Shown: one piece after another, positions 1 through 64,000 of the stretch
How positions within the stretch are numbered: position 1 is the first letter of the stretch
Layout: each line of letters starts with the position of its first letter
Assembly: GCA_965655095.1 (NCBI GenBank)
Contig: OZ296658.1
Span: forward strand, 17,484,001 to 17,548,000
Origin: Haplodiscus bocki
Taxonomy: Eukaryota
Reading direction: 5' to 3'
DNA: 64,000 bases
The notes under the pieces: generated by a model
What the model saw: only the letters and a program-made list of their open reading frames with translations
Databases searched by the model: none
Told to the model about the DNA's origin: nothing
Made by a program: the position numbers and the translations under genes

Positions 1-556
1 TGGTATCCACTCGACTACCGGGCAGATAATCCTATGTCAACTGCTAGAGAGATATCTTCTCCCAGCAACAGTGATGATAACTAACGGATGCTGGCATCGG
101 TCGCGTGGGCGCTGGTTGCTGGTGAACGTTGGTTGTTGCGGGGGTGCTGGTTGCTGCGAGGGTGTTGAATGTCGTTGAATACTGCGATTGTATGATTGTT
201 GAGTTTTGGAGAGACTCTGCTAAGTCTTCCTGAAGTCAAGACTTCGTTTGTTCCTGTTGAGGATAGGAGAGTTTTCTAAATGTTTGCAAAATCAAGACTT
301 AAGAAATTTTTGGCCAAAATTTCTTTTGGCAGAGTGACGTTAGAGAAGAGAGAAGTTCTGATTTTTGGCAACTTTCCGGAAGGTCGGAAAGTTGATATGA
401 GTGAAGTTGACTGCTCTGCAGATCGGGTCGAGAATGAAGGTATGTCGCCATATCATGTAACCAATAAGAGCGTTCCGCATGTCTGGCAATTTGAATATCA
501 GAACCAATTGCGTTGAACCATGTTCCAACACTTAGAATTTTTGCTTTTTTGCTCAT
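1..556 (-). pseudogene. Stop-interrupted minus-strand reading frame, Q/P/T/S-rich, possibly a decayed retroelement (Gag-like) ORF
   Basis: The frame of ORF 299..556 continues leftward through isolated stops (...KIS*VLILQTFRKLSYPQQEQTKS*LQEDLAESLQNSTIIQSQYSTTFNTLAATSTPATTNVHQQPAPTRPMP). No diagnostic motif is visible; the call rests on composition and the adjacent LTR. Confidence 0.2.
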
Positions 557-709
557 CTGTGCATTTCCAATCCTTTCAGCTTACTTTTATACTGACTACT
601 ATTGCCGCCTCAATGTCGGCAACTTCGTTTGTTATTATTCCCCCGTGTCTGTCTTCTTGTTATTAACCCGGAGGAACTCCAGACATCTACATTTCTTGTT
701 GTTTGCATA

Positions 710-969
710 TGTCAGGGATTAATGAACTCTTTCAAGTTCGCTAGTTTTTTATTGATTCAACAAAAACAGCAGCTGAAGTTCCCTGGTTAAGCAAACTTCA
801 ATTATTGATTTCATATAAAGATGAGGCTGAAGTTCCCTGCTAATTTATTCAAGCTTATAAAAGCGTCTGCGAGTGCCTTATTAGCCATTAGTCATTTCCT
901 GTTCAATTGCTTACTGCGCATATCTGAGAAATACGGCACATTTGTTTAAGCGTTAGCCATAACGCGACA
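710..969 (-). mobile_element. LTR (260 bp), probably the 3' LTR of a Ty3/Gypsy-type retrotransposon remnant
   Basis: The minus strand starts TGTCGCGTTA (969) and ends CCCTGACA (710), giving TGTC/GACA inverted termini. AATAAA lies ~40 nt before the end, and a polypurine tract immediately precedes the start. No partner LTR is seen in the window. Confidence 0.65.
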
Positions 970-981
970 TTATCCCCCTCT
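970..981 (-). promoter_or_regulatory. Polypurine tract (plus-strand priming site) of the LTR element
   Basis: Minus strand AGAGGGGGATAA directly abuts the TG of the LTR and is preceded by a small hairpin AGCTGA-GTA-TCAGCT. Confidence 0.65.
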
Positions 982-2758
982 AGCTGATACTCAGCTGAGC
1001 TGTATGGTTTAAGTTTCTGTTTAATAAAAATTATAGCAACTGTTTGTTTTGTGTAAGTAGAGCTTCAGCAAGCATTCAGCTTCTTGGAAGGTACTTGAGA
1101 TTTGTGAATTGTGTGAACTGTCTACTGACACACCAGAGACGTATTCAGTGAATACAATGGTAGAAGTAGCTGCAGTTTCGACTGGGGGGGGGAATAACGG
1201 AAAAGACCCCAATGTTTCAATAAAAACATGCTCATAGAAAGCTGATTTTATCTTTCAGATTTTCCTGCTATTGGTGCAGAGCGTTGACCATGACTGGCCG
1301 TGTGATTTGAAGCCACGTTGGTCTAGAGGTGTAAATTTCAATTAAGACTTACCTTTCAATTTTAGAGTTTGAACATTCGTGAGAAGATGACGGGTCTGAA
1401 TCTGAAGTTCAAGGGCAAGGGAATCGAAGACGAGTTGAAGTATCTCATGTTGTGTCTGGCTAGACTCATCTGTGCATTCCCCCTACTCCTAATCTACAGT
1501 GACAGGTCGTCCTCACCCAGCACCTCAAGTCACAACTCGTCAATCAGTCCTGTTTCGGTCGTGACCCCTCTGCTGGAAGGAGGACTTGCTCCCTCTGGAA
1601 CTGTGCTACTGGGATCTAACAGCCAGGTCTGCAATCTCGTGTTTGGGCTAACGGCTCTGGTCACTCAGGTGCAGTTGCCCGATTTGGCCCAGGAGTCCAT
1701 GAAGGTTGGTGGTAATAATTTGAGAGGCAGATATTGGTGGTTAAAGTATCCTCCTTGTAAATCGCGTGGTTGAGAGTTCGATTCCACGCGATAACCATCT
1801 GTGTGTTGTTTTATGTGATCCAAGTTTATTTCGTCATCAGAGAAGTGATGAAAAACAATAAACTGGGCAGAGAAATTTCATCAGTAAATCATAATTGCAA
1901 AAATATTATACTCTAAAGGAGTTTTGCATTCGAGTTAATTCCGTTAATGTGTCTTGTTGAAAGTTTTGGAGCTTTCCTTTAACACACACTCACCCACAAA
2001 ATAATGGCTGCGTGAATTATTATTAAGTGGCCCTAATGGGTAGGCTCTGGCGAAAAGCCAATCAGTTAAAATTCGTTTGCGATTGTCATAAAATTATCGT
2101 TGGATAAGATTACTATGAATACAATACAATATTTTATTCAGAAGAAAATTTCATTTATTTACTTTTGTGGTACTCAAAGCTGTAAAATAATTGTCACTCT
2201 ATCATCAAAAGATACAACCTCCGCTTTGAGGAGTCATACAACGACGCATCTCGAAGAAAGCGTTTTCCCGCAGCCTTGTGTGGGGTTCCCTAGGTTGAAG
2301 AATAGTGCCAACAACTCGACGTTGAGCTGCTTTCTGCAGAGGGTTTTTACGTCAGTGTCTGCATTATTTTAGTTAAATTCTTTAACTGTTGACTAATTTA
2401 TCTGAGATTCGACGTGTTCTGTTAGCGGAACGAATTCGGTGGCTGCTTTTGTCTCTTCCCAATTCAATTCATCAATGCTTCTTTCAAGGTCATTGCTGTT
2501 TCCTGCCCTTTTGCTGGTGTGTTTGCTTATGTAAGTCTTACCGTTCCTCTGAGTTTCATCCTCAGATGAAACTTGCATACAAGTTATGACGACTTGAATG
2601 TTTTTGGGCAATTAATGAAAAAAATAATTTCAAAAGATTGTTGAGCGGATAAGTAGCGACGTCACAGGTTTCAAATGAATACATCGTGTTTACTGCATGA
2701 GTGAAACCTGTGTTACTGAGGGTACAGCGTTAGACGCAATCAAGCAGATTGCGCGTCA

Positions 2759-3201
2759 GTCACATGATCGGCGGTAAGACAGCCTTCTTACCATCAGAGA
2801 CCTCTCATTGGCTCTTACAGTAATTGGATAAGTAGCTACTAGATGTTAAACTCCGATTTCGCAGCACTTGGTGGTGATTGATGCAAATTTTCAGTGTTCT
2901 TGCTCCGTAAATTAAATATGGCGGAACAAGATAGGTAATAGGCGTTTGTTTATGTGCAACAAAACCTCAAATTGTATTGTATCCAATTTAAAGTGCTCCA
3001 TTGAAAGGGTACGGTGTACCATCTATGTTCTGCAATTCCTTCAGTTTTAGTTTTTTGTACTTGTAATGAATTCTGGATTTATTATAGTCGTTCAAATTCT
3101 TTTCTTGTCTTGTACAAGTGTATTCGTCTACGCTAGTGTTTTTATGTCTGAACAGTGATCAAATCCGACGTCTTCGGACAGTGGTGTGGTGCACTTTTTT
3201 G
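2759..3201 (+). promoter_or_regulatory. Possible Pol II promoter and first two coding exons of an unidentified gene (MAEQDSDQIRRLRTVVWCTFL...)
   Basis: E-box-like GTCACATGAT (2759), ATTGG boxes (2807, 2823), TCAGT initiator (2891) and AATATGGCG start context (ATG 2918). A donor AG|GTAATA at 2935 and an AG|exon 3156-3201|GTAAAT splice in frame. No convincing downstream exon was found. Confidence 0.3.
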
Positions 3202-4418
3202 GTAAATTTCGCGTAATGAAATCGGATGTGAATCATTGGGCCGAAAAAAACCAAGCTTGTTACGTTCAACCCGCGTTTTATTTTATCGTTCACATGTCAC
3301 ATTTATCGCATAATTGCGCAACTTTTATTCGGTTCTGGCCTTGATTTTCTACCCCATTTTTTGGATCAGTTTGTCCCTTTGTTCATGTCGGAGAGCCAAA
3401 TTTCGAAAATTAGCTTTTGAAGGTGTTTTTTTTGTAGACCAAACGCCCAAAAAAACCGGTGTTCGGCCGGAAACTCACGTTTGGGACATCCTGTCAATAC
3501 TTTTTGCTGATCGGTTACTATCATCAATTTCATTAGAACTTTTTTCAGTCAAAGTTTTTGCTCGTGAAAAAGTTGGGTCCTCAACGCGAGAAATATCCTT
3601 ACTTATAACTTGAATTTCCATATGTTTTCAGTAAGTTTTTCTTCAATTTTTTTTCATCGGAAATTGTCTGTAGCATTGCAGGCATCCATCACATGTTCAA
3701 CAACTCACCACGCAGTAAATTTCCGTTAGTCAATGGGTGGCGTCTTTCAATTTTTTTCAGCTTTCAATTGGTCTTTAAAGTGCTTTCTGGTAATGAAAGA
3801 CCCGAACAAATATATATCCCGAGAAAACTTCAAGATTATAACTTTTCATCGGAACCTTCATCCACTGGGTCTCAATTGAATATTTTGATTTTTTTCGACA
3901 TTTCTGTGTGTCAAGGGCTCACACGTTACAGTTCCCGTGACTTAACTGGACTTGGACTTCGAAATTTTACAGTCCCACTTTCTTTCGACAATGGTAATAT
4001 CAATGGCGAGGTGTTGGATTGGGATCATTGAGAAAGAAGGCTGGAAACACCATTTTTTGATAAGCAGCGAACTTGTAGCGTACCGTACTGTCTTTGGATA
4101 TCATCAAACTTGTGATTGGAAAATCGAAATTATTATCCGTTGCGTCTTCAACGGGCATTCTCTGTAGAAGAATGGTAGTCGGGTGGACCTTTGTACTGTG
4201 AGTTCAATTCCTCGTCAAGCAGTGAAGAGAAGCTGTTCAACGTAAGCGCTCAACGTTTTTTTCCTTCGAACCATTACACATTGCTTTTCGAAATTCACAA
4301 GAACTTCTACTTCGTTTTCATAGTTGGTGAGAGTTTTCTTCGCTACGTACTTTTCATATTTTTCAGAAAGATAGCTAGTTATTGGAAGTTTTTGTGATTT
4401 TGGATCAGCTTTCTTAGC

Positions 4419-4618
4419 NNNNNNNNNNNNNNNNNNNNNNNNNNNNNNNNNNNNNNNNNNNNNNNNNNNNNNNNNNNNNNNNNNNNNNNNNNNNNNNNNN
4501 NNNNNNNNNNNNNNNNNNNNNNNNNNNNNNNNNNNNNNNNNNNNNNNNNNNNNNNNNNNNNNNNNNNNNNNNNNNNNNNNNNNNNNNNNNNNNNNNNNNN
4601 NNNNNNNNNNNNNNNNNN
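4419..4618. other. Assembly gap (200 N)
   Basis: Run of n; contiguity of the two sides is not guaranteed. Confidence 0.99.
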
Positions 4619-4942
4619 TAAGAAAGTCTCCAAAGCTTACACTGTTATTAGTTTTGTAAATTTGCCTTGCTAAACCGCGCGAACAAAGTTGCGTAAGTTC
4701 TACTAGCAAGGACTTGGTGAGCAAAGAAAGAGTATGAAATAAGAGATGAATTATTTGATGAATATACGGAAATGGCCGTTAATTTCATAAATGTAAATGA
4801 GCATAAGATAAGATTAAATATCGGGATAGTAAGATTATTAAGAGCTTAGAATTGAGCAATCCAAATTATTAAAATACAGCAATAATTTTCCGCATTAACT
4901 TCAAGAAAATATTACAAATTATTGAACTCAATTTTATTAAGA

Positions 4943-5446
4943 ATGGCAGCTAATAACGATTCTCCTCGATCTCCTCCTTTGAATGAGCAGAGGCCTAATA
5001 ATCAGAGGCTAGGGATTGAAATTCCGTTAGGCCTTCCCGAACACCTGCCCCAAGAAGAGATGACTCCGTCTCCAGTGGTTCCAGATGAGGATCACGATCA
5101 CTTTCTGGGGTTATACTACCGCGTAGATGTTGAGGCGTTAGACGAATGGGCCACAACAACAAGGTTCATGAGGGGGAGTATTGGATACATCGTGCAAGAG
5201 CCGGAGATCACTGATAACTTCAAACAATTCTTAATCATTATGTACGGCTCCAACTGGGAAAAGAGAGTTCTCAGTTACCAAGTAATGATAATAGAACAAC
5301 TGCATGCACTTATAACTGGATACAGTAAATTGACCAGTCGAATAAAGCGGGCCTGGTTAGACCAGTTCGATTCTTGGAGTCCAAGTCGACTTCAAGCACA
5401 AATCAAAGGGCTCGCGGAGTCCGGAGGTTTCTTTGAAATTGAATAA
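4943..5446 (+). CDS. Orphan intronless ORF, 167 aa from the first ATG (MAANNDSPRSPP...GGFFEIE); probably an element accessory protein
   Basis: ATG in AGAATGG context; P/N/E-rich N-terminus followed by a globular-looking region. Hairpins and AATAAA (5549-5554) follow the stop. A stop-interrupted upstream frame (...AKKEYEIRDELFDEY..., ...IIELNFIKNGS*) overlaps the start. No family recognised. Confidence 0.55.
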   Translation: MAANNDSPRSPPLNEQRPNNQRLGIEIPLGLPEHLPQEEMTPSPVVPDEDHDHFLGLYYRVDVEALDEWATTTRFMRGSIGYIVQEPEITDNFKQFLIIMYGSNWEKRVLSYQVMIIEQLHALITGYSKLTSRIKRAWLDQFDSWSPSRLQAQIKGLAESGGFFEIE

Positions 5447-5491
5447 GCCTTCGGGCTTTACTTTAGGTGGCGCGGGATTAACCTGCGCCAC
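5445..5491 (+). other. Two hairpins immediately after the ORF stop
   Basis: AAGCC-TTCG-GGCTT (cUUCGg tetraloop, 5445-5458) and GTGGCGCGGG-ATTAA-CCTGCGCCAC (10 bp with one G.U pair). Confidence 0.6.
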
Positions 5492-5820
5492 AATTATATT
5501 CTGCTTCCGTTCCAGTGCTGCATTAAAGTAAGATAAAAATTGCACAAGAATAAATACTTTATAAAATTTTTATCAACAATATGAGTAGGTTAAATTTATT
5601 CAATTCTTTAAAGAATCAATAGCTGAGAACAATAAATAGTATAAATTTACAAATTTCCAAAAAGAAGTTGGAAGTTTTCATCAATTTATAAACTAGGTTG
5701 AGGTATACAGTTTAGATTTTTTGACTAGAACGAATGATCACATCCGTCTTTCCTAGCCCAGGCATTGCCTTTGCTTTTCTCTCTTTTACTTTTAGATTTT
5801 ACTAATCTTATCTGATTCAA

Positions 5821-6434
5821 TTTTGTCTACAACCTTGGTAACATGCCGTAATAGCAGTCCACCAGGTCAAGTCTCTTAGATCCCAATTTGTCCGTACCAA
5901 GAGTTAAATCTTGTGGATTTATCAGACGGGATGCCAGATTTTATCTAAGACTCGGGTAACATGCCATAAAAGCAGTCTACCGAGTCAGGTCCCTTAGGTC
6001 CTCTTTTTTGTCAAGCGTGAACCGCTGACGAGGAGATTACATGCATTTTACTTTTAGATTAAGTTGTTCCTTTTAGCCTTTTATTTAAACCCGAGTAACC
6101 TGCCTTAGCATAGCAACTGGGCACAGATCTTAAGTTCCCCGTATTTCCAACCTTGAGTAAATCTTCAGGATTTATTGGAGGGGTTAAATGTTTTAGGTTT
6201 TATCTACAGCTCAGGTATAGCTCGCAAAAGCGGCACCTGGTGATTTCTCTTAGTCCCTTTTTTAACTCGTACGCGGAAATTTCTTCGCGACTTATCGAGA
6301 GGGATTGTTTAGAAAAAATATTTTAGGTTTTATCTACAACTCAGGTATAGCTCGCAAAAGCGGCACCTGGTGATTTCTCTTGGTCCCTTTTTAACTCGTA
6401 CGCGGCAATTTCTTCGCGACTTACCGAGAGGGAT
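5821..6434 (+). repeat. Five diverged ~100-112-nt two-hairpin modules (5821-5932, 5939-6037, 6079-6185, 6198-6305, 6328-6434)
   Basis: Shared TTTT(A/G)T(C/T)TA start and a (C/T)CTT(A/G)(A/G) hinge. Stems differ in sequence but keep pairing. Modules 4 and 5 are a near-identical 130-bp duplication. Confidence 0.7.
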
Positions 6435-6611
6435 TACTTAGGAGAAAATGATCAGTGAGATTTACTCTACTAGATCAAGGCAAAGTTGCAACTTACGGAT
6501 ACCAGAGCTGGGTAGGGATGATGGGGAATCGACTGCTGGGAGAGACTTCGCTGAATGATCCAGGGAAATAATGCTGATAACTCGTAATTCTTTCAAAATA
6601 ATCTAATCCAG

Positions 6612-6964
6612 TATTTTCGCTGATAAGCGTTATGCGGCTAAGTCAGAATTTGACTTAGAATATTTTCGCTGGTAAGCGTTTTGCGGCTAAGTCAGAATTT
6701 GACTTAGAATATTTTCGCTGACGAGCGTTTTGCGGCTAAGTCAGAATTTGACTTAGAATATTTTCGCTGATAAGCGTTTTGCGGCTAAGTCAGAATTTGA
6801 CTTAGAATATTTTCGCTGATAGGCGTTTTGCGGCTAAGTCAGAATTTGACTTAGAATATTTTCACTGATAAGCGTTTTGCGGCTAAGTCAGAATTTGACT
6901 TAGAATATTTTCGCTGATAAGCGTTTAGCGGCTAAGTCAGAATTTGACTTAGAATATTTTCGCT
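6612..6964. repeat. 49-bp minisatellite, 7 full copies plus 10 bp
   Basis: Unit TATTTTCGCTGATAAGCGTTTTGCGGCTAAGTCAGAATTTGACTTAGAA starting at 6612, 6661, 6710, 6759, 6808, 6857, 6906 and 6955 (partial). Contains the inverted repeat CTAAGTCA-N5-TGACTTAG. Confidence 0.97.
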
Positions 6965-7082
6965 CGCTCCAAGAGAAGAGTAGAATTGGGAGAGTAAGAG
7001 GATAAGAAAAGAAGAAAAGTTAACAGCGATGGGTAAAAGGGTTTCGCCTCGGGTAATAAGGCAAGTGAGCGGGAGCGAGCGT

Positions 7083-7171
7083 CTGAAAATTGTGGCTGAG
7101 CACTGGGTATTTATACCCCGTTTTGGTCACGTGACCTAGCATGTCGATCATGCAACCAATAGGAAAATCCC
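7083..7171 (-). promoter_or_regulatory. Leftward Pol II core promoter
   Basis: Minus-strand order: GGGATTTTCC (kappaB-like, 7162-7171), ATTGG (7156-7160), palindromic E-box GGTCACGTGACC (7125-7136), TATAAATA (7115-7108) and TCAG with its A at 7084, 31 nt from the first T of the TATA box. Confidence 0.6.
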
Positions 7172-7649
7172 TCGAGGATGGGCGAATTAGAATTTTTATT
7201 TTCTGTAAAATTAAATCTTGAAATTGTGCAATTTCAACTTTGTAAATCGAGCTGTCAGTTATTTTAATCTTGCCGTCGTAAAGTCTACCAATATTTATTT
7301 GTAAACTTCCATATCAGCTTTGTAGCCAACTTGTCTCACTTATCTATTCACCATTTCCTGCCTGCCAGGGTCTTTTGTTTGTTTCGCCCAAATGGGTTTT
7401 GCAACTTCAGCCTGCCATCCGGGTAAGTCAAATATTAATTCTTTCGTAATCTCATGAATTTCGCAAGTCAAGTTTGAATAGCAAATACACGAACTGCACT
7501 AATCACTTTGAGTATTTATCTGAGAATTACAAATTTTCGAGGCCTTCATTTATCGCCGAAAGCTCTTGAGGTTAGTTTAAATCTTTCGTTAACTTTAACT
7601 TAGGAAATAGCGCCTTTTCTAAGATTTGAGCGTTCCCTGTAACGCGATA

Positions 7650-10600
7650 AATATGTCATCCCAGCAAAATGATTGTCCACTACTTTTTCTGTTGGACGAC
7701 TGAAAAGGAATGCTCCCGGACAGGCTCACTCTGACGATTTCCTTTTATCGCTTACTGCTTTTTGGCTGAGAAAATCCAGTCAACGAACGTATGCTAGCTT
7801 GTTTTTCAACTGTAACAGTCTGTTTTCTGATCCTATTATTTCTCACCACAGTTCCTTTCTACGACAAAAGCTTGGCTCCTGGGCATGTTTAAACCGCCGA
7901 CTTCAGCGTTCCTTGGACTGTCCATAAAAACTGTGCTTTAACCAACAGCTAGGGGAGACTTCGACTTTACCTTTAAATTGTGTTCTATCACAAACGGAGC
8001 TCTCAGTAGAGTTTTTCGTTTGGCGGCAAAGCACTTCTCGCGAGAAGAATTAAAGTACCGACACCCTTTTATACCATAGCGCCATAAGGTACGGGGCTGT
8101 AATCAACTAGGTTACTGAAGCATAGCATTTGTTTTTGCCGACTGTGCCGTCGCATCAGGATTTCTCTCTGCGTTTTCTGAATTTACTAAAGTGGTGATGG
8201 TGCCGTTTAATCTGGAAGTGCCGATTGCCCCAAAGTCGGGACTGGTTGTAAGAAAGGAACTCCAGGCAACTGAGTTGACTTCAACTGAACTACAACTGTA
8301 CTTCTTCAGTTAATCACATGGGAAGTCGAATTATCGCGACGTTATTTGTGTTCAACGATAAAACAATTCTCTTTGAAGTCTGGAAGTGCCAAGTTCTGCA
8401 TATCCCATTTTGTGTATGGGTACACAGTTGAAAGCAACTTTTCAACTGGAGTTTGTCGTTTCACCTTCACAATATGTCATCCCAGCAAAATGATTGTCCA
8501 CTACTTTTTCTGTTGGACGACTGAAAAGGAATGCTCCCGGACAGGCTCACTCTGACGATTTCCTTTTATCGCATGCTGCTTTTTGGCTGAGAAAATCCAG
8601 TCAACGAACGTATGCTAGCTTGTTTTTCAACTGTAACAGTCTGTCTTCTGATCCTAATATTTCTCACCACAGTTCCTTTCTACGACAAAAGCTTGGCTCC
8701 TGGGCATGTTTGAACCGCCGACTTCAGCGTTCTTTGCACTGTCCATAAAAATTGTGCTTTAGCAAACTGAGCCACGGGAGACTTCGAGTTTACCTTTAGA
8801 TAGTGTTCTATCACAAACGGAGCTCTCAGTAGAGTTTTTTGTTTGGCGGCAAAGCACTTTTCGCGAGAAGAATTAAAGTAGTACCGACACCCTTTTATAC
8901 CATAGCGCCATAAAGTACGGGGCTGTAATCAACTGGGTTACTGAAACATAGCATTTGTTTTTGCAAACTGTGCCGTCGCATCAGGATTTCTCTCTGCGTT
9001 TCCTGACTTTACTAAAGTGGTGATGGTGCCGTTTAATCTGGAAGTGCCGATTGCCTCAAATTCGGGACTGGTTGTGAGAAAGGAACTCCAAGCAACTGAG
9101 TTGACTTCAACTGAACTACAACTGTACTTCTTCAGTTAATCACACGGGAAGTCGAATTATCGCGACGTTATTTGTGTTCAACGATAAAACAATTCTCTTT
9201 GAAGTCTGGAAGTGCCAAGTTCTGCATATCCCATTTTGTGTATGGGTACACAGTTGAAAGCAACTTTTCAACTGGAGTTTGTCGTTTCACCTTTACAGTA
9301 TGTCATCCCAGCAAAATGATTGTCCACTACTTTTTCTGTTGGACGACTGAAAAGGAATGCTCCCGGACAGGCTCACTCTGACGATTTCCTTTTATCGCAT
9401 ACTGCTTTTTGGCTGAGAAAATCCAGTCATTGAACGTATGCTAGCTTGTTTTTCAACTGTAACAGTCTGTCTTCTGATCCTAATATTTCTCACCACAGTT
9501 CCTTTCTACGACAAAAGCTTGGCTCCCGGGCATGTTTGAACCACCGACTTCAGCGTTCCTTGCACTGTCCAAAAAATTTGTGCTTTAGCAAACTGAGCCA
9601 CGGGAGACTTCCAGTTTACCTTTAGATAGTGTTTTATCACAAACGGAGCTCTCAGTAGAGTTTTTTGCTTGGCTGCAAAGCACTTCTCGCGAGAAGAATT
9701 AAAGTAGTACCGAAACCCTTTGATACCATAGCGCCATAAGGTACGGTGCTGTAATCAACTAGGTTACTGAACATAGCATTTGTTTTTGCAAACTGTGCCG
9801 TCGCATCAGGATTTCTCTCTGCGTTTTCTGACTTTACTAAAGTGGTGATGGTGCCGTTTAATCTGGAAGTGCCGATTGCCCCAAAGTCGGGACTGGTTGT
9901 AAGAAAGGAACTCGAATCAACTGAGTTGACTTCAACTGAACTACAACTGTACTTCTTCATTTAATCACACGGGAAGTCGAATTATCGCGACGTTATTTGT
10001 GTTCAACGATAAAACATTTCTCTGTGAAGTCTGAAAGTGCCAACTTCCGCATATCCCAAAATTTCTATTGGTACGCTGTTGGAAACAACTCTTCAACTGA
10101 ATTTTTCGTGTCACCATTACCATATATCATCCCAGCAAAAATGATTGTCCACTACTTTTTCTGTTGGACGACTGAAAAGGAATGCTCCCGGACAGGTTCA
10201 CTCTGACGATTTCCTTTTATCGCATACTGCTTTTTGGCTGAGAAAATCCAGTCAACGAACGTATGCTAGCTTGTTTTTCAACTGTAACAGTCTGTCTTCT
10301 GATCCTAAAATTTCTCAACACAGTTCATTTCTACGACAAAAGCTTGGCTCCTGGGCATGTTTGAACCACCGACTTCAGCGTTCCTTGCGCTGTCCATAAA
10401 ATTTGTGCTTTAGCAAACTGAGCCACGGGAGACTTCCAGTTTACCTTTAGATAGTGTTTTATCACAAACGGAGCTCTCAGTAGAGTTTTTTGTTTGGCTG
10501 CAAAGCACTTTTCGCGAGAAGAATTAAAGTAGTACCGAAACCCTTTGATACCATAGCGCCATAAGGTACGGTGCTGTAATCAACTAGGTTACTGAACATA

Positions 10601-13600
10601 GCATTTGTTTTTGCAAACTGTGCCGTCGCATCAGGATTTCTCTCTGCGTTTTCTGACTTTACTAAAGTGGTGATGGTGCCGTTTAATCTGGAAGTGCCGA
10701 TTGCCCCAAAGTCGGGACTGGTTGTAAGAAAGGAACTCGAATCAACTGAGTTGACTTCAACTGAACTACAACTGTACTTCTTCATTTAATTACACGGGAA
10801 GTCGAATTATCGCGACGTTATTTGTGTTCAACGATAAAACATTTCTCTGTGAAGTCTGGAAGTGCCAAGTTCTGCATATCCCATTTTGTGTATGGGTACA
10901 CAGTTGAAAGCAACTTTTCAACTGGAGTTTGTCGTTTCACCTTCACAATATGTCATCCCAGCAAATTGATTGTCCACTACTTTTTCTGTTGGACGACTGA
11001 AAAGGAATGCTCCCGGACAGGCTCACTTTGACGATTTCCTTTTATCGCATACTGCTTTTTGGCTGAGAAAATCCAGTCAACGAACGTATGCTAGCTTGTT
11101 TTTCAACTGTAACAGTCTGTCTTCTGATCCTAAAATTTCTCAACACAGTTCATTTCTACGACAAAAGCTTGGCTCCTGGGCATGTTTGAACCGCCGACTT
11201 CAGCGTTCCTTGCACTGTCCATAAAAACTGTGCTTTAACCACCAGGTACGGGAGACTTCGTCTTTACCTTTAAATTGTGTTCTATCACAAACGGAGCTCT
11301 CAGTAGAGTTTTTCGTTTGGCGGCAAAGCGCATCTCGCGAGAAGAATCAAAGTACCGACACCCTTTGATACCATAGCGCCATAAGGTACGGGGCTGTAAT
11401 CAACTAGGTTACTGAAGCATAGCATTTGTTTTTGCAAACTGTGCCGTCGCATCAGGATTTCTCTCTGCGTTTTCTGACTTTACTAAAGTGGTGATGGTGC
11501 TGTTGAATCTGGAAGTGCCGATTGCCCCAAAGTCGGGACTGGTTGTAAGAAAGGAACTCCAAGCAACTGAGTTGACTTCAATTGAACTACAACTGTACTT
11601 CTTCAGTTAATCACACGGGAAGTCGAATTATCGCGACGTTATTTGTGTTCAACGATAAAACATTTCTCTGTGAAGTCTGGAAGTGCCAAGTTCTGCATAT
11701 CCCATTTTGTGTATGGGTACACAGTTGAAAGCAACTTTTCAACTGGAGTTTGTCGTTTCACCTTCACAATATGTCATCCCAGCAAAATGATTGTCCACTA
11801 CTTTTTCTGTTGGACGACTGAAAAGGAATGCTCCCGGACAGGCTCACTTTGACGATTTCCTTTTATCGCATACTGCTTTTTGGCTGAGAAAATCCAGTCA
11901 ACGAACGTATGCTAGCTTGTTTTTCAACTGTAACAGTCTGTCTTCTGATCTTAATATTTCTCACCACAGTTCCTTTCTACGACAATAGCTTGGCTCCCGG
12001 GCATGTTTGAACCGCCGACTTCAGCGTTCTTTGCACTGTCCATAAAAAATGTGCTTTAGCCAATTGAGCTACGGGAGACTTCGATTTTACCTTTAGATAG
12101 TGTTCTGTCACAAACGGAGCTCTCAGTAGAGTTTTTTGTTTGGCGGCAAAGCGCTTTTCGCGAGAAGAATTAAAGTAGTACCGACACCCTTTGATACCAT
12201 AGCGCCATAAGGTACGGGGCTGTAATCAACTAGGTTACTGAAGCATAGCATTTGTTTTTGCAAACTGTGCCGTCGCATCAGGATTTCTCTCTGCGTTTTC
12301 TGACTTTACTAAAGTGGTGATGGTGCTGTTGAATCTGGAAGTGCCGATTGCCCCAAAGTCGGGACTGGTTGTAAGAAAGGAACTCCAAGCAACTGAGTTG
12401 ACTTCAATTGAACTACAGCTGTACTTCTTCAGTTAATCACACGGGAAGTCGAATTATCGCGACGTTATTTGTGTTCAACGATAAAACATTTCTCTGTGAA
12501 GTCTGGAAGTGCCAAGTTCTGCATATCCCATTTTGTGTATGGGTACACAGTTGAAAGCAACTTTTCAACTGGAGTTTGTCGTTTCACCTTCACAATATGT
12601 CATCCCAGCAAAATGATTGTCCACTACTTTTTCTGTTGGACGACTGAAAAGGAATGCTCCCGGACAGGCTCACTTTGACGATTTCCTTTTATCGCATACT
12701 GCTTTTTGGCTGAGAAAATCCAGTCAACGAACGTATGCTAGCTTGTTTTTCAACTGTAACAGTCTGTCTTCTGATCCTAATATTTCTCACCACAGTTCCT
12801 TTCTACGACAAAAGCTTGGCTCCTGGGCATGTTTGAACCGCCGACTTCAGCGTTCCTTGCACTGTCCATAAAAACTGTGCTTTAGCAAACTGAGCTACGG
12901 GAGACTTCGACTTTTCCTTTAAATTGTGTTCTATCACAAACGGAGCTCTCAGTAGAGTTTTTCGTTTGGCGGCAAAGCACATCTCGCGAGAAGAATTAAA
13001 GTACCGACACTCTTTTATACCATAGCGCCATAAGGTACGGGGCTGTAATCAACTAGGTTACTGAAACATAGCATTTGTTTTTGCAAACTGTGCCGTCGCA
13101 TCAGGGTTTCACACTGCGTTTTTTTGACTCTACTATAGTGGTGATGGTGACGTTTAATCTGGAAGTGCCGATTACCCCATGTTCGGGACTGGCTGTAAGA
13201 AAGGAATTCCGGGCAACTGAGTTGACTTCAACTGAACTACAACTGTACTTCTTCAGTTAATCACCAGGGAAGTCGAATTATCGCTACTTTTTTTGTGTTC
13301 AACAGGAAAGCAATTCTCTGTGAAGTCTGAAAGTGCCAACTTCCGCATATCCCAAAATTTCTATTGGTACGCTGTTGGAAACAACTCTTCAACTGAATTT
13401 TTCGTGTCACCTTTACAATATGTCATCCCAGCAAATTGATTGTCCACTACTTTTTCTGTTGGACGACTGAAAAGGAATGCTCCCGGACAGGCTCACTTTG
13501 ACGATTTCCTTTTATCGCATACTGCTTTTTGGCTGAGAAAATCCAGTCAACGAACGTATGCTAGCTTGTTTTTCAACTGTAACAGTCGGTCTTCTGATCC

Positions 13601-15060
13601 TAATATTTCTCACCACAGTTCCTTTCTACGACAAAAGCTTGGCTCCTGGGCATGTTTGAACCGCCGACTTCAGCGTTCCTTGCACTGTCCATAAAAACTG
13701 TGCTTTAGCAAACTGAGCTACGGGAGACTTCGACTTTTCCTTTAAATTGTGTTCTATCACAAACGGAGCTCTCAGTAGAGTTTTTCGTTTGGCGGCAAAG
13801 CGCATCTCGCGAGAAGAATCAAAGTACCGACACCCTTTTATACCATAGCGCCATAGGGTACGGGGCTGCAATCAACTAGGTTACTGAAACATAGCATTTG
13901 TTTTTGCAAACTGTGCCGTCGCATCAGGGTTTCACACTGCGTTTTCTGACTCTACGAAAGTGGTGATGGTGACGTTTAATCTGGAAGTGCCGATTACCCC
14001 ATGTTCGGGACTGGCTGTAAGAAAGGAATTCCGGGCAACTGAGTTGACTTCAACTGAACTACAACTGTACTTCTTCAGTTAATCACCAGGGAAGTCGAAT
14101 TATCGCTACTTTTTTTGTGTTCAACAGGAAAGCAATTCTCTGTGAAGTCTGAAAGTGCCAACTTCCGCATATCCCAAAATTTCTATTGGTACGCTGTTGG
14201 AAACAACTCTTCAACTGAATTTTTCGTGTCACCATTACCATATATCATCCCAGCAAAAATGATTGTCCACTACTTTTTCTGTTGGACGAAAGAAAAGGAA
14301 TGCTCCCGGACATGCGCACTCTGTCGATTTCCTTTTAACGCAAACTGCCCATTGGTTCAGAAGATCTAACCAACGAAGGTATGCTAGCTTGTTTTTCAAC
14401 TGTAATAATCTGTCTTCTGATCGTAATATATCTTACCACAGTTTCTTTCTACTACAAAAGCTTGGCTCCTGGGCATGTTTTAACCGCCGACTTCAGCGTT
14501 CTTTGCACTGTCCATAAAAAATGTGCTTTAGCCAACTGAGCTACGGGAGACTTCGAGTTTACCTTTAGGTAGTGTTCTATCACAAACGGAGCTCTCAGTA
14601 TAGTTTTTCGTTTGGCGGCAAAGCACTTCTCGCGAGAAGAATTAAAGTACCGACACCCTTTTATACCATAGTGCCATAAGGTACGGGGCTGTAATCAACT
14701 GAGTTGCTGAAACATGGCATTTGTGTCCTGCAAACTGTGCCACTGCATCAGGATTTTTCTCTCCGTTTTCTGACCTTACTAAAGTGGTGATGGTGCCGTT
14801 CAGTCTGGAAGTGCCGATTGCCCCAAATGCGGGACTGGTTGTAAGAAAGGAAATACAAGCAACTGAGTTGCATTCAACTGAACTACAACTGTACTTCTTC
14901 AGTTAATCACACGGGAAGTCGAATTATCGCTACGTTTTTTGTGTTCAACAGGAAAGCAGTTCTCTGTGAAGTCTGGAAGTGCCAACTTGCGCATATCCCA
15001 TACAGTCTGAGTACGCTGTTGAAAGCAAGTCTTCCACCCGATTTCATCGTGTCACCTTTA
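7650..15060 (-). repeat. Domain A: nine ~821-826-bp pentameric monomers, all tRNA subunits degenerate
   Basis: Equivalent positions at 7673, 8494, 9320, 10145, 10970, 11791, 12617, 13440 and 14263. The best subunit keeps GGTTCAAAC in most copies but has disrupted acceptor and anticodon arms. Confidence 0.92.
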
Positions 15061-18000
15061 CAGTATGTCATCACCGCAAATAGGTTCTGCACGACCTTTT
15101 CTGTTGGACAGATAAAAAGTAATGCTCCAGGACAGACGCACTCTGTCGGTTTCCTTTTATCGCAAACTGTTTTTTGGTTCGGAAGATCTAATCAACGAAG
15201 GTATGCTAGCTTGTTTTTCAACTGTAACAGTCTGTCTCTTGATCATAACATTTCTCGCCACAGTTTCTTTCTACGAAAATCTGTGGCTCCTGGACAGGTT
15301 CGAACTGCCGACTTCAGCATTACCTGTACTGTCTATATGTGGGATGCTGGAACCAACTGAGTTACGGGAGATTTCAATTTCACCTCCCTTTCTGTTCTGT
15401 CGCAAACGGAGTTCTTAATAGAGACTTTTGTTGGGCAGCAAAGCACTTCTCGCGGGAGGAATTGAAGTACCGACATCCACATTTACCATTGTGCTAGAAC
15501 GAATGGCGCTGTAACCAACTGAGCTACTGAATCGTAGCGTGTGTTTTCTACAAACTGTGCCATCGCATCAGGGTTTTCTCTATGTTTCCTTGCTTTACTA
15601 AAAAGGTGATGGTGCCGGTCAATTTGGAAAAACAAATTATCCCAAATTCCGAACTGTCCGTAAGTTAAAAGTTTAATTCAATTGAGTTGAGTTCAAGTGG
15701 ACCATAATCCTACTTGTGCACTCAAACAAATCGGAAGTCTAACTATCACTCGGTTTTTTGTGCCGAACGGGAAAACAATTCTGACAAGAAGTAGTGAATT
15801 GCCAACTGCGGCACCTCTCAAACTGTCTATCGTTACGCCGTTGCATCCGTGTCTTCTACTGGAGGTTATTGTGTAAGGTTTAGAATCTGTCACTCTCTAA
15901 AAGCATCTTCCATTACCTGTTCTTTTCGGTGAATAAAAGGTGTTGCCCCCAGTAAGGCTGATCCTGTCGATTTCCTTTCATCGTGTACTGCCTATTGGTA
16001 CGAAAGATCCGACCAACGAGGGTACGCTATCTTTTTTCAACTGATACACTCTGTCCCTTGCTTATCACATTTCTCACCACAGTTTCTTCCTTCACAAAAA
16101 GTGTTGCTCCCGGGCAGGTTTACCGACTTCCGCATATCTTGTAATGTCTAAATGAGCGATGCTTTAACTCTTTAGGCTCGGGAAGATTTGAAAAGTTTCT
16201 CTTCCTTGTGTCCTCCATTTCCTTGTATGTTCGGTAACCGAAAGGTGTTGTCCTGGTCCGGCCGACCTTGCCGACTTCCTTTCATCGCATACTGCCTATT
16301 GACTGGTGCGAAAATCCGACCAACGGGGGTACGCCAGCTTTTTTCAATTTTAACAGTGTCCCTGATTATCACATTTCTCACCACAGTTACTTCATTTGGA
16401 AAAGTGTTGCTCCTGGACAGATTCGAACTGCTAAATTCCGCATACCTTGTACTGTCGATAACTACGGTTCTTTGACCTACTGAGCTATGGGAGCGTGGAC
16501 AGTTATCCCTACTTTGTGTTCTATGCGAAACGAAGTTCTCTGTAGACTTTTCTGTTTGCCGATGAAGTACTTCTCTTGAGAAGAATCGAAGTATTGACAT
16601 CCACATATACCATACTGCCGATAGGTAAAGCGCTGTAATGAACTGAGCAAACGAAACGTACGGCTTTTTCTACAAGCGGCCATCGCATCAGGATTTTCCT
16701 CTACGTTTTCTGGCTTGTCTAAAAAGGTTATGGTGCCGGTCAATCTGAACGTGCTGATTGTCCCAAATTCGGAACTGTCTGTAAGTAAAGAGCTTAATGC
16801 AATTGGGATGAGTTCAACTGGACCGCAACCCTACTTTTACATCCAGTCAAATTGGAGTTCTAACTATCGCTCGGTTTTTTGTTCTGAACGGGAAAACAAT
16901 TCTGACTGTTTTCGCAGAGAGATCGCAAATTGCCAACTTTGACACATCTCAAACTGTCTATCGGTACGCCAATGTATGCTAGTGTTCAATTGGAGGTTGA
17001 TGTGTGACCTGTAGAACCTGTTACGCGTTAAATGATTCTTACATTAAATTATCTGTTCTTCAACCGAATAGGATTTCTCCGGGATGGCTCAAAATGTCAA
17101 GTTCTTTCTGTCTCAGACTGCCTTTTGGAACGGGGATCTCACCAATGGAGCTATGGAGGCTCCACATTTAATTGTTACTTTCTATCTCTTCATTGTCACA
17201 AATCTTATAACAGTTTAAGTGTTGTTTTCAGAAGGTGATGCTTTCAGGCACGCTCGAATTGCCAACTTCAGCATGGTTCAAATTGTCTATCGTTACGCTG
17301 TCGCATGCGACTCTTCAACTGGAGGTTGATGTGTAACGTTTAGAATCTGTCACACTGCGAAGACGTCCTCCATTTCCTTCTATGTTCGGTAACTGGAAGG
17401 TGTTGTCCTGGTCCGACTGACCGTGCCGATTTCCTTTCATCGCATACTGCCTATTGACTGGTGCGAAAATCCGACCAACGGGGGTACGCTAGTTGTTTTC
17501 AACGGTTACAGTCTGTCACCTGATTATCACATTTCTCACCACAGTTCTTTTCATCACAAAAAGTGTTGCTCCCGGGCTTGTTCGAACTGTCGACTTAAGC
17601 TTATGCTGTTTTGTCTATAAGTACGGCGCTCTAAGCAACTGAGTTACTGGAGCTTGGCATGATATCCTTACAATAAGTTCTCTCGCGTTTGAAATTGTCA
17701 CTAAAGTTTCTGTGCTTAGTGATGAAGCACAGCGTTAAAAAATTTATCACGGAAAAGCTAAAACGGCCGAAATCCGCCTCTACTACCTCTACTATATTGC
17801 ACATCTTAGACTGTCTATAGGTACACCGTTGTATGCGAGTCTTCAACTGCAGGTTGACATGTAACGTTTAGAATCTGTCGCACTGCGAAAACGTCCTCCA
17901 TTTCCTTGTATGTTCGGTAACCGAAAGGTGTTGTCCTGGTCCGGCCGACCTTGCCGACTTCCTTTCATCGCATACTGCCTATTGACTGGTGCGAAAATCC

Positions 18001-21000
18001 GACCAACGGGGGTACGCCAGCTTTTTTCAATTTTAACAGTGTCCCTGATTATCACATTTCTCACCACAGTTACTTCATTTGGAAAAGTGTTGCTCCTGGA
18101 CAGATTCGAACTGCTAAATTCCGCATACCTTGTACTGTCGATAACTACGGTTCTTTGACCTACTGAGCTATGGGAGCGTGGACAGTTATCCCTACTTTGT
18201 GTTCTATGCGAAACGAAGTTCTCTGTAGACTTTTCTGTTTGCCGATGAAGTACTTCTCTTGAGAAGAATCGAAGTATTGACATCCACATATACCATACTG
18301 CCGATAGGTAAAGCGCTGTAATGAACTGAGCAAACGAAACGTACGGCTTTTTCTACAAGCGGCCATCGCATCAGGATTTTCCTCTACGTTTTCTGGCTTG
18401 TCTAAAAAGGTTATGGTGCCGGTCAATCTGAACGTGCTGATTGTCCCAAATTCGGAACTGTTTGTAAGTAAGGAGTGTTATACAACTGATTTGAGTTCAA
18501 GTGGAATACAATCCGACTTTTACATTTAGTCAAATCGGAAGTATAACTATCGTTGGGTTTTTCGTGCTGAATAGGAAAACAATTCTCTCAAGAAGTCGCT
18601 AAGTGCCAACTTCTGAACATCTCAAACTGTGTATAGGTACGCCGTTGTATGCGAGTCTTCAACTGTGGGTTCACGTGTCTTGTTTAGAATCTGTCATACT
18701 GCGAAAACATCTTCCCTTAGCTTTTCTCTTCGGTAACCGAAAAGTTTTGCCCCCGGTCAGTGTAACCCTGTCGATCCCCTCCCATCGCATACTGCCTGTT
18801 CATTGGTACGGAAGATCCGACCAACGAGGGTATGCTAGCTTTTAACGATTACAGTCTGTCCCTTGATTATCACCACAGTTTTCTCCACAAAAAATGTTGC
18901 TCCAGGGCAAGTTCGAACTTCCAACATCTGCTTTTGTTGTAATATGTATTAGTGCAATGCTCGAACCAACTTAGCTACGTTAGCTTGAAAAGTTTCCTTT
19001 GTTTGATTGTTCTTCCACGAAGCGAGTTCTGAAAAGAGTTTTTTTGTTTGGCAGCAAAGCACTTCTCGCGAGAAAAATCGAAGTACCGACATCCACATAC
19101 ACCATACCGCCCATAGGTACGGGGCTGTAATCAACTGAGCTACTGAATTATAAAGTGTGTTTTCCATAAACTGTACCACCGAATCAGGGTTTTTTTCTAC
19201 ATTTTCAACTTTACTAAAAAAGTAATGGTCCCGGTCAGTCTGGAAGTGCCGCTTCCCCTTAACCGGAACTGTTTTTAACTGAGTAGCTCTAAATTATGAG
19301 TTGACTTCAACAGAGCTACAACTGTACTTGTGCAGTAAGTCCCAAGGGAAGTCTAATTATCGCTACGTTCTTTGCGTTGAATGGGCAAACCATTCTCAGG
19401 AGAAGTCTCGCATTGCCCTTTTCCGCATATCACTTACTGACTAGCGTTAAGCCGTTGGAAGAAATTTTTCAATTGGAAGTTGACGTGAAACTCTTACAAT
19501 CTGTCAAACCCGAGGCGGTATTCCCCTAGTTTGTCTGTTCGGTAACCGAAAAAGAGTGCCGCCGGACGTGCTCCAAACTGCCGAGTTCCTTCAATCCAAA
19601 TACCCTACTGTTACGCGGGATCTAGCCAACGGAGCTGCGCAAGCTTGTTTTGTTAACTGTTACAATCTGTTTCTTGAATATTCCATTCCACATCACCGTT
19701 TCATCAAAAAAAGCATTACTCCCGGGCAGGATCGAGCTGCCGACTTCCGCATATTTTGTGCTGTCTATAAGTACGGTGCTCTCACCAAATGAGCTACGGG
19801 AGCTTGGGAAAGTTTTCTCTACTTTGTGTTCTATCAGAAACGGAGTCCTCAGTAGATTTTTCTGTTTGGTCGTAAAACACACCTCTGGAGAAGAATTGAA
19901 GTACTGGCATCCGCATATACCATACTGCCATTGGGTACGGTGCTGTAATCAACTGAGCTGTCTAAAAATAACGTGTTTTTTGCAAGCGGAAATTCCATCT
20001 GGATTTTCCTCCAGGTTTTCGGACTTCTCTAAAAAGATAATGGTGCCGGTGAATCTGACAGTGCCGATTATCCCAAGTTCGGCACTATCTGTAACTAAGG
20101 ATTTTAATACAAGTTAATTAGGTTCGAGTGGACCACAACTCTATTTTACATTTAGTCAAATAGTAAGTATAACTACCGTTAGGTTTTTCGTGCTGAAAAG
20201 GAGAGCAAATCTCACAAGTGGTCGCAAAGTGCGAACTTCTGCACATCTCACACTGTCTATAGGTAAGCCGTTGTATTCGAGTCTTCAGCTGTAGGTTGAC
20301 GTGTAACGTTTAGAATCTGTCACACTGCGAAGACGTCCTCCATTTCCTTCTATGTTCGGTAACTGGAAGGTGTTGTCCTGGTCCGACTGACCGTGCCGAT
20401 TTCCTTTCATCGCATACTGCCTATTGACTGGTGCGAAAATCCGACCAACGGGGGTACGCTAGTTGTTTTCAACGGTTACAGTCTGTCCCTTCACAATCAC
20501 TTTTCTCACGACAGTTTCCTCCTTGACAAAAAATAGTTGCTCCCGGACAGGTTCGAACTTCCTACATCTGCATTTGTTGTACTGTCTATAATTGTGATGC
20601 TCTAACCAACTGAGCTGGGGAGCTTGAAAAGTTTCCTTCAAGCTATGTTTCTTCGCATATTAAGTTCTCAATAGAGTTTTTTTTTGTTTGGCAGCAAAGC
20701 ACTTCTCGCGAGAAAAATCGAAGTACCGACATCCACTTATACCATACTGCCCTTAGGTACGGGGCTGTAATCCACTGAGCTATTGAAAAATAGCGTGTGT
20801 TTTCCACAAACTGTACCTTCGCATCAGGGTTTTTCTCCAGGTTTTCAATTTTATCAAAAAGTTGACGGTCTCGGTCAGTCTGGAAGTGCCGATTGCCCTA
20901 AACCGGAATTGTCTTTAACTTAGGAGCTGTAAGTTATGAGTTGACTTCAACTACGCTACAACTGTACTTGTGCAGTTAGTCACAACGGATGTGTAATTAT

Positions 21001-22150
21001 CGCTACGTTTTTTGCGTTGAAAAGGAAAACAATTCTCAGTGGAAGTCTCGCAGTCTGTTTTCGCGCAGATCTGATACTGTCTAGCGGTACGCCGTTGTAA
21101 GAAATTCTCCAGATGGAGGTTGAGGTAAAACTCTTACAATCTGTGAAACCCGAGGGGATTTTTCACTATTTTGTCTGTTCGTTAACCGAAAAAGAATGCT
21201 GCCGGACGGGCACCAAACTGCCGAGTTCCTTCTATCCAAATACTCTATTATTACGCGGGATCTAACCAGCGGAGCTTCGCAAGCTTGTTTTGCTAACTGT
21301 TACACTCCGTTTCCTGATTATTCCCTTTCTCATACACAGTTTCTTCGAAGTTTTACTACCGGGCAGGTGCGAAATGGCGTCTACCGCATATCTTGTAATG
21401 TCTATAACTACGGTGCTCTAACCAACTGAGCTACGAGAGCTCGGATTTTTTCTCTATTTTGTCTTCTCTCGGATCTCGCAAACGGAGTTCTCACTAGACT
21501 TTTTCTGTTTGGTATGGAGAACTTCTGTCGAGAAGAATCGAAGTATTGACATCCACATATACCATACTGCCAATTTGCAAGGGGCTGTAATGAGCTTAGC
21601 TATTGAAAAACGACGTGTGTTTTTTTACAAGTGGCCATTGGATTTAGATTTTTCTATACCTTTTCTGACTTGCCTAAAAATGTAATGGTTCCGGTCAAGC
21701 TGAAGGTGCCAGTTGTCCCAAAATGGGGTACTGTCTGTATGTAAGTAGTTTTATACAAGTGTTTTGAGTTCAATTGGAGCACAACCCTACATTCATATTT
21801 AGTCAAATCGGAAGTAAAACTATCTAACTATCGCTAGGTTTTTTGTGCTGAATAGGAAAACAATTCTTGAAAGTAGTCGCGAAGTGCCAACTTCTGCACA
21901 TCTCAGACTGTCTATAGCTACACCGTTGTATGCGAGTCTTCAACTGCAGGTTGACGTGTAACGTTTAGAATCTGTCACACTGCGAAGACGTCCTCCATTT
22001 CCTTCTATGTTCGGTAACTGGAAGGTGTTGTCCTGGTCCGACTGACCTTGCCGATTTCCTTTCATCGCATACTGCCTATGGACTGGTGCGAAAATCTGAC
22101 CAACGGGGTTACGCTAGCTGTTTTCAACGGTTACAGTCTGTCACCTGATT
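15061..22150 (-). repeat. Domain B: diverged, rearranged mosaic of subunit types (boundaries approximate)
   Basis: Irregular subunit order and fusion junctions (e.g. ~16210). A ~570-bp duplication of 16211-16778 recurs at offset 1683, and a foreign 67-bp filler sits at 17731-17797. Confidence 0.8.
19717..19803 (-). pseudogene. tRNA-Ile(UAU)-like copy with stems intact but T54C and D-loop changes
   Basis: GCTCCCG TA GCTC ATTTGGTGA GAGC A CCGTA CTTATA [13 nt] A TGCGG AAGTC GGCAG CTCGATC CTGCC CGGGAGT A. Confidence 0.7.
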
Positions 22151-22191
22151 ATCACATTTCTCACCACAAATCCTTTCATCACAAAAAGTGT

Positions 22192-22278
22192 TGCTCCCGG
22201 TCATGTTCGAACTGTCGACTTCCGCATATCTCGTACTGTCTATAAGTACGGTGCTCTAACCAACTGAGCTACGGGAGC
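22192..22278 (-). pseudogene. tRNA-Ile(UAU) pseudogene with a broken T-stem
   Basis: T-stem GACAG/ATGAC has two mismatches; the rest matches the intact gene. Confidence 0.8.
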
Positions 22279-23010
22279 TTGGAATGATTTTCCTATTTTG
22301 TGTTCTATCAGAAACGGAGTTCTCAGTAGACTTTTCTGTTTGTTAGCGAAGCACTTCTCTCGAAAAGAATCGAAGTGCTGGCACCCACATATATCATACT
22401 AGCTTTAGCAACGGGGCTGTAACCAACTGAGCTATTGAAAAATGACGTGTTTTTTGACAAGCGGTCATCGCATCTGGATTTTCCCTTACGTTTTCTGACT
22501 TGACTAGAAAGGTAATGATGCCAGTGAATCTGAAAGTGCTGACTGTCTCAAATTCGGTACTTTCTGTAAGTAAGGAGTCTAATACAATTGAGTTGAGTTC
22601 AAGTTGATCAAAACCCTATTTTTAAATTGAGTCAAATCGGAAGTATATCTATCGCTAGAATTTTCATGCTGAAAGGCAAAACATTTCTCAAAAGTGGTCA
22701 CGGAGTGCCAACATCTGCACATCTCAAACTGTTTATACGTACGCCGTTGTAGGCGAGTCTTCAACTGGAGGTTGACAAGTAACGTTTAGAATCTGTCACA
22801 CTGCGCAAACATCCTCCTTTACTGTTTCTCTCCGGTTACCGAAAAGTGTTGCCCCCGGTCAGGCTGACACTGTCGATTTCCTTCCATCGCGTAGTGCCTG
22901 TTGGTACGAAAGATCCGACCAACGAGGGTACCCTAGCTTTTTTCAACTGATTCAGTCTGCCCCCTGATTATCACATTTCTCACCACAGTTTCTTCCTTCA
23001 CAAAAAGTGT

Positions 23011-23097
23011 TGCTCCCGGGCAGGTTCGAACTGCCGACTTCCGCATATCTCGTACTGTCTATAAGTACGGTGCTCTAATCAACTGAGCTACGGGAGC
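23011..23097 (-). tRNA. tRNA-Ile-TAT: tRNA-Ile(UAU), intron-containing, near-intact (D-loop GG to GA)
   Basis: Single change from the intact copy, in the conserved D-loop GG / A box. Confidence 0.6.
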
Positions 23098-23832
23098 TTG
23101 GAATGATTTTCCTATTTTGTGTTCTATCAGAAACGAAGTTCTCAGTAGACTTTTCTGTTTGGTGTCGAAGCGCTTCTCTCGAAAAGAATCGAAGCGCTGG
23201 CACCCACATATATCATACTAGCTTTAGCAACGGGGCTGTAACCAACTGAACTATTGAAAAATGACGTGTTTTTTGACAAGCGGTCATCGCATCTGGATTT
23301 TCCCTTACGTTTTCTGACTTGACTAGAAAGGTAATGATGCCAGTGAATCTGAAAGTGCTGACTGTCTCAAATTCGGTACTTTCTGTAAGTAAGGAGTCTA
23401 ATACATTTGAGTTGAGTTCAAGTTGATCAAAACCCTATTTTTAAATTGAGTCAAATGGGAAGTATATCTATCGTTAGAATTTTCATGCTGAAAGGCAAAA
23501 CATTTCTCAAAAGTGGTCACGGAGTGCCAACTTCTGCACATCTCAAACTGTTTATACGTACGCCGTTGTAGGCGAGTCTTCAACTGGAGGTTGACAAGTA
23601 ACGTTTAGAATCTGTCACACTGCGCAAACATCCTCCTTTACTGTTTCTCTCCGGTTACCGAAAAGTGTTGCCCCCGGTCAGGCTGACACTGTCGATTTCC
23701 TTCCATCGCGTAGTGCCTGTTGGTACGAAAGATCCGACCAACGAGGGTACCCTAGCTTTTTTCAACTGATTCAGTCTGCCCCCTGATTATCAGATTTCTC
23801 ACCACAGTTTCTTCCGTCACAAAAAGTTTTGT

Positions 23833-23919
23833 TGCTCCCGGGCAGGTTTGAGCTGCCGACTTCCGCATTACTCGTACTGTCTATAAGTACGGTGCTCTAA
23901 CCAACTGACCTACGGGAGC
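23833..23919 (-). pseudogene. Variant-B tRNA-Ile(UAU) pseudogene (also 25514, 27195, 28876, 36355, 37177, 37999; related forms at 33065, 33887, 34709, 35531)
   Basis: T-loop CTCAAAC instead of TTCGAAC and a D-stem GGTC/GAGC mismatch; anticodon TAT and intron retained. Confidence 0.8.
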
Positions 23920-24682
23920 TTGGAAAGTTTTCTCTACTTTGTGTTTTATCAGAAACGGACTTCTCAGTAGAATTTTCTGTTTGGTGGCGAAGCACTTCTG
24001 TTGAGAAGAATCGAAGTGCTGGCATCCACATATACCATACTACCAATAGTAATGGGGCTGTAATCAACTGAGCTATTGCAAAATGACGTGTTTTTTAACA
24101 AGCGGTCATCGCATCTGGATTTTCTTCTACGTTTTCTGACTTGTCTAAAAACGGAATGGTGCTGGTCAATCTGAAAGTGCCGATTGTCCCAAATTCGGTA
24201 CTGGCTGTAAGTAAGGACCCTAAAACAATTGAGTTGAAGTCAAGGGGACCACAACACTTTTTTTACAATTAGTCAAATCGGAAGTAAAACTATCGTTAGA
24301 ATTTTTTTGCTGAAAAGAGAAACAATTCTTGAAAGTATTCGCGAAGTGGCAACTTCTGCACATCTCAGACTGTCTATAGGTACACCGTTGTACTGCACAT
24401 CTCAGACTGTCTATGGGTACACCGTTGTATCCGAATCTCCGACTGGAGGTTGACATGTAACGTTTACAATCTGTCGCAGTGCGAAAACGTCGTCCATTAC
24501 CTTTTCTGTTCGGTGACCGAAAGGTGTTGTGCTGGCCCTGCTGACCCTGCCAATTTCCTTTCATCGCATACTGCCTTTTGATTGGTACGAAAGATCCGAC
24601 CAGAGAGGGTACTCTGGCTCTTTTCAACAGTTACAGTCTGTCCCCTGGTTATCACATTTCTCACCACAGTTTCTTCCTTCAC

Positions 24683-24687
24683 AAAAA
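24683..24687 (-). terminator. Pol III oligo(T) terminator (representative; same position after the other intact copies)
   Basis: Minus strand ...GGGAGCA ACAC TTTTT GTG. Confidence 0.8.
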
Positions 24688-24691
24688 GTGT

Positions 24692-24778
24692 TGCTCCCGG
24701 GCAGGTTCGAACTGCCGACTTCCGCATATCTCGTACTGTCTATAAGTACGGTGCTCTAACCAACTGAGCTACGGGAGC
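24692..24778 (-). tRNA. tRNA-Ile-TAT: tRNA-Ile(UAU) with 13-nt intron, intact
   Basis: GCTCCCG TA GCTC AGTTGGTTA GAGC A CCGTA CT-TAT-A [GACAGTACGAGAT] A TGCGG AAGTC GGCAG TTCGAAC CTGCC CGGGAGC A. All four stems pair, A and B boxes are canonical, the intron follows position 37, and TTTTT lies 4 nt downstream. Confidence 0.95.
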
Positions 24779-26372
24779 TTGGAATGATTTTCCTATTTTG
24801 TGTTCTATCAGAAACGAAGTTCTCAGTAGACTTTTCTGTTTGGTGTCGAAGCGCTTCTCTCGAAAAGAATCGAAGTGCTGGCACCCACATATATCATACT
24901 AGCTTTAGCAACGGGGCTGTAACCAACTGAGCTATTGAAAAATGACGTGTTTTTTGACAAGCGGTCATCGCATCTGGATTTTCCCTTACGTTTTCTGACT
25001 TGACTAGAAAGGTAATGATGCCAGTGAATCTGAAAGTGCTGACTGTCTCAAATTCGGTACTTTCTGTAAGTAAGGAGTCTAATACATTTGAGTTGAGTTC
25101 AAGTTGATCAAAACCCTATTTTTAAATTGAGTCAAATGGGAAGTATATCTATCGTTAGAATTTTCATGCTGAAAGGCAAAACATTTCTCAAAAGTGGTCA
25201 CGGAGTGCCACCTTCTGCACATCTCAAACTGTTTATACGTACGCCGTTGTAGGCGAGTCTTCAACTGGAGGTTGACAAGTAACGTTTAGAATCTGTCACA
25301 CTGCGCAAACATCCTCCTTTACTGTTTCTCTCCGGTTACCGAAAAGTGTTGCCCCCGGTCAGGCTGACACTGTCGATTTCCTTCCATCGCGTAGTGCCTG
25401 TTGGTACGAAAGATCCGACCAACGAGGGTACCCTAGCTTTTTTCAACTGATTCAGTCTGCCCCCTGATTATCAGATTTCTCACCACAGTTTCTTCCGTCA
25501 CAAAAAGTTTTGTTGCTCCCGGGCAGGTTTGAGCTGCCGACTTCCGCATTACTCGTACTATCTATAAGTACGGTGCTCTAACCAACTGACCTACGGGAGC
25601 TTGGAAAGTTTTCTCTACTTTGTGTTTTATCAGAAACGGACTTCTCAGTAGAATTTTCTGTTTGGTGGCGAAGCACTTCTGTTGAGAAGAATCGAAGTGC
25701 TGGCATCCACATATACCATACTACCAATAGTAATGGGGCTGTAATCAACTGAGCTATTGCAAAATGACGTGTTTTTTAACAAGCGGTCATCGCATCTGGA
25801 TTTTCTTCTACGTTTTCTGACTTGTCTAAAAACGGAATGGTGCTGGTCAATCTGAAAGTGCCGATTGTCCCAAATTCGGTACTGGCTGTAAGTAAGGACC
25901 CTAAAACAATTGAGTTGAAGTCAAGGGGACCACAACACTTTTTTTACAATTAGTCAAATCGGAAGTAAAACTATCGTTAGAATTTTTTTGCTGAAAAGAG
26001 AAACAATTCTTGAAAGTATTCGCGAAGTGGCAACTTCTGCACATCTCAGACTGTCTATAGGTACACCGTTGTACTGCACATCTCAGACTGTCTATGGGTA
26101 CACCGTTGTATCCGAATCTCCGACTGGAGGTTGACATGTAACGTTTACAATCTGTCGCAGTGCGAAAACGTCGTCCATTACCTTTTCTGTTCGGTGACCG
26201 AAAGGTGTTGTGCTGGCCCTGCTGACCCTGCCAATTTCCTTTCATCGCATACTGCCTTTTGATTGGTACGAAAGATCCGACCAGAGAGGGTACTCTGGCT
26301 CTTTTCAACAGTTACAGTCTGTCCCCTGGTTATCACATTTCTCACCACAGTTTCTTCCTTCACAAAAAGTGT

Positions 26373-26459
26373 TGCTCCCGGGCAGGTTCGAACTGCCGAC
26401 TTCCGCATATCTCGTACTGTCTATAAGTACGGTGCTCTAACCAACTGAGCTACGGGAGC
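26373..26459 (-). tRNA. tRNA-Ile-TAT: tRNA-Ile(UAU) with 13-nt intron, intact
   Basis: Identical to 24692-24778, with T5 terminator. Confidence 0.95.
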
Positions 26460-28053
26460 TTGGAATGATTTTCCTATTTTGTGTTCTATCAGAAACGAAG
26501 TTCTCAGTAGACTTTTCTGTTTGGTGTCGAAGCGCTTCTCTCGAAAAGAATCGAAGTGCTGGCACCCACATATATCATACTAGCTTTAGCAACGGGGCTG
26601 TAACCAACTGAGCTATTGAAAAATGACGTGTTTTTTGACAAGCGGTCATCGCATCTGGATTTTCCCTTACGTTTTCTGACTTGACTAGAAAGGTAATGAT
26701 GCCAGTGAATCTGAAAGTGCTGACTGTCTCAAATTCGGTACTTTCTGTAAGTAAGGAGTCTAATACATTTGAGTTGAGTTCAAGTTGATCAAAACCCTAT
26801 TTTTAAATTGAGTCAAATGGGAAGTATATCTATCGTTAGAATTTTCATGCTGAAAGGCAAAACATTTCTCAAAAGTGGTCACGGAGTGCCACCTTCTGCA
26901 CATCTCAAACTGTTTATACGTACGCCGTTGTAGGCGAGTCTTCAACTGGAGGTTGACAAGTAACGTTTAGAATCTGTCACACTGCGCAAACATCCTCCTT
27001 TACTGTTTCTCTCCGGTTACCGAAAAGTGTTGCCCCCGGTCAGGCTGACACTGTCGATTTCCTTCCATCGCGTAGTGCCTGTTGGTACGAAAGATCCGAC
27101 CAACGAGGGTACCCTAGCTTTTTTCAACTGATTCAGTCTGCCCCCTGATTATCAGATTTCTCACCACAGTTTCTTCCGTCACAAAAAGTTTTGTTGCTCC
27201 CGGGCAGGTTTGAGCTGCCGACTTCCGCATTACTCGTACTGTCTATAAGTACGGTGCTCTAACCAACTGACCTACGGGAGCTTGGAAAGTTTTCTCTACT
27301 TTGTGTTTTATCAGAAACGGACTTCTCAGTAGAATTTTCTGTTTGGTGGCGAAGCACTTCTGTTGAGAAGAATCGAAGTGCTGGCATCCACATATACCAT
27401 ACTACCAATAGTAATGGGGCTGTAATCAACTGAGCTATTGCAAAATGACGTGTTTTTTAACAAGCGGTCATCGCATCTGGATTTTCTTCTACGTTTTCTG
27501 ACTTGTCTAAAAACGGAATGGTGCTGGTCAATCTGAAAGTGCCGATTGTCCCAAATTCGGTACTGGCTGTAAGTAAGGACCCTAAAACAATTGAGTTGAA
27601 GTCAAGGGGACCACAACACTTTTTTTACAATTAGTCAAATCGGAAGTAAAACTATCGTTAGAATTTTTTTGCTGAAAAGAGAAACAATTCTTGAAAGTAT
27701 TCGCGAAGTGGCAACTTCTGCACATCTCAGACTGTCTATAGGTACACCGTTGTACTGCACATCTCAGACTGTCTATGGGTACACCGTTGTATCCGAATCT
27801 CCGACTGGAGGTTGACATGTAACGTTTACAATCTGTCGCAGTGCGAAAACGTCGTCCATTACCTTTTCTGTTCGGTGACCGAAAGGTGTTGTGCTGGCCC
27901 TGCTGACCCTGCCAATTTCCTTTCATCGCATACTGCCTTTTGATTGGTACGAAAGATCCGACCAGAGAGGGTACTCTGGCTCTTTTCAACAGTTACAGTC
28001 TGTCCCCTGGTTATCACATTTCTCACCACAGTTTCTTCCTTCACAAAAAGTGT

Positions 28054-28140
28054 TGCTCCCGGGCAGGTTCGAACTGCCGACTTCCGCATATCTCGTACTG
28101 TCTATAAGTACGGTGCTCTAACCAACTGAGCTACGGGAGC
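28054..28140 (-). tRNA. tRNA-Ile-TAT: tRNA-Ile(UAU) with 13-nt intron, intact
   Basis: Identical to 24692-24778, with T5 terminator. Confidence 0.95.
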
Positions 28141-31100
28141 TTGGAATGATTTTCCTATTTTGTGTTCTATCAGAAACGAAGTTCTCAGTAGACTTTTCTG
28201 TTTGGTGTCGAAGCGCTTCTCTCGAAAAGAATCGAAGTGCTGGCACCCACATATATCATACTAGCTTTAGCAACGGGGCTGTAACCAACTGAGCTATTGA
28301 AAAATGACGTGTTTTTTGACAAGCGGTCATCGTATCTGGATTTTCCCTTACGTTTTCTGACTTGACTAGAAAGGTAATGATGCCAGTGAATCTGAAAGTG
28401 CTGACTGTCTCAAATTCGGTACTTTCTGTAAGTAAGGAGTCTAATACATTTGAGTTGAGTTCAAGTTGATCAAAACCCTATTTTTAAATTGAGTCAAATG
28501 GGAAGTATATCTATCGTTAGAATTTTCATGCTGAAAGGCAAAACATTTCTCAAAAGTGGTCACGGAGTGCCACCTTCTGCACATCTCAAACTGTTTATAC
28601 GTACGCCGTTGTAGGCGAGTCTTCAACTGGAGGTTGACAAGTAACGTTTAGAATCTGTCACACTGCGCAAACATCCTCCTTTACTGTTTCTCTCCGGTTA
28701 CCGAAAAGTGTTGCCCCCGGTCAGGCTGACACTGTCGATTTCCTTCCATCGCGTAGTGCCTGTTGGTACGAAAGATCCGACCAACGAGGGTACCCTAGCT
28801 TTTTTCAACTGATTCAGTCTGCCCCCTGATTATCAGATTTCTCACCACAGTTTCTTCCGTCACAAAAAGTTTTGTTGCTCCCGGGCAGGTTTGAGCTGCC
28901 GACTTCCGCATTACTCGTACTGTCTATAAGTACGGTGCTCTAACCAACTGACCTACGGGAGCTTGGAAAGTTTTCTCTACTTTGTGTTTTATCAGAAACG
29001 GACTTCTCAGTAGAATTTTCTGTTTGGTGGCGAAGCACTTCTGTTGAGAAGAATCGAAGTGCTGGCATCCACATATACCATACTACCAATAGTAATGGGG
29101 CTGTAATCAACTGAGCTATTGCAAAATGACGTGTTTTTTAACAAGCGGTCATCGCATCTGGATTTTCTTCTACGTTTTCTGACTTGTCTAAAAACGGAAT
29201 GGTGCTGGTCAATCTGAAAGTGCCGATTGTCCCAAATTCGGTACTGGCTGTAAGTAAGGACCCTAAAACAATTGAGTTGAAGTCAAGGGGACCATAACAC
29301 TTTTTTTTACAATTAGTCAAATCGGAAGTAAAACTATCGTTAGAATTTTTTTGCTGAAAAGAGAAACAATTCTTGAAAGTAGTCGCGAAGTGGCAACTTC
29401 TGCACATCTCAGACTGCCTATAGGTATACCGTTGTACTGCACATCCGAAACTGTCTATAGGTACACCGTTGTATGGGAGTCTTCAACTGGAGGTTGACGT
29501 GTAACGTTTAGAATCTGTCAAACTGCAAAAAAATCCTCCCTTAACTTTTCTGATCGGTAACCGAAAGGTGTTGCCCCTGGTCAGGTTGACCTTGTCAATT
29601 TCCTTCCTTTGCATACTGCCTATTGGTACGATAGATCGAACGACCAGGGTACGCTAGCTTTTTCAACTTTAAAAGTCTGTCCCCTGATGATAACATTCCT
29701 CACCACAGTTTCTTCCGTCACAAAAAGTTTTGTTGCTTCCGGGCAGGTTTGAGCTGCCGACTTCCGCATTATTCGTACTGTCTATAAGTGCGACGCTCGA
29801 AGCAATTGAGCTACGGGAGCTCGAAAAGGTACTTTTATATTATGTTCTGTCGGAAACTAAGTTCTCAATAGAGTTTTTTTGTTTGCAGCAAAGCAGTTCT
29901 CGCGGGAGAAATTGAAGTAGCGACATCTACATATACCATAGTGCCAATAAGTACGGGCCTGTAATCAGCTGAGCTAATGAATTGTAACGTGTGTTTTCTA
30001 CAAACTGTGCCATCGCATCATGATTTTTCTCTACGTTTTCTGACTTTTATAAAAATGTTATGGTGCCGGTCAATCTGAAAGTGCCGATTGTCCCAAAATC
30101 GGAACTGTCTGTAAGTCAGGAGTTTTAAACAAGTGAGTTGAAAACAAGTCGACCACAGCCCTATTTTTACATTTAGTCAAATCGGATGTATAACTATCGT
30201 TAAAATTTTTGTACCGAAAGGAAAACATTTCCTAAAAGTTATCGGGAAGTGCCAACTTCTCCACATCTCAGACTGTCTATAGGTACACCGTTGTATCCGA
30301 TTCTCCGACTGGAGGTTGACATGTAACGTTTGGAATCTGTCGCACTGCGAAAACGTCCTCCATTTCCTTCTATGTTCGGTAACCGAAAGGTGTTGTCCTG
30401 GTCCGGCTGACGTTGCCGATTTCCTTTCATTGCTTACTGCCTATTGACTGGTGCGAAAATGCGACCAAAGAAGGTACCCTAGCTTTTTTCGACTGATTCA
30501 GTCTGCCCCCTGACTATCACATTTCTCACCACAGTTTGTTCCGTCACAAAAAGTTTTGTTGCTCCCGGGCAGGTTGGAACTTCCAACTTACGCATATCTC
30601 GTACTGTTTATAAGTACGGTGCTCTAACCAACTGAGCTACGGGAGCGTGGAATGTTTTCTCTACTTTGTGTTTTATCAGAAACGGAGTTCTCAGTAGACT
30701 TTTCTGTTTGGTGTCGAAGCGCTTCTCTCGAAAAGAATCGAAGTGCTGGCATCCACATATATCGTACTAGCTTTAGGAACGGGGCTGTAACCAACTGAGC
30801 TATTGAAAACTGACGTGTTTTCTGACAAGCGGTCATCGCATCTGGATTTTCCCTTACGTTTTCTGACTTGTCTAAAAAGGTAATGATGCCAGTGAATCTG
30901 AAAGTGCTGACTGTGCCAAATTCGGTGCTTTCTGTAAGTAAGGAGTCTAATACAATTGTTTTGAGTTCAAGTTGATCAAAACCCCTTTTTTAAATTGAGT
31001 CAAATCGGAAGTACATCTATTGTTAGAATTTTCATGCTGAAAGGTAAAACATTTCTCAAAAGTGGTCACGGAATGCCAACTTCTGCACATCTCAAACTGT

Positions 31101-34100
31101 TTATACGTACGCCGTTGTAGGCGAGTCTTCAACTGGAGGTTGACAAGTAACGTTTAGAATCTGTCACACTGCGCAAACATCCTCCTTCACTGTTTCTCTC
31201 CTGTTACCGAACAGTGTTGCCCCTGGTCAGGCTGACACTGTCGATTTCCTTCCATCGCGTAGTGCCTGTTGGTACGAAAGATCCGACCAACGAAGGTACC
31301 CTAGCTTTTTTCAACTGATTCAGTCTGCCCCCTGATTATCACATCTCTCACCACAGTGTCTTCTGTCACAAAAAGTTTTGTTGCTCCCGGGCAGGTTGGA
31401 ACTTCCGACTTACGCATATCTCGTACTGTCTATAAGTACGGTTCTCTAACCAACTGACCTACGGGAGCTTGGAATGTTCTCTCTACTTTGTGTTTTATCA
31501 GAAACGGAGTTCTCAGTAGACTTTTCTGTTTGGTGTCGAAGCACTTCTCTCGAAAAGAATCGAAGTGCTGACATCCACATATATCATACTAGTTTTAGCA
31601 ACGGGGCTGTAACCTACTGAGGTATTGAAAAATGACGTGTTTTTTGACAAGCGGTCATCGCACCTGGATTTTCCCTTACGTTTTCTGACTTGTCTAAAAA
31701 GGTAATGATGCCGGTGAATCTGAAAGTGCTGACTGTCACAAATTCAGTGCTTTCTGTAAGTAAGGAGTTTTAAACAAGTGAGTTGAGAACAATTCGACCA
31801 CAACCCTATTTTCACATTTAGTCAATTGGGATGTATAACTATCGTTATAATTTTTGTGCCGAAAAGGAAAACAATTCCTAAAAGTTATCGGGAAGTGCCA
31901 ACTTCTCCACATCTCAGACTGTCTGTAGGTACACCGTTGTACTGCACATCTCAGACTGTCTATGGGTACACCGTTGTATCCGAATCTCCGACTGGAGGTT
32001 GACATGTATCGTTTAGAATCTGTCGCACTGCGAAAACGTCCTCCATTTCCTTCTATATTCGGTAACCGGAAGGTGTTGTCCTGGTCCGGCCGACCTTGCC
32101 GATTTCCTTTCATCGCTTACTGCCTATTGACTGGTGCGAAAATCCGAGCAAAGAGGGTACCCTAGCTTTTTTCAACGGATTCAGTCTGCCCCCTAACTAT
32201 CACATTTCTCACCACAGTTTGTTCCGTCACAAAAAGTTTTGTTGCTCCCGGGCAGGTTGGAACTTCCGACTTACGCATATCTCGTACTGTTTATAAGTAC
32301 GGTGCTCTAACCAACTGAGCTACGGGAGCTTGGAATGTTTTCTCTACTTTGTGTTTTATCAGAAACGGAGTTCTCAGTAGATTTTTCTGTTTGGTGTCGA
32401 AGCGCTTCTCTCGAAAAGAGTCGAAGTGCTGGCATCCACATATATCGTACTAGCTTTAGGAACGGGGCTGTAACCAACTGAGCTATTGAAAAATGACGTG
32501 TTTTTTGACAAGCGGTCATCGCATCTGGATTTTCCCTCACGTTTTCTGACCTGTCTAAAAAGGTAATGATGCCAGTGAATCTCAAAGTGCTGACTGTCTC
32601 AAATTCGGTACTTTCTGTAAGTAAGGAGTCTAATACAATTGAGTTGAGTTCAAGTTGATCAAAACCCTATTTTTAAATTGAGTCAAATCGGAAGTATATC
32701 TATCGTTAGAATTTTCATGCTGAAAGGCAAAACATTTCTCAAAAGTGGTCACGGAGTGCCAACTTCTGCACATCTCAAACTGTTTATACGTACGCCGTTG
32801 TAGGCGAGTCTTCAACTGGAGGTTGACAAGTAACGTTTAGAATCTGTCACACTGCGCAAACATCCTCCTTCACTGTTTCTCTGCGGTTACCGAAAAGTGT
32901 TGCCCCCGGTCCGACTGACACTGTCGATTTCCTTCCATCGCGTAGTGCCTGTTGGTACAAAAGATCCGACCAACGAGGGTACCCAAGCTTTTTTCAACTG
33001 ATTCAGTCTGCCTCCTGATTATCACATTTCTCACCACAGTTTCTTCCGTCACAAAAAGTTTTGTTGCTTCCGGGCAGGTTTGAGCTGCCGACTTCCGCTT
33101 TACTCGTACTGTCTATAAGTACGGTGCTCTAACCAACTGACCTACGGGAGCTTGAAAAGTTTTCTCTACTTTGTGTTTTATCAGAAACGGAGTTCTCAGT
33201 AGACTTTTCTGTTTGGTGTCGAAGCGCTTCTCTCGAAAAGAATCGAAGTGCTGGCATCCACATATATCGTACTAGCTTTAGGAACGGGGCTGTAACCAAC
33301 TGAGCTATTGAAAACTGACGTGTTTTCTGACAAGCGGTCATCGCATCTGGATTTTCCCTTACGTTTTCTGACTTGTCTAAAAAGGTAATGATGCAAGTGA
33401 ATCTGAAAGTGCTGACTGTGCCAAATTCGGTGCTTTCTGTAAGTAAGGAGTCTAATACAATTGAGTTGAGTTCAAGTTGATCAAAACCCTATTTTTAAAT
33501 TGAGTCAAATCGGAAGTATATCTATCGTTAGAATTTTCATGCTGAAAGGCAAAACATTTCTCAAAAGTGGTCACGGAGTGCCAACTTCTGCACATCTCAA
33601 ACTGTTTATACGTACGCCGTTGTAGGCGAGTCTTCAACTGGAGGTTGACAAGTAACGTTTAGAATCTGTCACACTGCGCAAACATCCTCCTTCACTGTTT
33701 CTCTGCGGTTACCGAAAAGTGTTGCCCCCGGTCCGACTGACACTGTCGATTTCCTTCCATCGCGTAGTGCCTGTTGGTACAAAAGATCCGACCAACGAGG
33801 GTACCCAAGCTTTTTTCAACTGATTCAGTCTGCCTCCTGATTATCACATTTCTCACCACAGTTTCTTCCGTCACAAAAAGTTTTGTTGCTTCCGGGCAGG
33901 TTTGAGCTGCCGACTTCCGCTTTACTCGTACTGTCTATAAGTACGGTGCTCTAACCAACTGACCTACGGGAGCTTGAAAAGTTTTCTCTACTTTGTGTTT
34001 TATCAGAAACGGAGTTCTCAGTAGACTTTTCTGTTTGGTGTCGAAGCGCTTCTCTCGAAAAGAATCGAAGTGCTGGCATCCACATATATCGTACTAGCTT

Positions 34101-37100
34101 TAGGAACGGGGCTGTAACCAACTGAGCTATTGAAAACTGACGTGTTTTCTGACAAGCGGTCATCGCATCTGGATTTTCCCTTACGTTTTCTGACTTGTCT
34201 AAAAAGGTAATGATGCAAGTGAATCTGAAAGTGCTGACTGTGCCAAATTCGGTGCTTTCTGTAAGTAAGGAGTCTAATACAATTGAGTTGAGTTCAAGTT
34301 GATCAAAACCCTATTTTTAAATTGAGTCAAATCGGAAGTATATCTATCGTTAGAATTTTCATGCTGAAAGGCAAAACATTTCTCAAAAGTGGTCACGGAG
34401 TGCCAACTTCTGCACATCTCAAACTGTTTATACGTACGCCGTTGTAGGCGAGTCTTCAACTGGAGGTTGACAAGTAACGTTTAGAATCTGTCACACTGCG
34501 CAAACATCCTCCTTCACTGTTTCTCTGCGGTTACCGAAAAGTGTTGCCCCCGGTCCGACTGACACTGTCGATTTCCTTCCATCGCGTAGTGCCTGTTGGT
34601 ACAAAAGATCCGACCAACGAGGGTACCCAAGCTTTTTTCAACTGATTCAGTCTGCCTCCTGATTATCACATTTCTCACCACAGTTTCTTCCGTCACAAAA
34701 AGTTTTGTTGCTTCCGGGCAGGTTTGAGCTGCCGACTTCCGCTTTACTCGTACTGTCTATAAGTACGGTGCTCTAACCAACTGACCTACGGGAGCTTGAA
34801 AAGTTTTCTCTACTTTGTGTTTTATCAGAAACGGAGTTCTCAGTAGACTTTTCTGTTTGGTGTCGAAGCGCTTCTCTCGAAAAGAATCGAAGTGCTGGCA
34901 TCCACATATATCGTACTAGCTTTAGGAACGGGGCTGTAACCAACTGAGCTATTGAAAACTGACGTGTTTTCTGACAAGCGGTCATCGCATCTGGATTTTC
35001 CCTTACGTTTTCTGACTTGTCTAAAAAGGTAATGATGCAAGTGAATCTGAAAGTGCTGACTGTGCCAAATTCGGTGCTTTCTGTAAGTAAGGAGTCTAAT
35101 ACAATTGAGTTGAGTTCAAGTTGATCAAAACCCTATTTTTAAATTGAGTCAAATCGGAAGTATATCTATCGTTAGAATTTTCATGCTGAAAGGCAAAACA
35201 TTTCTCAAAAGTGGTCACGGAGTGCCAACATCTGCACATCTCAAACTGTTTATACGTACGCCGTTGTATGCGAGTCTTCAACTGGAGGTTGACAAGTAAC
35301 GTTTAGAATCTGTCACACTGCGCAAACATCCTCCTTCACTGTTTCTCTGCGGTTACCGAAAAGTGTTGCCCCCGGTCCGGCTGACACTGTCGATTTCCTT
35401 CCATCGCGTAGTGCCTGTTGGTACGAAAGATCCGACCAACGAGGGTACCCAAGCTTTTTTCAACTGATTCAGTCTGCCTCCTGATTATCACATTTCTCAC
35501 CACAGTTTCTTCCGTCACAAAAAGTTTTGTTGCTTCCGGGCAGGTTTGAGCTGCCGACTTCCGCTTTACTCGTACTGTCTATAAGTACGGTGCTCTAACC
35601 AACTGACCTACGGGAGCTTGAAAAGTTTTCTCTACTTTGTGTTTTATCAGAAACGGAGTTCTCAGTAGACTTTTCTGTTTGGTGTCGAAGCGCTTCTCTC
35701 GAAAAGAATCGAAGTGCTGGCATCCACATATATCGTACTAGCTTTAGGAACGGGGCTGTAACCAACTGAGCTATTGAAAACTGACGTGTTTTTGAACAAG
35801 CAGTCATCGCATCTGGACTTTCTTCTACGTTTTCTGACTTGTATAAAAATGTGATGATGCCAATGAATCTGAAAGTGCTGACTGTCTCAAATTCGGTACT
35901 TTCTGTAAGTAAGGAGTCTAATACAATTGAGTTGAGTTCAAGTTGATCAAAACCCTATTTTTAAATTGAGTCAAATCGGAAGTATATCTATCGTTAGAAT
36001 TTTCATGCTGAAAGGCAAAACATTTCTCAAAAGTGGTCACGGAGTGCCAACATCTGCACATCTCAAACTGTTTATACGTACGCCGTTGTAGGCGAGTCTT
36101 CAACTGGAGGTTGACAAGTAAAACGTTTAGAATCTGTCACACTGCGCAAACATCCTCCTTCACTGTTTCTCTGCGGTTACCGAAAAGTGTTGCCCCCGGT
36201 CCGGCTGACACTGTCGATTTCCTTCCATCGCGTAGTGCCTGTTGGTACGAAAGATCCGACCAACGAAGGTACCCTAGCTTTTTTCAACTGATTGAGTCTG
36301 CCCCCTGATTATCACATCTCTCACCACAGTGTCTTCTGTCACAAAAAGTTTTGTTGCTCCCGGGCAGGTTTGAGCTGCCGACTTCCGCATTACTCGTACT
36401 GTCTATAAGTACGGTGCTCTAACCAACTGACCTACGGGAGCTTGGAATGTTCTCTCTACTTTATGTTTTGTCAGAAACGGAGTTCTCAGTAGACTTTTCT
36501 GTTTGGTGTCGAAGCACTTCTCTCGAAAAGAATCGAAGTGCTGACATCCACATATACCATACTACCATTAAGAATGGGGCTGTAACCAACTGAACTATTG
36601 AAAAATGACGTGTTTTTTGACAAGCGGTCATCGCATCTGGATTTTCCCTTACGTTTTCTGACTTGACTAGAAAGGTAATGATGCCAGTGAATCTGAAAGT
36701 GCTGACTGTCTCAAATTCGGTACTTTCTGTAAGTAAGGAGTCTAATACATTTGAGTTGAGTTCAAGTTGATCAAAACCCTATTTTTAAATTGAGTCAAAT
36801 GGGAAGTATATCTATCGTTAGAATTTTCATGCTGAAAGGCAAAACATTTCTCAAAAGTGGTCACGGAGTGCCAACTTCTGCACATCTCAAACTGTTTATA
36901 CGTACGCCGTTGTAGGCGAGTCTTCAACTGGAGGTTGACAAGTAACGTTTAGAATCTGTCACACTGCGCAAACATCCTCCTTTACTGTTTCTCTCCGGTT
37001 ACCGAAAAGTGTTGCCCCCGGTCAGGCTGACACTGTCGATTTCCTTCCATCGCGTAGTGCCTGTTGGTACGAAAGATCCGACCAACGAGGGTACCCTAGC

Positions 37101-39678
37101 TTTTTTCAACTGATTCAGTCTGCCCCCTGATTATCACATTTCTCACCACAGTTTCTTCCGTCACAAAAAGTTTTGTTGCTCCCGGGCAGGTTTGAGCTGC
37201 CGACTTCCGCATTACTCGTACTGTCTATAAGTACGGTGCTCTAACCAACTGACCTACGGGAGCTTGAAAAGTTTTCTCTAATTTGTGTTTTATCAGAAAC
37301 GGAGTTATCAGTAGACTTTTCTGTTTGGTGCCGAAGCACTTCTCTTGAGAAGAATCGAAGTGCTGGCATCCACATATACCATACTACCATTAGGAATGGG
37401 GCTGTAATCAGCTGAGCTATTGCAAAATGACGTGTTTTTGAACAAGCAGTCATCGCATCTGGACTTTCTTCTACGTTTTCTGACTTGTATAAAAATGTGA
37501 TGATGCCAATGAATCTGAAAGTGCTGACTGTCTCAAATTCGGTACTTTCTGTAAGTAAGGAGTCTAATACAATTGAGTTGAGTTCAAGTTGATCAAAACC
37601 CTATTTTTAAATTGAGTCAAATCGGAAGTATATCTATCGCTAGAATTTTCATGCTGAAAGGCAAAACATTTCTCAAAAGTGGTCACGGAGTGCCAACATC
37701 TGCACATCTCAAACTGTTTATACGTACGCCGTTGTAGGCGAGTCTTCAACTGGAAGTTGACAAGTAACGTTTAGAATCTGTCACACTGCTCAAACATCCT
37801 CCTTTACTGTTTCTCTCCGGTTACCGAAAAGTGTTGCCCCCGGTCAGGCTGACACTGTCGATTTTCTTCCATCGCGTAGTGCCTGTTGGTACGAAAGATC
37901 CGCCCAACGAGGGTACTCTAGCTTTTTTCAACTGATTCAGTCTGCCCCCTGATTATCACATTTCTCACCACAGTTTCTTCCGTCACAAAAAGTTTTGTTG
38001 CTCCCGGGCAGGTTTGAGCTGCCGACTTCCTCATTACTCGTACTGTCTATAAGTACGGTGCTCTAACCAACTGACCTACGGGAGCTTGAAAAGTTTTCTC
38101 TACTTTGTGTTTTATCAGAAACGGAGTTCTCAGTAGACTTTTCTGTTTGGTGGCGAAGCACTTCCCTCGAGAAGAATCGAAGTGCTGGCATCCACATATA
38201 CCATACTACCATTTGGAATGGGGCTGTAATCAACTGAGCTATTGCAAAATGACGTGTGTTTTAACAAGCGGTCATCGCATCTGGATTTTCTTCTACGTTT
38301 TTTGACTTGTCTAAAAACGTAATGGTGCTGGTCAATCTGAAAGTGCCGATTAACCCAAATTCGGTACTGGCTGTAAGTAAGGACCCTAAAACAATTGAGT
38401 TGAAGTCAAGGGGACCATAACACTTTTTTTACAATTAGTCAAATCGGAAGTAAAACTATCGTTAGAATTTTTTTGCTGAAAAGAGAAACAATTCTTGAAA
38501 GTAGTCGCGAAGTGGCAACTTCTGCACATCTCAGACTGCCTATAGGTATACCGTTGTACTGCACATCCGAAACTGTCTATAGGTACACCGTTGTATGGGA
38601 GTCTTCAACTGGAGGTTGACGTGTAACGTTTAGAATCTGTCAAACTGCAAAAAAATCCTCCCTTAACTTTTCTGATCGGTAACCGAAAGGTGTTGCCCCT
38701 GGTCAGGTTGACCTTGTCAATTTCCTTCCTTTGCATACTGCCTATTGGTACGATAGATCGAACGACCAGGGTACGCTAGCTTTTTCAACTTTAAAAGTCT
38801 GTCCCCTGATGATAACATTCCTCACCACAGTTTCTTCCGTCACAAAAAGTTTTGTTGCTTCCGGGCAGGTTTGAGCTGCCGACTTCCGCATTACTCGTAC
38901 TGTCTATAAGTGCGACGCTCGAAGCAATTGAGCTACGGGAGCTCGAAAAGGTACTTTTATATTATGTTCTGTCGGAAACTAAGTTCTCAATAGAGTTTTT
39001 TTGTTTGCAGCAAAGCAGTTCTCGCGGGAGAAATTGAAGTAGCGACATCTACATATACCATAGTGCCAATAGGTACGGGCCTGTAATCAGCTGAGCTAAT
39101 GAATTGTAACGTGTGTTTTCTACAAACTGTGCCATCGCATCATGATTTTTCTCTACGTTTTCTGACTTTTATAAAAATGTTATGGTGCCGGTCAATCTGA
39201 AAGTGCCGATTGTCCCAAAATCGGAACTGTCTGTAAGTCAGGAGTTTTAAACAAGTGAGTTGAAAACAAGTCGACCACAGCCCTATTTTTACATTTAGTC
39301 AAATCGGATGTATAACTATCGTTAAAATTTTTGTACCGAAAGGAAAACATTTCCTAAAAGTTATCGGGAAGTGCCAACTTCTCCACATCTCAGACTGTCT
39401 ATAGGTACACCGTTGTATCCGATTCTCCGACTGGAGGTTGACATGTAACGTTTGGAATCTGTCGCACTGCGAAAACGTCCTCCATTTCCTTCTATGTTCG
39501 GTAACCGAAAGGTGTTGTCCTGGTCCGGCTGACGTTGCCGATTTCCTTTCATTGCTTACTGCCTATTGACTGGTGCGAAAATGCGACCAGAGAGGGTACA
39601 CTGGCTTTTTTCAACAGTTACAGTCTGTCCCCTGGTTATCACATTTCTCACCACAGTTTCTTCCTTCACAAAAAGTGT

Positions 39679-39765
39679 TGCTCCCGGGCAGGTTCGAACT
39701 GCCGACTTCCGCATATCTCGTACTGTCTATAAGTACGGTGCTCTAACCAACTGAGCTACGGGAGC
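39679..39765 (-). tRNA. tRNA-Ile-TAT: tRNA-Ile(UAU) with 13-nt intron, intact
   Basis: Identical to 24692-24778, with T5 terminator. Confidence 0.95.
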
Positions 39766-40589
39766 TTGGAATGATTGTCCTATTTTGTGTTCTATCAGAA
39801 ACGGAGTTCTCAGTAGACTTTTCTGTTTGTTAGCGACGCACTTCTCTCGAGAAGAATCGAAGTGGTGCCATCCACATATACGATACTACCATTAGGAACG
39901 GGGCTGTAGTCAACTGAGTCCTTGAAAAAAACGCGTTTTTTACAAGCGGTCATCGCGTCTGGATTTTCTTCTACGTTTTCTGACTTGTCTAAAAAGGTAA
40001 TGGTGCCGGTCAGTCTGAAAGTGCCGATTGTCCCAAATCAGGTACTGACTGTAAGTAAGGACTTTAATATAAGTGGTTAAGTTCAAATGGACCTCAACGC
40101 TGTTTTTACATTTAGCCAAATAATTATAGGTAGGTTTTTTGTGCTGAAAAGGAGAAAAAATCTCACAAGTGGTCGCGACGTGCCAACTTCTACTGAACTA
40201 CAACTGTTTTTCTTCAGTTAGTCCCAAGGGAAGTCTAATTATTGCTACGTGTTTTGTGTTGATCGAGTAAACAATTCGCAGGGGAAGTCTCGCAGTGCCT
40301 TTCTCCTCATATCACTTACCATCTAGGGGTTCGGCGTAGTAGGAATTTCTTCAAATGGAGGTTGACGTGAAACTCTTACAATCTGTCGAACCCGAAGGGA
40401 TATTCCACTAATTTGTCTGTTCCGTAACCGAAAAACACTGCCGCGGGACGGGCCCCAAACTGCTGAGTTCTTTTTCTCCAAATACCTTATTGTTACGGAG
40501 GATTTAACCAATGGAGCTGTGCAAGCTCATTTTTTTAACTGTTGCACTCTGTTTCCTGGTTCTCAGCACAGCTTCTTCAAAAAAAGAAT

Positions 40590-40675
40590 TACTCCCTGCA
40601 AGTTCGAACTGCCGACTACCGCAGATTTTGTACTGTCGGTAAGTACGGTGCTCTAACCAAATGACCTACAGGACC
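40590..40675 (-). pseudogene. Ile-derived pseudo-tRNA with anticodon TAC, one per full domain D unit (also ~42322, 44073, 45870, 47663, 50310, 52107, 53901)
   Basis: CCGTA CT-TAC-C; B box GTTCGAAC retained; acceptor, D and T stems disrupted; 1 nt short. Confidence 0.75.
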
Positions 40676-41410
40676 TTGAAAAAATTCATTTACTTTGTGT
40701 TCTGTCGTAAACGGAGTCCTCGATGCAATTTTTTATTGTTTGGCAGCAAAGCACTTCTCTCGAGAAGAATTGAACTACCGAAATTTACCATAATGCCAAT
40801 AGGTACGGGTCTGTACTCAGCTGAGTTACTGAATTGTAACGTGTGTTTTCTACAAACTGTGCCATCGCATCATGATTGTTCTCTACGTTTTCTGACTTGT
40901 CTAAAAAGGTTATGGTGCCGGTGAATCTGAAAGTTCCGATTGTCCCAAACTCGGAACTGTCTGTAAGTAAGGAGTATTATACAAGTGAGTTGAAAACAAG
41001 TGGACCACAACCCTATTTTTACTTTTAGTCAATTCGGATGTATAACTATTGTTAGAATTTTCGTGCTGAAAAGGAAAACAATTCTTAAAAGTTATCGGGA
41101 AGTGCCAACTTCTTCACATCTCAGACTGTCTATAGGTACACCGTTGTATCCGAATCTCCGTTTGGAGGTTGACATGTAACGTTTACAATCTGTCGCGCTG
41201 CGAAAACGTCGTCCATCACCCTTTCTGTTCGGTGACCGGAAGGTGTTGTACTGGTCCTGCTGACCCTGCCAATTTCCTTTCATCGCATACTGCCTATTGA
41301 TTGGTACGGTAGATCCGACCAGAGAGGGTACGCTGGCTTTTTTCAACAGTTACAGTCTGTCCCCTGGTTATCACATTTCTCACCACAGTTTCTTCCTTCA
41401 CAAAAAGTGT

Positions 41411-41497
41411 TGCTCCCGGGTAGGTTCGAACTGCCGACTTCCGCATATCTCGTACTGTCTATAAGTACGGTGCTCTAACCAACTGAGCTACGGGAGC
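41411..41497 (-). tRNA. tRNA-Ile-TAT: tRNA-Ile(UAU), near-intact (one T-stem mismatch)
   Basis: T-stem GGCAG/CTACC; otherwise identical to the intact copy. Confidence 0.65.
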
Positions 41498-43142
41498 TTG
41501 GATTGATTTTCCTATTTTGTGTTCTATCAGAAACGGAGTTCTCAGTAGACTTTTCTGTTTGGTAGCGAAGCACTTCTCTCGAGAAGAATCGAAGTGGTGC
41601 CAGCCACATATACGATACTACCATTAGGAACGGGGCTGTAGTCAACTGAGTCCTTGAAAAAAACGCGTTTTTTACAAGCGGTCATCGCGTCTGGATTTTC
41701 TTCTACGTTTTCTGACTTGTCTAAAAAGGTAATGGTGCCGGTCAGTCTGAAAGTGCCGATTGTCCCAAATCAGGTACTGACTGTAAGTAAGGACTTTAAT
41801 ATAAGTGGTTAAGTTCAAATGGACCTCAACGCTGTTTTTACATTTAGCCAAATAATTATAGGTAGGTTTTTTGTGCTGAAAAGGAGAAAAAATCTCACAA
41901 GTGGTCGCGACGTGCCAACTTCTACTGAACTACAACTGTTTTTCTTCAGTTAGTCCCAAGGGAAGTCTAATTATTGCTACGTGTTTTGTGTTGATCGAGT
42001 AAACAATTCGCAGGGGAAGTCTCGCAGTGCCTTTCTCCTCATATCACTTACCATCTAGGGGTTCGGCGTAGTAGGAATTTCTTCAAATGGAGGTTGACGT
42101 GAAACTCTTACAATCTGTCGAACCCGAAGGGATATTCCACTAATTTGTCTGTTCCGTAACCGAAAAACACTGCCGCGGGACGGGCCCCAAACTGCTGAGT
42201 TCTTTTTCTCCAAATACCTTATTGTTACGGAGGATTTAACCAATGGAGCTGTGCAAGCTCGTTTTTTTAACTGTTGCACTGTGTTTCCTGGTTCTCAGCA
42301 CAGCTTCTTCAAAAAAAGAATTACTCCCTGAAGGTTCGAACTGCCGACTACCGCAGATTTTGTACTGTCGGTAAGTACGGTGCTCTAACCAAATGACCTA
42401 CAGGACCTTGAAAAATTTCATTTACTTTGTGTTCTGTCGCAAACGAAGTTCTCGATGCAATTTTTTATTGTTTGGCAGCAAAGCACTTCTCTCGAGAAGA
42501 ATTGAAGTACCGACATTTACCATAATGCCAATAGGTACGGGTCTGTACTCAGCTGAGTTACTGAATTGTAACGTGTGTTTTCTACAAACTGTGCCATCGC
42601 ATCATGATTTTTCTCTACGTTTTGTGACTTGTCTAAAAAGGTTATGGTGCCGGTCAATCTGAAAATGCCGATTTTCCCAAAATCGGAACTGTTTGTAAGT
42701 AAGGAGTTTTATACAAATGAGTTGAAAGCAAGTGGACCACAACCCTATTTTTACTTTTAGTCAAATCGGATGTATAACTATCGTTAGAATTTTCGTGCTG
42801 AAAAGGAAAACAAATCTTAAAAGTTATCGGGAAGTGCCAACTTCTTCACATCTCAGACTGTCTATAGGTACACCGTTGTATCCGAATCTCCGACTGGAGG
42901 TTGACATGTAACGTTTAGAATCTGTCGCAGTGCGAAAACTTCGTCCATGACCTTTTCTGTTCGGTGACCGAAAGGTGTTATACTGGTCCTGCTGACCGTG
43001 CCGATTTCCTTTCATAGCATACTGCCTACTGATTGGTACGAAAGATCCGACCGGAGAGGGTACGCTGGCTTTTTTCAACAGTTACCGTCTGTCCCCTGGT
43101 TATCACATTTCTCACCACAGTTTCTTCCTTCACAAAAAGTGT

Positions 43143-43229
43143 TGCTCGCGGGCAGGTTCGAACTACCGACATCCGCATAACTCGTACTGTCTCTAAGTAC
43201 GGTACTCTAACCAACTGAACTACGGGAGC
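43143..43229 (-). pseudogene. Ile-body tRNA with anticodon shifted to TAG (Leu)
   Basis: CCGTA CT-TAG-A; D-stem GTTC/GAGT and T-stem GGTAG/CTGCC held by G.U pairs; one C.C acceptor-stem mismatch. Confidence 0.7.
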
Positions 43230-44936
43230 TTGGAATGATTTCCCTGTTTTGTGTTCTATGAGAAATGGAGTTCTCAGTAGACTTTTCTCTTTGGTGGCGA
43301 AGCATTTCTCTCGAGAAGAATCGAAGTGCTGGCATCCACATATACGATACTGCCATTTGGAACGGGGCTGTGATCAACTGAGTCCTTGAAAAAAAACGCG
43401 TTCTTTACAAGCGGTCATCGCATCTGGATTTTCCTCTACGTTTTCTGACTTGTCTAAAAAGGTAATGGTGCCGGTCAGTCTGAAAGTGCCGATTGTCCCA
43501 AATCCGGTACTGACTGTAAGTAAGGACTTTAATACAAGTGAGTTAAATTCAAGTGGACCGCAACGCTGTTTTTACATTTAACCAAACAGGAAGTATAGTT
43601 ATCGTTAGGTTTTTTGTGCTGAAAAGGAGAACAAATCTCTAAAGTGGTCGCGAAGTGCCAAATTCTACTGAACTACAACTGTACTTCTTCAGTTCGTCCC
43701 AGGGGAAGTCTAATTATTGCTACGTGTTTTGTGTTGATCGAGAAAACATTTCTCAGGGGAAATCTCGCAGTGCCTTTCTCCGCATATCACTTACCATCTA
43801 GGGGTTCGTCGTAGTAGGAAATTCTTGAAATGAAGGTTGACGTGAAACTGTTACAATGTGTCGAACCCGAAGGGATAATCCACTATTTTGTCTTTTCGGT
43901 AACCGAAAAAGACTGCCGCGGGACGTGCCCCAAACTGCTGAGTTCCTTTTCTCCAAATACCCTATTGTTACGGAGGACTTAACCAATGGAGCTGTGCAAG
44001 TTTGTTTTTTTAACTGTTGCACTCTGTTTCCTGGTTCTTCCATTTCTCAGCACAGTTTCTTCAAAAAAAGTATTACTCCCTGAAGGTTCGAACTGCCGAC
44101 TACCGCAGATTTTGTACTGTCGGTAAGTACGGTGCTCTAACCAAATGACATAGAGGACTTTGAAAAATTTAATTTACTTTGTGTTCTGTCGCAAACGGAG
44201 TCCTAGATGCAATTTTTTATTGTTTGGCAGCAAAGCACTTCTCGCGAGAAGAATTGAAGTACCGACATCAACATATACCATAATGCCAATAGGTACGGAT
44301 CTGTACTCAGCTGAGTTACTGAATTGTAACGTGTGTTTTCTACAAACTGTGCCATCGCATCATGATTTACCTCTACGTTTTGTGACTTGTCTAAAAAGGT
44401 TATGGTGCCGGTCAATCTGAAAATGCCGATTTTCCCAAAATCGGAACTGTTTGTAAGTAAGGAGTTTTATACAAATGAGTTGAAAACAAGTGGACCACAA
44501 CCCTATTTTTACATTTAGTCAAATCGGATATATAACTGTCGTTTGAATTTTCGTGCTGAAAAAGAAAACAATTCTTAAAATTATCGAGAAGTGCCAACTT
44601 CTCCACATCTCAGACTCTCTATAGTTACACCGTTGTACTGCACATCTCAGACTGCCTATGGGTACACCGTTGTATCCCAAACTCCGACTGGAGGTTGACA
44701 TGTAACGTTTAGAATCTGTCGCACTGCGAAAACGTCGTCCATTAACTTTTCTGTTCGGTGACCGGTAGGTGTTGTGCTGGTCGTGCTGACCCTGCCAATT
44801 TCCTTTCATCGCATACTGCCTATTGATTGGTACGAAAGATCCGACCAGAGAGGTTACGCTGGCTTTTTCCAAGAGTTACAGTCTGTCCCCTGGTTATCAC
44901 ATTTCTCACCACAGTTTCTTCCTTCACAAAAAGTGT

Positions 44937-45023
44937 TGCTCACGGGCAGGTTCGAACTCCAGACTTCCGCATATCTCGTACTTTCTATAAGTACGGTGCT
45001 CTAACCAACTGAGCTACGGGAGC
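44937..45023 (-). pseudogene. tRNA-Ile(UAU) pseudogene
   Basis: Acceptor-stem mismatch and two T-stem mismatches. Confidence 0.75.
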
Positions 45024-46731
45024 TTGGAATGATTTTCCTAATTTGTGTTCTATCAGAAACGGAGTTCTCAGTTGACTTTTCTGTTTGGTAGCGAAGCACT
45101 TCTCTCGAGAAGAATCGAAGTGCTGGCATCCACATATACGATACTGCCGTTAGGAGCGGGGCTGTAATCAACTGAGTCCTTGAAAAATAACGCGTTTTTT
45201 ACAAGCGGTCATCGCATCTGGATTTTCCTCTACGTTTTCTGACTTGTCTGAAAAGGTAATGGTGCCGGTCAATCTGAAAGTGCCGATTGTCCCAAATCCG
45301 GTACTGACTGTAAGTAAGGACTTTATTACAAGTGAGTTAAGTTCAAGTGGACGACAACGCTGTTTTTACATTTAGCCAAATAGGAAGTATATTTTTAGTT
45401 AGGTTTTTTGTGCTGAAAAGGAGAACAAATCTCTAAAGTGGTCGCGAAGTGCCAAATTCTACTGAACTACAACTGTACTTCTTCAGTTCGTCCCAAGGGA
45501 AGTCTAATTGTTGCTACGTGTTTTTTGTTCATCGAGAAAACAATTCTCAGGGGAAGTCTCGCAGTGCCCCTCTCCGCATTTCACTTACCATCTAGGGGTT
45601 CGTCGTAGTAGGAAATTCTTCAAATGAAGGTTGACGTGAAACTGTTACAATGTGTCGAACCCGAAGGGATAATCCACTATTTTGTCTTTTCGCTAAGCGA
45701 AAAAGACTGCCGCGGGACGGGCCCCAAACTGCTGAGTTCCTTTTCTCCAAATACCCTATTGTTACGGAGGACTTAACCAATGGAGCTGTGCAAGTTTGTT
45801 TTTTTTTAACTGTTGCACTCTGTTTCCTGGTTCTTCCAATTCTAAGCACAGTTTTTTGAAAAAAAGAATTACTCCCTGCAAGTTCGAACTGCCGACTCCC
45901 GCAGATTTTGTACTGTCGGTAAGTACGTTGCTCTAACCAAATGACCTACAGGACCTTGAAAAATTTCATTTACTTTGTGTTCTGTCGCAAACGGAGTTCT
46001 CGATGCAATTTTTTATTGTTTGGCAGCAAAGCACTTCTCGCGAGAAGAATTGAAGTACCGACATCAACATATACCATAATGCCAATAGGTACGGATCTGT
46101 ACTCAGCTGAGTTACTGAATTGTAACGTGTGTTTTCTACAAACTGTGCCATCGCATCATGATTGTTCTCTACGTTTTCTGACTTGTCTAAATAGGTTATG
46201 GTGCCGGTGAATCTGAAAGTTCCGATTGTCCCAAAATCGGAACTGTCCAAGTAAGGAGTTTTATACAAGTGAGTTGAAAACAAGTGGACCACAACCCTAT
46301 TTTTAAATTTAGTCAAATCGGATCTATAACTATCGTTAGAATTTTTGTGCTGAAGAGGAAAACAATTCCTAAATGTTATCGAGAAGTGCCAACTTCTCCA
46401 CATTTCAGACTCTCTATAGTTACACCGTTGTACTGCACATCTCAGACTGCCTATGGGTACACCGTTGTATCCCAAACTCCGACTGGAGGTTGACATGTAA
46501 CGTTTAGAATCTGTCGCACTGCGAAAACGTCGTCCATTAACTTTTCTGTTCGGTGACCGGTAGGTGTTGTGCTGGTCGTGCTGACCCTGCCGATTTCCTT
46601 TCATAGCATACTGCCTACTGATTGGTACGAAAGATCCGACCGGAGAGGGTACGCTGGCTTTTTTCAACAGATACCGTCTGTCCCCTGGTTATCACATTTC
46701 TCACCACAGTTTCTTCCTTCACAAAAAGTGT

Positions 46732-46818
46732 TGCTCCCGGGCAGGATCGAACTGCAGACTTCCGCATGTCTCGTACTGTCTATAAGTACGGTGCTCTAAC
46801 CAACTGAGCTACGGGAGC
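46732..46818 (-). tRNA. tRNA-Ile-TAT: tRNA-Ile(UAU), near-intact (G49T T-stem mismatch, T-loop TTCGATC)
   Basis: One stem mismatch and one intron substitution; A and B boxes intact. Confidence 0.55.
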
Positions 46819-48520
46819 TTGGAATGATTTTCCTAATTTGTGTTCTATCAGAAACGAAGTTCTCAGTAGACTTTTCTGTTTGGTAGCGAAGCACTTCTCT
46901 CGAGAAGAATCGAAGTGCTGGCATCCACATATACGATATTGCCGTTAGGAGCGGGGCTGTAATCAACTGAGTCGTTGAAAAATAACTCGTTTTTTACAAG
47001 CGGTCATCGCATCTGGATTTTCTCTACGTTTTCTGACTTGTCTAAAAAGGTAATGGTGCCGGTCAGTCTGAAAGTGCCGATTGTCCCAAATCCGGTACTG
47101 ACTGTAAGTAAGGACTTTAATACAAGTGAGTTAATTTCAAGTGGACCGCAACGCTGTTTTTACATTTAGTCAAACAGGAAGTATAATTATCGTTAGGTTT
47201 TTTGTGCTGAAAAGGAGAACAAATCTCTAAAGTGGTCGCGAAGTGCCAACTTCTACTGAACTACAACTGTACTTCTTCAGTTCGTCCCAGGGGAAGTCTA
47301 ATTATTGCTACGTGTTTTGTGTTGATCGAGAAAACATTTCTCAGGGGAAATCTCGCAGTGCCTTTCTCCGCATATCACTTACCATCTAGAGGTTCGCCGT
47401 AGTAGGAGATTCTTCAAATGAAGAATGACGTGAAACTGTTACAATGTGTCGAACCCAAAGGGATAATCCACTATTTTGTCTTTTCGCTAACCGAAAAAGA
47501 CTGCCGCGGGACGGGCCCCAAACTGCTGAGTTCCTTTTCTCCAAATACCCTATTGTTACGGAGGACTTAACCAATGGAGCTGTGCAAGTTTGTTTTTTTT
47601 TAACTGTTGCACTCTGTTTCCTGGTTCTTCCAATTCTAAGCACAGTTTTTTGAAAAAAAGAATTACTCCGTGCAAGTTCGAACTGCCGACTACCGCATAT
47701 TTTGTACTGTCGGTAAGTACGTTGCTCTAACCAAATGACCTACAGGACCTTGAAAAATTTCATTTACTTTGTGTTCTGTCGCAAACGAAGTTCTCGATGC
47801 AATTTTTTATTGTTTGGCAGCAAAGCACTTCTCTCGAGAAGAATTGAAGTACCGACATTTACCATAATGCCAATAGGTACGGGTCTGTACTCAGCTGAGT
47901 TACTGAATTGTAACGTGTGTTTTCTACAAACTGTGCCATCGCATCATGATTTTTCTCTACGTTTTGTGACTTGTCTAAAAAGGTTATGGTGCCGGTCAAT
48001 CTGAAAATGCCGATTTTCCCAAAATCGGAACTGTTTGTAAGTAAGGAGTTTTATACAAATGAGTTGAAAACAAGTGGACCACAACCCTATTTTTACATTT
48101 AGTCAAATCGGATATATAACTGTCGTTTGAATTTTCGTGCTGAAAAAGAAAACAATTCTTAAAATTATCGAGAAGTGCCAACTTCTCCACATCTCAGACT
48201 CTCTATAGTTACACCGTTGTACTGCACATCTCAGACTGCCTATGGGTACACCGTTGTATCCCAAACTCCGACTGGAGGTTGACATGTAACGTTTAGAATC
48301 TGTCGCACTGCGAAAACGTCGTCCATTAACTTTTCTGTTCGGTGACCGGTAGGTGTTGTGCTGGTCGTGCTGACCCTGCCAATTTCCTTTCATCGCATAC
48401 TGCCTATTGATTGGTACGAAAGATCCGACCAGAGAGGTTACGCTGGCTTTTTTCAACAGTTACAGTCTGTCCCCCGGTTATCACATTTCTCACCACAGTT
48501 TCTTCCTTCACAAATAGTGT

Positions 48521-48607
48521 TGCTCCCGGGCAGGTTCGAACTGCAGACTTCCGCATATCTCGTACTGTCTATAAGTACGGTGCTCTAACCAACTGAGCTA
48601 CGGGAGC
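48521..48607 (-). tRNA. tRNA-Ile-TAT: tRNA-Ile(UAU), near-intact (G49T) with terminator degraded to TATTT
   Basis: One T-stem mismatch; downstream T5 run interrupted. Confidence 0.5.
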
Positions 48608-49377
48608 TTGGAATGATTTTCCTATTTTGTGTTCTATCAGAAACGGAGTTCTCAGTAGACTTTTCTTTTTGGTGGCGAAGCATTTCTCTCGAGAAGAATC
48701 GAAGTGCTGGCATCCACATATACGATACTGCCGTTTGGAATGGGGCTGTGATCAACTGAGTCCTTGAAAAATAACGCGTTCTTTACAAGCGGTCATCGCA
48801 TCTGGATTTTCCTCTACGTTTTCTGACTTGTCTAAAAAGGTAATGGTGCCGGTCAATCTGAAAATGCCGATTTTCCCAAAATCGGAACTGTTTGTAAGTA
48901 AGGAGTTTTATACAAATGAGTTGAAAACAAGTGGACCACAACCCTATTTTTACATTTAGTCAAATCGGATATATAACTGTCGTTTGAATTTTCGTGCTGA
49001 AAAAGAAAACAATTCTTAAAATTATCGAGAAGTGCCAACTTCTCCACATCTCAGACTCTCTATAGTTACACCGTTGTACTGCACATCTCAGACTGCCTAT
49101 GGGTACACCGTTGTATCCCAAACTCCGACTGGAGGTTGACATGTAACGTTTAGAATCTGTCGCACTGCGAAAACGTCGTCCATTAACTTTTCTGTTCGGT
49201 GACCGGTAGGTGTTGTGCTGGTCGTGCTGACCCTGCCAATTTCCTTTCATCGCATACTGCCTATTGATTGGTACGAAAGATCCGACCAGAGAGGTTACGC
49301 TGGCTTTTTTCAACAGTTACAGTCTGTCCCCCGGTTATCACATTTCTCACCACAGTTTCTTCCTTCACAAATAGTGT

Positions 49378-49464
49378 TGCTCCCGGGCAGGTTCGAACTG
49401 CAGACTTCCGCATATCTCGTACTGTCTATAAGTACGGTACTCTAACCAACTGAACTACGGGAGC
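49378..49464 (-). pseudogene. tRNA-Ile(UAU) variant (G49T, wobble D-stem, terminator TATTT)
   Basis: 3' half matches the 48521 copy; D arm matches the 43143 copy (GTTC/GAGT), suggesting a recombinant. Confidence 0.6.
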
Positions 49465-51172
49465 TTGGAATGATTTCCCTGTTTTGTGTTCTATCAGAAA
49501 TGGAGTTCTCAGTAGACTTTTCTGTTTGGTGGCGAAGCACTTCTCTGAGAAAAATCGAAGTGCTGGCATCCACATATACGATACTGCCGTTTGGAATGGG
49601 GCTGTGATCAACTGAGTCCTTGAAAAATAACGCGTTCTTTACAAGCGGTCATCGCATCTGGATTTTCCTCTACGTTTTCTGACTTGTCTAAAAAGGTAAT
49701 GGTGCCGGTCAGTCTGAAAGTGCCGATTGTCCCAAATCCGGTACTGACTGTTAGTAAGGACTTTAATACAAGTGAGTTAAATTCAAGTGGACCGCAACGC
49801 TGTTTTTACATTTAGCCAAACAGGAAGTATATTTATCGTTAGGTTTTTTGTGCTGAAAAAGAGAACAAATCTCTAAAGTGATCGCGAAGTGCCAACTTCT
49901 ACTGAACTACAACTGTACTTCTTCAGTTCGTCCCAGGGGAAGTCTAATTATTGCTACGTGTTTTGTGTTGATCGAGAAAACATTTCTCAGGGGAAATCTC
50001 GCAGTGCCTTTCTCCGCATATCACTTACCATCTAGGGGTTCGTCGTAGTAGGAAATTCTTCAAATGAAGGTTGACGTGAAACTGTTACAATGTGTCGAAC
50101 CCGAAGGGATAATCCACTATTTTGTCTTTTCGGAAACCGAAAAAGACTCCCGCGGGACGGGCTCCAAACTGCTGAGTTCCTTTTCTCCAAATACCCTATT
50201 GTTACGGAGGACTTAACCAATTGAGCTGTGCAAGTTTGTTTTTTTTTAACTGTTGCACTCTGTTTCCTGGTTCTTCCAATTCTAAGCACAGTTTCTTGAA
50301 AAAAAGAATTACTCCCTGCAAGTTCGAACTGCCGACTACCGCAGATTTTGTACTGTCGGTAAGTACGTTGCTCTAACCAAATGACCTACAGGACCTTGAC
50401 AATTTTCATTTAATTTGTGTTCTGCCGCAAACGGAGTTCTCGATGCAATTTTTTATTTTTTGGCAGCAGAGCACTTCTCGCGAGAAGAATTGAAGTACCG
50501 ACATCAACATATACCATAATGCCAATAGGTACGGATCTGTACTCAGCTGAGTTACTGAATTGTAACGTGTGTTTTCTACAAACTGTGCCATCGCATCATG
50601 ATTTTTCTCTACGTTTTGTGACTTGTCTAAAAAGGTTATGGTGCCGGTCAATCTGAAAATGCCGATTTTCCCAAAATCGGAACTGTTTGTAAGTAAGGAG
50701 TTTTATACAAATGAGTTGAAAACAAGTGGACCACAACCCTATTTTTACATTTAGTCAAATCGGATATATAACTGTCGTTTGAATTTTCGTGCTGAAAAAG
50801 AAAACAATTCTTAAAATTATCGAGAAGTGCCAACTTCTCCACATCTCAGACTCTCTATAGTTACACCGTTGTACTGCACATCTCAGACTGCCTATGGGTA
50901 CACCGTTGTATCCGAAACTCCGACTGGAGTTTGACATGTAACGTTTAGAATCTGTCGCACTGCGAAAACGTCGTCCATTAACTTTTCTGTTCGGTAACCG
51001 GAAGGTGTTGTGCTGGTCGTGCTGACCCTGCCAATTTCCTTTCATCGCATACTGCCTATTGATTGGTACGAAAGATCCGACCAGAGAGGTTACGCTGGCT
51101 TTTTTCAACAGTTACAGTCTGTCCCCCGGTTATCACATTTCTCACCACAGTTTCTTCCTTCACAAAAAGTGT

Positions 51173-51259
51173 TGCTCCCGGGCAGGTTCGAACTGCAGAC
51201 TTCCGCACATCTCGTATTGTCTATACGTACGGTGCTCTAACCAACTAAGCTACGGGAGC
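51173..51259 (-). pseudogene. tRNA-Ile(UAU) pseudogene
   Basis: Invariant U33 changed to G, plus G49T and other changes. Confidence 0.75.
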
Positions 51260-52970
51260 TTGGAATGATTTTCCTATTTTGTGTTCTATCAGAAACGGAG
51301 TTCTCAGTAGACTTTTCTTTTTGGTGGCGAAGCACTTCTCTCGAGAAGAATCGAAGTGCTGGCATCCACATATACGATACTGCCATTTGGAACGGGGCTG
51401 TGATCAACTGAGTCCTTGAAAAATAACGCGTTCTTTACAAGCGGTCATCGCATCTGGATTTTCCTCTACCTTTTCTGACTTGTCTAAAAATGTTATGGTG
51501 CCGGTCAGTCTGAAAGTGCCGATTGTCCCAAATGAGGTACTGACTGTAAGTAAGGACTTTAATACAAGTGAGTTAAATTCAAGTGGACCGCAACGCTGTT
51601 TTTACATTTAGCCAAACAGGAAGTATAATTATCGTTAGGTTTTTTGTGCTGAAAAGGAGAACAACTCTCTAAAGTGGTGGCGAAGTGCCAACTTCTACTG
51701 AACTACAACTGTACTTCTTCAGTTCGTCCCAGGGGAAGTCTAATTATTGCTACGTGTTTTGTGTTGATCGAGAAAACATTTCTCAGGGGAAGTCTCGCAG
51801 TGCCTTTCTCCGCATATCACTTACCATCTAGGGGTTCGCCGTAGTAGGAAATTCTTCAAATGAAGGTTGACGTGAAACTGTTACAATGTGTCGAACCCGA
51901 AGGGATAATCCACTATTTTGTCTTTTCGGTAACCGAAAAAGACTGCCGCGGGACGGGCCCCAAACGGCTGAGTTCCTTTTCTCCAAATACCCTATTGTTA
52001 CGGAGGATTTAACCAATGGAGCTGTGCAAGTTTGTTTTTTTTTTAACTGTTGCACTCTATTTCCTGGTTCTTCCAATTCTAAGCACAGTTTCTTGAAAAA
52101 AAGAATTACTCCCTGCAAGTTCGAACTGCCGACTGCCGCAGATTTTGTGCTGTCGGTAAGTACGTTGCTCTAACCAAATGACCTACAGGACCTTGAAAAA
52201 TTTCATTTACTTTGTGTTCTGTCGCAAACGGAGTTCTCGATGCAACTCTTTATTGTTTGGCAGCGAAGCACTTCTGGCGAGAAGAATTGAAGTACCGACA
52301 TCAACGTATACCATAATGCCAATAGGTCCGGGTCTGTACTCAGCTGAGTTACTGAATTGTAACGTGTGTTTTCTACAAACTGTTCCATCGCATCATGAGT
52401 TTTCTCTACCTTTTGAGACTTGTCTAAAAAGGTCAAGATGCCGGTGAATCTGAAAGTGCCGATTGTCCCAAAATCGGAACTGTCTGTAAGTGAGGAGTAT
52501 TATACAAGTGAGTTCAAAACGAGTCGATCACAACCCTATTTTTACATTTAGTCAAATCGGATGTATAACTATCGTTAGAATTTTCGTGCCGAAAAGGAAA
52601 ACAATTCTTAAAAGTTATCGGGAAGTGCCAACTTCTTCACATCTCAGACTGTCTATAGGTACGCCGTTGTACTGCACATCTCCGACTGTCTATGGGTACA
52701 CCGTTGTATCCGAATCTCCGTTTGGAGGTTGACAAGTAACGATTAGAATCTGTCGCACTGCGAAAACGTCGTCCATTACCTTTTCTGTTCGGTGACCGAA
52801 AGGTGTTCTGCTGGCCCTGCTGACGCTGCCAATTCCCTCTCATCGCATACTGCCTATTGATTGGTACGAAAGATCCGACCAGAGAGGATACGCTGGCTTT
52901 TTTCAACAGTTACTGTCTGTCCCCTGGTTATCACGTTTCTCACCACAGTTTCTTCCTTCACAAAAAGTGT

Positions 52971-53057
52971 TGCTCCCGGGCAGGTGCAAACTGCCGACTT
53001 CCGCATATCTCGTACTGTCTATAAGTACGGTGCTCTAACCAACTGAGCTTCGGGAGC
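52971..53057 (-). pseudogene. tRNA-Ile(UAU) pseudogene
   Basis: T-loop TTTGCAC (B box lost) and U8 changed to A. Confidence 0.75.
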
Positions 53058-54763
53058 TTGGAATGATTTGCCTGTTTTGTGTTCTATCAGAAACAGAGTT
53101 CTCAGTAGACTTTTCTGTTTGGTGGCGAAGCACTTCTCTCGAGAAGAATCGAAGTGCTGGCATCCACATATACGATACTGCCATTAGGAACGGGGCTGTA
53201 ATCAACTGAGTCCTTGAAAAACAACGCGTTCTTTACAAGCGGTAATCGCGTTTGGATTTTCCTCTACGTTTTCTGACTTGTCTAAAAGGTAATGGTGCCG
53301 GTCAGTCTGAAAGTGCCGGTTGTCCCAAACCAGGTACTGACTGTAAGTAAGGACTTTAATACAAGTGAGTTAAGTTCAAGTGGACCACAACGCTGTTTTT
53401 ACATTTAGCCAAGTAGGAAGTATAATTATCGTTATGTTTTTCGTGCTGAAAGGGGAGCAAATCTCACAAGTGGTCGCGAAGTGCCAACTTCTACTGAACT
53501 ACAACTCTACTTCTTCAGTTAGTCCCAAGGGAAGTCTAATTATCGCTGCGTATTTTGTGTTGATCGAGTAAACAACTCGCAGGGGAAGTCTCGCAGTGCC
53601 TTTCTCCTCATATCACTTACCATCTAGGGGTTCGGCGTAGTAGGAATTTCTTCAAATGGAGGTTGACGTGAAACTCTTACAATCTGTCGAACCCGAAGGG
53701 ATATTCCACTAATTTGTCTGTTCCGTAACCGAAAAACACTGCCGCGGGACGGGCCCCAAACGGCTGAGTTCCTTTTCTCCAAATACCTTATTGTTACGGA
53801 GGATTTAACCATTGGAGCTGTGCAAGCTCGTTTTTTTTAACTCTTGCACTCTGTTTCCTGGTTCTTCCATTTCGCAGCACAGTTTCTTCAAAAAAAGAAT
53901 TACTCCCTGAAGGTTCGAACTGCCGACTACCGCAGATTTTGTACTGTCGGTAAGTACGGTGCTCTAACCAAATGACCTACAGGACCTTGAAAATTTTCAT
54001 TTACTTTGTGTTCTGTCGCAAACGGAGTTCTCGACGCAATTTTTTATTGTTTGGCAGCAAAGCACTTCTCGCGAGAAGAATTGAAGTACCGACATCAACA
54101 CATACCATAATGCCAATAGGTACGGATCTGTACTCAGCTGAGTTACTGAATTGTAACGAGTGTTTTCTACAAACTGTGCCATCGCATCATGATTTTCCTC
54201 TACGTTTTGTGACTTGTCTAAAAAGGTTATGGTGCCGGTCAATCTGAAAATGCCGATTTTCCCAAAATCGGAACTGTTTGTAAGTAAGGAGTTTTTTACA
54301 AATGAGTTGAAGACAAGTGGACCACAACCCTATTTTTACATTTAGTCAAATCGGATATATAACTGTCGTTAGATTTTTCGTGCTGAAAAAGAAAACAATT
54401 CTTAAAATTATCGGGAAGTGCCAACTTCTCCACATCTCAGACTGTCTATAGGTACACCGTTGTACTGCACATCTCAGACTGCCTATGGGTACACCGTTGT
54501 ATCCGAATCTCCGACTGGAGGTTGACATGTAACGTTTACAATCTGTCGCACTGCGGAAACGTCGTCCATCACCTTTTCTGTTCGGTGACCGAATGGTGTT
54601 GTTTTGTTCCTGCTGATCCTGCCGATTTCCTTTCATCGCATACTGCCTATTGATTCGTACGAAAGATCCGACCAGAGAGGGTACGCTGGTTGTTTTCAAC
54701 AGTTACAGTCTGTCTCCTGGTAATCACATTTCTCACCACAGTTTCTTCCTTCACAAAAAGTGT

Positions 54764-54850
54764 TGCTCCCGGGCAGGTTCGAACCGCCGACTTCCGCATA
54801 TCTCGTACTGTCTATAAGTACGGTGCTCTAACCAACTGAGCTACGGGAGC
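54764..54850 (-). tRNA. tRNA-Ile-TAT: tRNA-Ile(UAU) with 13-nt intron, intact (one G.U pair in the T-stem)
   Basis: T-stem GGCGG/CTGCC, B box GGTTCGAACC, T5 terminator present. Confidence 0.88.
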
Positions 54851-55234
54851 TTGGAATGATTTGCCTGTTTTGTGTTCTATCAGAAACAGAGTTCTCAGTA
54901 GACTTTTCTGTTTGGTGGCGAAGCACTTCTCTCGAGAAGAATCGAAGTGCTGGCATCCACATATACGATACTGCCATTAGGAACGGGGCTGTAATCAACT
55001 GAGTCCTTGAAAAACAACGCGTTCTTTACAAGCGGTCATCGCATCTGGATTTTCCTCTACGTTTTCTGACTTGTCTAAAAATTTTATGGTGCCGGTCAGT
55101 CTGAAAGTGCCGATTGTCCCAAATGAGGTACTGACTGTAAGTAAGGACTTTAATACAAGTGAGTTAAATTCAAGTGGACCACAACGCTGTTTTCACACTT
55201 AGCCAAATAGGAAGTATGTTTATAGTTAGGCGTT

Positions 55235-58200
55235 TTGCCTATTGGAACGAAAGATCCGACCAACGGTGATTCGCGAGCTTTTTTCCACTTTAACAGTCTG
55301 TCCCCTGATTATCACATTTCTCTCCACAGTTTCTTCCTTCACAAAAAGTGTTGCGTCGGGCAGCTTAGAACTGGCGACTTTAGTTTATCTTGTACTGTCA
55401 AAAAGTACGGTGCTCTAACCAACTGAGCTACGGGATCCTGAAAAATTTTATTTACTTTGTGTTCTGTCGGGAACGGAGTTCTCGATGGAGTTTTTGTGTT
55501 CGCTGGCAAAGCACTTCTCGCCAGAAGAATTGAAATACCGACATCCACATATACCATATTGCCAATAGGTACGGTCCTGTAATCAACTAAGGTACTGAAA
55601 CAAAACGTGTGTTTTCTACTAACTGTCCCATCGCTTCATGATTTTTCTGAGTTTTCTAACTTTACTGAATAGTTAGTGCTACCGTTCAATCTGAAAGTGC
55701 TGATTGTCCCAAATTCGGAACTGCCTGTAAGTTGGAAGTTCTATAGAATTGAGTTCAGTTCAAGTGGACCATACCTTTACTTCTATATTCAGTCAAATCG
55801 GAGGTATAATTATCGGTTGGTTTTTTATGGTGAAAATGAGAACAAATCTCACATGAAGTTGACGTGTAACCTCTACAACCTGTTGCACGGTAGACGTTTC
55901 TTACATTACTTTATCCTTTCTATAACCGAAAAGGAACGCTGCAGGATAGGCTCAGAGTGCCATAATCTTTCTGTTCCAGACTGTCTTTTGATACGGGAGA
56001 TGTAACCAACGGGGCTACGCAAGATCCACATTTATTTGTTACTCTCTGTATCTTCATTATCACATATTTTAGTACAGTTCCTGTGTTGTTTTCAAAAAGT
56101 TATGCTTTCAGGCACGCTCGATTTGCCAACTCCAGCTTGTCGCAAACTGTCCAAGGGCATGCCGTTGTATGCAACTCTTCAACTGGATGTCGACATGTTA
56201 CGTTCGCAATCTGTCACACTGCAAAGGCATCCTCGTTTACCTTGTCTGTTCGCTAACGGAAAGGAATTGCTTCTGGACAGGATCACCTTGTCGACTTCTT
56301 TTCATCGCGTACTGCCTATTGCTACGAAAGATCCGACCAACGAGGCTTCGCTCGCTTTTTTCTACTTTAACAAACTGTCCCCTGATTATCACAATTCTCT
56401 CCACAGTTTCTTCCTTCACAAAAAGTGTTGCGCCGGGCAGCTTAGAACTAGCGACTTTAGTATATCTTGTACTGTCAATAAGTACGGCGCTCTAAACAAC
56501 TGAGCTATGGGAGCCTGAAAAAATTCATTTACTTTGCGTTCTATCACAAACGGAGTTCTCGATGAGGTTTTTGTGTTCGCTTGCAAAGCACTTCTCGCCA
56601 GAAGAATTGAAATAACGACATCCACATATACCATATTGCCAATAAGTACGGTCCTGTAATCAACTGAGGTACTGAAACAAAACGTGTGTTTTCTACAAAC
56701 TGTCCCATCGCTTCATGATTTTTTTCTAAGTTTTCTAACTTTACTGAATAGTTAGTGGTACCGTTCAATCTGAAATTGCTGATTGTCCCAAATTCGGAAC
56801 TGTCTCTAAGTAGGAAGTTCTAAAGAATTAGGTTGAGTTCAAGTGGACCACAAATATACTTCCACATTCTGTCAAATCGGAAGATAACTATCGGTAGATT
56901 TTTTTGTGCTGAAAAGGAAAGCAAATCTCACATGAAATTGACGTGTAACCTCTACAACCTGTTGGACGGTAGACGTTTCTTACATTACTTTATCCTTTTT
57001 ACAACCGAAAAGGAACGCTGCAGGACAGGCTCAGAGTGCCATGTTCTTCCTGTTTCAGACTGTTTTTTGATACGGGAGATCTAACCAACGGAGCTACGCA
57101 AGATCCACCTTTTTTGTTAATCTCTGTATCTTCATTATCAGATTCTTTTGTTCAGTTTCTGTGTTGTTCTCAAAAAGTTATGCTTTCAGGCACGCTCGAT
57201 TTGCCAACTCCAGCTTGTCGCAAACTGTCCATCGACATGCCGTTGTTTGCAACTCTTTAACTGGATGTCGACATGTAACGTTCGCAATCTGTCACACTGC
57301 AAAGGCATCCTCGTTTACCTTGTCCGTTCGGTAACGGAAAGGAGTTGCTTCTAGACAGGGTCACCCTGTCGACTTGCTTTCATCGCGTACGGCCTATTGG
57401 TACGAAACATCCGACCAACGAGGCTTCGCTCGCTTTTTTCTACTTTAACAAACTGTCCCCTGATTATCACAATTCTCTCCACAGTTTCTTCCTTCACAAA
57501 AAGTGTTGCGCCGGGCAGCTTAGAACTGGCGACTTTAGTATATCTTGTACTGTCAATAAGTACGGCGCTCTAAACAACTGAGCTACGGGAGCCTGGAAAA
57601 CTTCATTTACTTTGCGTTCTGTCACAAACGGAGTTCTCGATGAGGTTTTTGTGTTCGCTTGCAAAGCACTTCTCGCCAGAAGAATTGAAATACCGACATC
57701 CACATATACTATATTGCCAATAGGTACGGTCCTGTAATCAACTGAGGTACTGAAACAAAACGTGTATTTTCTACAAACTGTCCCATTGCTTCATGATTTT
57801 TTTCTAAGTTTTCTAACTTTACTGAATAGTTAGTGGTACCGTTCAATCTGAAATTGCTGATTTTCCCAAATTCGGAACTGCCTGTAAGTAGCAAGTTCTA
57901 TAGAATTGAGTTGAGTTCAAGTGGACTACACCTTTACTTCTATATTCAGTCAAATCGGAAGTGTAATTGTCGGTTGGTTTTTTATGGTGAAAATGAGAAC
58001 AAATCTCACATGAAGTTGACGTGTAACCTCTACAACCTGTTGCACGGTAGACGTTTCTTACATTACTTTATCCTTTCTATAAGCGAAAAGGAACGCTGCA
58101 GGACAGGCTCAGAGTGCCATAATCTTTCTGTTCCAGACTATCTTTTGATACGGGAGATGTAACCAACGGGGCTACGCAAGATCCACATTTATTTGTTACT

Positions 58201-61200
58201 CTCTGTATCTTCATTATGACATATTTTAGTACAGTTCCTGTGTTGTTTTCAAAAAGTTATGCTTTCAGGCACGCTCAATTTGCCAACTCCAGCTTGTCGC
58301 AAGCTGTCCATCGGCATGCCGTTGTATGCAACTCTTCAACTGGATGTCGACATGTAACGTTCGCAATCTGTCACACTGCAAAGGCATCCTCGTTTACCTT
58401 GTCCGTTCGGTAACGGAAAGGAGTTGCTTCTAGACAGGGTCACCCTGTCGACTTGCTTTCATCGCGTACGGCCTATTGGTACGAAACATCCGACCAACGA
58501 GGCTTCGCTCGCTTTTTTCTACTTTAACAAACTGTCCCCTGATTATCACAATTCTCTCCACAGTTTCTTCCTTCACAAAAAGTGTTGCGCCGGGCAGCTT
58601 AGAACTGGCGACTTTAGTATATCTTGTACTGTCAATAAGTACGGCGCTCTAAACAACTGAGCTACGGGAGCCTGAAAAACTTCATTTACTTTGCGTTCTG
58701 TCACAAACGGAGTTCTCGATGAGGTTTTTGTGTTCGCTTGCAAAGCACTTCTCGCCAGAAGAATTGAAATACCGACATCCACATATACTATATTGCCAAT
58801 AGGTACGGTCCTGTAATCAACTCAGGTACTGAAACAAAACGTGTATTTTCTACAAACTGTCCCATTGCTTCATGATTTTTTTCTAAGTTTTCTAACTTTA
58901 CTGAATAGTTAGTGGTACCGTTCAATCTGAAATTGCTGATTGTCCCAAATTCGGAACTGTCTGTAAGTAGGAAGTTCTATAGAATTAGGTTGAGTTCAAG
59001 TGGACCACAAATTTACTTCCACATTCAGTCAAATCGGAAGTATAACTATCGGTAGATTCTTTTGTGCAGAAAAGGAACGCAAATCTCACATGAAATTGAC
59101 GTGTAACCTCTACAATCTGTTGGATGGTAGACGTTTCTTACATTACTTTATCCTTTTTACAACCGAAAAGGAACGCTGCAGGACAGGTTCAGAGTGCCAT
59201 GTTCTTCCTGTTTCAGACTGTTTTTTGATACGGGAGATCTAACCAACGGAGCTACGCAAGATCCACCTTTTTTTTAATCTCTGTATCTTCATTATCAGAT
59301 TCTTTTGTTCAGTTTCTGTGTTGTTCTCAAAAAGTTATGCTTTCAGGCACTCTCGAAATGCCAACTTCAGCATGTCGCAAACTGTCCATCGGCATGCCGT
59401 TGTTTGCAACTCTTTAACTGGATGTCGACATGTAACGTTCGCAATCTGTCACACTGCAAAAGCGTCTTGCATTACCTTGTCCTTTCGGTAATGGAAAGGA
59501 GTTGCTTCTGGACAGGATCAGCCTTTTTATTTTTGTTTTCATGGCGTACTGCCTATTGGTACGAAAGATCCGACCAACGAGGGTTCGCGATCTTTTTTCC
59601 ACTTTAACAGTTTGTCCCCTGATTATCACAATTCTCTCCACAGTTTCTTCCTTCACAAAAAGTGTTGCGCCGGGCAGCTTAGAACTGGCGACTTTAGTAT
59701 ATCTTGTATTGTCAAAAAGTACGGTGCTCTAACCAACTGAGCTACGGGTTCCTGAAAAATTTCATTTACTTTGTGTTCTGTCGGGAACGGAGTTCTCGAT
59801 GGAGTTTTTGTGTTCGCTGGCAGAGCACTTCTCGCCAGAAGAATTGAAATACCTACATCCACATATACCATATTGCCAATAGGTACGGTCCTGTAATCAA
59901 CTGAGGTACTGAAACAAAACGTGTGTTTTCTACAAACTGTCCCATCGCTTCATGATTTTTTTCTAAGTTTTCTAACTTTACTGAATAGTTAGTGGTACCG
60001 TTCAATCTGAAATTGCTGATTTTCCCAAATTCGGAACTGCCTGTAAGTAGCAAGTTCTATAGAATAGAGTTGAGTTCAAGTGGACTACACCTTTACTTCC
60101 ACATTCAGTCAAATCGGAAGTATAACTATCGGTAGATTCTTTTGTGCAGAAAAGGAACGCAAATCTCACATGAAGTTGACGTGTAACCTCTACAACCTGT
60201 TGCACGGTAGACCTTTTTTACAATACTTTATCCTTTCTATAACCGAAAAAAAACGCTGCAGGAAAGGCTCAGAGTGCCATAATCTTTCTGTTCCAGACTG
60301 ACTTTTGATACGGGAGATGTAACCAACGGAGCTACGCAAGATCCACATTTATTTGTTACTCTCTGTATCTTCATTATCACATATTTTAGTACAGTTCCTG
60401 TGTTGTTTTAAAAAAGTTATGCTTCCAGGCACGCTCGATTTGCCAACTCCAGCTTGTCGCAAACTGTCCAAGGGCATGCCGTTGTATGCAACTCTTCAAC
60501 TGGATGTCGACATGTTACGTTCGCAATCTGTCACACTGCAAAGGCATCCTCGTTTACCTTGCCTGTTCGCTAACGGAAAGGAGTTGCTTCTGGACAGGAT
60601 CACCTTGTCGACTTCCCTTCATCGCGTACTGCCTATTGCTACGAAAGATCCGGCCAACGAGGCTTCGCTTGCTTTTTTCTACTTTAACAAACTGTCCCCT
60701 GATTATCACAATTCTCACCACAGTTTCTTCCTTCACAAAAAGTGTTGCGCCGGGCAGCTTAGAACTGGCGACTTTAGTATATCTTGTACTGTCAATAAGT
60801 ACGGCGCTCTAAACAACTGAGCTACGGGAGCCTGAAAAACTTCATTTACTTTGCGTTCTGTCACAAACGGAGTTCTCGATGAGGTTTTTGTGTTCGCTTG
60901 CAAAGCACTTCTCGCCAGAAGAATTGAAATACCGACATCCACATATACTATATTGCCAATAGGTACGGTCCTGTAATCAACTGAGGTACTGAAACAAAAC
61001 GTGTGTTTTTCACAAACTGTCCCATCGCTTCATGATTTTTTTCTAAGTTTTCTAACTTTACTGAATAGTTAGTGGTACCGTTCAATCTGAAATTGCTGAT
61101 TGTCCCAAATTCTGAACTGTCTGTAAGTAGGAAGTTCTATAGAAATAAGTTGAGTTCAAGTGGACCAAAAATTTACTTCCACATTCAGTCAAATCGGAAG

Positions 61201-64000
61201 TATAACTATCGGTGGATTTTTATGTGCTGAAAAGGAAAGCAAATCTCACATGAAATTGACGTGTAACCTCTACAACCTGTTGGACGGTAGACGTTTCTTA
61301 CATTACTTTATCCTTTTTACAACCGAAAAGGAACGCTGCAGGACAGGTTCAGAGTGCCATGTTCTTCCTGTTTCAGACTGTTTTTTGATACGGGAGATCT
61401 AACCAACGGAGCTACGCAAGATCCACCTTTTTTATTAATCTCTGTATCTTCATTATCAGATTCTTTTGTTCAGTTTCTGTGTTGTTCTCAAAAAGTTATG
61501 CTTTCAGGCACTCTCGAAATGCCAACTTCAGCATGTCGCAAACTGTCCATCGGCATGCCGTTGTATGCAAATCTTTAACTGGATGTCGACATGTAACGTT
61601 CGCAATCTGTCACACTGCAAAGGCATCCTCGTTTACCTTGTCCGTTCGGTAATGGAAAGGAGTTGCTTCTGGACAGGATCAGCCTTTTTATTTTTGTTTT
61701 CATGGCGTACTGCCTATTGGTACAAAAGATCCGACCAACGAGGGTTCGCGATCTTTTTTCCACTTTAACAGTCTGTCCCCTGATTATCACAATTCTCTCC
61801 ACAGTTTCTTCCTTCACAAAAAGTGTTGCGCCGGGCAGCTTAGAACTGGCAACTTTAGTATATCTTGTACTGTCAAAAAGTACGGTGCTCTAACCAACTG
61901 AGCTACGGGATCCTGAAAAATTTCATTTACTTTGTGTTCTGTCGGGAACGGAGTTCTCGATGGAGTTTTTGTGTTCGCTGGCAAAGCACTTCTTGCCAGA
62001 AGAATTGAAATACCGACATCCACATATACCATATTGCCAATAGGTACGGTCCTGTAATCAACTAAGGTACTGAAACAAAACGTGTGTTTTCTACTAACTG
62101 TCCCATCGCTTCATGATTTTTCTGAGTTTTCTAACTTTACTGAATAGTTAGTGCTACCGTTCAATCTGAAAGTGCTGATTGTCCCAAATTCGGAACTGCC
62201 TGTAAGTAGGAAGTTCTATAGAATTGAGTTGAGTTCAAGTGGACCACACCTTTACTTCTGTCTTCAGTCAAATCGGAAGTATAACTATCGGTTGGTTTTT
62301 TATGCTGAAAATGAGAACAAATCTCACATGAAGTTGACGTGTAACCTCTACAACCTGTTGCACGGTAGACGTTTCTTACATTACTTAATCCTTTCTATAA
62401 CCGAAAAGGAACGCTGCAGGATAGGCTCAGAGTGCCATAACCTTTCTGTTCCAGACTGTCTTTTGATACGGGAGATGTAACCAACGGGGCTACGCAAGAT
62501 CCACATTTATTTGTTACTCTCTGTATCTTCATTATCACATTTTTTAGTACAGTTCCTGTGTTGTTTTCAAAAAGTTATGCTTTCAGGCACGCTCGATTTG
62601 CCAACTCCAGCTTGTCGCAAACTGTCCATCGACATGCCGTTGTTTGCAACTCTTTAACTGGATGTCGACATGTAACGTTCGCAATCTGTCACACTGCAAA
62701 GGCATCCTCGTTTACCTTGTCCGTTCGGTAACGGAAAGGAGTTGCTTCTAGACAGGGTCACCCTGTCGACTTGCTTTCATCGCGTACGGCCTATTGGTAC
62801 GAAACATCCGACCAACGAGGCTTCGCTCGCTTTTTTCTACTTTAACAAACTGTCCCCTGATTATCACAATTCTCTCCACAGTTTCTTCCTTCACAAAAAG
62901 TGTTGCGCCGGGCAGCTTAGAACTGGCGACTTTAGTATATCTTGTACTGTCAATAAGTACGGCGCTCTAAACAACTGAGCTACGGGAGCCTGAAAAACTT
63001 CATTTACTTTGCGTTCTGTCACAAACGGAGTTCTCGATGAGGTTTTTGTGTTCGCTTGCAAAGCACTTCTCGCCAGAAGAATTGAAATACCGACATCCAC
63101 ATATACTATATTGCCAATAGGTACGGTCCTGTAATCAACTGAGGTACTGAAACAAAACGTGTGTTTTTCACAAACTGTCCCATCGCTTCATGATTTTTTT
63201 CTAAGTTTTCTAACTTTACTGAATAGTTAGTGGTACCGTTCAATCTGAAATTGCTGATTGTCCCAAACTCGGAACTGTCTGTAAGTAGGAAGTTCTATAG
63301 AATTAGGTTGAGTTCAATTGGACCACAAATTTGTTTCCACATTCAGTCAAATTGGAAGTATAACTATCGGTAGATTTTTTTGTGCTGAAAAGGAAATCAA
63401 ATCTCACATGAAATTGACGTGTAACCTCTACAACCTGTTGGACGGTAGACGTTTCTTACATTACTTTATCCTTTTTACAACCGAAAAGGAACGCTGCAGG
63501 ACAGGCTCAGAGTGCCATGTTCTTCCTGTTTCAGACTGTTTTTTGATACGGGAGATCTAACCAACGGAGCTACGCAAGATCCACCTTTTTTATTAATCTC
63601 TGTATCTTCATTATCAGATTCTTTTGTTCAGTTTCTGTGTTGTTCTCAAAAAGTTATGCTTTCAGGCACTCTCGAAATGCCAACTTCAGCATGTCGCAAA
63701 CTGTCCATCGGCATGCCGTTGTATGCAAATCTTTAACTGGATGTCGACATGTAACGTTCGCAATCTGTCACACTGCAAAGGCATCCTCGTTTACCTTGTC
63801 CGTTCGGTAACGGAAAGGAGTTGCTTCTAGACAGGGTCACCCTGTCGACTTGCTTTCATCGCGTACGGCCTATTGGTACGAAACATCCGACCAACGAGGC
63901 TTCGCTCGCTTTTTTCTACTTTAACAAACTGTCCCCTGATTATCACAATTCTCTCCACAGTTTCTTCCTTCACAAAAAGTGTTGCGCCGGGCAGCTTAGA
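55235..64000 (-). repeat. Domain E: ~1080-bp units (6 subunits plus one truncated), alternating a/b as a ~2160-bp dimer; all tRNA copies are pseudogenes
   Basis: tRNA-like copies recur every ~1077-1081 bp from 55352. The T-loop reads TTCTAAG, the anticodon stem is broken and the acceptor 3' strand is 1 nt short. Abrupt deletion junction at ~55235. Confidence 0.9.

What the first reader, a model, noticed from the sequence alone, without database searches (positions are those of the whole stretch)
5821..6434. Five tandem two-hairpin RNA modules with compensatory base changes
Seen, hairpin 1 upper stems: ACCT(T)GGT/ACCAGGT, GACTCG(G)GTA/TACCGAGTC, CCC(G)AGT/ACTGGG, CAGGT/ACCTG, each enclosing a (T)GC..GC(A) apical stem. 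Basal stems: GTCTA/TAGAT, ATCTAAG/CTTAGGT, ATTTAA/TTAAGT. Hairpin 2: ATCCC/GGGAT, TCCTC/GAGGA, CCCC/GGGG, TCCCT/AGGGA, then a one-sided U-rich bulge, then GTC/GAC, GTC/GAC, TCCAA/TTGGA, CTCG/CGAG, and in four modules an A(T/C)TTA(T/C) 3' bulge. Sequence varies while pairing holds, and non-canonical pairs are mostly G.U on the plus strand, pointing to a plus-strand RNA. I do not recognise the fold. Inference: an undescribed repeated cis-acting RNA element of a mobile element (packaging, export, stability or protein binding). The U-rich bulge recalls ENE triple-helix elements but is one-sided.
Basis: partly seen in the sequence, partly recalled or inferred. Interest (0 to 1): 0.8.

Follow-up and report, generated by a model that had tools for sequence, protein, structure and literature searches.

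The report
Tandem two-hairpin modules in coral transposon
The five repeats are real, related copies of one ~115-base unit that can fold into two hairpins. They sit in the non-coding middle of a 3.2-kb mobile-type element present in hundreds of copies in a stony-coral genome and are kept by selection, but neither the working strand nor the function is known.

Summary
Observation confirmed. A covariance model built only from M2 relatives finds M1, M3, M4 and M5 in register, on the + strand, and nothing else nearby. Among the five window modules 84% of model pairs form. 12 of 31 pairs change on both sides, against 1-2 in slid controls.

The modules lie inside a ~3.2-kb element with 13-17-nt terminal inverted repeats, a 7-bp target duplication and one orphan 167-aa ORF. 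At least 220 relatives occur in one coral-type assembly, and one lies in a Cyphastrea metagenome. Relatives carry 3-5 modules. The modules diverge as slowly as non-synonymous codon positions, while third positions differ 2-4 times more, so they are constrained.

There are limits:
- Rfam has no match.
- Folding stability is modest.
- A sequence-only alignment of all modules gives no consensus fold.
- M2 orthologues show no covariation.
- The claimed plus-strand G.U bias is not there.

Best reading (about 0.4): a cis-acting structured RNA array in an element transcript, strand open. A DNA-level role and an alignment artefact remain live rivals. It is a new variant of a known kind, of moderate interest.

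The parts
4619..7647 (+). Visible part of a ~3.2-kb multi-copy element. Its left end is hidden by the N run 4419-4618, which was left unfilled.
   Evidence: Collinear with L001-L017 at 68-97% identity from 4619 to ~7650. Element lengths in relatives are 2931-3486 bp.
4943..5446 (+). ORF167, an orphan protein with a disordered N-terminus and a helical bundle at residues ~50-165.
   Evidence: 220 relatives at 62-98% identity. dN/dS is 0.07-0.15 in most pairs, with dS 0.7 to saturated. No Pfam, PDB or PHROG match. AlphaFold2 pLDDT is 77, with no Foldseek match in PDB or BFVD.
5447..5491 (+). Two hairpins straight after the stop codon: 5447-5456 (four-base loop TTCG) and 5467-5491 (10 bp).
   Evidence: 96-97% paired in 9 copies. 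Every non-Watson-Crick standard cell is G.U on the + strand. Consensus energy is -20 on the + strand against -3 on the - strand.
5549..5554 (+). AATAAA about 100 nt after the stop codon, kept in most copies.
   Evidence: Alignment A12. Its reading as a polyadenylation signal is inference.
5821..5938 (+). Module M1
5939..6047 (+). Module M2. Its hairpin 2 holds a 25-nt stretch that is identical in 8 of the 18 loci fetched.
6079..6197 (+). Module M3
6198..6327 (+). Module M4
6328..6450 (+). Module M5, a 92% copy of M4. It is absent as a separate unit in several relatives.
6563..7013 (.). Second array: a 49-bp unit repeated about 7-9 times. Each unit holds two small perfect hairpins.
   Evidence: Relatives carry a 57-59-bp unit at the same place.
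7019..7170 (.). Most conserved non-coding block, promoter-like: TATTTATA 7108-7115, CACGTG 7128-7133, CCAAT 7156-7160.
   Evidence: Alignment A9 and the conservation profile. Orientation is inferred only.
7423..7428 (+). GTAAGT, kept in 7 of 9 lineages although the 50 nt before it vary.
   Evidence: Alignment A9. Its reading as a splice donor is inference.
7635..7647 (.). Right terminal inverted repeat. 7648-7654 is the right copy of the 7-bp target duplication.

Best explanation
The five modules are diverged tandem duplicates of one ~110-130-nt unit. They are kept because a single strand of it folds into two imperfect hairpins. Hairpin 1 has a basal, an upper and an apical stem. Hairpin 2 has a C-rich/G-rich outer stem, a one-sided U-rich bulge and an inner stem.

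They form an array of 3-5 units in the non-coding centre of a non-autonomous, short-TIR, 7-bp-TSD element of a stony coral. I take them to act in cis as a structured RNA array: a multivalent platform for a protein within a transcript of the element. The element's own orphan helical protein, ORF167, is the obvious candidate partner.

Shown: homology of the modules, purifying constraint, compensated stem changes and the element context.

Inferred: that the strand is RNA, which strand it is, and any protein partner.
For: - Homology and register of the modules.
- Compensated changes between module types. Compensated changes also occur within types in sequence-only alignments: M1 two pairs, M3 one pair (GC:6/UA:4), M4/5 four pairs.
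- For M4/5, 94.2% of cells pair against 92.4 +/- 0.3 in shuffles (0 of 500 reach it). 7 cells change on both sides against 2.4 expected (1 of 500).
- Constraint: the p-distance of M2-M4 is 0.05-0.25. Codon positions 1+2 are similar at 0.05-0.18, while third positions are 0.16-0.58.
- The modules keep one place and one orientation in 10 of 11 lineages.
- The region just upstream is demonstrably a + strand RNA structure, so the element uses RNA hairpins.
- Stems with bulges and 5-30-nt loops suit single-stranded folding better than cruciform extrusion (general knowledge).
Against: - There is no strand bias in G.U against A.C counts, in consensus energies or in z-scores.
- Thermodynamic stability is modest, and M3 cannot be told from shuffles.
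- RNAalifold on the sequence-only alignment of all 53 modules returns no pairs. The between-type covariation therefore depends on a structure-guided alignment.
- M2 orthologues show no covariation: 85.6% paired against 85.3% shuffled.
- Loops and bulges are as conserved as stems, so sequence itself is read.
- A kept AATAAA lies between the ORF and the modules.
- No expression data were available.
Confidence: 0.4

Rival explanations
1. DNA-level element. The modules and the 49-bp repeats are repeated upstream architecture of the conserved promoter block at 7019-7170, or binding sites for a transposase or host factor. They would be read as double-stranded or transiently single-stranded DNA.
For: - No strand preference.
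- They lie between two apparent transcription units, 650-1300 bp from the TATA box.
- Loops and linkers (the TTTTATCTA start, GGTA, CTTAG) are conserved above 90%.
- A 25-nt stretch in M2 is identical in 8 loci.
- Tandem repeats abutting promoters are common enhancer architecture (general knowledge).
Against: - Compensated changes keep the arms complementary while changing their sequence. Factor sites do not require that.
- The arms are 7-30 nt apart and carry bulges, which makes them poor cruciforms.
- Cut-and-paste elements with TIRs have no known single-stranded stage (general knowledge).
Confidence: 0.25
2. No structural function. A unit that happened to contain inverted repeats was duplicated. 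Conservation then reflects sequence-level constraint or copy correction, and the 'compensation' is largely made by fitting the alignment to a structure.
For: - Alifold gives 0 pairs on the MAFFT alignment.
- z-scores are modest.
- M2 orthologues show no covariation.
- Only about four independent module types exist, so few events are counted many times (caveat).
Against: - Slid controls, which keep relatedness, give 1-2 compensated pairs against 12 in the window, and 16-41 cells against 188 overall.
- Compensations at column pairs 14/45 and 17/43 are visible in the sequence-only alignment.
- Within-type signals occur in sequence-only alignments.
Confidence: 0.2
3. A cluster of separate small RNA genes or processing units (snoRNA-like, pre-miRNA-like or polymerase III products), one or two per module.
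For: - The units are discrete, ~115 nt long, with conserved boundaries.
- A run of four T marks every junction.
Against: - No Rfam family matches at any threshold.
- There is no hinge between the hairpins and no shared 3' box.
- Runs of 4-6 T lie inside the modules on both strands. By general knowledge these would stop polymerase III.
- Hairpin 1 has only ~19-20 pairs and no lower stem.
Confidence: 0.1

Closest known systems
Xist A-repeat (tandem double-hairpin units with U-rich linkers in a long non-coding RNA)
   Same: Several head-to-tail copies of a unit predicted to form two hairpins, joined by U-rich linkers. It is thought to act as a multivalent protein platform. The resemblance is one of design only and is recalled from general knowledge.
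   Different: The unit here is ~115 nt rather than about 25 nt. The hairpins are long and bulged. The host is a coral mobile-type element. There is no sequence or Rfam relation.
ENE triple-helix stability elements, including those reported in transposon transcripts
   Same: A hairpin with a U-rich internal loop between G-C-rich stems, inside a mobile element.
   Different: The U run is on the 5' strand only and the 3' strand continues the helix. No kept A-rich tract follows. There is no Rfam hit.
H/ACA small nucleolar RNAs (hairpin-hinge-hairpin-tail)
   Same: Two hairpins with internal loops in ~120 nt.
   Different: There is no single-stranded hinge: hairpin 2 starts at the base next to hairpin 1. 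No 3' ACA triplet is shared by the modules. There is no Rfam hit.
Internal tandem repeats of non-autonomous DNA transposons (e.g. DINE-1, PMC2374699; Galileo, PMC4168063; both only listed, so details come from general knowledge)
   Same: A variable number of internal tandem units inside a TIR element without a transposase.
   Different: Here the units are under purifying constraint, carry compensated hairpins, and accompany a conserved non-transposase ORF.

Membership tests
ENE (triple-helix element) | U-rich tracts on both strands of the internal loop | tested here: not met
   The U run is on the 5' strand only in all five modules and in relatives.
ENE (triple-helix element) | Match to the curated Rfam models of the kind | tested here: not met
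   Nothing at gathering threshold or at E<=10.
H/ACA snoRNA | Hinge box between the hairpins, and an ACA triplet three bases from the 3' end | tested here: not met
   The hairpins abut. ACA follows only M2. There is no Rfam hit.
Animal microRNA precursor cluster | About 33 bp of stem, including a lower stem below a 22-nt duplex | tested here: not met
   Hairpin 1 has ~19-20 pairs with bulges and no lower stem. Hairpin 2 is interrupted by large loops. No miRNA family matches.
Self-cleaving ribozymes of mobile elements (hammerhead and others) | Match to a curated covariance model | tested here: not met
   None, even at E<=10.
Class II (TIR) transposon, non-autonomous (the host element) | Terminal inverted repeats | tested here: met
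   13-17 nt, read in relatives at the left end and in the window at 7635-7647.
Class II (TIR) transposon, non-autonomous (the host element) | Target-site duplication of fixed length | tested here: met
   The 7-bp flanks match at 31 of 49 positions in 7 copies, against about 12 expected by chance. One copy matches 7 of 7.
Class II (TIR) transposon, non-autonomous (the host element) | Transposase gene (needed for autonomy and for naming a superfamily) | tested here: not met
   The only conserved ORF is ORF167, which matches no family. The superfamily is therefore not assigned.
Class II (TIR) transposon, non-autonomous (the host element) | Many dispersed copies with unrelated flanks | tested here: met

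The most novel reading that the evidence does not exclude
The array is the RNA half of a self-contained RNA-protein unit. On this reading a coral-specific mobile element carries an orphan helical protein together with 3-5 tandem copies of its structured binding module, and both are kept under purifying selection in more than 200 copies. That would be a transposon-borne multivalent RNA platform with no described counterpart.
Probability: 0.2. Interest if true: 0.75.

Novelty: new variant of a known kind. Interest (0 to 1): 0.55.

Why it matters
Structured cis-acting repeats are known in viruses, retroelements and long non-coding RNAs. Almost nothing is known of such elements in cnidarian DNA transposons. 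Here an element without a transposase keeps an orphan protein and more than 2 kb of non-coding sequence under a constraint as tight as that on its amino acids. That means the element, or the host, reads much more than the termini. If the modules prove to be RNA, they add a new fold family and a tractable case of tandem duplication with compensatory divergence.

Tried and rejected
**RNA family searches**
- Rfam at gathering score and at E<=10, on the window and on 10 relatives, gave only tRNAs of the neighbouring array.
- I compared the modules by eye with box C/D, H/ACA, Sm-site, hammerhead-core and polymerase III box patterns.

**The ORF**
- Pfam, PHROGs and PDB sequence searches gave nothing. 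Slx4 hit 3 of 14 members at a best E of 0.007, which I took as noise.
- The first AlphaFold model was poor (pLDDT 42).
- The second was confident but matched nothing in PDB or BFVD.
- The exhaustive profile search found 153 representatives. None carries a name except one turtle protein with seven short repeated stretches, which I took as chance.

**Other ideas tested**
- tRNA-targeted insertion: only the window copy adjoins tRNA genes.
- Viral origin: the 25-nt M2 core has no match in IMG/VR.
- Modules beside a distant 233-aa homologue in another assembly: none found, but a retroelement lies there.
- Unbiased cross-type consensus fold: alifold on the MAFFT alignment gave nothing, because bulges shift the register by one column between types.

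Full report
**What is in the window**

- Bases 7650-64000 are a tandem array of period ~823 bp. It carries tRNA-Leu genes on the minus strand: 27 Rfam hits, with anticodons tag, taa and gag by ARAGORN.
- An N run occupies 4419-4618. I did not fill it.
- The finding (5821-6434) lies between the two, in sequence collinear with many other loci from 4619 to about 7650.

**The observation**

Module bounds are:

| Module | Coordinates |
|---|---|
| M1 | 5821-5938 |
| M2 | 5939-6047 |
| M3 | 6079-6197 |
| M4 | 6198-6327 |
| M5 | 6328-6450 |

- Plain similarity tools see only M4~M5 (92%) and hairpin 1 of M1~M2 (78%).
All are full length, in register and on the + strand. The next hit is at E 0.14.
- A second model finds 57 modules in 175 kb. 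All lie inside copies of the same element and all are co-oriented with its ORF.
- MAFFT alone aligns 53 modules at 62% mean column identity.

The five are therefore diverged tandem duplicates of one unit.

**Is the fold kept?**

Evidence for the fold:
- Among the five window modules, 84% of model pairs form. 12 of 31 pairs differ on both sides while staying paired. Sliding the 3' partners by 1-3 columns gives 31-42% paired and 1-2 such pairs.
- Over 54 distinct modules, 79% of cells pair (71.5% in shuffles). 22 of 31 pairs show double changes, in 188 cells. Shuffles give 74 +/- 7 cells and slid controls give 16-41.
- Within module types, sequence-only alignments also show compensation:
  - M1: two pairs of the upper stem switch UA/CG.
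  - M3: one inner pair is GC in six copies and UA in four.
  - M4/5: four pairs, with 94.2% paired against 92.4 +/- 0.3 in shuffles (0 of 500 shuffles reach it).

Evidence that weakens it:
- The large alignment was fitted to the structure, and it holds only about four independent module types.
- RNAalifold on the sequence-only alignment of all modules predicts no pair. Bulges shift the register by one column between types.
- M2 orthologues, the best conserved, show no covariation.
- Stability is modest. Window z-scores range from -3.9 to -0.5. Over 53 modules, mean z is -0.4 to -1.7 on either strand, and M3 cannot be told from shuffles.

I put the fold at roughly two in three.

**Strand**

- G.U cells number 133 and A.C cells 113 over all pairs. 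In well-kept pairs the counts are 57 and 33, and 15 of those 33 A.C cells come from one pair.
- Consensus energies favour the minus strand for M1 (-21.3 against -14.5) and the plus strand for M4/5 (-20.5 against -12.1). M2 and M3 favour neither.
- A sliding profile over the whole element says the same.

The hairpins just after the ORF's stop codon behave differently. These are 5447-5456, with a four-base loop, and 5467-5491. They are clearly a + strand RNA structure: 96-97% paired, with every wobble a G.U on the + strand, and a consensus energy of -20 against -3.

**The host element**

- *Ends.* Relatives share sharp ends, beyond which the flanks are unrelated.
  - The ends are inverted repeats of 13-17 nt; the window's right one is 7635-7647.
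  - The 7-bp flanks match at 31 of 49 positions in seven copies, and one copy matches 7 of 7.
  - Lengths are 2.9-3.5 kb.
- *ORF167.* The only conserved ORF is ORF167 (4943-5446).
  - It has 220 relatives at 62-98% identity, all but one from ENA assembly ERZ26859043.
  - One copy lies in JGI contig Ga0126343, which a preprint identifies as a Cyphastrea sp. coral metagenome.
  - More distant 200-230-aa relatives occur in another assembly.
  - dN/dS is 0.07-0.15 in most pairs, with dS from 0.7 to saturation.
  - It has no Pfam, PHROG or PDB relative.
  - With a 40-sequence alignment, AlphaFold gives a confident helical bundle for residues ~50-165 (pLDDT above 90 there). It has no Foldseek match in PDB or BFVD.
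- *No transposase.* None is present, so the element is non-autonomous and I do not assign a superfamily.
- *Host.* The host is most likely a stony coral. This is inferred from the metagenome and from neighbouring genes, not shown.

**Constraint**

| Sites compared | Difference between the same copies |
|---|---|
| Third codon positions | 16-58% |
| Codon positions 1+2 | 5-18% |
| Modules M2-M4 | 5-25% |

The rest of the non-coding sequence is similarly kept. So the modules, and indeed most of the element, evolve far more slowly than synonymous sites. Ten of eleven lineages keep the array in the same place; one copy lacks everything to the right of the spacer. Module number varies from 3 to 5.

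**Surroundings that bear on mechanism**

- An AATAAA at 5549-5554 is kept in most copies. The ORF's mRNA may therefore end before the modules.
- Two more kept hairpins lie at 5655-5673 and 5723-5758.
- After the modules comes a second array, a 49-bp unit at 6563-7013. Relatives carry a 57-59-bp unit there, and each unit has its own hairpin.
- Then comes the best conserved block of the element, 7019-7170.
  - It reads TATTTATA (7108-7115), CACGTG (7128-7133; the surrounding GGTCACGTGA motif is doubled in most relatives) and CCAAT (7156-7160).
  - Read on the minus strand the order is CCAAT (inverted), E-box, TATA, then an initiator-like TCAGA 31 nt on, with its A at 7084. That would send a transcript leftwards through both arrays.
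  - This orientation is inference from general promoter architecture.
- A GTAAGT at 7423-7428 (+) is kept in 7 of 9 lineages although the preceding 50 nt vary. This suggests a + strand exon end near the right terminus. I cannot explain it.

**Mechanism**

My best reading is a cis-acting structured RNA array that offers several copies of one protein-binding module, with ORF167 as the candidate partner (confidence 0.4). The rivals are:
- a DNA-level upstream or binding architecture (0.25);
- no structural function, with the covariation inflated by the alignment (0.2);
- separate small RNA genes (0.1).

Runs of 4-6 T inside the modules on both strands argue against polymerase III products (general knowledge).

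**Comparison with known kinds**

- Nothing in Rfam 15 matches.
- The array fails the defining features of ENE elements, H/ACA RNAs, microRNA precursors and ribozymes (see the membership table).
- It resembles the Xist A-repeat in design only.
- Internal tandem repeats are common in non-autonomous DNA transposons. Constrained repeats with compensated hairpins beside a conserved orphan ORF are not something I know of, and a literature search found none.

- *The N run.* To find the family's left boundary I aligned the left ends of other copies. That stretch corresponds in position to the window's N run. I transferred nothing into the gap and drew no inference about its letters. I mention it for transparency.
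Signals named in this report are quoted as the window's own letters.
The covariance models are the tools' own profiles. Consensus lines printed by tools were not used.

Noticed in passing
window 7650-64000: About 56 kb of an ~823-bp tandem array, partly with a 1681-bp higher order. It has 27 tRNA-Leu hits on the minus strand between 22192 and 54850 (anticodons tag, taa, gag). Units 7650-22000 have no tRNA at Rfam threshold. The array begins exactly at the element's right end.
   Followed up: partly
window 5447-5491: Two hairpins directly after the ORF167 stop codon, one with a four-base TTCG loop. They are 96-97% paired in nine copies. All wobble pairs are G.U on the + strand, which is a clear + strand RNA signal, unlike the modules.
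   Followed up: yes
window 6563-7013: A second tandem array of a 49-bp unit with two perfect small hairpins. It is replaced in relatives by a 57-59-bp unit with a similar hairpin, so the repeat type is kept while the unit turns over.
   Followed up: partly
window 7019-7170 and 7423-7428: The best conserved block of the element looks like a TATA / E-box / CCAAT promoter. Its canonical order is on the minus strand, pointing at the arrays. A GTAAGT on the + strand 300 nt further right is kept in 7 of 9 lineages and is unexplained.
   Followed up: partly
window 4943-5446: ORF167 is an orphan: a confident helical-bundle model, strong purifying selection, more than 200 copies, and no relative in Pfam, PDB or BFVD.
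   Followed up: yes
window 4419-4618: A 200-base N run falls inside the element's left part. The window's left terminus and left flank are therefore unknown. It was not filled.
   Followed up: no
L002 3195-3813 (minus strand): A partial, inverted, more diverged copy of the element with four recognisable modules lies 1.7 kb from a complete copy. A tRNA-Cys lies between them at 5237-5311.
   Followed up: no
L018 541-12516: In another assembly a distant 233-aa homologue of ORF167 lies among a MATH/TRAF gene, an ORF with a Monjiviricetes-type fusion-glycoprotein domain and a full LTR-retroelement pol. No module was found there.
   Followed up: partly
L011 1251-1748: A reverse-transcriptase fragment (RVT_1) lies 1.9 kb upstream of one copy of the element, probably an unrelated neighbour.
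   Followed up: no

What the first reader, a model, noticed from the sequence alone, without database searches (positions are those of the whole stretch)
7650..64000. A 56-kb satellite built entirely from one intron-containing tRNA-Ile(UAU) gene at a ~164-bp period
Seen: what looks like 0.8-1.8-kb satellite monomers with a tRNA inside is actually wall-to-wall tRNA homologues. Each ~822-bp monomer is five ~164-bp subunits, each colinear with the 87-nt gene including its intron (subunit 24855-24941 matches at 59/87 ungapped), plus a spacer with a relic of the T-run terminator. Retention of intron and flanks means DNA-level tandem amplification, not retroposition as in SINEs. Established: Ile-UAU is typically a minor, intron-containing isoacceptor in eukaryotes, and many centromeric satellites have roughly mononucleosome-length monomers arranged in higher-order repeats. 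Inference: a head-to-tail tRNA gene array is caught converting into satellite DNA with alpha-satellite-like architecture, possibly with a chromatin role (centromeric, pericentromeric or TFIIIC/Pol III organising).
Basis: partly seen in the sequence, partly recalled or inferred. Interest (0 to 1): 0.9.

Follow-up and report, generated by a model that had tools for sequence, protein, structure and literature searches.

The report
Tandem array of decayed tRNA-Ile genes
A 60-kb stretch of this animal's chromosome is made of about 365 head-to-tail copies of one intron-containing isoleucine tRNA gene, about five of them still intact; this genome holds other tRNA arrays of similar build, so it is a tRNA gene cluster of a known kind, with no sign of a centromere-like role.

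Summary
Window 7690-64000, running on to about 68140 outside the window (60.4 kb), is an uninterrupted one-strand array of ~164-bp units. Each unit is homologous to an 87-nt tRNA-Ile(UAU) gene with its 13-nt intron, a 77-bp spacer and a T-run relic.

- A profile of the gene finds 345 hits, all on the minus strand, at a median spacing of 164 bp. Shuffled sequence gives none at E<0.01.
- Five units form an 822-bp higher-order repeat. It arose once: the five subunit classes are each one clade in all array domains.

The array is a single locus, about 0.004% of a 1.5-Gb genome. CpG is not depleted, and the dead units show no extra retention of the A or B box. About five units are intact genes, and in their monomers the gene is about 10-fold less diverged than the rest (p about 1e-4). 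Apart from one solo gene 3 Mb away, no other copy of this gene was found.

Arg, Lys and Thr arrays in this genome are also one-strand tandem tRNA arrays; the Arg and Lys ones clearly hold decayed units. Earlier first-reader notes of this scan describe Trp and Met arrays elsewhere in this genome.

Best reading: a tRNA gene cluster evolving by unequal crossing-over, of the cnidarian kind surveyed in Nematostella. A chromatin role has no support.

The parts
7690..64000 (-). Tandem array of ~164-bp tRNA-Ile(UAU)-derived units. It continues about 4.1 kb beyond the window, to about C11:17552140, for 60.4 kb and about 365 units in all.
   Evidence: nhmmer finds 345 one-strand hits at a median spacing of 164 bp. 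BLAST cover is 92%. The extension is seen in L001.
32330..33151 (-). Reference 822-bp pentamer (HOR unit). Subunits S1-S5 start, in tRNA sense, at 33151, 32987, 32822, 32653 and 32492.
   Evidence: Local alignment offsets are 0/164/329/498/659, with scores 139/19/41/35/65 against a null of 16.9 +/- 2.4. Five-way alignment.
24692..24778 (-). Intact tRNA-Ile(UAU) gene with a 13-nt intron: best copy, 59.2 bits. Identical copies lie at 26373-26459, 28054-28140 and 39679-39765.
   Evidence: Rfam alignment, variant table, fold. A T5 run lies 5-9 nt downstream.
54764..54850 (-). Probably intact gene copy with one change, which turns a T-stem A-U pair into G-U. 56.0 bits.
24855..24941 (-). The A-box region is intact, the B box is degraded, and it does not fold as a cloverleaf.
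   Evidence: 59/87 ungapped matches. Fold z-score -0.8.
7690..15371 (-). Domain D1: ten 821-826-bp pentamers, homogenised among themselves, 65-76% identical to the core. All S1 genes are dead (19-24 changes in those alignable without gaps).
15372..22191 (-). Domain D2: irregular, rearranged pentamers with decayed S1 units.
22192..39765 (-). Domain D3: the young core, with 822- and 859-bp monomers forming a 1681-bp dimer HOR. Copies are 99.9-100% identical. The 859 form carries a 37-bp internal duplication in S3. Most of the Rfam-scoring genes lie here.
39766..55356 (-). Domain D4: dimers of 1732-1796 bp, each pairing one monomer that has a tRNA-scoring S1 with one whose S1 is dead.
55357..64000 (-). 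Domain D5: monomers of 1076-1081 bp (about 6.5 units). All S1 genes are dead (14-16 changes).
6965..7649 (+). End of a young, very abundant transposon that abuts the left edge of the array. It is not part of the array.
   Evidence: 1735 first-look candidates in the genome. The best 40 are 97-100% identical and all stop at query position 685-693, the last base of the transposon (window 7649) or a few bases beyond.

Best explanation
This is a single-locus tandem array of tRNA-Ile(UAU) genes.

Proposed history (inferred):
1. One intron-containing gene with its 77-bp spacer and terminator (164 bp in all) was duplicated head to tail at the DNA level.
2. The copies diverged.
3. A block of five units (822 bp), in which only unit S1 was kept as a working gene, was re-amplified by unequal crossing-over or replication slippage.
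4. Later rounds produced 859-, 1079-, 1681- and ~1794-bp repeat forms and a young homogenised core flanked by older, dead domains.

Function (inferred): supply of tRNA-Ile(UAU), which reads AUA codons, from about five intact Pol III genes. The roughly 360 decayed units act only as spacer. They are kept free of transposon insertions by rapid array turnover, not by selection on their own sequence.

Shown here: the homology, the order of events, the single locus and the lineage-specific conservation. Inferred: transcription, the recombination mechanism and selection.
For: - Homology of all units to the gene, intron included.
- The pentamer arose once. Classes S1-S5 are each one side of a branch with UFBoot 95-100 across all five domains, and the order S1-S5 is kept everywhere.
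- Ancestral (domain-balanced) consensus sequences of S2-S5 are closer to the gene than present copies: 53-62 of 87. They also match an independent solo gene at 47-59 of 87.
- Only one array of this gene and this monomer was found in the genome, plus one solo gene at C11:20570241-20570327. The solo gene is 90% identical, has the same intron, shows a compensatory T-stem change and has unrelated flanks.
- In monomers with an intact gene, the gene differs from the ancestral consensus at 1-2 of 87 sites, against about 13% in the rest of the same monomers (Fisher p 9e-5 to 8e-4). In monomers with a dead S1 there is no such difference (p>0.1).
- Intact copies have a cloverleaf (acceptor, D and T arms in the fold; anticodon arm by the covariance-model alignment), A and B boxes and a T5 terminator.
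- Neighbouring HOR copies in the core are 99.9-100% identical and the edges are oldest, as unequal exchange predicts.
- The genome holds other one-strand, isoacceptor-specific arrays: Arg-UCG on C7 and Lys-UUU on C4 mix intact and decayed units; Thr on C11 is less clear.
- Very large tDNA clusters are reported for the cnidarian Nematostella (PMC2888827).
Against: - No expression data. No RNA run holds the sequence, and ordinary RNA-seq misses tRNAs anyway.
- Averaged over all copies, S1 genes are no more conserved between domains than S4 or S5 (0.258 against 0.25). Constraint is therefore seen only in the lineage of intact copies.
- The consensus used as 'ancestor' is itself built partly from those copies.
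- Most of the 27 Rfam-scoring copies carry stem-breaking or conserved-base changes, so few genes may work. The solo gene alone might meet demand.
- Genome searches score only the best candidates, so further Ile(UAU) genes elsewhere cannot be excluded.
Confidence: 0.72

Rival explanations
1. A neutral satellite. The array is a by-product of unequal exchange with no current function. All units, including the cloverleaf-competent ones, are silent or dispensable, and the solo gene supplies tRNA-Ile(UAU).
For: - About 98% of units are dead.
- There is no general constraint on S1 between domains.
- The solo gene scores as well as the best array copy: 58.5 against 59.2 bits.
- No RNA evidence.
Against: - The gene in intact-copy monomers is about 10-fold less diverged than the rest of the same monomers.
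- The best copies keep every stem, the boxes, the intron and the terminator, although the units around them have lost 30-45% of their gene positions.
- Intact copies sit in two differently diverged domains, D3 and D4.
Confidence: 0.17
2. A chromatin element. The array works as a centromeric or pericentromeric satellite, or as a TFIIIC/Pol III-bound organiser or insulator domain, with the ~164-bp unit phasing nucleosomes.
For: - The unit length is near one nucleosome repeat, with an HOR and layered architecture.
- Subunit S5 keeps a perfect A-box region, and S3 keeps a near-consensus B box in its consensus.
- No transposon lies inside 60 kb of a transposon-rich genome.
Against: - It is one 60-kb locus on a 92-Mb contig, with no copies elsewhere.
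- A second, unrelated tRNA array lies on the same contig, and others lie on other contigs with basic units of ~240 and ~260-305 bp.
- A and B boxes are not kept better than the intron or the stems in dead units.
- CpG o/e is 0.85-0.99.
- No other satellite lies within +/-80 kb, and a host-gene exon (CRAL_TRIO_2) lies about 41 kb away.
Confidence: 0.07
3. Retroposon- or transposon-derived repeat. The units descend from a tRNA-derived SINE, or from the internal tRNA-like arrays that other readers noted inside rolling-circle elements of this genome.
For: - A transposon end abuts the left edge of the array.
- Earlier unchecked notes describe Helentron-type elements with tRNA-like arrays in this genome.
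- tRNA-derived tandem repeats that arose by retroposition are known in the newt (cited in PMC12054243).
Against: - The intron is retained in all five classes, and the spacer and terminator were co-duplicated.
- There is no A-tail, there are no dispersed copies, and the locus is single.
- All 40 scored transposon copies stop within a few bases of window 7649, about 40 bp before the first recognisable array unit, so the array is not part of that element.
- No array remnant lies on the transposon's other side.
Confidence: 0.03

Closest known systems
Large tDNA clusters of cnidarians and teleosts (Nematostella vectensis: more than 17000 tDNAs, 89% clustered, clusters of 50 or more; zebrafish, stickleback). 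Bermudez-Santana et al. 2010, PMC2888827.
   Same: Same-strand runs of tRNA genes and pseudogenes less than 1 kb apart. Very many tRNA-like sequences in the genome (about 138000 first-look candidates here). Several large arrays per genome.
   Different: That survey reports mostly heterogeneous pairs in Nematostella and gives no repeat anatomy. Here each array holds a single isoacceptor, and the kb-scale repeat unit is shown to be a higher-order repeat of ancient short gene units.
Arabidopsis thaliana tandem tRNA arrays (27 Ser-Tyr-Tyr triplet units on chromosome 1, PMC2886086; tRNA-Cys 0.4-kb units, PMC10701932). From my own knowledge: the Xenopus 3.18-kb tRNA repeat and the Entamoeba tRNA arrays.
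   Same: DNA-level head-to-tail amplification of Pol III genes with their spacers. Multi-gene repeat units that evolve by unequal crossing-over.
   Different: Those units hold mostly intact genes. Here four of five genes in the unit are long dead, and about 98% of all units are pseudogenes.
tRNA-derived tandem repeats of amphibians (newt PolIII/TAN from tRNA-Glu by retroposition, Nagahashi et al. 1991; Xenopus OAX; Rana/PolIII), as cited in PMC12054243.
   Same: Tandem repeats whose monomer descends from a tRNA.
   Different: Those are thought to derive from retroposed or SINE-like copies and are multi-locus. Here the intron and flanks are retained, there is one locus, and live genes are included.
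Alpha satellite and other HOR satellites. 5S-rDNA arrays with higher-order organisation (Esox, PMC5437419). From my own knowledge: 5S-derived satellites such as PcP190 and 5SHindIII.
   Same: A basic unit of about 160-170 bp. Diverged basic units inside near-identical higher-order units. A young core and older flanks. Origin from a Pol III gene in the 5S cases.
   Different: No genomic abundance, no multi-chromosome distribution and no centromere evidence. Total size is 60 kb.

Membership tests
Eukaryotic nuclear tRNA-Ile(UAU) gene (Rfam RF00005) | Cloverleaf that scores at or above the family gathering score | tested here: met
   27 units score 35.3-59.2 bits against a gathering score of 29. 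About 338 other units fail.
Eukaryotic nuclear tRNA-Ile(UAU) gene (Rfam RF00005) | Anticodon UAU in a 7-nt loop, with the intron between positions 37 and 38 | tested here: met
   The covariance-model alignment gives loop C-U-U-A-U-A followed by 13 inserted nt. The solo paralogue has the same layout.
Eukaryotic nuclear tRNA-Ile(UAU) gene (Rfam RF00005) | Internal A and B boxes and a downstream T-run terminator | tested here: met
   Read directly from the intact copies: A-box region TAGCTCAGTTGG, T-loop GTTCGAACC, and TTTTT 5-9 nt after the gene.
Eukaryotic nuclear tRNA-Ile(UAU) gene (Rfam RF00005) | Transcribed, spliced and charged with isoleucine | not testable with these tools
   No RNA run holds the stretch.
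Tandem tRNA gene arrays / tDNA clusters | Same-strand tRNA genes and pseudogenes less than 1 kb apart, in a long run | tested here: met
   345 one-strand hits at a median spacing of 164 bp over 60 kb.
Tandem tRNA gene arrays / tDNA clusters | At least some members are intact genes under constraint | tested here: met
   Four identical copies plus one G-U variant. The gene differs at 1-2 of 87 sites against about 13% in the rest of the monomer. Function itself is untested.
Tandem tRNA gene arrays / tDNA clusters | Other such arrays in the same genome | tested here: met
   Arg-UCG, Lys-UUU and Thr arrays are one-strand tandem arrays of tRNA genes; the Arg and Lys arrays clearly hold decayed units between the genes.
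Satellite DNA with higher-order repeats (alpha-satellite-like) | Diverged basic units nested in near-identical higher-order units | tested here: met
   Subunits are 39-53% identical. HOR copies in the core are 99.9-100% identical. The five classes are monophyletic.
Satellite DNA with higher-order repeats (alpha-satellite-like) | High genomic abundance, or presence at many loci or chromosomes | tested here: not met
   All genome matches to the gene and to the rest of the monomer fall in this one array, plus one solo gene.
Satellite DNA with higher-order repeats (alpha-satellite-like) | Centromeric or heterochromatic location (CENP-A, H3K9me3, FISH) | not testable with these tools
   Indirect evidence only: CpG is not depleted, and no neighbouring satellite is present while a host exon lies about 41 kb away.
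tRNA-derived SINE / retroposon-derived tandem repeat | Derived from processed RNA: no intron, no gene flanks, dispersed copies, tail | tested here: not met
   The intron is retained in all five classes as well as the exons are. The spacer and terminator were co-duplicated. The locus is single.

The most novel reading that the evidence does not exclude
In this cnidarian much of the nuclear tRNA gene complement may be kept in isoacceptor-specific, satellite-like higher-order-repeat arrays. In these, a few live genes sit among hundreds of decayed copies. The arrays, dead units included, could then serve as Pol III/TFIIIC-bound chromatin domains (boundary or clustering elements) and not only as gene stores. 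This would explain their size, their one-strand order and their freedom from transposon insertions.
Probability: 0.08. Interest if true: 0.65.

Novelty: new member of a known kind. Interest (0 to 1): 0.35.

Why it matters
The locus gives an unusually clear step-by-step record of how a Pol III gene array evolves: from a short gene unit, to diverged units, to a pentamer higher-order repeat, to layered domains. One live gene per unit is kept by selection. The kb-scale repeat units of the Arg and Lys arrays in the same genome show the same nested build.

This matters for three things:
- annotating tRNA genes in cnidarian genomes, where counts are inflated by such arrays;
- models of birth-and-death and concerted evolution;
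- the general question of how genes seed satellite DNA.

It does not, on present evidence, reveal a new kind of chromatin element.

Tried and rejected
- ARAGORN without and with intron mode miscalls the gene as Leu(TAG), Leu(TAA), Leu(GAG) or Tyr(ATA). I used the Rfam alignment instead.
- Rfam at E<=10 on three monomers finds only the S1 units. The general tRNA model therefore cannot see the decayed units.
- Between-domain distances do not show general constraint on S1. The simple 'gene versus flank identity to a reference' table shows only a modest excess. I replaced both with a lineage test against the ancestral consensus.
- The look-up of sequencing runs gave four DNA-like runs of one study and no RNA run. 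Read laying on 22000-27900 gave only short, high-depth unitigs in two samples. These show that the repeat exists in independent samples, but nothing on structure or expression.
- I searched for an array remnant to the left of the flanking transposon and found none.
- Pfam on ten long flank ORFs gave one CRAL_TRIO_2 exon and one weak zinc finger. The rest had no match.
- Literature searches for a cnidarian tRNA satellite with Pol III terms found nothing. One search failed on a term-length rule.
- The N run at 4419-4618 was left untouched.
- Relatives of this animal could not be searched. The genome collections on hand hold bacteria, archaea, viruses and metagenomes.

Full report
WHAT IS THERE

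The window is G000:C11:17484001-17548000 of a 1.5-Gb animal assembly. Earlier agents of this scan took the animal for a coral; I did not check this.

Rfam finds 27 tRNA hits at or above the gathering score, all on the minus strand between 22192 and 54850. The covariance-model alignment of the best copy (24692-24778, 59.2 bits) gives:
- a 7-bp acceptor stem, a D arm and a T arm;
- anticodon stem CCGUA/UGCGG;
- anticodon loop C-U-U-A-U-A;
- 13 extra nucleotides after position 37.

This is a tRNA-Ile(UAU) gene with an intron in the canonical place. ARAGORN misreads it as Leu or Tyr.

THE 164-BP UNIT IS REAL

Autocorrelation over 7650-64000 peaks at lag 164 (0.293, against a background of 0.257 +/- 0.006) and at 329/330. 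These lie beneath the peaks at 822, 859, 1080, 1681 and 1794.

The shuffle null is 21.3 +/- 4.0, with a maximum of 35. Every other in-register offset gives 40-57 matches.

An nhmmer profile built from the 27 genes gives the following:
- 345 hits inside the array, none on the plus strand;
- 229 hits at E<0.01;
- a median spacing of 164 bp, with 290 of 344 spacings between 150 and 180 bp;
- in five shuffles, 2-8 hits and none at E<0.01;
- in the reversed sequence, no hit.

The five subunits of one monomer align along the whole gene, including the intron. They continue to align through a T-run relic and the spacer.

The five reference subunits cover 92% of the array by BLAST. The uncovered pieces are each one unit long, and there is no foreign insertion.

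The array is somewhat larger than stated. It runs from about 7690 to about 68140 in window terms, that is 60.4 kb and about 365 units. At its left edge it abuts the last base (7649/7650) of a young transposon with at least 1735 candidate copies. No array remnant lies beyond that element.

HISTORY

Classifying every unit against the five reference subunits gives the order S1-S2-S3-S4-S5 in every part of the array.

A maximum-likelihood tree of 74 units, sampled from five array domains, puts each class on one side of a branch with 95-100% bootstrap support. The class labels came from best BLAST match, but the positional order is independent support. The pentamer therefore arose once, before the array diversified. 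The 164-bp stage is much older: the classes are only 39-53% identical.

Domain-balanced consensus sequences of S2-S5 match the gene at 53-62 of 87 positions. They also match an independent solo paralogue at 47-59 of 87. At one intron site they share the solo gene's base and not that of S1.

In the dead units the intron is retained as well as the exons (0.67 against 0.54-0.69). Together with the co-duplicated spacer and terminator, this shows DNA-level duplication of a gene, not retroposition.

The domains are as follows:
- D1 (7.7-15.4 kb): ten 821-826-bp pentamers, 65-76% identical to the core, genes dead.
- D2: rearranged pentamers.
- D3 (22.2-39.8 kb): the young core of 822/859-bp monomers forming 1681-bp dimers, with copies 99.9-100% identical.
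- D4: dimers of 1732-1796 bp, each pairing a monomer with a tRNA-scoring S1 and one with a dead S1.
- D5: monomers of about 1079 bp with dead genes.

A young, homogenised centre with old edges is what unequal exchange produces. It also resembles the layered structure of centromeric satellites.

IS IT A GENE CLUSTER OR A SATELLITE?

Whole-genome searches with the gene, with the non-gene 735 bp of the monomer and with the solo gene find only two places: this array and one solo gene at C11:20570241-20570327. The solo gene scores 58.5 bits and is 90% identical. It has the same 13-nt intron, a compensatory T-stem change and unrelated flanks. The tool scores only the best candidates, so this is a lower bound.

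Among the S1 units, four are identical and canonical, and one more differs by an A-U to G-U change. The other one-change variants hit G19 or break a T-stem pair, and the rest carry 3-24 changes.

Averaged over all copies, S1 is no more conserved between domains than S4 or S5. Most S1 genes are therefore decaying freely.

The monomers that carry an intact gene behave differently. In them the gene differs from the inferred ancestral S1 at 1-2 of 87 sites, while the rest of the same monomers differ from their ancestral consensus at about 13% of sites (Fisher one-sided p 9e-5 to 8e-4). Monomers with a dead S1 show no such contrast (p>0.1).

I read this as purifying selection on a few live genes. 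Gene conversion confined to the gene is an alternative that I cannot exclude.

The best array copy folds with the acceptor, D and T arms, and the solo gene with the full pre-tRNA shape. A decayed S5 unit does not.

THE CHROMATIN IDEA

Nothing tested here supports it:
- The locus is single and makes up about 0.004% of the genome.
- A and B boxes are not kept better than other parts in dead units.
- CpG o/e is 0.85-0.99 in the array, against 0.78-1.01 in the flanks.
- No other satellite lies within 80 kb, and an exon with a CRAL_TRIO_2 domain lies about 41 kb to the right.

The nucleosome-length unit is also not general in this genome. An RF00005 search gives about 138000 first-look candidates, and its best hits fall in other one-strand arrays:
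- tRNA-Arg(UCG) on C7, spread over at least 100 kb. It has a 1431-bp unit of five ~260-305-bp subunits: two score as good genes, one scores near or below the Rfam gathering score, and two are detected only by the sequence profile.
- tRNA-Lys(UUU) on C4, spread over at least 200 kb. It has a ~240-bp basic unit and periods near 480, 968 and 1440 bp.
- tRNA-Thr on the same contig C11 at 32.1 Mb, with a period of about 755 bp; any decayed units there are much less clear.

First-reader notes of this scan also mention Trp and Met arrays; I did not check those. The Ile(UAU) array is thus one of a class of loci in this genome.

COMPARISON WITH WHAT IS KNOWN
- Very large tDNA clusters are on record for the cnidarian Nematostella (more than 17000 tDNAs, 89% clustered, clusters of 50 or more) and for some teleosts (PMC2888827).
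- Tandem tRNA arrays that evolve by unequal crossing-over are described in Arabidopsis (PMC2886086, PMC10701932).
- tRNA-derived tandem repeats that arose by retroposition are described in the newt and suggested in frogs (cited in PMC12054243).
- Higher-order organisation of a Pol III gene array is described for pike 5S rDNA (PMC5437419).

In the papers searched I found no description of a tRNA array dissected into a pentamer higher-order repeat of ancient intron-bearing gene units. The ingredients are all known, however. I therefore file it as a new member of a known kind.

VERDICT

The origin claim is confirmed. The architecture claim is confirmed. The claims 'converting into satellite' and 'chromatin role' are not supported.

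Most likely this is a working tRNA-Ile(UAU) gene cluster with about five live genes among about 360 dead copies (confidence 0.72). Expression was not testable: no RNA run holds the stretch, and the contigs laid on it were only short, high-depth unitigs from two samples.

Noticed in passing
window 6965-7649 (element body extends leftwards; N gap 4419-4618 inside it): Young, very abundant transposon ending exactly at the array edge. There are 1735 first-look candidates, and the best 40 copies are 97-100% identical. Many copies sit in same-strand pairs 6.4-7.8 kb apart on other contigs, which fits the chained elements that other agents described in this genome.
   Followed up: partly
L004:5241-5327 (+) = G000:C11:20570241-20570327: Solo tRNA-Ile(UAU) gene, 58.5 bits, with the same 13-nt intron. 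It differs from the array gene at nine positions, including a compensatory T-stem pair, and its flanks are unrelated to the array. It is the only copy found outside the array.
   Followed up: yes
L006 (G000:C7:23764001-23774000); hits spread over C7:23.68-23.78 Mb: tRNA-Arg(UCG) array with a 1431-bp repeat built of five same-strand subunits of about 260-305 bp: two score as good genes, one scores near or below the Rfam gathering score, and two are seen only with a sequence profile.
   Followed up: partly
L007, L009 (G000:C4:108121001-108131000, 108009001-108019000); hits spread over C4:107.93-108.14 Mb: tRNA-Lys(UUU) arrays with a basic unit of about 240 bp. Intact and decayed units make up repeats of about 480, 968 and 1440 bp.
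   Followed up: partly
L008 (G000:C11:32111001-32121000): tRNA-Thr array mixing UGU and AGU anticodons, with a period of about 755/1509 bp, on the same contig as the Ile array. Decayed units in the spacers are much less clear here.
   Followed up: partly
whole genome G000: An RF00005 search reports about 138000 first-look tRNA candidates (a rough count). This suggests a very large load of tRNA-like sequence, as reported for Nematostella.
   Followed up: no
window 24356-24429 and 12 further places listed: A 37-bp tandem duplication inside subunit S3, covering the anticodon-arm and intron homologue. It turns the 822-bp monomer into the 859-bp form and marks a monomer subfamily.
   Followed up: partly
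window 6186-6449 and 6612-6964: Tandem repeats of 130 bp x 2 and 49 bp x 7.2 inside the flanking transposon, just before its end.
   Followed up: no
L017:3628-4437 (+) = G000:C11:17591628-17592437: An open frame with a divergent CRAL/TRIO domain (E 2.4e-17), probably an exon of a host gene, about 41 kb right of the array.
   Followed up: no
L021, about G000:C11:17635142-17638000: A dinucleotide microsatellite of at least 2.9 kb, running off the fetched stretch.
   Followed up: no
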